From: Promethearchaeota archaeon
GTDB lineage: Archaea; Asgardarchaeota; Lokiarchaeia; Sigyniarchaeales; SOKP01
NCBI GenBank assembly: GCA_048938895.1
Contig: JBHLLU010000059.1
Coordinates: 1-24,019 of the forward strand
Length of the DNA stretch: 24,019 bases
Direction: 5' to 3'
Shown here one piece after another: positions 1 through 24,019 of this stretch. Within the stretch, counting starts at the first letter, position 1, and each line of letters starts with the position of its first letter. The position numbers were made by a program, and so were the translations under genes. The notes beneath the pieces are model-generated. The model was given only the letters and a program-made list of their open reading frames with translations, was not told the origin of the DNA and searched no databases.

Positions 1-783
1 TATGGTATCCTCTTTAGAGATATAAATATGAAAAGAACTCTTATTGACCAATACTTTTCAAGGATGATAAATGCTTATGCAGGAGTAATAATAAATACAG
101 GTGAAGATAATTATCTGACTACTGCAGATGCATTTGAGTCTGCTCATACAGTTCTTGCTTCTGAATTCATTAATGAACAATTTGCTTTCCTCGCTGGTCT
201 TAGAGAAGAGCAAATGGGATTAGGTCATGCTTTCGAAATGAATCCTGATATAAAAAATGGATTTTTATATGAACTTGCGCAAGCTCAAATGGCACGTGAA
301 ATTTTCCCAAGAGCCCCTTTGAAATACATGCCCCCTACAAAATATATGACTGGGAATATCTTTAAGGGACATGTTCAAGATACCTTATTCAATATTGTAA
401 CAATTATGACAAATCAAAGAATCCATTTACTTGGGATGCTCACAGAGGCAATCCATACTCCTTTCATGTCTGATAGAGCACTTTCTATAGAAAATGCTCG
501 ATATATTTTCAATAACATGGAGTCTATTAGTGAAGAAATCACGTTTAAGAAAGGTGGAATAATAGAATCTAGAGCTAATGAAGTATTAAATAAAGCATTC
601 AGTTTATTAAACGAAATTAGACAAGTAGGATTATTTAAAACTATTGAGGACGGAAAATTTGCAAATATAAAAAGATCAATAGACGGAGGAAAAGGATTAG
701 AAGGAGTGATTAAGAAAGCAGAAGATTATTATAATCCTTTCATAGATTTAATGTTAACTGAATTAAAGGAGGGAGGAATCTAA
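1..783 (+). CDS. kamD: Lysine 5,6-aminomutase alpha subunit, 5'-truncated by the window edge
   Basis: Frame is open from base 1 (YGILFRDINMKRTLIDQYFSR). Contains INTGEDNYLTTADA, GLGHAFE, KYMPPTK and GMLTEAIHTP segments typical of KamD. Immediately followed by kamE. Confidence 0.95.
   Translation, partial: YGILFRDINMKRTLIDQYFSRMINAYAGVIINTGEDNYLTTADAFESAHTVLASEFINEQFAFLAGLREEQMGLGHAFEMNPDIKNGFLYELAQAQMAREIFPRAPLKYMPPTKYMTGNIFKGHVQDTLFNIVTIMTNQRIHLLGMLTEAIHTPFMSDRALSIENARYIFNNMESISEEITFKKGGIIESRANEVLNKAFSLLNEIRQVGLFKTIEDGKFANIKRSIDGGKGLEGVIKKAEDYYNPFIDLMLTELKEGGI
766..776 (+). promoter_or_regulatory. Shine-Dalgarno-like site for kamE, inside the kamD 3' end
   Basis: AAGGAGGGAGG ends 8 nt before ATG 785; kamD stop (781-783) is 1 nt from that ATG, suggesting translational coupling. 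Confidence 0.65.
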
Positions 784-784
784 A

Positions 785-1576
785 ATGGGAGGGGGATTAT
801 ATTCAATGGATAAAAAAGATTTTAACCAGACTCTTGATCTTAAAAGGATCAAACCTTATGGTGATGCAATGAATGATGGGAAAGTTCAAGTTAGTTTTAC
901 CCTTCCTGTTAAAGATGGAGAAAAAGCTATAGAAGCAGCAAAGAAATTAGCTGAAAAAATGGGGTTGGAAAAGTCTGAAATTGTATTTCATGATAAATTG
1001 GATGCAGGGTTCACATTCATAATTTTATATGGAAATTTAAAGCATACAATTGATTTTACTCAAATTAAAGTTGAATCTGTAGAGGTAGAAACGATGACTA
1101 TAGAAGAAATCAACCAATTTATTAAAGAAAAGATAAAACGTAAAATTATTGTTATAGGCGCTTCAATTGGGTCAGATGCTCATACAGTCGGTATTGATGC
1201 CATAATGAATATGAAAGGTTTTGCAGGGCATTATGGTCTTGAGAGATATGAAATGATAGAATCTTATAATTTAGGAAGTCAAATCACCAATGAAGAGTAT
1301 GTTAAAAAAGCAATTGAAGTGAACGCAGATATTTTATTAGTTTCACAAACGGTAACTCAAAAAAATATACACTTAAAAACTCTCACTAATCTAGTAGATT
1401 TATTAGAAGCAGAAGGAATTCGAGATAAAGTAATTTTAATATGTGGGGGAGCGAGAATAAGCAATGAATTAGCAAAAGAGTTAGGTTACGATGCTGGTTT
1501 TGGACCTGGAACTTATGCTGATAAAGTAGCTATTTTTGCGATTAAGGAATTTGTTAGAAGAATAGAACAAACGTAG
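785..1576 (+). CDS. kamE: Lysine 5,6-aminomutase beta subunit (adenosylcobalamin/PLP-binding)
   Basis: KPYGDAMNDGKVQVSFTLP dimerisation region; B12-binding DxHxxG motif (DAHTVG) followed by IDAIMNMKG with the PLP lysine; GGARI...GYDAGFGPGT C-terminus. Confidence 0.96.
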   Translation: MGGGLYSMDKKDFNQTLDLKRIKPYGDAMNDGKVQVSFTLPVKDGEKAIEAAKKLAEKMGLEKSEIVFHDKLDAGFTFIILYGNLKHTIDFTQIKVESVEVETMTIEEINQFIKEKIKRKIIVIGASIGSDAHTVGIDAIMNMKGFAGHYGLERYEMIESYNLGSQITNEEYVKKAIEVNADILLVSQTVTQKNIHLKTLTNLVDLLEAEGIRDKVILICGGARISNELAKELGYDAGFGPGTYADKVAIFAIKEFVRRIEQT

Positions 1577-1638
1577 AAAAAATTTTTCCTAAAAAGAAAA
1601 AAAGATTTGATTTATTATTTTTTTTTATTTCTTGCTTC
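1577..1638. terminator. Probable bidirectional oligo-T terminator between convergent genes
   Basis: A-tracts (about 1591-1603) followed by T-tracts (about 1611-1630) between kamE and the convergent acylase gene; archaeal termination uses oligo-T. Confidence 0.5.
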
Positions 1639-4089
1639 CTAATATTCAAGATATATAACAGATTCATGTACCTTCCATATATCCCAGAAGTTATATCTCA
1701 TCGGTTTATACGTCCAAGTTTCATATAAGGGTAGTTGATCATATGCGTGAGGGCTGGGGTTACCCATATAGTTGACGAATCCACTTTGTCCCGGAGGAAT
1801 TACGTTGACGCTGTGTGGACCAGGTTTCGTCCATCGATTTCTTCCCCTTCTTTGGATCATCTCTGCAATTTGATTATAAGTACCACGGTTCATAGCATGC
1901 ATTTTGACTGTTGGTAAAGCGCCTTGCTGTGAAAACCATACTACATTCACATCTGTAAGCCATGTTGGAATCTCTGGTCCGTAAGTTGACTGTAGATATA
2001 ATAAAGCATCTTTAAGCACTCTATTAATAACATCATTTTTATCTTCACCATTTAGATAATCATAAGATAATGGTAATTTTGAATCTACACCATCGAATAC
2101 GTGGATTAATGTACTCAACCCCGCTCCCGTATGAGAAGGAAGATCATCGCTAAAGATTTCACTAAGAATTCCTTGATACCATTTATCAAAAATTGTAAGG
2201 CCTGGATCATCATATGTTGCTGATGCTTCAGGATAACTTGGATCTAATATATCATTATAATGAAGATTCCAGCTTTCTAAGTATGGTAAGGCTGCTTGAA
2301 TGTCAGGATCTGTAGACATACTTGCAGCACCAATAAGATCATCAATTAAACTCATCGCAGGGATATGGTTGTATCCTATATCCATGTTTATTCCATTCAT
2401 GTCTTCAAAAGAGATCTTATTATCAGCTGCTAATAAATCTTGTATCCTTTTAACACGATGTCCTTCTCCCCAATCAGCTTCTCCATAAGGCCAACCAGCT
2501 ATAGGTTTATTATTCCAGTTGGCAAGAAAGCCTTGCTTTGGATTAATACACTTAGGCATTTCATTATACCCAGTAAGTCCTACCCATTCTTCTTCGCCAG
2601 TACCCCATAATGGGAATCTATCATCAATAACTCGACCATCCTTTCCTGTTTCAGGTTTTATTGGAAAAGTACCAGCATGCCAATATCCTACATTACCATG
2701 TCGATCAGCCCAGAGGAAATTGTGAGAAGGTTGTACAGTTTTAACTGCTTTTTGCATATCCCAAATATTTCTTGCTTGTTGAAAGAGAGACCATCCTTCT
2801 TCTGCTGCTAATTCGTTCTTATAATAAGGAGCTTTCATTGTAAAAGCAAGATGATTGCCCTCATCGATGTACATTATAGGCCCATGAACAGTACGATAAA
2901 TATCAATTTCTCTCGTAGGTTCAATCGCAGAATAAAAGGTTTCAGTTCTAACCTCCATATCTACAAATTCACCATTATACCAATATTGAGTGTGATCATC
3001 AGGATTCAACTGTTCAATATACGTATCCATCACATCCGAGCCACCTGTTGTAGAGGTCCAGGCACCATCATTACTAACACCGATTAAAATTGAAGGTGCT
3101 TGAGGCATCATCATGCCAACAGCATCAATCCCAGCCCCATGTAATCCGATTTCAAGAACAATTTGAGGAATAGTATGACCCATTTGAGGGCCTCCTAGCT
3201 CCATTGCATTTCGTGTTGTTGTTTTCTTAGGATGAACAACCCATGCATTACTACCGAATTTAGTAGGAATTCCAAGAGATTCTAATAGCTGAGTCTGCCC
3301 CATTTGTACTTGTTGGTATTGTTGATATAATGCTCCCAAATTTCCAGGTAATCCCATCATTGGACTGGAACTTTTACAATTAGAAAATTTACAAGCCGTA
3401 CCAGGAATCGTCACCTCAGCTCCAGGATCTTCTTGAGGATAGAGATCATTAAACATTAACCACCCTGTACTTTCCCCATGTTCTGATTGTAATGCTTGTA
3501 AAGCTGAAGCGTAAGAGAGTTCATTTCCACCTGTTCCTCCAAATCTCCATGCCATCATTACTGTGATCGCAACACTATCTTCAATGGAAAATGGTACTAT
3601 AGGAAAACCATATGCTAAGTATTCTGCTGGAACCAAAGATGGATCTCCAGTTGAAAGAGCAGTTAATGCTTCAGTTATATATTGATTAATACCATCAATA
3701 TATGCTAGGTTCATTTCTTTCAACTTTGCATGAGGATTAATTGGTTCCCATTTATCGAAGATCTCTTTTAACTCCTCTCTACTATAGCCCAATTTCCTCG
3801 TTTCATAATCTTGATCAATTGACGCTAAGCCAAATTCAGCAAGATTTCCGAAAGCACTCCGTCTATAGAGATCTGCTTGCCAGAGCCTATCCTGTGCCAT
3901 AGCATATCCTGCTCCAAAAGCTAGACCTTCTTTTGTTTTAGCAAAAACGTGTGGAACTCCGTAATCGTCCCTGATTATAGTAATTCGCCTTTTTTGAAAG
4001 CCAAACCTACAACCCATTGTAGGAGGTATCATAAATGTAAGCATCAATACAGATATTAGTAAAATCCATAATTTTTTTCTCATTTTCAC
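1639..4089 (-). CDS. Penicillin acylase family (peptidase S45, Ntn-hydrolase), probably secreted or membrane-anchored
   Basis: IIRDDYGVPHV, GYAMAQDRLWQ, autoprocessing site G-SNAWVV (Ser codon 3250-3252), YRTVHGP, WNNKP, NRGT, PPGQSG. Basic then hydrophobic N-terminal signal. Start may be GTG 4089 or ATG 4083. Confidence 0.92.
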   Translation of the reverse strand: MKMRKKLWILLISVLMLTFMIPPTMGCRFGFQKRRITIIRDDYGVPHVFAKTKEGLAFGAGYAMAQDRLWQADLYRRSAFGNLAEFGLASIDQDYETRKLGYSREELKEIFDKWEPINPHAKLKEMNLAYIDGINQYITEALTALSTGDPSLVPAEYLAYGFPIVPFSIEDSVAITVMMAWRFGGTGGNELSYASALQALQSEHGESTGWLMFNDLYPQEDPGAEVTIPGTACKFSNCKSSSPMMGLPGNLGALYQQYQQVQMGQTQLLESLGIPTKFGSNAWVVHPKKTTTRNAMELGGPQMGHTIPQIVLEIGLHGAGIDAVGMMMPQAPSILIGVSNDGAWTSTTGGSDVMDTYIEQLNPDDHTQYWYNGEFVDMEVRTETFYSAIEPTREIDIYRTVHGPIMYIDEGNHLAFTMKAPYYKNELAAEEGWSLFQQARNIWDMQKAVKTVQPSHNFLWADRHGNVGYWHAGTFPIKPETGKDGRVIDDRFPLWGTGEEEWVGLTGYNEMPKCINPKQGFLANWNNKPIAGWPYGEADWGEGHRVKRIQDLLAADNKISFEDMNGINMDIGYNHIPAMSLIDDLIGAASMSTDPDIQAALPYLESWNLHYNDILDPSYPEASATYDDPGLTIFDKWYQGILSEIFSDDLPSHTGAGLSTLIHVFDGVDSKLPLSYDYLNGEDKNDVINRVLKDALLYLQSTYGPEIPTWLTDVNVVWFSQQGALPTVKMHAMNRGTYNQIAEMIQRRGRNRWTKPGPHSVNVIPPGQSGFVNYMGNPSPHAYDQLPLYETWTYKPMRYNFWDIWKVHESVIYLEY

Positions 4090-4149
4090 TCACTTTTTTT
4101 GGATTAATATTTTTAGAAAAATTTAGTAAAGTAACTTTTCTTCCATTGG

Positions 4150-4157
4150 TATATAAA
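4150..4157 (-). promoter_or_regulatory. Candidate archaeal TATA box for the acylase gene
   Basis: TTTATATA on the minus strand about 60 nt upstream of the start, preceded by an A-rich stretch. The background is very AT-rich, so support is weak. Confidence 0.35.
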
Positions 4158-4350
4158 TGTTGTTTTTTCATTAATTAAATGGGAAATATTATTAATTTCC
4201 ATCAATTTCTTTAATAAAATTTTAAGATTGGGAATAAATAGTTGATAAAATCTAATTCTTTCTATTTTCAAATAAATAAGAAAAAAGTTTAATGAAACAC
4301 TTCATTTCAATTCTTTATTACCAATTAAGATTAAATAAACATGTAGAAAT

Positions 4351-5610
4351 ATGCCAAGTTCAAAAGAATTTATTGATATGGATAATGAATATTGTGCTCA
4401 TAATTACCACCCAATTCCTGCTGTAATTTCAAGGGCAGAAGGAGTGTGGGTATATGATCCAGAAGGTAATAAGTATTTAGATTGTTTATCTGCTTATTCT
4501 AGTCAAAATATAGGTCATTGTCATCCTGAAATTATAGCCGCGCTGAAAGAACAAGCAGATACCGTTACATTAACATCTAGAGCATTTCACAATGATAAAA
4601 TGGGACCATTTTTGAAGATGTTAGCTGAAGTTGTTGGACCACATATTTATGACCCTAATAAAGCAGGTATTATGAGTATTCCAATGAATACGGGGACTGA
4701 AGCAGTATCTACTGGTTTAAAAGTAGCTAGAGCATGGGGATATATCAAAAAGAAAATTCCTAAAAATGAAGCAATCATAATTGTATGTCGCAATAATTTT
4801 CATGGAAGAACAATTACTATTTCAGGTTTTAGCTCCAATATTTCCGCTGTTCGGTATTATGGTAATTTTGGACCATATACACCTGGATTTATAATTATCT
4901 CTTATGGCGATGCTAAAGAACTTGAAAATGTTATTTTAGAGAAAGGTCCTGAAAAAGTTGCAGCATTTTTATTTGAACCCATTCAGGGAGAGGCTGGAGT
5001 GAATGTCCCTCCAGAAGGGTATTTGACAAAGGTAAGAGAAATTTGTACAAAATACAATATTCTCATGGTTTTAGATGAGATTCAAACTGGCTTCTGTAGA
5101 ACAGGTAAACTTTTTGCTTGTGAACATGAAGATGTGAAACCAGATGTACTATTGTTAGGGAAAGCTCTTGGAGGTGGGATTTATCCTGTATCCGCTGTTG
5201 TAACAACAAAAGATATTGTAGGACCTGAAGTGATCAAACCAGGAACACATGGAAGTACTTTTGGAGGAAACCCATTGGCATCAGCAGTCGCTATGAAATC
5301 TATTGAAATTCATTTAAGGGAAAATCTTGCTGAACGAGCGCAAGAAATGGGTGCTTATTTTGTAAAAAGACTAAAAGAAATAGCTGAGAAGCGAACAAAG
5401 ATACCAATTAAAGAAGTAAGGGGAAAGGGTTTACTTATTGCTGTCGAGTTTTCTGAAGATGCCAGACAGATTGTTGAAGATTTAAAGAATAATGGTATAT
5501 TAGCGAAAGATACCCATTCCACATCTATTAGATTTGCTCCTCCTTTGGTTATTACAAGAGAAGAAATTGATTGGGCGATTGAAGTAATCGAGAAAGTATT
5601 AATAGTCTGA
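4351..5610 (+). CDS. rocD: Ornithine--oxo-acid aminotransferase (class III PLP)
   Basis: AHNYHPIP, DCLSAYS, GHCHP, LTSRAF, NFHGRT, EPIQGEAG, DEIQTG, GKALGGG (PLP Lys), HGSTFGGNPL, IRFAPPL. Confidence 0.92.
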   Translation: MPSSKEFIDMDNEYCAHNYHPIPAVISRAEGVWVYDPEGNKYLDCLSAYSSQNIGHCHPEIIAALKEQADTVTLTSRAFHNDKMGPFLKMLAEVVGPHIYDPNKAGIMSIPMNTGTEAVSTGLKVARAWGYIKKKIPKNEAIIIVCRNNFHGRTITISGFSSNISAVRYYGNFGPYTPGFIIISYGDAKELENVILEKGPEKVAAFLFEPIQGEAGVNVPPEGYLTKVREICTKYNILMVLDEIQTGFCRTGKLFACEHEDVKPDVLLLGKALGGGIYPVSAVVTTKDIVGPEVIKPGTHGSTFGGNPLASAVAMKSIEIHLRENLAERAQEMGAYFVKRLKEIAEKRTKIPIKEVRGKGLLIAVEFSEDARQIVEDLKNNGILAKDTHSTSIRFAPPLVITREEIDWAIEVIEKVLIV

Positions 5611-5690
5611 ATTTCTCCGTTCTTTTAAAAAGAGGAATTGTTTTAGGGTCGAAGAAAAAATGTAAAGAATAAAAGGGAGCACGCAATGGA

Positions 5691-6071
5691 TTAAATCTTT
5701 CCATTAAATTTGCTTATATTATTACTAAGAAATGTTAGTACCTCAATTGGATCGGCTCCTTGCATAGCGTATGAAACAAGTGTACCTCCCTGAAAAAAAG
5801 CAAATATCACATGTCCCATACCGAGATCATTAGTTGTGATAATTCCTTTAGCATTAGATTCTTTTACTAAAAATTCTGCATCATTTAGTATGAATAGGTG
5901 CTCTCCATTGATGACTTTTAATATTCCTTCCATACTTGAGTTAAGATCCCAATTTTCTGTTTGATAAATCAACTCACCCTCTTTTGAGATTAATGCAAAA
6001 CTTGCGATTTTAGTATTAGCCTCGAAAGCAGCGATTCCTAAATCATCAATAAGGTTTTTTACTTCATCCAT
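5691..6071 (-). CDS. Asgard-type profilin-like protein (divergent)
   Basis: 126 aa; ALISKEGELIYQTENWD, TNDLGMGHVI and GGTLVSY...P match the remembered Lokiarchaeal profilin pattern (AIIGKDGQIITQTENW; TNITGKGHV; GALITY...P). Confidence 0.75.
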   Translation of the reverse strand: MDEVKNLIDDLGIAAFEANTKIASFALISKEGELIYQTENWDLNSSMEGILKVINGEHLFILNDAEFLVKESNAKGIITTNDLGMGHVIFAFFQGGTLVSYAMQGADPIEVLTFLSNNISKFNGKI

Positions 6072-6099
6072 TGCAATCTTTTATACCCTCTTTTATTTG

Positions 6100-7011
6100 C
6101 TAATCTAGGTATATATGTGTTCCTGCTCTTTCTTCTAAAGCATCAATAATTTTATCAATAGAGGTTATAATTGCTCTTTCTCCGCCAGATTCTAAAAAAT
6201 TAATTACTGCTTGAATTTTAGGTCCCATACTTCCTGCTGGAAATTGACCTTCGTCTAAATATTTTTTTGCCTCAGAAACAGATAATTTATCTAATTCTAT
6301 CTGGGACGGAGTTCCATAATTTAAAGAAACTTTTTCTACATCAGTCGCGATTAATAAAATGTCTGCATCTATTTGTTCTGCTAATTTTGCACTGGCGAGA
6401 TCTTTGTCAATGACAGCTTCAACACCGTAGAGCTTTTTCTTTTCTTTTATTACGGGAATCCCTCCCCCTCCACATGCAATAATTATCCAACTGCCTAATT
6501 CCATCAGTTTTTTAATTTCCCGCCATTGGTAAATTTTGATAGGTTTGGGTGAAGGTACCACTCGACGATAACCTTTAGCGGTTTTGACATAGCCAGGTTT
6601 GGGAATATCATACGCAGGTCCAATGGGTTTAGTTGGGTTTAAAAATGCTGGATCTTCAGCATCAACTTTTACATATGTAAGTACCGTAAGAAAAAGTTTT
6701 TCTTCATCTAATCCTAAATTCATTAATTCTTCATCAAGGGTAGATTCAATCATAAAACCAATCTGACCTTGAGTTTCGGCTACTAATATTTGTAAGGGTC
6801 TTTTTGAAACAGCTTGAGTTGCTTCCTGTTGTAGTAATAGGTTACCTACTTGCGGTCCATTACCGTGTGTTATTATAATATTGTAATTTTTAGCCAATTG
6901 TGCAATCTGGCTGATAGGTATTTTTAGATTTCTGAATTGTTCTTTAGTTGTCCCTTCATCTCCAAATTTTATAAGAGCATTTCCTCCCAATGCGACTATA
7001 AGCGTTTTCAA
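6100..7011 (-). CDS. arcC: Carbamate kinase
   Basis: VALGGNAL, THGNGPQVG, NPTKPIGP, YRRVVPSP, GGGGIPV, EAVIDKD, GSMGPK. Confidence 0.97.
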   Translation of the reverse strand: MKTLIVALGGNALIKFGDEGTTKEQFRNLKIPISQIAQLAKNYNIIITHGNGPQVGNLLLQQEATQAVSKRPLQILVAETQGQIGFMIESTLDEELMNLGLDEEKLFLTVLTYVKVDAEDPAFLNPTKPIGPAYDIPKPGYVKTAKGYRRVVPSPKPIKIYQWREIKKLMELGSWIIIACGGGGIPVIKEKKKLYGVEAVIDKDLASAKLAEQIDADILLIATDVEKVSLNYGTPSQIELDKLSVSEAKKYLDEGQFPAGSMGPKIQAVINFLESGGERAIITSIDKIIDALEERAGTHIYLD

Positions 7012-7286
7012 TTAATAAACCTCTAGGTAAAATTACATAAAAGTAAATGAAAAATAGATAATATTAAACCTATTATTTAAAATTTATGAAGGGTTTAACG
7101 TATGTTTTCAATTATTTTTAATGTTATTCATTAAGTATCTAAAATACAGAAGAATGCTTTTAACTATTCCTAAACTTGAATGCAGAATGTTCTTATCACG
7201 TAATTTAACACGAAATTCAACCAAACAAAAAGCTAAAGGATAAAGGATAAATATTAAAATAGTTTAAAATCACTTTAATTGCTTGT

Positions 7287-7745
7287 ATGTTTAAATCTCA
7301 TAATTTGGTAGAATCTAAGATGAAAAAGTATAATAAAGGAAGATTATTGATAACTTTGGCAACTCTAGTAATAATTATATCATCATTATATTATATAGTA
7401 TGGAGTCGAAATATCTATCTCAATGGACCTCTCAATCCTGATGATTACCATCAATTACAAGGTTGGTTCTGGCTTTTTACAATTTTCAGTGGTTTTAATA
7501 TCTTTTTATTGTTGTATTGCAAATATAAAAAGATACACCTGAGTCTTAGTGGTTATTATATGTTTTCTCCATTTATTTTAGTTATTTTAACAAGTTTTTC
7601 AATGTTGAATGTATTTACATTTAATAACTCATTAGAATATATAAATGAGCCCTTGTGGATTGAAACATACTTCAGCTTTCTGATAATCTTCGAAATAATA
7701 TTTTTCATTGGTGTATTCATAATAAATAAATATAAAAATTTATAG
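7287..7745 (+). CDS. Hypothetical membrane protein (about 4 TM helices)
   Basis: Four hydrophobic segments; fills the gap between minus-strand genes. True start may be the second Met (MKKYN). Confidence 0.65.
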   Translation: MFKSHNLVESKMKKYNKGRLLITLATLVIIISSLYYIVWSRNIYLNGPLNPDDYHQLQGWFWLFTIFSGFNIFLLLYCKYKKIHLSLSGYYMFSPFILVILTSFSMLNVFTFNNSLEYINEPLWIETYFSFLIIFEIIFFIGVFIINKYKNL

Positions 7746-7782
7746 TGTTATGAGGACTTTTTATTATTTTCAATGATTCTGA

Positions 7783-8700
7783 TTAGACAACAGAATCTGG
7801 CAGTTTCTTAAAGGTACCAGATACTTTCTCAGGCCATCCAGGATTTATTTTCATAAGTGCCGCAAGATGAAACACAGCCCAAGATCCACATAGATCGCAA
7901 TTTACATCATTCCCATAACAACAAAATGGCATTTCAAATCCCTTTTCTCCCAGATATAATGGTACCATAAAATTTTTAACAGCACAATTATTCGTAATGG
8001 CTAAAGCGTTGTGAGATAACATAAGCTCCAAAACCATTGAATTATTAAGAATAAAGTCTGGATAATTCTTTTTAAGCTCTATGACCCTCTTTATTGCTAA
8101 ATCTCGTTCCTCTAAAGATATCCAACTTAAACCTGTGTTGTCTATTTTTTTTGGTACATAAAATGTAAATACCACACCCCTAAGAATCGTATTCTTACGT
8201 AAAGAATTAATAAACTCTTCAAGATAATCCTGATTTTTTTTGGTTACGACACAGTTGCACTGAAGATCTCCACTAAAATTTTCTGGTAAATTATTCAAAT
8301 TTTTGATAACTCTCTTATAGCTTCCCTTTCCTCTTATTTCATCGTTAAGACCTTCTGGACCATCCAAGGATATCACCCACGTTATGGTTGGTCCTAAATC
8401 TATTAGAGGCAATGTCCCATTAGTTGTAATCGTATTTTGAGGAAATAATTTTATTCCTTGTTGCAGTATATCTCTTCTTAGAAGTGGTTCGCCACCCATC
8501 CAAATCATTCGAACTATTCCAAATTTTTTTCTGTACCTCTTTAATTCTTTTATCATTTGTTCTACAGACATTTCATTCTCTTTAGTAGGGGTATTTGGTG
8601 TTCCCTCGCGGTAAACAAAACAATGTTTACATTTTAAAGTACACCTGTTTGTTATATTGACCATTGCAATAGGACGTAATTCTTTTCTCAAGACTATCAC
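7783..8700 (-). CDS. Radical SAM protein with a Cys-rich C-terminal auxiliary domain
   Basis: CxxxCxxC (CTLKCKHC), GGEPLL, TTNGT, ISLDG, IRGKG; C-terminal C...CCYGNDVNCDLCG. GTG start. Confidence 0.9.
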   Translation of the reverse strand: MIVLRKELRPIAMVNITNRCTLKCKHCFVYREGTPNTPTKENEMSVEQMIKELKRYRKKFGIVRMIWMGGEPLLRRDILQQGIKLFPQNTITTNGTLPLIDLGPTITWVISLDGPEGLNDEIRGKGSYKRVIKNLNNLPENFSGDLQCNCVVTKKNQDYLEEFINSLRKNTILRGVVFTFYVPKKIDNTGLSWISLEERDLAIKRVIELKKNYPDFILNNSMVLELMLSHNALAITNNCAVKNFMVPLYLGEKGFEMPFCCYGNDVNCDLCGSWAVFHLAALMKINPGWPEKVSGTFKKLPDSVV

Positions 8701-8755
8701 ATAATCTTAAATCAAAATATCCAACATAAATTGAGCATGAATGATATTAAAGCTT

Positions 8756-10474
8756 TTATATATCTTCTTTTTTAATCCATAATTTTTTTAAAAAATGTGC
8801 TGCCATTTTAGGTCTCCTATCTCTTGTAAATACACCTTTAAAATTAATGCCACCCATCCTTAGAACACCTTGAGATGTCTTAAAATCGCATAGGTTCCAG
8901 ACATGATAACCAATAATAAATGGTTTACTCTCTATAAGCTCTATATATTTTTTTAGAAATTCGATTTGATACTCTTCACTGAACATTTCTGGAGGTTGGG
9001 AGTGCCATCCAGGGATAGTATCAGTTCCAAATTCACTTATAAAAATCGGTTTTTTGTATTTTATATATAAATTCTCAAGTTCTTCAGATAAATTCTCAAT
9101 TCCTTTTTGAATTTGACCCTGATTAACATACCATCCATAGTATCTGTTTAAGCATACCATATCAAAAAACTCAAAAGAATCATTTCTTACGTTTTGAGAA
9201 TTGATTAGGGTAATTAAACGAGATGAATCTATCTCTTTTATGAACTGGTAAAGTTCCAGAAAGAAATTCTTTGAAAGTTTACTGGACCTTGGTTCATTTG
9301 CCAAACTCCACATTATCACACTGGGATGGTTTTTGTCACGTTCATATAATTCTTGCATATATTGTTTACATAATTTTAGATGGCGATCAATATGACTACT
9401 ATCAAAAGTAAGCCCAACTGCTGGAATTTCATCAATAATTAAGAACCCAAGACTATCAGCAAGGTCCATCATTTGTTCTGAGTAGGGATAATGAGTAGTT
9501 CGAAAAGAATTTGCACCAATCCATTTCATTAAAGAATAATCTTTAATGATTACAGCTGGGAGATAACCCCTTCCTGTTACTGGAAAATCCTCATGTCGTC
9601 CAAATCCATATAACCTAACTGGTTTGTCATTCAAAAATAGCTCATTACCTTTTACTTGAATAGTTCTAATCCCAATCCTTAGAGTATAAGCATCTATAAC
9701 TGTCCCATTTTTAAGAATTTCTGCTGTTAAATCATAGAGATAGGGATTATTGGTAGACCAGAGTTCCGGATTTTTAATTATTAACTTTTTTTCTATTATA
9801 TTTTCATTATTTGACTTTTTTATTATGACTTCTTGTTTCTCTCCATTAAGCAGTATCCGAGATTCAACTGGTTGCTCATTGCCAATTTTTAACTTTATTG
9901 AAACTATTCCAGAATTATTTTCAATATTAGTAATTATAGTAATATCTTCAAGACCCTTTTTAGGGACTGAATAAAGCAAAACAGGGCGATGAATGCCACA
10001 AAATGGGAAGAAGTCAAAATTTGTATTAGGAAAGATTTGTGGCCTACCGCTCGGTGGAACACGATCAGGGGCCAATGTTCCATCAACTCTAACTACAAGA
10101 AGATTATTCTGGGGATTTAATAGATTAGTAACATCAAATTCAAACGGTAAATGACCTCCTTCATGAGATCCTATATTCTCTCCATTAAGCCATACATCTG
10201 CTAAATAATTAACAGAACCAAATCGTATGATAATTTTTTGATCATCCCAACCTTTAGGAATATCAAAGTAAGTTTGATACCATCCAGGACCTAAAAAATC
10301 CCTATTTTCAGCAAATTGATCATTCCAACTTGCAGGTACAGCTATAGGTTTCCCATTAGAATACCCCTTATACCATTCACTTTCTATTCCTTCTTCCTTA
10401 AAATCAAATCGGAAATCCCAAAAACCAGAAAGATCAATATATTGTCGATAACTATTTCTTATTGGATAAAGCAT
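8756..10474 (-). CDS. uidA: Beta-glucuronidase (GH2)
   Basis: MLYP start (ATG 10474; GTG 10483 is the alternative), AVPASWND, DFFPFCGIHRPV, GFGRHED, NSFRTTHYPY, WSLANEP (acid/base Glu), SEFG (nucleophile) and the GUS-diagnostic NxKG motif (NFKGVFTRDRRPK). Confidence 0.92.
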   Translation of the reverse strand: MLYPIRNSYRQYIDLSGFWDFRFDFKEEGIESEWYKGYSNGKPIAVPASWNDQFAENRDFLGPGWYQTYFDIPKGWDDQKIIIRFGSVNYLADVWLNGENIGSHEGGHLPFEFDVTNLLNPQNNLLVVRVDGTLAPDRVPPSGRPQIFPNTNFDFFPFCGIHRPVLLYSVPKKGLEDITIITNIENNSGIVSIKLKIGNEQPVESRILLNGEKQEVIIKKSNNENIIEKKLIIKNPELWSTNNPYLYDLTAEILKNGTVIDAYTLRIGIRTIQVKGNELFLNDKPVRLYGFGRHEDFPVTGRGYLPAVIIKDYSLMKWIGANSFRTTHYPYSEQMMDLADSLGFLIIDEIPAVGLTFDSSHIDRHLKLCKQYMQELYERDKNHPSVIMWSLANEPRSSKLSKNFFLELYQFIKEIDSSRLITLINSQNVRNDSFEFFDMVCLNRYYGWYVNQGQIQKGIENLSEELENLYIKYKKPIFISEFGTDTIPGWHSQPPEMFSEEYQIEFLKKYIELIESKPFIIGYHVWNLCDFKTSQGVLRMGGINFKGVFTRDRRPKMAAHFLKKLWIKKEDI

Positions 10475-10542
10475 AATTCTCACTTTATTATTGAAAAATA
10501 TCCAAAAACTAAATTCTTACAAAATGTAATTGATAAAAATAT

Positions 10543-11475
10543 TTAGAATTTATTTCTTAAAAAAAGCATAATAGCCTTTTGGATATGCAATCTATTTTCT
10601 GCTTGATCAAATACTATTGATTGAGATCCATCGATAACTTCTGCGGTCTGTTCGTAACCTCTCATAGCAGGTAAACAGTTCATAAAAATTGCATCTGATT
10701 TAGCTTTATTCATAACAGAAGTCGTCACTTGATATGGTAAAAATGCTTCTTTTCTTTTTTCTTCTTGATCTTGAGGTATTCCATAACTCATCCAACTATC
10801 AGTATAAATAATATCAGAATCTTTAGCAGCATCGAATGCATCGTGAAAAATCTTTATTTCAGCACCTGTTTCTTTAGATAAATTTGATATTTCATCAAAA
10901 ACTTCCTGTTCAGGTGAATACTCAGCTGAATTAGGACAGGCAATATCCATTTTCCATCCAAACATCGCACACATCCGCATTAAATCATAGGTAACATTAT
11001 TATAAGCATCTCCGAAATAAGATAATTTCATAGCCTCTAAATGTGTTTTTTTCTCCTTTATCGTCTGGAAATCAGCGAGAATCTGGCATGGATGAGCAAA
11101 ATCGTCAAGCATATTTATAACAGGCACATCAGCATATTTTGCAAGATCCCGAATGTCTTGTCTTTTAAAAACTCGCGCAGCGATGATATCAACAAATCTT
11201 GATGCAACCTTAGCTGTATCACTAATGTTTTCTTTCTTGCCGAGTGGTGAATCTTTAATCGAGTAAAAAATGGCATGACCCCCTAATTGTTGCATTCCTG
11301 TTTCAAATGAGATACGTGTTCTTAAAGATGGTTTTTCGAATAACATTAGAAGTGTTTCATGCTCGAGAGATTTATAATATTTGTTAGGATTTTTTTTAAT
11401 ATCTATTGCTTTATTTATAATAAGTTCACATTCTGACCTCGAAAGATCTGATACTTTAAGTAAATGTCTGACCAT
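10543..11475 (-). CDS. arcB: Ornithine carbamoyltransferase, probably catabolic (ArcB role)
   Basis: FEKPSLRTR carbamoyl-phosphate site, HPCQ, YTDSWMSYG, MNCLPA, DQAENRLH. Catabolic role inferred from nearby arcC and the ArcE-like gene. Confidence 0.92.
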   Translation of the reverse strand: MVRHLLKVSDLSRSECELIINKAIDIKKNPNKYYKSLEHETLLMLFEKPSLRTRISFETGMQQLGGHAIFYSIKDSPLGKKENISDTAKVASRFVDIIAARVFKRQDIRDLAKYADVPVINMLDDFAHPCQILADFQTIKEKKTHLEAMKLSYFGDAYNNVTYDLMRMCAMFGWKMDIACPNSAEYSPEQEVFDEISNLSKETGAEIKIFHDAFDAAKDSDIIYTDSWMSYGIPQDQEEKRKEAFLPYQVTTSVMNKAKSDAIFMNCLPAMRGYEQTAEVIDGSQSIVFDQAENRLHIQKAIMLFLRNKF

Positions 11476-11609
11476 TATTTATCACATTTTTAGTGTTTTT
11501 AATTATATAATGTTTGATTCCTTAAATTATAGGTAAAATTTTTTGTTTCATATTCAAAAAGATAGGAGGATTCGCTTTTTAATGAATAATTGAATTTTTT
11601 TTAAATTTC

Positions 11610-13232
11610 TCACAAATTATTTGGACGACGTAACACTTTTCCAGGATATTTATGCTTTTGTTTAAAATCGTCGATAACTACAATCCCATTTATGATTACA
11701 TAAGGTATACCTTCAGGAAATTGATGTGGTTCTTCAAATGTAGCTTTATCACTTATTTTATCGGGCTCAAATATAACTAAGTCTGCCCAATTACCTTCTC
11801 TCAACAAACCTCTATCTCCTAATCCTAATTTTTGGGCAGGAAATGAAGTCATTCTTCTTATTGCATCTTCGATTGTAAGCAATTTTTCCTCCCTTACATA
11901 TTTCCCCAATACTCGGGGATAAGTCCCAAAAGTTCTTGGATGATTCAGCTTTAAACCGGGTAATAATTTTCCAGCAACAGAATCTGTTCCAAACATTTGA
12001 AATCGATGAGTCATAATTCTACGAATATCTTCCTCTCCCATAGTTTCTATAGTAATTGATGTTTCACACTTTTCTTCAATTAGAATTTTAAAGAAAGTTT
12101 CCCAGTCGTCATTATATCCCATCAATTTAGAAATTTCTGTGATACTTTTACCTGCGAGTTCTTTCCATTCCTCCTTCTTGAAATAGGTTGGATAAATATG
12201 ACTAAACCCATCAATTTTAATCCAATTTTCCCAATCATCAGATTCCAGAGAACTTATCTCAATGATTTGCTTTTGTATTTCTGGATCTTTTATTCTATTT
12301 AAAATTGTTTCAGGATCACCTTCTCGCGCCCAAGGAGGAAGTGCTGTGACAAGGCTTGTCTGCCCACGATTATATGGATACTGATCAAAAGTAATATCTA
12401 TTCCTTTCTTATTTGCCTCTTCGACTAAATGTAATGATTCCTTGCTCATTCCCCAAAAAGGTTGACCTGCAACTTTAAAATGTGCTATTTGTCCTCCTAT
12501 GCATCCAGACTTTTCTACAATTTCAACAAATTCCTTAATTGCCTCTAATAAGTTTTTTCCTTCATCTCGAATGTGAGAAAAGTAAAGTCCATTATATTGA
12601 CCAACAACTTTCGTTAATTCTATTATTTCAGAGGTTTTAGCAAATACTTGAGGTGCATAAATAAGACCAGTACTCATGCCAAAAGCACCTGCCTCCATTG
12701 CTTCAGCTACATATTGTTTCATATTTTCAAGCTCTTCATTTGTAGGAGAACGATTCTCAAAACCAGGACCTCCGGCAATTCGAACTGTCTCAAACCCTAA
12801 AACAAATACTACATTTGCAGAGATTTTTAATTTTTCCATTTCATCCAAATATTCAGAATAACTATTCCATGTAATAGGAATATTTCCAACAGCAGGGATT
12901 TTAAATAATTCCTTAAATAGTTCAATTTTATCAACGGGTACTGGAGCAAGCCCGTCTCCACACATTCCTACTACAGCTGTAGTAATTCCCTGGTGGACTG
13001 CTGCATCCATACCACTGTAAATTGGTAGTATTACATCTGTGTGAGAGTGCATATCAACAAATCCGGGGCATACAATCATGTTTGAGGCATCTATTTCTCT
13101 TTCTGCATTCCCACTTATTTTTATTCGTATTTTTGCAACCTTTCCATCTTTAGTGGCAATATCTCCCAAATAAGCTGGATTTCCTGCACCATCAACTATT
13201 TTCCCATTTCTAACAATAATATCAAAGTTCAT
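11610..13232 (-). CDS. N-acyl-D-amino-acid deacylase (D-aminoacylase, amidohydrolase superfamily)
   Basis: PGFVDMHSHTD, GMCG (Cys ligand), STGLIYAP, SHIRDEG, DQYPY, HPRTFGTYPRVLG, DRGLL...ADLV. Confidence 0.9.
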   Translation of the reverse strand: MNFDIIVRNGKIVDGAGNPAYLGDIATKDGKVAKIRIKISGNAEREIDASNMIVCPGFVDMHSHTDVILPIYSGMDAAVHQGITTAVVGMCGDGLAPVPVDKIELFKELFKIPAVGNIPITWNSYSEYLDEMEKLKISANVVFVLGFETVRIAGGPGFENRSPTNEELENMKQYVAEAMEAGAFGMSTGLIYAPQVFAKTSEIIELTKVVGQYNGLYFSHIRDEGKNLLEAIKEFVEIVEKSGCIGGQIAHFKVAGQPFWGMSKESLHLVEEANKKGIDITFDQYPYNRGQTSLVTALPPWAREGDPETILNRIKDPEIQKQIIEISSLESDDWENWIKIDGFSHIYPTYFKKEEWKELAGKSITEISKLMGYNDDWETFFKILIEEKCETSITIETMGEEDIRRIMTHRFQMFGTDSVAGKLLPGLKLNHPRTFGTYPRVLGKYVREEKLLTIEDAIRRMTSFPAQKLGLGDRGLLREGNWADLVIFEPDKISDKATFEEPHQFPEGIPYVIINGIVVIDDFKQKHKYPGKVLRRPNNL

Positions 13233-13361
13233 TATAGTAAAGTTATATTTATATTTTCAATCTTTGACTATGAATGAATTTAATTTGTCAGTAGATTTAA
13301 ATTTATATACATCCTAATAGAATTTGAGGAAAGTAAATTAATAATTTAATTATGTGTAAAA

Positions 13362-13763
13362 TTGACTAATAAAAATCAAACTTTTAAGTCAAGAAAGAAA
13401 TTTAAATTTATATTTATTGCCAAAAGAATATCTTATTGGGGTATAATCTTATCAGTAGCTTTAATCATAATAAGTATAATATCGATTTTTGTTATTCTTT
13501 ATTATCCCTCACCTATACGTGTTCTTCCTGCGGTTTTCGATCGACGAACATATCTTACAAAAGGAGATTTGATTCAAATTATAATTTTTTCTATAACAAT
13601 TCCTAGTTTATTAAGCACATTTATTTTTATACTAATAAATTTGATTTTGAAAAAGATATTCAAGAAATTTTACCCAACATCTAATGAAAAAGAAATTATT
13701 AATACTCTTGAATCTCTTAAATTACGGAGAATTCAAGATCCTGATCCTTCTAATCTATTTTAA
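13362..13763 (+). CDS. Hypothetical membrane protein (2 TM helices)
   Basis: TTG start, two long hydrophobic segments, TTTATATA at 13302-13309 upstream; 9-nt convergent overlap with the next gene. Confidence 0.55.
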   Translation: MTNKNQTFKSRKKFKFIFIAKRISYWGIILSVALIIISIISIFVILYYPSPIRVLPAVFDRRTYLTKGDLIQIIIFSITIPSLLSTFIFILINLILKKIFKKFYPTSNEKEIINTLESLKLRRIQDPDPSNLF

Positions 13764-14921
13764 TACTTCTTCTTTAAAATATTCACGTGTATAGGATAAA
13801 CTCTTTAAAATTTCATGATCTTGAGAGTTCAGTTTTTCATTTAGAAGTCGACCAATAAGTTCTCCTAAACCAGGTCCTAACATAAAACCTTGACCACACA
13901 TCCCAACGGCATTAATATATCCTTCAATGTTGTTAACTTTGCCAACAATTGGATTTCCATCTGGAGTCATTGGATATAAACCGCGCCATGTTCTTCTTAC
14001 TTTAAGATTTTTTAACCTTGGTAATAATTGAATCATTCTTTTAGAAATTTGAGGTAAAAATGAACCAGTTTCTCTCCTATCTACACCAATCTTATTAGGA
14101 TCCGGAGTTAAGCAGAATAATATCTTACCTTCCTTATTTTGATAAAAATAATAATTTTTTGAGTCGCCAAATTTGGGATCAGTATTTGGTCTAATATCAA
14201 CCACCATCGTATCAAAAAACTTTATTACTGGTTCTGTAATTCCTGCTTCATGAGAATCTGGTATTACAGGTATATTTATATCAATCATATTTCCAATTTC
14301 CTTAGCATGAGCACCAGCAGCATTAATAATATTGTTGGCTTTATATGTAGCATTTGTTGTTTTAACTCCTATGACTTTTCTTTTTTTTAATAGAATTTTT
14401 ATTACTTCTTCATTAAAATGATAATCTACTCCGCTTTCTTTTGACTTTCTGTAAAATGCATGTAAAGCTAACAATGGAGAGGCATTTCCGTCTTCGGGGC
14501 TATAAGTGCCTCCCAGTAATCCCTCATCATTTATCCCTGGAACTAATTGTTTAATTTTTTGAGGCTCAACAAAATCTATATTTAACCCATAACTTTTTTG
14601 GAGTTTGACAGTGTCTTTTAGCACTTTTTCATCTTGTTCTGTATATGCTAAAAATGTATACCCTCCTTGATGCCACCATATATCATCACCATAATTTTCT
14701 TCCCAATTAGAAAATATCTCAATTGATCTTTGACATAGGAGAGATTTTCCAATATGTGAATGAGTGCTTCGAATTCCACCAATGGCATGCTTATTATCAG
14801 CTTGAGCAACAGATGGTAATGAATCTATGACTAAAGTTCTAAGACCTTCGCTTGCTGTTGCCAAGGCAGTAGGAACACCAATACTTCCAGCACCGATAAT
14901 AATTACATCATACTCTACCAT
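13755..14921 (-). CDS. FAD-dependent amino-acid dehydrogenase beta subunit (proline dehydrogenase PdhB / sarcosine oxidase beta, DAO family)
   Basis: IIGAGSIG dinucleotide fold, INAAGAHA, RTWRGLYPMTPDGNPIVG, GMCGQGFMLGPG; 2 nt downstream of the alpha-type subunit gene. Confidence 0.85.
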   Translation of the reverse strand: MVEYDVIIIGAGSIGVPTALATASEGLRTLVIDSLPSVAQADNKHAIGGIRSTHSHIGKSLLCQRSIEIFSNWEENYGDDIWWHQGGYTFLAYTEQDEKVLKDTVKLQKSYGLNIDFVEPQKIKQLVPGINDEGLLGGTYSPEDGNASPLLALHAFYRKSKESGVDYHFNEEVIKILLKKRKVIGVKTTNATYKANNIINAAGAHAKEIGNMIDINIPVIPDSHEAGITEPVIKFFDTMVVDIRPNTDPKFGDSKNYYFYQNKEGKILFCLTPDPNKIGVDRRETGSFLPQISKRMIQLLPRLKNLKVRRTWRGLYPMTPDGNPIVGKVNNIEGYINAVGMCGQGFMLGPGLGELIGRLLNEKLNSQDHEILKSLSYTREYFKEEVLK

Positions 14922-14923
14922 AA

Positions 14924-17008
14924 TTAATTCCCCCCTTTTGAATTTTTAGCTTTCGCAAAAATCCCAAGCGGTACTTCTATAAATAAGGGGCGCTTGGTAC
15001 CCGGTGTAATTGAATTAGTAGAAATCCCTTCCTCCCTAAATATCCGATTTATAAGGGGAGTGCAAGTTTTTCCACCACATGCACCCATTCCTACTTTAGT
15101 AAGTGCCTTTAATTCATTAAAATCTTTAACTCCAACCCGAATCCATTTTCGAATCTCTCTAACAGATATCCGTTCACACCTACATACTATCGTATCATCA
15201 TCAGTATAAGATTTTTGATATAGATCAATAGGTTCGGTGTAAGTACTCTTATATAGTTTAACTCCTACTGCTTGTTTTGCGATTTTTGATGGTAATTTAA
15301 CAGTTATAAGTTGAGTTTTAGGGAATTCTTTCAATATTCTTGCTCTATGAACTGTATATTCTCCTAGTTCTTGATTATTACTAACCACTATAATTTTCTG
15401 ATCCTTTACTAATTTTTCTGCTGATAACTCAAGAGGGAAAGTAACTAGGGGATTTTCTTTATCTTTTCTGTAATCCCTTAATACAACAGCCAGTCCCGGG
15501 CATACAGCTACACATTTTCCACAACCAATACATTCTTCCTCCCCCTTGAAATAAGGGAGTTGTGTAATTAAATCATTAATTGTTTCTATTTGCTTATTAG
15601 GACAAACTGAAGTACATGGATTACATGGAATTTCTTGATTGCAATAGAAAACAGGATAAATTCCTTCTTCTTCCTGAGATACTTCTATATCTTTTGGAAG
15701 AGGAGGTTTTTTTTTCATTAACTCTGAAAATTTCTGGAGTTCATTAAGATCCTCTTCTATTTTAATTCCTCTTTCTTTTAGTATTTTTAAAGCTTCAATT
15801 TTGCCTGTGAAAATTGCGGCTGATGCTTCAGCGATTTCTTGAGCATCTCCTGCCACCCATACATTATAATTATATTCCTTAGCTTTTTGATAAAATTCAT
15901 CCACAGGATTTAATCCAACGGCTATTAATATTGTATCACAAGCATAATTCTTTTCAGTTCCAGCAATAGTGTTAAATTTATCATCTATTTGTGTAATGGT
16001 AATAGATTCGACCTTATTGAGTCCATTTGCAGAAATTATTGTATGATTAGTATAAATAGGAACGCCTAATCTTCTTAATTTGTCTTCATGAACTTTATAT
16101 CCGCCACATTGTGGCATTGCTTCAATCAAACCCACAACGTCGATTCCTGCTTGGATTGCATGGTATCCTGCAATTAAACCGACATTACCACCCCCAACAA
16201 TGAAAATTCGTTCCGCTGCTTTAACCAGATCACGATTTACAAGAGTCTGAAATGCACCTGCTCCATAAACTCCGGGTAATGTATTACCAGGAAAAACAAG
16301 CATACTTTCCCTTGCGCCTGTAGCTATTAAAAGATACTTAGGTTTTACTAATACATACTCATTGTTATCTTTAAAAATTCCAACAAAGCCATCGCTAAAA
16401 ACAGCTAAACATACACTATTTAGCCATATTTCTATACTTGGTAATTCTTTTACTGATTTTCCAAGGATTTGTGCTATTTCAATACCTCGCTTTCCAGCAT
16501 ACACATCTTCTTGAGAGCCAAAAAATTTATGAGTTTGGAGTACTAACTTTCCCCCAAGCGTGCCTTTATCATCCACTAATAGTGTATCAATATTATTTTC
16601 TCCAAGAGCTTTAACTGCTGAAAGACCTGATGGTCCTGCTCCAATTACTAAAACCTCAACAAATTTAATATCTGAATCACCTACACTTATGGGGTCATCT
16701 TCAGCAGGAAGTTCAGGCAACCCATCACAACTTTTAATTATCATTCCTTCCCTAAGTGTGGTCATGCAAGCTTTGACAGGTATGCCATTCGCTACTACAT
16801 TACATTGAGAACATTGACCATTCGCACAAAAAATTCCTTGGGGGCTTAAATCTTTGACATGATGGCCAAAAACTTTAATTTTATTTAGAAAAAGAGCAGA
16901 AGATATAACCATTCCTTCATATCCCTGTAGTTCTTTCCCGTCAAATTTAAAAGCTATTTTCTTTTTTTCGGGAATTTCTAATATGGGATGGGAAGTTATT
17001 TTCTCCAT
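14924..17008 (-). CDS. Multidomain alpha subunit: [2Fe-2S] + FAD/NAD(P) oxidoreductase + 2x[4Fe-4S] ferredoxin + BFD-like [2Fe-2S]
   Basis: CANGQCSQC...KAC; GAGPSG, ATGA and GGGNVG motifs; CNQEIPCNPCTSVCP and CIGCGKCVAVCP; C-terminal CRCE...GMGACGGKTC...RP. Confidence 0.88.
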   Translation of the reverse strand: MEKITSHPILEIPEKKKIAFKFDGKELQGYEGMVISSALFLNKIKVFGHHVKDLSPQGIFCANGQCSQCNVVANGIPVKACMTTLREGMIIKSCDGLPELPAEDDPISVGDSDIKFVEVLVIGAGPSGLSAVKALGENNIDTLLVDDKGTLGGKLVLQTHKFFGSQEDVYAGKRGIEIAQILGKSVKELPSIEIWLNSVCLAVFSDGFVGIFKDNNEYVLVKPKYLLIATGARESMLVFPGNTLPGVYGAGAFQTLVNRDLVKAAERIFIVGGGNVGLIAGYHAIQAGIDVVGLIEAMPQCGGYKVHEDKLRRLGVPIYTNHTIISANGLNKVESITITQIDDKFNTIAGTEKNYACDTILIAVGLNPVDEFYQKAKEYNYNVWVAGDAQEIAEASAAIFTGKIEALKILKERGIKIEEDLNELQKFSELMKKKPPLPKDIEVSQEEEGIYPVFYCNQEIPCNPCTSVCPNKQIETINDLITQLPYFKGEEECIGCGKCVAVCPGLAVVLRDYRKDKENPLVTFPLELSAEKLVKDQKIIVVSNNQELGEYTVHRARILKEFPKTQLITVKLPSKIAKQAVGVKLYKSTYTEPIDLYQKSYTDDDTIVCRCERISVREIRKWIRVGVKDFNELKALTKVGMGACGGKTCTPLINRIFREEGISTNSITPGTKRPLFIEVPLGIFAKAKNSKGGN

Positions 17009-17044
17009 TTGGATTTATTATAAGAATTTAAATAGTAATATATT

Positions 17045-19225
17045 TTATTGATAAGGTTTAATTATTGAAAGAACATCATCAAAATCGATTCCCAATTCTT
17101 TAACCTTTGCGATAGTAGGACAACCTTTTTGATTCCATCCTCGTACCTTATAAACCGCATCTTGAAGTTTTAAATATTGGTCCATTCTGTATGTTCGAAG
17201 TAATTTGATTTTTTCTTCTATGGTTTTTGATTCTATCTCAAATCCTAATTCTTTTAGCTGTTCATCATATCTCTCTGTTCGGCTTTCATATTCTAATGGT
17301 GAGACTGGACCCATAGCCCTATAAGGAAAATTGTTATCATGTTCTCTTAATCCTTTCCCTTGACGTATATTGAAAATTCTTTGAAAATTGTATACAACTT
17401 CTGACATGTATATAATATCATCAGGTGTAGATTCTTTTCCCGTCACAGCAGAGAAATATTGAGCGTACCAAGCAATGTGATCAGGAACCTTAGCTCTAAC
17501 AAGTTCCCCAGTATCAGGATCTTTAATTGGATAGTCTGCTTGAGATTTTGGTTGAATATCATTCCAAGGAAGTTTGCAGAGGCCACAAAGTCCAAACCAA
17601 GTACGCCATAAGGGGAACCAACGTAATGCTTTTGCTTTATCCTCAAAAGTAGGAATTGAATTTCTTATTACATCCTCAAATATCAACCAAGCTTCATCAT
17701 GCTGAGGACCCTTATTAGTAAAACCATAACCTCCTTGTTGAGCTAAAGATTCTTTAGTTACGTATTCAGAAAATTCCAAACCCTTATGTTCCATACCAAT
17801 GTCTTGCATAAGTTCCGGATTTGCCCCATATTCTTTGATAAAAATCTCTTTCATCTCTTTAATCCCTTTACCAACTGTCAGACCAAAGCCATTACCTTCT
17901 GCCATTTGATGGATTAATTCGATTGCAGCTTCTGCATTCCCAAAATTGAGTTCTAATCCTCCAGTAATCTCCTTATTTAAGATCCCTAACTCGAAACATT
18001 CCATTACAAATGCTATACCCGTTCCTACGCTTATTGTGTCGAGACCATAGGTATCACAGTAAAAATTAGTCTCTAATATCCATTTAGGGTCCCAGACTCC
18101 CCAATTTGAACCACAACCGGCAATTGTTTCATATTCAGGACCATCCACAATTACTTTTTGACCTTTAAAGGGTCCTGTTCTAATTTCATAATTTTCTGAA
18201 TAATGAGAACAACTTACCGTGCACCCTATCCAACATCCATCTGCACCCTCTCTTCCAGAATATATCCCCCTCATTATTTCTCTGTTATAAGGAATATCCT
18301 TACCACTAATCTCCTTATGTCTACCATAACGGAAGTTTTCAGTGGGTAATAAATCTGTTACATTCATGATATCAGGAAGATGTCCTGTTCCTACCCTTCT
18401 CATTTCATTTTGAATAGGATCTAATTCCATTATTTCCTGAGTATGAGCTTTCCCTATTTCCCTTGCTGTTTCTAAGTCATCTGGATTGTTTGATTTTATT
18501 GTAACTTTAGGAGATCGACATACTATCGCTTTAATTTTTTTATCTGCGAACACAGTCCCGATTCCTCCCCTTCCTGCTTGTTTTGAAGATGCCCAATTTC
18601 TTCCTTTTACAAACCAAGAAAAATTAAGCATTCCCCATTTTGTATTTTTTGCAGCAGGACCAGTGCATACTACTGAAATTCGTTGTTTTTCACTTTCTTC
18701 TTGTGCAAATCTTTCAGTTAGTTGCTGTGTAAGCTCGTGTGAATATTCTGAAAGGTTCTCATAAGTTGTTGCAGGTTCTATTTTGATGCTACCTTCAACA
18801 CCATCAATAAATATTATTACTTCTTCTTGAGATTTACCTTGAATCTCTAATGCATCAAATCCAGAAAACTTTAGATATGGTCCAAAATAACCACCAACAT
18901 TTGAATCAATAATTATCCCCGTTAATGGTGAAATGGAGGTAACAATTGATTTTCCTGAGCCAGGATAAAAAATACTTCCACCTAAAGGTCCAGAAGATAT
19001 ACAAATTTCATTTTCAGGTTCGTTCCATTTTACACTGTGATCTTTTGGAAGCGAATTCCACATTAACCATAAATCAAACCCTTTTCCCCCAATGAATTTT
19101 TCTTTCATTTCATCAGAAACTGGTTTAATCGCAATTTCTTGCTTAGATAGATTTATATACAAAGTTCTATTAGCATAACCCTTCTGAACGTCATATATTT
19201 CATACTTTTTTTCTATAAAACTCAT
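17045..19225 (-). CDS. Aldehyde:ferredoxin oxidoreductase family (tungstopterin, 4Fe-4S)
   Basis: SPLTG...DSNVGGYFGPYLKFSGFDAL, AGRGGIG, CWIGCTVSC, GPEYET, CDTYGLDTIS, GLCGLCK, YKVRGW. Subfamily not determinable by eye. Confidence 0.93.
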   Translation of the reverse strand: MSFIEKKYEIYDVQKGYANRTLYINLSKQEIAIKPVSDEMKEKFIGGKGFDLWLMWNSLPKDHSVKWNEPENEICISSGPLGGSIFYPGSGKSIVTSISPLTGIIIDSNVGGYFGPYLKFSGFDALEIQGKSQEEVIIFIDGVEGSIKIEPATTYENLSEYSHELTQQLTERFAQEESEKQRISVVCTGPAAKNTKWGMLNFSWFVKGRNWASSKQAGRGGIGTVFADKKIKAIVCRSPKVTIKSNNPDDLETAREIGKAHTQEIMELDPIQNEMRRVGTGHLPDIMNVTDLLPTENFRYGRHKEISGKDIPYNREIMRGIYSGREGADGCWIGCTVSCSHYSENYEIRTGPFKGQKVIVDGPEYETIAGCGSNWGVWDPKWILETNFYCDTYGLDTISVGTGIAFVMECFELGILNKEITGGLELNFGNAEAAIELIHQMAEGNGFGLTVGKGIKEMKEIFIKEYGANPELMQDIGMEHKGLEFSEYVTKESLAQQGGYGFTNKGPQHDEAWLIFEDVIRNSIPTFEDKAKALRWFPLWRTWFGLCGLCKLPWNDIQPKSQADYPIKDPDTGELVRAKVPDHIAWYAQYFSAVTGKESTPDDIIYMSEVVYNFQRIFNIRQGKGLREHDNNFPYRAMGPVSPLEYESRTERYDEQLKELGFEIESKTIEEKIKLLRTYRMDQYLKLQDAVYKVRGWNQKGCPTIAKVKELGIDFDDVLSIIKPYQ

Positions 19226-19328
19226 AGAATTTCACTCTATTCAGTTCTGAATACAAAATTTAAAACATGATTTTAGATTATGGATGATTTAATGAGACTT
19301 TAGAATTAAATATTATTTACTAGGTTTT

Positions 19329-19363
19329 AAAAAAAAAATAGAAAAAAAGATATTAAAAAAAAG
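19329..19363 (-). terminator. Oligo-T terminator downstream of the flavodoxin gene
   Basis: Three A-tracts on the plus strand (T-tracts on minus) immediately after the stop at 19366. Confidence 0.5.
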
Positions 19364-19365
19364 TT

Positions 19366-19929
19366 TTAAATCTTGCTAGCTAAATTTTTAGCCCATTTAC
19401 GTATTTCATCCCAATTTCTTGAATCATAAACTCCCGGTTTTGTTTCCTTAAAACCTGCTGGCTTTAAATTTTCTTTTTCTGCATCTAAATATTTTGCATA
19501 TATTCTACCCATCTGATTATAATCCCAGATACCTCCGAACATCATCATCGAAATTGGATTAATATAATATTTGATAGCTTTATCTTCAAGGTACTTTTTG
19601 GTTATTCTGCTAATTTCCTCATTTTCTCCTTTGTATTCCATGAGTGCTCGCGCACCAGAAGATACAAATATTGCTACTTTCTTTTTATTAAGTTCACTAC
19701 TAAACTTCTTTAAAAAGGCTTTAGTTTTACTCGTCCACATTTCCATTTTCATTCCGCTTCCTATTATAACAAGTTCATATTCTGATATATCTTTAACCTT
19801 CTCTTCTTTAAGATTTACGACCTTTACTTCAAAGCCTTCTTCTCGAAGAACTTTAGCAATTTCTTCTGCGGTGCCAGTTGTTGCTCCATAACGAGTTCCA
19901 TACGCAATTAATACTTTTTTATTTGCCAT
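19366..19929 (-). CDS. Flavodoxin domain protein (Flavodoxin_5 / HemG-like)
   Basis: LIAYGTRYGATTGTAEEIA FMN phosphate loop, YELVIIGSG, KVAIF, FGG, DSRNWDEIRKWA. Confidence 0.88.
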   Translation of the reverse strand: MANKKVLIAYGTRYGATTGTAEEIAKVLREEGFEVKVVNLKEEKVKDISEYELVIIGSGMKMEMWTSKTKAFLKKFSSELNKKKVAIFVSSGARALMEYKGENEEISRITKKYLEDKAIKYYINPISMMMFGGIWDYNQMGRIYAKYLDAEKENLKPAGFKETKPGVYDSRNWDEIRKWAKNLASKI

Positions 19930-20099
19930 TTATCCCACTTTTTTTTTATATTTTCTGTTATCCCATACAATAACAAATCGATTGAGTGTTGAAGATAACC
20001 TACAGCTGTAGCACCACTCATCTCCAGAAGTAATTGATTAACAGGATATAGGTATACAATATTTTCATTAGCAGAACTTATAAATGTTCCTCTGAATTT
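19908..20099 (-). pseudogene. Possible C-terminal gene remnant (regulator-like helices)
   Basis: Hand-translated stop-free frame KFRGTFISSANENIVYLYPVNQLLLEMSGATAVGYLQHSIDLLLYGITENIKKKWDKWQIKKY*, bounded upstream by TGA and overlapping the flavodoxin start by 22 nt. Confidence 0.35.
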
Positions 20100-20190
20100 T
20101 CAATTTCAATTATTATTCTGGAATCAGAACTTAATAAATTAAAAATTGGTCTAGTAAATTTTTATTATAACTTTTAATTATTCATTTATT

Positions 20191-20679
20191 ATGCCTGCTT
20201 TAGCTCATTTAGGAATAGGGTTTGCAACTAAGCGATTTGCTCCTCAAATCCCACTTTGGATCTTATTAATAAGTTCAATGGCACTGGACCTCTTATCAGG
20301 TGTTTTTTTCTTTGCACTCTGGATTAACCATGGACTATTCATGTCAGTTGTGTGGACAATCATTTTTATGCTAATTACGATGCTGATCACCTACCATCTG
20401 AAATCAAAGAAGGAAAATAATATATCATTTTTTAATATAGAAACTTGGACCATTAGTACTATAGTTGGATTTGTTGTTTTTAGTCATTTTATACTAGACT
20501 TTATTGGATGGCCCATGAGTGTTTTAGACTCTAATGCAACTGGAGTACCTCTTCTCTTTAATGACAATATAAATATAGGACTAGGGGTGTATAGTACATG
20601 GGTTGGAGCATTATCAATGGATCTTGGAGTATTCACAGTAGGACTTGTGATCTACATTCACTATAAACTAAAAAAATGA
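20191..20679 (+). CDS. Membrane protein, YdjM/DUF457-like putative metal-dependent hydrolase
   Basis: Hydrophobic helices with the spaced pattern N-terminal H, LD, NHGL and SHFILD. Confidence 0.65.
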   Translation: MPALAHLGIGFATKRFAPQIPLWILLISSMALDLLSGVFFFALWINHGLFMSVVWTIIFMLITMLITYHLKSKKENNISFFNIETWTISTIVGFVVFSHFILDFIGWPMSVLDSNATGVPLLFNDNINIGLGVYSTWVGALSMDLGVFTVGLVIYIHYKLKK

Positions 20680-20701
20680 GATTTTTATTCAATTATTTTA
20701 T

Positions 20702-21454
20702 TTATTTCTGAGCTTTAAAACAAATTAACCCTCCAAAATTTTTTACGGTAACACCCGCTTCGGATTCCTCTTTCACAATCTTTGTTTTTATCTCAAGATT
20801 TTCTGCGATTTGTAAGATTCGCTGTATTTTATTTCTATTCTTTGGATTTTTTAAATATTCTTCAGTTAGGATGATATAATTTGGCTTAGGTGAATTAGGA
20901 TTCCTTTTAATGTATCTCAATTCATTATCAATTTCTCTCCAAGTATAGAGAATTTTTGAGAACTTCTCATCTTTGTTGATGATTTCTTTCAATTCTTCTA
21001 GTATTAATAATCCCTCTTGATTGGATGTTTTATCAACAATTTTTCCAAAAGATTCTAGTGTCTTTAAGTAATAGACATCTTTTTGATTCCTCGCTTGATT
21101 ACCTATGATCTTAGAAAAAACAACCTGTTTATCTCCTCTTTTCAATAACCATAAATGATGTTTATTAACGTGATTTAGAAACTCATCTGAATATATTTTT
21201 TTGGGTGGTGATAACAGAATTACACTCCTAATACCTTCTTTTATTAAAGGTCTTAATACATTAATGATCTCCTCATGAAAATGGTATAAATGCTTTTTAT
21301 TCTGCCTTTTTCTCTTCCTTCCACGTTTTATCCTATAATAAAACCTAATCGATTCACTATATATTCTCCAGAATACAGCATCATTATCATGAAGACCAAT
21401 TAGTATGGCTACTTGATGACCACGTTTAATTCGTTTTTGTTTTTTCTTAGTCAT
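20702..21454 (-). CDS. Pelota/aRF1-like protein with domains 2-3 only
   Basis: C-terminal KTKIVKEESEAGVTVKNFGGLICF resembles the eRF1_3 end; FHEEIINVL...RSVILLSPP...F resembles pelota domain 2; no N-terminal domain and no GGQ. Confidence 0.6.
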   Translation of the reverse strand: MTKKKQKRIKRGHQVAILIGLHDNDAVFWRIYSESIRFYYRIKRGRKRKRQNKKHLYHFHEEIINVLRPLIKEGIRSVILLSPPKKIYSDEFLNHVNKHHLWLLKRGDKQVVFSKIIGNQARNQKDVYYLKTLESFGKIVDKTSNQEGLLILEELKEIINKDEKFSKILYTWREIDNELRYIKRNPNSPKPNYIILTEEYLKNPKNRNKIQRILQIAENLEIKTKIVKEESEAGVTVKNFGGLICFKAQK

Positions 21455-21488
21455 GATAAAATAGCAAAATTAGAAATATAAAAAAAAT

Positions 21489-22826
21489 TTAAAGATTATC
21501 CTCAATAAACTTATCCAGTACTTCTTCAATTGAAGGACTCCCAATTGATTCAATGTCATAAGATACTTTTACTATCGGTTTGTTTGTTTTAATTAACTTA
21601 GTTAAGTCAATAGGACTTCCATTTAAGATTATATCTGCTTTCACATTATTGAGAGTTTTTTCTAAATCCTCTATTTGTTGATCTGTGTATCCCATAGCAG
21701 GTACTATATGGGTTATTTGGGGGAAATCTTCGAATACATCTTTCATAGAACCTGCCAAAGCTTTTCTTGGATCAACGACCTTCGCTTCTGCATTTTTAGC
21801 AGCAACATAAGCAGCACCTATTGACATCCCTCCATGTGTTAAAGTAGGGCCGTCTTCTACGACTACAACCTTCTTTCCTTTAAGTTTTAATGGATCTTCT
21901 GCTTTAACCACGGAATTTGTATAGACTTTTATGGCATTCGGATTTAACTCATCAAGATTTTTCTCCACAGTTTTGATATCTTCTGGTTTCGCGCTATTCA
22001 TTTTGTTTATTACAAACACATCTGCATATTTTGCATTTACTTCTCCGGGGTGGTATTTTATCTCGTGACCTGGTCGTAATGGATCGACAACAACAAAAAG
22101 CAAATTGGGAATATAGAAAGAAATTTCATTATTTCCACCATCAAAAATAATTACATCCGCCTCCTTCTCAGCTTCTCTGATGATCTTCTCATAATCAACT
22201 CCTGAATAAATCACAAGACCCTGTCGTATATAAGGCTCATACTCTTCACGTTCTTCAATACTGCAGTCATATGTATCTAAATCTTCATATTTTTCAAATC
22301 TCATAATATTTTGTTGTATTAAATCACCATATGGCATTGGTTCGCGAATAGCTACAACTTTATATCCCTTGCTTTTTAAATATCGATATGTAGCTCGAGA
22401 AACTTGACTTTTTCCACATCCTGTTCTTACAGCACAAATTGCAACAACTGGTTTATTAGCTTTTAATTGAGTAAATCTGCCTGATATTAATCGATAATTT
22501 GCTCCTGCAGCTAAAGCTCGTGATGCTTTATGCATAACCTCTTCGTGAGAGACATCCGAATAAGCAAAGACTACTTCATCAACATTATGATTTTTAATTA
22601 ATTCCTCAAGTGAATCTTCTGATACCATCGGAATTCCATTTGGATATAGTTTACCTGCTAATTCAGCTGGATAACTTCGTTCAGCTTCTTCAGTAGTACC
22701 TACGTTTTGCTCTCCAGCAATAGTAAATGCTATCACCTCATATTCATCTTTATCCCTGAAAACTGTGTTAAACACATGAAAATCCATTCCTAAAGCACCA
22801 ATTATAATAACTTTCTTTCTCTTCAT
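21489..22826 (-). CDS. arcE: COG2403 P-loop protein (cyclic 2,3-diphosphoglycerate synthetase-like family), probable arginine synthetase
   Basis: DFHxFN, YPAELAGKLYPNGIP, FAYSDV, P-loop AVRTGCGKS, PMPYGDL, IEEREEYEP, DGGNN, HPGE, EDGPTLTHGGM, PAMGY. arcB and arcC are in the window and no arginine deiminase is. Confidence 0.75.
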   Translation of the reverse strand: MKRKKVIIIGALGMDFHVFNTVFRDKDEYEVIAFTIAGEQNVGTTEEAERSYPAELAGKLYPNGIPMVSEDSLEELIKNHNVDEVVFAYSDVSHEEVMHKASRALAAGANYRLISGRFTQLKANKPVVAICAVRTGCGKSQVSRATYRYLKSKGYKVVAIREPMPYGDLIQQNIMRFEKYEDLDTYDCSIEEREEYEPYIRQGLVIYSGVDYEKIIREAEKEADVIIFDGGNNEISFYIPNLLFVVVDPLRPGHEIKYHPGEVNAKYADVFVINKMNSAKPEDIKTVEKNLDELNPNAIKVYTNSVVKAEDPLKLKGKKVVVVEDGPTLTHGGMSIGAAYVAAKNAEAKVVDPRKALAGSMKDVFEDFPQITHIVPAMGYTDQQIEDLEKTLNNVKADIILNGSPIDLTKLIKTNKPIVKVSYDIESIGSPSIEEVLDKFIEDNL

Positions 22827-23214
22827 AGATATAAACCTTTCTCATAGAACCTTCTAGTTTATCATATTAGTTAATTTGGTATTTGTTTTAATGTTTTTTG
22901 ATAATTCTATGGGAATAACAACCCATACTTTGCAAACCATGTATCTCAAAAAATATTTTTTACATTTCTAAAACTAATTCTTTAAATAAAGTAAATATTC
23001 ATTTAATGGCAGAAAGCTTTTTCTGTTCATAACAAATATCGTAGATTTATGAAATTACATCTCTTAAACCTAAAAACTTGAGAGGATTGATTTTTGTTTT
23101 GTAATAACTATGTTTATATAGTCATTTTTTATGATATACAATAAAATATGAATATGAGAATAATCATTTCATATAAATTTAATAAAAAAAAATTGTAAAT
23201 GGGTCGAGAAAAAT

Positions 23215-23406
23215 ATGTTTTGGACTAACTTGAAATTAAGACTCATATTAGCAGGATGTATTGTTTCAATTATAGGTGTTGTATTGCTTATTATACATGG
23301 TTTCTCAGTCATTTACATTGGATTAATAATCGCGGGAATAATTATATTAGTGATTGGATTAACTTGGGAGCTTAAGGAAAAACTAATTGATAAGAGCTCG
23401 AACTGA
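23215..23406 (+). CDS. Small membrane protein (2 TM hairpin)
   Basis: 63 aa with two Gly/Ile-rich hydrophobic helices and a charged tail. Confidence 0.55.
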   Translation: MFWTNLKLRLILAGCIVSIIGVVLLIIHGFSVIYIGLIIAGIIILVIGLTWELKEKLIDKSSN

Positions 23407-23550
23407 AAGATTCCATTCATTTTACTATATCTTCTTATCGAACTTCATATTATTATGATTGCCGGAATCATTGTTATAATTGACATTTGCATGTTTTTTG
23501 CTAGTCGAGTAATATTCCGAAGCGAAGAAATCTTAACAAAATGGAAATAA
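23407..23550 (+). pseudogene. Probable C-terminal remnant of an ABC-2 type transporter permease
   Basis: Hand translation KIPFILLYLLIELHIIMIAGIIVIIDICMFFASRVIFRSEEILTKWK*; the FRxEEILTKWK ending resembles remembered archaeal ABC-2 permease termini. Confidence 0.5.
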
Positions 23551-23710
23551 ATGCTCAAAAAAATTCTAAAAAATATAAAACTAGTATAGATCGTAAAGAT
23601 TATTTCTATAATCTATACTATAAATAAAAAGTAATTTAAACGACAATATATTAGCAAAATATAGGGATGTGAAAATCACAAGAATTATTTTAATGAGAAT
23701 TATTTTTATT

Positions 23711-23717
23711 AGGAGGT
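23711..23717 (+). promoter_or_regulatory. Shine-Dalgarno site
   Basis: AGGAGGT ending 6 nt before ATG 23724. Confidence 0.75.
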
Positions 23718-23723
23718 AATTGT

Positions 23724-24019
23724 ATGAAAGAAATACCTGATTATGAAAAGTATCCGGTTAGCGAGGAAGAAATGGGAAAGCGTTATAAGAATTGGACAAA
23801 AGCCTTGGCTCGGATGGCAGTGTTGCTTTATACAGTAGGTAAGGAAGTCGGAGGCGAAAAATTCGTCGAAAGACTTAAGGAAGAAAATCGAGAAAGGGGT
23901 AAGAGAGATGCGGCAACAATAATGAAAATAGTAGGTTGCAAACCAGAGGATTTCAAGGATTGCATGAAGATTCCCAAGATGGTTGATTTCATAGATGATA
24001 GATATGCGAATTTCTGGGA
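23724..24019 (+). CDS. Hypothetical protein, 3'-truncated by the window edge (possibly ATC-hydrolase/V4R-like N-terminus)
   Basis: Not in the ORF track. Open to the window end: MKEIPDYEKYPVSEEEMGKRYKNWTKALARMAVLLYTVGKEVGGEKFVERLKEENRERGKRDAATIMKIVGCKPEDFKDCMKIPKMVDFIDDRYANFW; strong SD. Family guess is weak. Confidence 0.75.
   Translation, partial: MKEIPDYEKYPVSEEEMGKRYKNWTKALARMAVLLYTVGKEVGGEKFVERLKEENRERGKRDAATIMKIVGCKPEDFKDCMKIPKMVDFIDDRYANFW

Follow-up and report, generated by a model that had tools for sequence, protein, structure and literature searches.

A long-type AOR beside a proline-dehydrogenase-like pair in an arginine/ornithine gene cluster of Lokiarchaeia: a possible link between glutamate semialdehyde and glutamate

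Described systems and the composition of the cluster

In the arginine synthetase pathway of Thermococcus kodakarensis, ArcE (TK2200), ArcB and ArcC are followed by the ornithine aminotransferase OAT (TK2101), with ArcE replacing arginine deiminase. PMC11032458 gives proline synthesis, not oxidation to glutamate, as the shown fate of the ornithine that this pathway provides. Oxidation of proline and ornithine through P5C/glutamate-5-semialdehyde (GSA) to glutamate is instead accomplished by the PutA/RocA route, whose acceptors are quinone and NAD. Two further groups of enzymes offer parallels, namely the heteromeric dye-linked L-proline dehydrogenases of Thermococcales (e.g. P. horikoshii PH1363/PH1364, 1Y56) and members of the AOR family. 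Among the latter, P. furiosus FOR (1B25/1B4N) has been suggested to act physiologically on a C5 acid-substituted aldehyde and not on formaldehyde; the review (PMC12096430) names glutaric semialdehyde, not glutamate semialdehyde. In AorABC of Aromatoleum aromaticum (8C0Z) and gut-bacterial WOR1, an AOR catalytic subunit lies beside a [4Fe-4S]/FAD/dinucleotide-fold protein that could pass electrons to NAD(P).

The window, i.e. the whole 24,019-nt contig of a Lokiarchaeia MAG, unites elements of these systems in a single cluster. The ORF list and the Pfam and NCBIfam scans agree on a minus-strand trio: a 726-aa long-type AOR-family tungsto/molybdopterin oxidoreductase with AFOR_N and AFOR_C domains (17045..19225), a 694-aa electron-transfer protein, hereafter alpha (14924..17008), and a 388-aa FAD-dependent amine dehydrogenase of the DAO family (PF01266), hereafter beta (13755..14921), with gaps of 36 nt and 2 nt. 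Upstream on the same strand are an ArcE-like gene (21489..22826) and a flavodoxin-like gene of the HemG/Flavodoxin_5 type (19366..19929; PF12724, E 3.6e-18); downstream, again on the minus strand, are a D-aminoacylase-like amidohydrolase (11610..13232; PF07969/PF01979), the ornithine carbamoyltransferase OTC (ArcB/ArgF; 10543..11475; TIGR00658 361 bits, cut-off 280.85) and the carbamate kinase ArcC (6100..7011; TIGR00746 368.2 bits, cut-off 358.25). Convergent with arcC on the plus strand, about 8 kb from the trio, is the ornithine--oxo-acid aminotransferase rocD (4351..5610; TIGR01885 524.7 bits, cut-off 378.4). PF00171, the ALDH family, matched none of the 20 ORFs scanned, and thus the tight run, the nearby rocD and the lack of an NAD-dependent ALDH in the window, all noticed earlier from the letters alone, are borne out. 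The amidohydrolase, which scores 200.6 bits on NF006560 (below the cut-off of 340) and has a 40% identical paralogue elsewhere in the genome, is a variable member of the cluster.

The ArcE-like product (445 aa, soluble, with a P-loop) has no Pfam or NCBIfam match, in the PDB it matches cDPG synthetase alone, and weakly (E 1.2e-4), and its homologues are labelled 'predicted GTPase' or 'cyclic 2,3-diphosphoglycerate synthase' in the sources. It is a candidate arginine synthetase in that, compared by description, it fits the published account of ArcE/TK2200 homologues, which places them in Lokiarchaeota near arcB/arcC (Michimori et al. 2024, PMC11032458). The candidate reaction is Arg + ADP + Pi <-> citrulline + NH3 + ATP. 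Arginine deiminase was not found in the genome, and the ArcE-like gene would account for the citrulline supply; for the same reason it is only through ArcE that arginine catabolism enters the scheme.

The enzyme set is that of T. kodakarensis, to which the cluster adds the AOR, the alpha/beta pair and the flavodoxin-like gene. The ArcE-like protein, OTC and carbamate kinase would convert arginine to ornithine with a gain of ATP, and the aminotransferase would convert ornithine to GSA, which equilibrates with P5C. Proline would enter at the same intermediate through the flavo-iron-sulfur enzyme alpha/beta, and the AOR, encoded between arcE and alpha/beta, would interconvert GSA and glutamate as the one aldehyde step of the network. 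Its electrons might pass to ferredoxin, to the neighbouring flavodoxin-like protein, a possible acceptor whose equivalent in MK-D1 adjoins OAT-CK-OTC in that organism's supplementary table 3, or to the Fe-S/FAD chain of alpha. The presence of this AOR and a proline-dehydrogenase-like enzyme inside an ATP-yielding arginine-breakdown cluster makes the AOR a plausible stand-in for the missing step from GSA to glutamate. We put the probability that the Lokiarchaeial enzyme has this role at roughly 45%. The net chemistry and the adjacent encoding of the two activities would then be as in the PutA/RocA route, but with different protein families, a DAO-type flavoprotein joined by an Fe-S subunit and, for the aldehyde step, a pterin enzyme, and with ferredoxin, flavodoxin or NAD(P) via Fe-S clusters as the expected acceptors. 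The substrates assigned here to the AOR and to beta are inferred, as are the flux direction and any physical complex.

The alpha/beta pair and the AOR

Alpha fuses a 2Fe-2S domain (Fer2_4), an FAD domain with a second dinucleotide fold (Pyr_redox_2), a 2x[4Fe-4S] domain and a BFD-like 2Fe-2S domain in the Pfam scan; the Cys sets are invariant across 20 sequences, which also carry the GxGxxG / GGGNVG motifs. The N-terminal part aligns with 1Y56_A (E 2.7e-20) and with the alpha subunit of sarcosine oxidase; relative to the 1Y56 enzyme, the 2x[4Fe-4S] and C-terminal BFD-type domains are extra, and presumably the protein resembles a fusion of the additional subunits of the four-subunit L-proline dehydrogenase form. 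Apart from generic ferredoxin motifs it shares no homology with AorA/AorC and, in distinction to the multisubunit AORs, is always paired with an amine dehydrogenase.

The best PDB match of beta is the L-proline dehydrogenase beta subunit 1Y56_B (169.3 bits, E 1.2e-48), and beta is probably of the L-proline dehydrogenase type. Its other PDB matches, to dimethylglycine dehydrogenase and to sarcosine and glycine oxidases, reach at most 94.0 bits (sarcosine oxidase beta 88.8), and its NCBIfam matches to soxB and ThiO are under cut-off. These secondary matches leave room for an improbable alternative, in which beta oxidises another secondary or tertiary amine (sarcosine, other N-methyl amino acids, D-proline, D-hydroxyproline, pipecolate or an opine) and the AOR clears the matching aldehyde, be it formaldehyde, 2-oxoglutarate semialdehyde or aminoadipate semialdehyde. 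It would fit the domain list of alpha, from which the folate-binding domain used by sarcosine oxidase to trap formaldehyde is missing, and an alpha/beta architecture that we take to resemble the HcnABC and D-hydroxyproline dehydrogenase types. It would also accord with the oxidation of C1-C6 aldehydes by FOR-type enzymes, as given in the review (PMC12096430). Nevertheless, the L-proline dehydrogenase match lies about 75 bits above any other, and the Pfam and NCBIfam scans found no epimerase, deaminase, creatinase or betaine genes in the cluster. The distribution of beta likewise argues for proline: orthologues occur in 120 of 400 Asgard genomes, mostly in families or lineages that also carry rocD (158/400 at E<=1e-100), which ties alpha/beta to the P5C node. 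At 20 further Asgard loci sampled, beta adjoins alpha in 18, and alpha was not recognised at two loci with beta (both in family f28). At three of the 20, alpha/beta have a Pro_dh gene of the PutA type in the vicinity, a further point for proline.

The AOR has its best PDB matches in 1AOR (178.6 bits) and FOR (151.6 bits), and by these scores is no nearer FOR, a 619-aa protein, than AOR sensu stricto, WOR5 or BamB. In the alignment, three cluster Cys are matched and the second-shell residues Thr243, Glu313, Tyr427 and His448 (Pf numbering; catalytic list from PMC12096430) are all kept, as they are in FOR. The aldehyde-oxidising site is intact as judged from the alignment, and we regard a glutamate-5-semialdehyde:ferredoxin/flavodoxin oxidoreductase as a plausible designation for the 726-aa protein. 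It falls into a clade of its own, with 100% support and on a stem of 1.38, in a tree that had seven AOR copies of the same genome as outgroup and included no FOR sequence.

Conserved gene order and the missing P5C dehydrogenase

Across 78 related genome loci the cluster members found were alpha (25), the ArcE-like gene (23, upstream of the AOR), beta (20), OTC (19), arcC (13), rocD (11) and the amidohydrolase (5), with the flavodoxin-like gene immediately upstream of the AOR in 13; contig ends make these counts lower bounds. Alpha follows the AOR in all 25 of its loci, at 27-184 nt in 18 and beyond other genes in seven (thiC in five). Alpha and beta were both called at 19 loci; just 0-11 nt separate them at 17 of these, and 266 and 299 nt at the remaining pair. 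This AOR-alpha-beta arrangement exceeds chance. Five further Lokiarchaeales loci, drawn from family f3 and three other genera of f1, encode proteins 60-77% identical to those of the window; rocD is present in all five and the complete order arcE-AOR-alpha-beta-OTC-arcC-rocD in four, the fifth lacking arcE only because its contig ends at the AOR. The order thus recurs across two GTDB families and is conserved in Lokiarchaeia, in a cluster with more members than the earlier note described.

The insertions between AOR and alpha accord with a somewhat unlikely alternative, according to which the long AOR is a housekeeping aldehyde oxidoreductase with general or other substrates, its place in the cluster reflects inherited order or no more than shared electron carriers such as the flavodoxin-like protein or the Fe-S chain of alpha, and the P5C made by OAT goes to proline by ProC. 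Against this, the trio is held on one strand between arcE and arcB across the two families while the surroundings change, and GSA is the sole aldehyde of the arginine/ornithine/proline network. Further, no other P5C dehydrogenase was found in the genome or, above the model cut-off, among the 400 Asgard genomes. PF01619 (PutA-type proline dehydrogenase) has no match in the genome, and PF00171 finds just three ALDHs of about 500 aa each, none of which gets beyond 296 bits on the RocA models, whose cut-offs are 648-660, so that the absence of canonical rocA and putA first seen in the window extends to the genome. Not one of the 400 Asgard genomes has a TIGR01237 (RocA-type) match above cut-off; eight reach E<=1e-110, none of them in families f1, f3, f15, f16 or f18.

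The fate of P5C bears on the same question. ProC is present in the genome and ProA was not found there, nor in the cluster-bearing genera g1 (0/49) and g12 (0/41). Within f1, rocD and ProA are largely complementary, g1 and g12 having rocD without ProA and g5, g6 and g11 the reverse. This complementarity fits proline synthesis as in Thermococcus, and rocD may thus serve synthesis, not catabolism; together with the T. kodakarensis precedent it means that P5C may just go to proline by way of ProC, and this favours a housekeeping AOR. The claim that this AOR joins arginine, ornithine and proline catabolism is supported at the locus by the conserved cluster, the likeness of beta to 1Y56_B, the missing RocA/PutA and the intact AOR site, and is qualified by the dependence of its arginine branch on ArcE and by this possible role of rocD.

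The missing ProA is equally a point for an anabolic reversal, in which the AOR, drawing on reduced ferredoxin or flavodoxin, would convert glutamate to GSA in place of ProB/ProA, GSA/P5C going to proline (by ProC or alpha/beta reversed) and to ornithine and arginine through OAT, OTC and ArcE running backwards. Enzymes of the AOR family are able to reduce acids, and although such a reduction runs uphill thermodynamically, closure of GSA to the P5C ring would draw it forward. The genome has no second copy of OTC or of carbamate kinase (the next tblastn match of OTC is 31% over 180 aa, and the kinase has a single tblastn match), and ArcE is bidirectional in T. kodakarensis according to PMC11032458. 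We nonetheless consider this reversal improbable, as an argG/argC/argD-like cluster on another contig gives the usual ornithine route, the long AOR occurs alongside ProA in g5, g6 and g11, and the locus has catabolic neighbours (kamDE).

Distribution of the long AOR

The earlier note had hoped to assign a substrate to the whole AOR clade through its co-location with rocD and proline-dehydrogenase-like genes; the distribution does not bear this out. The AOR-alpha/beta adjacency, conserved in the two Lokiarchaeial families, is limited to part of one order, Lokiarchaeales; alpha/beta also occur in f13, f16, f18, f28 and the f3 genera g18-g20, but there they do not adjoin the AOR. In cultured MK-D1, the supplementary table has OAT-CK-OTC-COG2403 about 70 genes from beta-alpha and annotates no AOR beside either. 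The 726-aa clade was found in 230 of the 400 Asgard genomes. No fewer than 83 of these, most of them Thor-type, have neither rocD nor a beta orthologue at the thresholds applied (E<=1e-100 for rocD). Three pooled families, mostly Thor-type f31, have the AOR in 68 of 89 genomes, rocD in none and beta in one; likewise g11 (8/10) and g6 (4/4) have the AOR with neither rocD nor beta, and g5 adds three such genomes. Mapped on the AOR tree, adjacency to alpha/beta (30 rows) is limited to the Loki/Heimdall sub-clade and needs at least 4-5 changes, and the AOR is kept in lineages that lost alpha/beta. Its contexts elsewhere, PEPCK and Hdr/Mvh-like genes in Thor and Iso_dh, ThiS, DUF362 and aconitase-like genes in Heimdall/Hod, are unrelated to arginine or proline. 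This spread, retention and variety of context all favour the housekeeping alternative. The clade is older and broader than the GSA role, and we read the Lokiarchaeial AOR as a probably broad-range enzyme that was recruited to that role, the clade itself not being specialised for it.

Bacterial relatives of the AOR occupy a different operon, adjoining a polyferredoxin (21% identical to alpha over 94 aa), a MoeB-like gene and a P5CDH-like ALDH, and never alpha/beta; at 80 metagenome loci of this type, alpha, beta, rocD, OTC, arcC and the ArcE-like gene were all undetected at E<1e-6. The ALDH gene lies two positions downstream and is present at 17 of the 43 loci with enough flank. The models that fit its product best are those for L-glutamate gamma-semialdehyde dehydrogenase, although at 417.8 and 398.1 bits it stays under their cut-offs. 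The proximity of this ALDH is a weak second signal for a GSA role, and it argues against simple replacement at those loci.

Lastly, the scans identify lysine 5,6-aminomutase genes (kamDE) at positions 1-1576 of the window, and the same neighbours are found at loci L010, L052 and L054; we count them as catabolic neighbours in favour of GSA oxidation.

Gene content and conservation of the arginine cluster

The window is the complete contig C109 (24,019 nt) of a 4.65 Mb Lokiarchaeial MAG (completeness 98.7%, contamination 7.5%), and its proteins are 72-94% identical to public records named Promethearchaeota, Lokiarchaeota, Hermod- and Hodarchaeota. Its gene layout, obtained by ORF calling and Pfam/NCBIfam scans, shows a minus-strand trio: a 726-aa AOR-family protein (17045-19225; PF02730 and PF01314), an alpha subunit (14924-17008) with Fer2_4, Pyr_redox_2, two [4Fe-4S] and BFD 2Fe-2S modules, and a beta subunit of the DAO family (13755-14921), the latter two forming a proline-dehydrogenase-like pair. 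These calls reproduce the coordinates and the gaps of 36 and 2 nt given in the earlier note, and they bear out its statement that the window encodes no ALDH. On the same strand lie genes for OTC (ArcB, 10543-11475; TIGR00658, 361 bits against a cut-off of 281) and carbamate kinase (ArcC, 6100-7011; TIGR00746, 368 bits, cut-off 358) to one side, and for a HemG-like flavodoxin (19366-19929) and a 445-aa soluble P-loop protein without Pfam or NCBIfam match (21489-22826) to the other; rocD, encoding OAT, is on the plus strand (4351-5610; TIGR01885, 524.7 bits, cut-off 378.4).

The OTC and carbamate kinase are the sole copies in the window's own genome, and arginine deiminase (PF02274) has no match in this 98.7% complete genome: the presence of the former two without the latter is the gene pattern of the arginine synthetase pathway. 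Passages of Michimori et al. (2024; PMC11032458) describe ArcE (TK2200) as an enzyme that uses ADP and phosphate to turn arginine into citrulline and ammonia with formation of ATP, and its homologues as annotated hypothetical or GTPase, of low similarity to cyclic 2,3-diphosphoglycerate (cDPG) synthase, and present in Lokiarchaeota, often near arcB/arcC. Homologues of the 445-aa protein are named 'predicted GTPase' or 'cyclic 2,3-diphosphoglycerate synthase' in public records, and its solved relatives are cDPG synthetases alone, weakly (E 1.2e-4). Since the names, the weak cDPG synthetase similarity, the occurrence in Lokiarchaeota and the arcB/arcC neighbourhood match the published description of TK2200 homologues, 21489-22826 is read as a candidate arcE, and the neighbourhood of the trio as a putative arginine synthetase pathway cluster. 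The cDPG synthase and GTPase names of the ArcE-like protein are probably a widespread mis-annotation in Asgard MAGs. In MK-D1 ('Ca. Prometheoarchaeum syntrophicum') the consecutive genes DSAG12_02325-02329 encode a HemG-like flavodoxin, OAT, carbamate kinase, OTC and a COG2403 protein (Imachi et al., 2020, supplementary table 3).

A scan of one genome per species recovered 78 loci with relatives of the AOR, whose ORFs were clustered. The clusters obtained include alpha (25 loci), the ArcE-like gene (23), beta (20), OTC (19), the flavodoxin-like gene and carbamate kinase (13 each) and rocD (11), all of them lower bounds because contig ends cut many loci. In all of these loci the AOR is at least 73% identical to that of the window. 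The AOR-alpha gap is 27-184 nt in 18 of the 25 loci with both genes; in the remaining seven, thiC (five loci), an opposite-strand ORF (one) or three genes (one) lie between them. The intervening thiC (PF01964, 419-423 aa) is on the same strand in L012, L016, L051, L055 and L068, and in L059 thiC follows the AOR at the contig end. Five extra loci represent three other genera of the window's family, f1, together with genus g15 of a second GTDB family, f3. The order arcE-AOR-alpha-beta-OTC-arcC with convergent rocD is complete in four of them, and the fifth has the same order minus arcE because its contig stops at the AOR. The proteins of these loci are only 60-77% identical to those of the window; thus, the trio has stayed embedded between arc genes over considerable divergence.

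The AOR and the P5C node

From its gene context, we propose a GSA:ferredoxin oxidoreductase activity for the AOR, GSA being glutamate-5-semialdehyde, which is in equilibrium with P5C. Both domains of the protein score above cut-off (PF02730, 176.3 bits; PF01314, 308.2 bits), making it a member of the AOR/WOR family. Its best PDB match is the AOR of P. furiosus (178.6 bits, residues 19-522 only), followed by two bacterial AORs and then FOR (151.6 bits); the PDB alignments reach at most about the first 630 residues. Parts of a review (PMC12096430) list Thr243, Glu313, Tyr427 and His448 (P. furiosus AOR numbering) as conserved second-shell residues of the aldehyde-oxidising clades. All four are identical in our protein in the phmmer alignment to 1AOR, and Tyr452 is replaced by Trp. 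Of the four [4Fe-4S] ligands, Cys288, Cys291 and Cys295 align and Cys494 falls in a stretch left unaligned by phmmer; Cys550, which may be its counterpart, is invariant in 20/20 AOR sequences. By PDB and NCBIfam scores the protein has no close kinship to a characterised sub-clade (AOR s.s., FOR, GAPOR, WOR5/ASOR, BamB, YdhV), with 53 bits on GAPOR_Arch (cut-off 1300) and 107 bits on YdhV (cut-off 868). Among 1.84 billion cluster representatives about eight full-length ones (700-860 aa) are 36-59% identical to it, below which matches fall to the general family at about 33%. The own genome has an unusually large AOR complement of 12 AFOR_C matches. Eleven of them are long open frames (537-728 aa), and the twelfth is a 129-aa fragment where a contig begins; two copies are 3 kb apart on contig C115.

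The beta subunit has its best solved relative in the P. horikoshii L-proline dehydrogenase beta subunit (1Y56_B; 169.3 bits, E 1.2e-48), and alpha residues 13-275 match 1Y56_A (E 2.7e-20). The pair resembles the archaeal heteromeric L-proline dehydrogenase, with beta closest to PH1364 and alpha related to PH1363. Across 20 alpha orthologues the Cys sets for the 2Fe-2S, two [4Fe-4S] and BFD 2Fe-2S centres are invariant, and two dinucleotide-binding motifs are common to all. In 20 further Asgard loci with beta, drawn from six families, alpha adjoins it in 18; no alpha was recognised in the two loci of family f28. Most neighbours in these families are unrelated housekeeping genes (GlyRS, agmatinase, NifS-like, GTPases, P-type ATPase), and the agmatinase/arginase-family genes near alpha/beta in f16 and f28 look coincidental. 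Three of the 20 loci (L121:5269-6195, L125 and L138), representing three different non-Loki Asgard families, have a PutA-type Pro_dh gene (PF01619, 105 bits) in the vicinity of alpha/beta; in L125 it is directly divergent from alpha. Co-distribution with rocD ties alpha/beta to the P5C node, and together with the nearby Pro_dh it speaks indirectly for L-proline as the predicted substrate and P5C as the predicted product. That beta and the AOR handle a different amine/aldehyde pair appears quite improbable beside the match to 1Y56_B; the PDB entries that would speak for such a pair, dimethylglycine dehydrogenase and the sarcosine and glycine oxidases, score at most 94.0 bits.

The earlier note had proposed that the AOR stands in for a P5C dehydrogenase and suggested a genome-wide search for rocA and putA; the own genome has neither a RocA-type ALDH above cut-off nor a Pro_dh. 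Its three ALDHs, one of which passes the methylmalonate-semialdehyde dehydrogenase model, reach at most 296 bits on RocA-type models (cut-offs 648-660), and PF01619 has 0 matches. TIGR01237 is above cut-off in 0/400 Asgard genomes; at E<=1e-110 it is found in 8/400, with one in f13 and none in f1, f3, f15, f16 and f18, the six being families that carry rocD. ProC and one ornithine-cyclodeaminase-family gene are present in the own genome. Complementarity of the AOR clade (AOR-long) with RocA was also considered and is uninformative, because RocA-type genes are missing nearly everywhere, even from f15, which has rocD in 10/12 genomes and AOR-long in 0/12.

The distribution of rocD bears on the direction of the pathway. 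ProA (TIGR00407) is above cut-off in 37/391 genomes: within f1 it is found in genera g5 (6/6), g6 (4/4), g11 (7/8), g13 (4/7) and g7 (2/2) and not found in g1 (0/49) or g12 (0/41). That of rocD is nearly the opposite (g1 40/53, g12 29/42, g5 1/6, g6 0/4, g11 0/10), and beta parallels rocD. Neither was found in Thor-type genomes, with ProA in 0/86 of family f31 and rocD in 0/89 of f31 and two small families. This complementarity is compatible with OAT being the supplier of P5C for proline synthesis. For T. kodakarensis, passages of PMC11032458 report genetic proof that the arginine synthetase pathway supplies ornithine for proline. Together these two points weaken a purely catabolic reading of rocD. 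An AOR running in reverse, from glutamate to GSA, is a reading we regard as very improbable; the genes around the trio are catabolic. The rule 'AOR-long replaces ProA' is rejected for the clade as a whole and is disfavoured in general, because the two coexist in g5, g6 and g11.

Phyletic spread of the long AOR clade and its bacterial relatives

Among 400 Asgard genomes, AOR-long (E<=1e-100) is found in 230: f1 94/134, f3 12/14, f13 26/31, f15 0/12, f16 18/22, f18 11/12, f28 0/5 and f31-33, three pooled families that are mostly Thor-type f31, 68/89. Beta orthologues (>=45% identity) number 120 (f1 76, f3 9, f13 17, f15 0, f16 8, f18 5, f28 3, and 1 in f31-33, from f32), and rocD orthologues (E<=1e-100) 158 (f1 81, f3 10, f13 30, f15 10/12, f16 16, f18 9, f28 0/5, f31-33 0/89, and one more in f4); totals include the own genome and family figures exclude it. 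These counts are not independent observations, because the MAGs are unevenly complete and the genomes related. At these thresholds, at least 83 genomes have AOR-long without rocD and beta (f31-33 68, g11 8, g6 4, g5 3). Outside part of Lokiarchaeales, AOR-long and beta are on different contigs or distant (87 kb in G143, 1.15 Mb in G067).

In a FastTree analysis of 132 rows, with the own-genome AOR copies as outgroup, the long AORs form a separate clade (support 100%) that divides into three: a bacterial-type clade (51 rows, including a copy of the Lokiarchaeial genome G143), a Thor clade (29 rows, 0 adjacent to alpha/beta) and a Loki/Heimdall clade (45 rows, 30 adjacent and 15 not). The G143 copy (L229, G143:C1:2117000-2123500; genus g20 of family f3) is placed within the bacterial-type clade and away from the other Asgard copies, and may reflect transfer between domains, as may further AOR copies of f3, f13 and f18 that show 56-59% identity. 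Adjacency to alpha/beta requires at least 4-5 changes on the tree, and the AOR has been retained in lineages that lost alpha/beta and rocD. In Thor genomes the AOR is accompanied by a PEPCK gene of divergent sequence and by an Hdr/Mvh-like set, and in Heimdall/Hod genomes by Iso_dh, ThiS/MoaD-like, DUF362 and aconitase-like genes. Thus, the clade-wide co-location of the AOR with proline-dehydrogenase-like and rocD genes that the earlier note envisaged does not hold: by loci, distribution and tree, adjacency is limited to part of Lokiarchaeales. Given the wide distribution without rocD or beta, we do not regard the clade as dedicated to GSA, so Thor-type and bacterial homologues should not inherit the annotation.

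Bacterial relatives were collected by a metagenome scan seeded with an 862-aa protein named from uncultured Cloacibacillus that shares 52% identity with the window's AOR. It yielded 80 loci, probably of few lineages only, with AORs 49-56% identical to the window's and 52-67% (best segment) to the seed; a closer relative was not found. For 16 of the 80, of high GC, ORF calling gave no AOR, and these are left out of the context counts. Among the 43 loci in which the AOR was called and is followed by at least 3 kb, a MoeB/ThiF-like gene comes next in 28, an ALDH lies within four genes in 17, and a D-2-hydroxyacid dehydrogenase is present in 15; a polyferredoxin is upstream in 22 of 44 loci with upstream sequence. 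The similarity of the alpha ferredoxin domain to this polyferredoxin is only generic. A conserved operon (L149, L154, L161, L168, L188 and others) runs from the polyferredoxin through the long-type AOR, the MoeB/ThiF-like gene, a P5CDH-like ALDH and an 82-aa ORF to the D-2-hydroxyacid dehydrogenase. Homologues of alpha, beta, rocD, OTC, arcC and the ArcE-like gene occur in 0/80 loci at E<1e-6. The top-scoring models for the ALDH are those of L-glutamate gamma-semialdehyde dehydrogenase, at 417.8 and 398.1 bits (below their cut-offs of 648 and 660), followed by 2-oxoglutarate semialdehyde dehydrogenase (325 bits). This context could tie the clade to the P5C node independently a second time, or the bacterial AOR could have another job beside a conventional P5C dehydrogenase; we attach little weight to either reading.

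For the Lokiarchaeia, a functional link is favoured because the trio sits within an arc cluster kept in two families, alpha/beta have a connection to the P5C node, the arginine/ornithine/proline network has GSA as its sole aldehyde, no other P5C dehydrogenase scored above its model's cut-off in the own genome or the 400 Asgard genomes, the AOR active site is intact and the neighbouring genes are catabolic. Opposed to a dedicated function are the spread of the clade without an identified GSA source, the loose AOR-alpha junction in 7/25 loci, the split arrangement in MK-D1 and the T. kodakarensis precedent for proline synthesis. Most of these points would suit a general AOR whose position in the cluster is inherited or reflects shared electron carriers only, which we consider rather unlikely given the placement kept in two families. 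Weighing this mixed evidence, we put the probability that the AOR performs the GSA <-> glutamate step in these Lokiarchaeia at roughly 0.45; in this reading it would be a probably broad-range enzyme recruited to this step, with flux that may run in either direction.

A possible complex, and the flanking genes

The boldest proposal, which we hold to be improbable, is that AOR, alpha and beta form one confurcating complex, an anaerobe's counterpart of PutA. Beta would convert proline to P5C/GSA, which the AOR would at once oxidise to glutamate, and the alpha chain (2Fe-2S, FAD, 2x[4Fe-4S], 2Fe-2S) would merge electrons of very low potential from the aldehyde step with those of high potential from the proline step. 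As the acid/aldehyde potential is about -0.58 V and that of P5C/proline about -0.12 V, such confurcation would be thermodynamically sensible, and NAD(P), flavodoxin or hydrogen could serve as the sink when proline is taken to glutamate, without quinone or oxygen. Were only half of the P5C oxidised, this complex could also dismutate arginine-derived P5C to glutamate and proline.

To our knowledge, most AOR-family clades have no established physiological substrate, and peptide-fermenting anaerobic archaea have no recognised P5C dehydrogenase. An idea that was reportedly put forward in 1999 for Pyrococcus FOR, and that is not known to have been tested, gains a concrete candidate in this cluster. 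If the AOR oxidises GSA, an arginine/proline-to-glutamate route would be completed in the closest prokaryotic relatives of eukaryotes, reduced ferredoxin would be gained on top of the two ATP of the arginine synthetase pathway, and proline oxidation would be possible without a respiratory chain. Our literature search found in print neither an AOR/proline-dehydrogenase pairing in Asgard nor a GSA activity for an aldehyde ferredoxin oxidoreductase, and nothing useful on L-proline dehydrogenase. None of the terms searched for occurs in the main text of Imachi et al. (2020), and the excerpts consulted from the Lokiarchaeota literature that mentions AOR discuss it only generally. According to the review PMC12096430, glutaric semi- or dialdehyde may be a substrate of FOR.

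Several further genes share the region. A minus-strand D-aminoacylase-like amidohydrolase gene (11610-13232) between beta and OTC recurs in only 5/78 related loci, and contig C33 carries a paralogue of it with 40% identity. A 126-aa soluble ORF (5691-6071, minus strand) 28 nt downstream of carbamate kinase has no family match and one distant paralogue (31% identity, contig C44). Between OTC and carbamate kinase lie minus-strand genes for a beta-glucuronidase (8756-10483; NF007538, 597 bits, above cut-off) and a SPASM-like radical SAM protein (7783-8700), with no apparent connection to the arginine/proline pathway; either or both recur in L011, L013 and L056. Finally, rocD is flanked by a penicillin-amidase-family gene (1639-4089, minus strand) and by the lysine 5,6-aminomutase genes kamD/kamE (28-1576, plus strand), of which kamD is truncated where the contig begins. 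As kamDE (L010, L052, L054) and the amidase gene (L063, L064) recur as neighbours in related loci, they suggest a larger amino-acid catabolic island.

Follow-up and report, generated by a model that had tools for sequence, protein, structure and literature searches.

A predicted ArcE-type arginine synthetase conserved alongside ornithine carbamoyltransferase and carbamate kinase genes in Asgard archaea

Results

The arginine gene locus and its neighbours

The window, meaning the whole 24,019-nucleotide stretch of DNA analysed here, spans positions 1–24019 of contig JBHLLU010000059.1 in a metagenome-assembled genome (MAG) of a Promethearchaeota archaeon (GCA_048938895.1). It encodes a carbamate kinase (CK), an ornithine carbamoyltransferase (OTC) and a 445-aa P-loop protein (P0001), all three of which had been placed on one strand in a sequence-only reading of this DNA and are indeed present there, the strand being the minus one (Table 1). 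The three genes do not constitute one operon: they extend over 16.7 kb and are separated by lineage-specific genes and by ORFs on the opposite strand. The source MAG is 98.74% complete with 7.49% contamination. The latter figure counts against the arginine synthetase reading, yet the gene order of this contig is common to loci of the same genus, whose shared cluster proteins are 75–92% identical (61–62% for the 162-aa ORF).

Table 1. Features of the window discussed in the text, in order of position.
Feature	Coordinates	Strand	Evidence
Ornithine–oxo-acid aminotransferase (OAT, RocD-like), convergent with arcC	4351..5610	+	TIGR01885, 524.7 bits (cut-off 378.4)
arcC, carbamate kinase (CK)	6100..7011	-	TIGR00746 arcC, 368.2 bits (cut-off 358.25)
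arcB/argF, ornithine carbamoyltransferase	10543..11475	-	TIGR00658, 361 bits (cut-off 280.85)
DAO-family FAD oxidoreductase, 388 aa, sarcosine-oxidase-beta / proline-dehydrogenase-beta-like	13755..14921	-	PF01266, 199.6 bits
Fe-S flavoprotein, 694 aa, sarcosine-oxidase-alpha / proline-dehydrogenase-alpha-like	14924..17008	-	Fer2_4, Pyr_redox_2, Fer4, BFD
Aldehyde:ferredoxin oxidoreductase (AOR)-family protein, 726 aa	17045..19225	-	AFOR_N and AFOR_C domains
Flavodoxin-like protein	19366..19929	-	Flavodoxin_5 domain
162-aa protein	20191..20679	+	No family match; separates arcE from the remaining cluster
250-aa ORF after arcE	20702-21454		No family match
Candidate arcE-type arginine synthetase, 445 aa (P0001)	21489..22826	-	ORF and translation; P-loop, deviant Walker A RTGCGKS

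The OTC matches both OTCace Pfam domains and is the sole protein of the genome above the TIGR00658 cut-off, while on the putrescine carbamoyltransferase model it reaches 285 bits against a cut-off of 500. The CK is likewise the only genomic match above the TIGR00746 cut-off, and P0001 is single-copy in its own genome.

The surrounding cluster was compared with 17 other ArcE loci, L024 and L025 being those of the same genus. An OAT homologue adjoins CK in 15 of the 17 loci. The AOR-family gene directly follows arcE in 13, and the Fe-S flavoprotein and the DAO-family oxidoreductase are each kept in 13. None of these three redox proteins reaches a specific family model: the AOR-family protein lies far under the NCBIfam AOR and GAPOR cut-offs, the Fe-S flavoprotein scores 145.6 bits with the soxA family, under its cut-off, and the DAO-family protein falls under those of the soxB and ThiO models. 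Both same-genus loci carry, at the corresponding position, homologues of the flavodoxin-like protein (81% identical) and of the 162-aa ORF. An amidohydrolase, a GH2 protein, a radical SAM protein and the 250-aa ORF are extra insertions in the window, found in none of the 17 other loci. The 250-aa ORF is not a fragment of ArcE, and none of the 18 loci under comparison has a homologue of it. Aldedh genes number three in the genome, which also encodes one member of the ornithine cyclodeaminase family.

The P-loop protein, its relatives and its fold

At the thresholds applied, P0001 could be assigned to no family of Pfam or NCBIfam. Its GKS motif lies at residues 138–140, and G136, G138 and K139 are nearly invariant in a 43-sequence alignment. 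The protein shares 44–46% identity with named proteins from Hyperthermus, Ignisphaera and Pyrodictium; over the full length in the same alignment, the values are 46% for Hyperthermus butylicus (P0291) and 45% for Pyrodictium occultum (P0327). The family is large and diverse, comprising 2956 clusters at E ≤ 0.001, and P0001 scores 356–515 bits at 41–58% identity against its full-length representatives. In a quick tree of 58 members, built with neither TK2200 (the Thermococcus kodakarensis ArcE) nor cyclic 2,3-diphosphoglycerate synthetase (CpgS), the six Asgard sequences group together (support 99), separately from a clade of named crenarchaeal sequences (support 99). The Asgard origin that had been suggested for this DNA is consistent with how its closest homologues are named and with the taxa of ESM Atlas clusters, the cluster names themselves being generic. 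Close relatives appear in source records as "predicted GTPase" or "cyclic 2,3-diphosphoglycerate synthase", the kind of mislabelling that the sequence-only reading had anticipated.

No Thermococcales-like sequence was recognised among the best 150 family representatives of the 2956 clusters, and no Thermococcales name was found for 20 representatives looked up by cluster. A search with P0138, the most thermophile-like representative, returned Thermoproteota names only, and composition screens gave no other candidate. P0001 is likened to TK2200 by way of the Hyperthermus and Pyrodictium proteins, whose genera are listed as arcE holders, and by gene context and fold.

Searched as a single sequence against solved structures, P0001 finds CpgS best (E 1.2e-4, 24.4 bits), and the family profile matches CpgS with 66.9 bits (E 1.3e-17), the best stretch covering about 110 residues. 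The AlphaFold2 model of P0001 (pLDDT 92.6) also has CpgS as its best fold match (8oru; E 1e-18, 17% identity, TM-score 0.45). Nearest among the other structures is LpxK 4EHY (E 5.9e-9, TM-score 0.59 on target), the entry whose nucleotide pocket the TK2200 model has likewise been reported to resemble (PMC11032458). The CpgS of Methanothermus fervidus (PDB 8ORK, 8ORU; also 9SXB) belongs to the same superfamily and shares the two-domain P-loop architecture of P0001, but its gene context is different. A grouping of P0001 with CpgS would have spoken against an arginine synthetase; by sequence, profile and fold, the kinship is remote, not close, and CpgS serves as the outgroup to ArcE in the published work (PMC11032458).

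Arginine deiminase and arginine synthesis genes

The arginine deiminase (ADI) described as missing from the window was not found among the 19 of its ORFs scanned against Pfam, and the absence extends further: the whole 98.74%-complete genome has no match to arcA/ADI (PF02274), in a search that was positive in three of 14 control genomes. No bona fide arginase was found in the genome either, its one strong arginase-family gene resembling an agmatinase (170.5 bits for the agmatinase model vs 98.6 bits for that of arginase). Outside the window, the genome carries argG, argH and carB. As CK, OTC and P0001 are each single-copy and no ADI was found, the OTC and CK would lack a source of citrulline if there were no ArcE-like enzyme. 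Because arginine synthesis must likewise depend on this single OTC, finding the enzyme does not by itself indicate catabolism.

Among 121 genomes of the same class, full-length ADI occurs in one (G116; 161.8 bits), where it lies beside OTC and CK and the P0001 homologue is absent. The P0001 family therefore complements ADI among the genomes of the class. In a phylum sample of 81 genomes, full-length ADI occurs in two (G151 and G171), both of which also hold a P0001 homologue. Homologues of P0001 (arcE) are near-universal in that sample (67 of 81).

Linkage among related genomes

Of the 121 class genomes, 61 have both a P0001 homologue and CK, seven have the P0001 homologue alone, 11 have CK alone and 42 have neither; many of the genomes with only one of the two are fragmented MAGs. 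In 39 of the 41 genomes that have both on one contig, no more than 30 kb separates the P0001 homologue from CK; for OTC the corresponding count is 47 of 48, and the strand is always the same. Linked cases span 10 genera in three families, though related genomes are non-independent samples. Co-location of the P0001 homologue with CK and OTC is far beyond chance, and the three-gene linkage that was seen in a single contig by the sequence-only reading, which proposed a comparison of synteny, is kept across the class. An exception is the single-contig genome G093, in which the P0001 homologue is 2.35 Mb from CK and OTC.

Tight arcE-arcB-arcC rows with gaps of 39–227 bp are found in G008, G018, G019, G055, G106 and G111, and directly adjacent rows occur in six to seven genomes. 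The tight row, in some cases extended by OAT, occurs in the most distant families searched (f2 and f6) as well as in G111 (f1). Each class genome has at most one full-length member of the P0001 family, with the exception of G013, in which a second, near-full copy lies at a contig end.

Among the 21 sequencing runs listed, those holding this DNA are sediment, marsh, soil and mangrove metagenomes, with two labelled only "metagenome"; no RNA runs were among the 21.

Discussion

The classical arginine deiminase pathway (arcABC) is known from organisms such as Halobacterium salinarum and Pseudomonas aeruginosa. It shares the OTC and CK steps with the route considered here and likewise ends in ornithine, CO2, NH3 and ATP, but its first step is a hydrolytic ADI reaction without ATP gain, and ADI was not found in this genome. 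A three-enzyme, deiminase-free arginine route was first described in 2024 by Michimori, Yokooji and Atomi (PMC11032458). Its arginine synthetase, ArcE, catalyses the reversible conversion of arginine, ADP and phosphate to citrulline, NH3 and ATP, and in living T. kodakarensis it supports the formation of arginine (PMC11032458). TK2200 was found through the complementarity of arcA and arcC, and its homologues were reported near arcB and arcC in other genomes, the arcE holders including Lokiarchaeota, Hyperthermus and Pyrodictium; a few genomes with both ArcA and ArcE were also reported (PMC11032458). The ArcE reaction and its co-occurrence with arcB and arcC, as stated in the sequence-only reading, match this published account (PMC11032458).

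The genome examined here resembles that of T. kodakarensis in having the same three kinds of enzyme (TK2200, ArcE; TK0871, ArcB; TK2158, ArcC), in that no arcA was found, in the LpxK 4EHY-like predicted fold and in the mislabelling of the protein as a GTPase or cDPG enzyme. It differs in several respects. The T. kodakarensis genes have far-apart locus numbers whereas those described here are clustered; argG, argH and CPS are missing there whereas argG, argH and carB are present here. Unlike in T. kodakarensis, the cluster is conserved with AOR-family, proline-dehydrogenase-like and ornithine aminotransferase genes, and the holders of the DNA carry sediment, marsh, soil and mangrove labels, not hydrothermal ones.

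P0001 is very probably an arginine synthetase of the ArcE kind that, with OTC and CK, forms the published pathway, with which this amino-acid-fermenting Asgard archaeon would break down arginine. P0001 would convert arginine, ADP and phosphate to citrulline, ammonia and ATP; the OTC of the window would then yield ornithine and carbamoyl phosphate from citrulline, and CK would draw a second ATP from carbamoyl phosphate, the ornithine probably being handed to the neighbouring ornithine aminotransferase. Both the reaction of P0001 and its direction in vivo are predicted here, and homology to characterised enzymes suggests a gain of two ATP per arginine in this organism. Since genomes of the class have at most one full-length family member, the second copy in G013 excepted, the Lokiarchaeota homologue mentioned in PMC11032458 should be the orthologue of P0001. 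Several observations count against this explanation, namely the lack of a single operon, the seven genomes with P0001 homologues without CK and the 11 with the converse, the unlinked genes of G093, and the co-existence of ADI and the homologue in G151 and G171; in addition, the equilibrium constant of ArcE was measured at 80 °C (PMC11032458) and may differ at the growth temperature of this organism.

A true ArcE could instead work mainly toward arginine synthesis, or only supply carbamoyl phosphate and ornithine for anabolism and not ATP. Such a role would accord with the reversibility of the reaction and its formation of arginine in vivo in T. kodakarensis (PMC11032458), where carbamoyl phosphate from this pathway feeds pyrimidines and the maturation of hydrogenase (Michimori et al., 2026; PMC13260591), and with the anabolic duty that must also fall to the only OTC of the genome. 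It is nevertheless unlikely: with argG, argH and carB present, neither arginine nor carbamoyl phosphate needs the ArcE route, and ArcE has been read as catabolic where argG and argH coexist with it (PMC11032458), reasoning that indicates a catabolic role here too. The linkage to CK and ornithine aminotransferase, both markers of catabolism, in 15 of 17 loci points the same way.

Still less probable is that P0001, as part of a wider COG2403-like family, acts on some other guanidino or ureido compound rather than on arginine and citrulline. One member of ArcE has been assayed and its catalytic residues are not defined (PMC11032458), the family is as large and diverse as its 2956 clusters imply, and the likeness to TK2200 is indirect. 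The neighbouring carbamoyltransferase, however, fits the OTC model and not that of putrescine carbamoyltransferase, the conserved ornithine aminotransferase would consume the expected product, and the complementarity with ADI holds within the class. That P0001 is a cyclic 2,3-diphosphoglycerate synthetase making a thermoprotectant, as the NCBI label of many close homologues and the first place of CpgS among solved structures by sequence and fold would have it, is highly improbable and was rejected, given the low identity and TM-score, a profile match whose best stretch is short beside the far stronger full-length scores within its own family, conserved neighbours that are arginine and ornithine genes and not glycolytic ones, and holders from sediment, marsh, soil and mangrove metagenomes, cDPG being known from hyperthermophilic methanogens.

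Beyond arginine breakdown by P0001, OTC and CK, the arc genes may be the opening part of a larger module, conserved in Asgard archaea, that converts arginine, ornithine and proline to glutamate while harvesting substrate-level ATP and low-potential electrons, a proposal that is made tentatively. Two ATP and ornithine would come from ArcE, OTC and CK; glutamate semialdehyde/pyrroline-5-carboxylate could arise through both the aminotransferase and the proline-dehydrogenase-like flavoenzyme; and the AOR-family enzyme might oxidise this aldehyde to glutamate, passing the electrons to ferredoxin or flavodoxin. The idea that an AOR-family enzyme is needed for want of aldehyde dehydrogenases was rejected as a necessity, as three Aldedh genes are present. 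If the module exists as proposed, deiminase-free arginine fermentation would belong to the core energy metabolism of Asgard archaea, in keeping with the distribution of arcE homologues and full-length ADI in the phylum sample.

Apart from one sentence in PMC11032458, the literature searched yielded nothing on an Asgard arginine synthetase pathway. The pathway itself has been published and arcE homologues in Lokiarchaeota are already stated there (PMC11032458), so the novelty is modest and was overrated in the sequence-only reading. New here are the near-universal presence of the gene in the phylum sample and its usual linkage to AOR-family, proline-dehydrogenase-like and ornithine aminotransferase genes; the value lies in distribution and context, with no new mechanism. 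Eukaryotes have no closer known relatives than the Asgard archaea, of which the few in culture live by slow, syntrophic amino-acid fermentation, in which every ATP counts. If Asgard archaea generally use ArcE and not ADI, their metabolic models would gain a second ATP per arginine, and a widespread annotation error in public records, that of the "GTPase" and "cyclic 2,3-diphosphoglycerate synthase" labels, would be corrected.

The arginine gene set of the window

The window encodes carbamate kinase (CK, arcC), ornithine carbamoyltransferase (OTC, arcB) and P0001, a P-loop protein that is a candidate arginine synthetase (ArcE; see table). The sequence-only reading had placed all three genes on one strand and found no arginine deiminase gene (ADI, arcA) in the window. 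The ORF listing and family scans bear out their coordinates and put all three on the minus strand, and none of the 19 window ORFs scanned against Pfam is an ADI. The OTC scores 285 bits with the putrescine carbamoyltransferase model, against a cut-off of 500, and P0001 has no family match in Pfam or NCBIfam scans.

Features of the window and of related loci
Feature	Coordinates	Strand	Remarks
Lysine 5,6-aminomutase alpha (cut by window start) and beta subunits	1-1576	+	NF052384, 464 bits on C-terminal part (alpha); NF052385, 392 bits, above cut-off (beta)
Penicillin-amidase-family (Ntn hydrolase) protein, 816 aa	1639-4089	-	Between lysine aminomutase and ornithine aminotransferase genes
CK (arcC)	6100-7011	-	TIGR00746, 368.2 bits, cut-off 358.25
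Radical-SAM gene	7783-8700	-	Inserted
GH2 glycosidase	8756-10483	-	Inserted
OTC (arcB)	10543-11475	-	TIGR00658, 361 bits, cut-off 280.85
Amidohydrolase, 540 aa	11610-13232	-	Inserted
AOR-family, 694-aa flavoprotein and DAO-family genes	13755-19225	-	Between arcE and arcB
250-aa protein	20702-21454	-	Inserted; no family
P0001, 445 aa	21489-22826	-	ORF listing
ADI and OTC of genome G116 (locus L031, G116:C12:68000-77566)	G116:C12:73454-75721
CK of genome G116 (locus L031)	G116:C12:72487-73416
Short extra matches to N- or C-terminal part of ArcE	G043:C7:70280-70591; G064:C187:1828-2058; G023:C43:31281-31427; G113:C37:34189-35218

TK2200, the ArcE of Thermococcus kodakarensis, is reported to convert arginine, ADP and Pi reversibly to citrulline, ATP and NH3, and was found through a search for genes that replace arcA in arcC-bearing genomes (Michimori, Yokooji and Atomi; PMC11032458). 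According to the same report, its homologues stand beside arcB and arcC, and the three enzymes form a route named the arginine synthetase pathway. The authors place homologues “also in Lokiarchaeota” and name Hyperthermus and Pyrodictium among other holders; cyclic 2,3-diphosphoglycerate synthetase (CpgS) is their distant outgroup. A follow-up from 2026 reports that the pathway also serves carbamoyl phosphate supply (PMC13260591). A full-text literature search returned no paper on the Asgard case besides PMC11032458.

P0001 as a probable member of the ArcE family

The nearest relatives of P0001 in a collection of 5.8 billion proteins are 80–97% identical to it and belong to MAGs with Asgard lineage labels, in keeping with the origin guessed from sequence. 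Their source names, “predicted GTPase” or “cyclic 2,3-diphosphoglycerate synthase”, are the labels that the same reading had expected to hide the pathway. An exhaustive search with P0001 placed relatives in 2956 clusters, of which 418 reach E ≤ 1e-30. A search from a thermophile-like family representative led to named proteins from Hyperthermus butylicus (46% full-length identity with P0001), Ignisphaera aggregans (44%) and Pyrodictium occultum (45%). No Thermococcales protein was recognised among the family matches returned by these searches. Solved CpgS is far more distant from P0001 than these three proteins: the single-sequence search gives an E-value of 1.2e-4, a profile of 43 sequences scores 66.9 bits, and the fold alignment has 17% identity. 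The AlphaFold2 model of P0001 is confident (pLDDT 92.6, pTM 0.91), and its best structural match after CpgS is LpxK (4EHY; E 5.9e-9), which PMC11032458 also reports for the TK2200 model. In the family alignment the N-terminal part holds a conserved motif, GAxGRDFHxFN, and the P-loop reads RTGxGKS.

Genomes of the same class (n = 121) hold at most one full-length family member each, except G013, where a further, nearly full-length copy sits at the end of a contig; the published Lokiarchaeota homologue should therefore be the orthologue of P0001. Short extra ArcE matches in four genomes lie about 0.3 to 5 kb from the full gene (0.3–1.1 kb in three of them) and resemble relics of partial tandem duplications.

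Arginine deiminase in the genome and its relatives

The window corresponds to contig C109 in a MAG of 4.65 Mb (completeness 98.74%, contamination 7.49%) in which P0001, OTC and CK are single-copy genes, all inside the window. The ADI family PF02274 has zero matches in the whole MAG, and the identical search detects ADI in three control genomes. The only strong arginase-family gene is agmatinase-like, with 170.5 bits for the agmatinase model, just below its cut-off of 174.3, versus 98.6 bits for the arginase model; it directly follows the arginyl-tRNA synthetase gene (argS) on the same strand (locus L006, G000:C155:1564-4559). Since an OTC–CK pair is present and neither ADI nor arginase was found, another source of citrulline is needed. 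The same gap prompted the discovery of ArcE. Contig C75 carries argG and argH together, and contig C4 carries carB.

PF02274 matches occur in 26 of the 121 class genomes, 25 of them weak and partial (20–35 bits). The single full-length ADI (161.8 bits) is that of G116, which has no P0001 homologue and carries a classical ADI pathway in place of ArcE. Its ADI and OTC matches share one 759-aa open frame directly beside CK, which suggests a putative OTC–ADI fusion protein, and its OTC and CK are only 41–47% identical to those of the window. Among 81 genomes of the phylum (each at least 80% complete; 20 families), P0001 homologues were found in 67 genomes and 17 families at E ≤ 1e-50, and full-length ADI in two (G151 and G171), both of which also hold the homologue.

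Linkage and gene order

Across the class, the homologue is present in 68 genomes, CK in 72 (E ≤ 1e-30; 65 above cut-off) and OTC in 99 (E ≤ 1e-60; 89 above cut-off). Both homologue and CK were found in 61 genomes; seven have just the homologue, 11 have just CK, and 42 have neither. CK shares the homologue's contig in 41 of the 68 holders; the two lie no more than 30 kb apart in 39 of these and no more than 2 kb apart in six; for OTC the figures are 48, 47 and seven. The strand is the same in every such case. The OTC linkage count used 91 rows above cut-off and excluded 30 weaker ones, probably a different carbamoyltransferase. Two genomes depart from the linkage: G058, with 52 kb between homologue and CK, and the single-contig genome G093, of the same genus as the window's MAG, where arcE lies 2.35 Mb from the OTC–CK pair (G093:C1); linkage has therefore been lost at least once.

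Tblastn with the window's proteins as queries gave the gene order at 18 loci, 17 of which contain ArcE. Thirteen of these (L015–L026 and L032; genera g1, g3, g4, g5, g11 and g14) have the long order ArcE, AOR-family protein, 694-aa Fe-S flavoprotein (Fer2/Pyr_redox_2/Fer4/BFD domains), DAO-family flavoprotein, OTC and CK, while the remaining four (G055, G106, G111 and G008) have ArcE, OTC and CK directly adjacent. In 15 of the 17 loci, CK has an ornithine aminotransferase gene as its neighbour. The AOR-family, 694-aa and DAO-family proteins score far under the curated cut-offs of AOR, GAPOR and sarcosine oxidase.

The window represents the long form of the cluster, loosened by four inserted genes, which have no homologues in the 18 related loci, and by small opposite-strand ORFs. 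Because these break the row, the three arc genes are not one operon in this genome, although they clearly descend from one ancestral cluster. The lysine 5,6-aminomutase genes beside the arginine cluster are signs of B12-dependent lysine fermentation.

Implications for Asgard arginine metabolism

The window genes, the lack of any ADI match in the genome, the conserved linkage and the remoteness of CpgS support the deiminase-free, ATP-conserving ArcE–ArcB–ArcC pathway proposed from the sequence. These genes very probably represent the published arginine synthetase pathway operating in the catabolic direction; this direction is favoured by the presence of argG, argH and carB and by the catabolic nature of the linked genes. 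ArcE activity is predicted for the Asgard members, including P0001, and we infer a yield of two ATP from the pathway in this archaeon.

Both the pathway and its occurrence in Lokiarchaeota have already been published; more novel is the conserved partnership that links the arcE cluster to an AOR-family enzyme and to a flavoenzyme resembling proline dehydrogenase. Three ordinary aldehyde dehydrogenase (Aldedh) genes in the MAG rule out that such fermentation strictly needs the AOR-family enzyme, and for this reason the wider reading is offered as a hypothesis: given the near-universal arcE in the phylum sample and these partners, deiminase-free fermentation of arginine, ornithine and proline could be a core Asgard trait.
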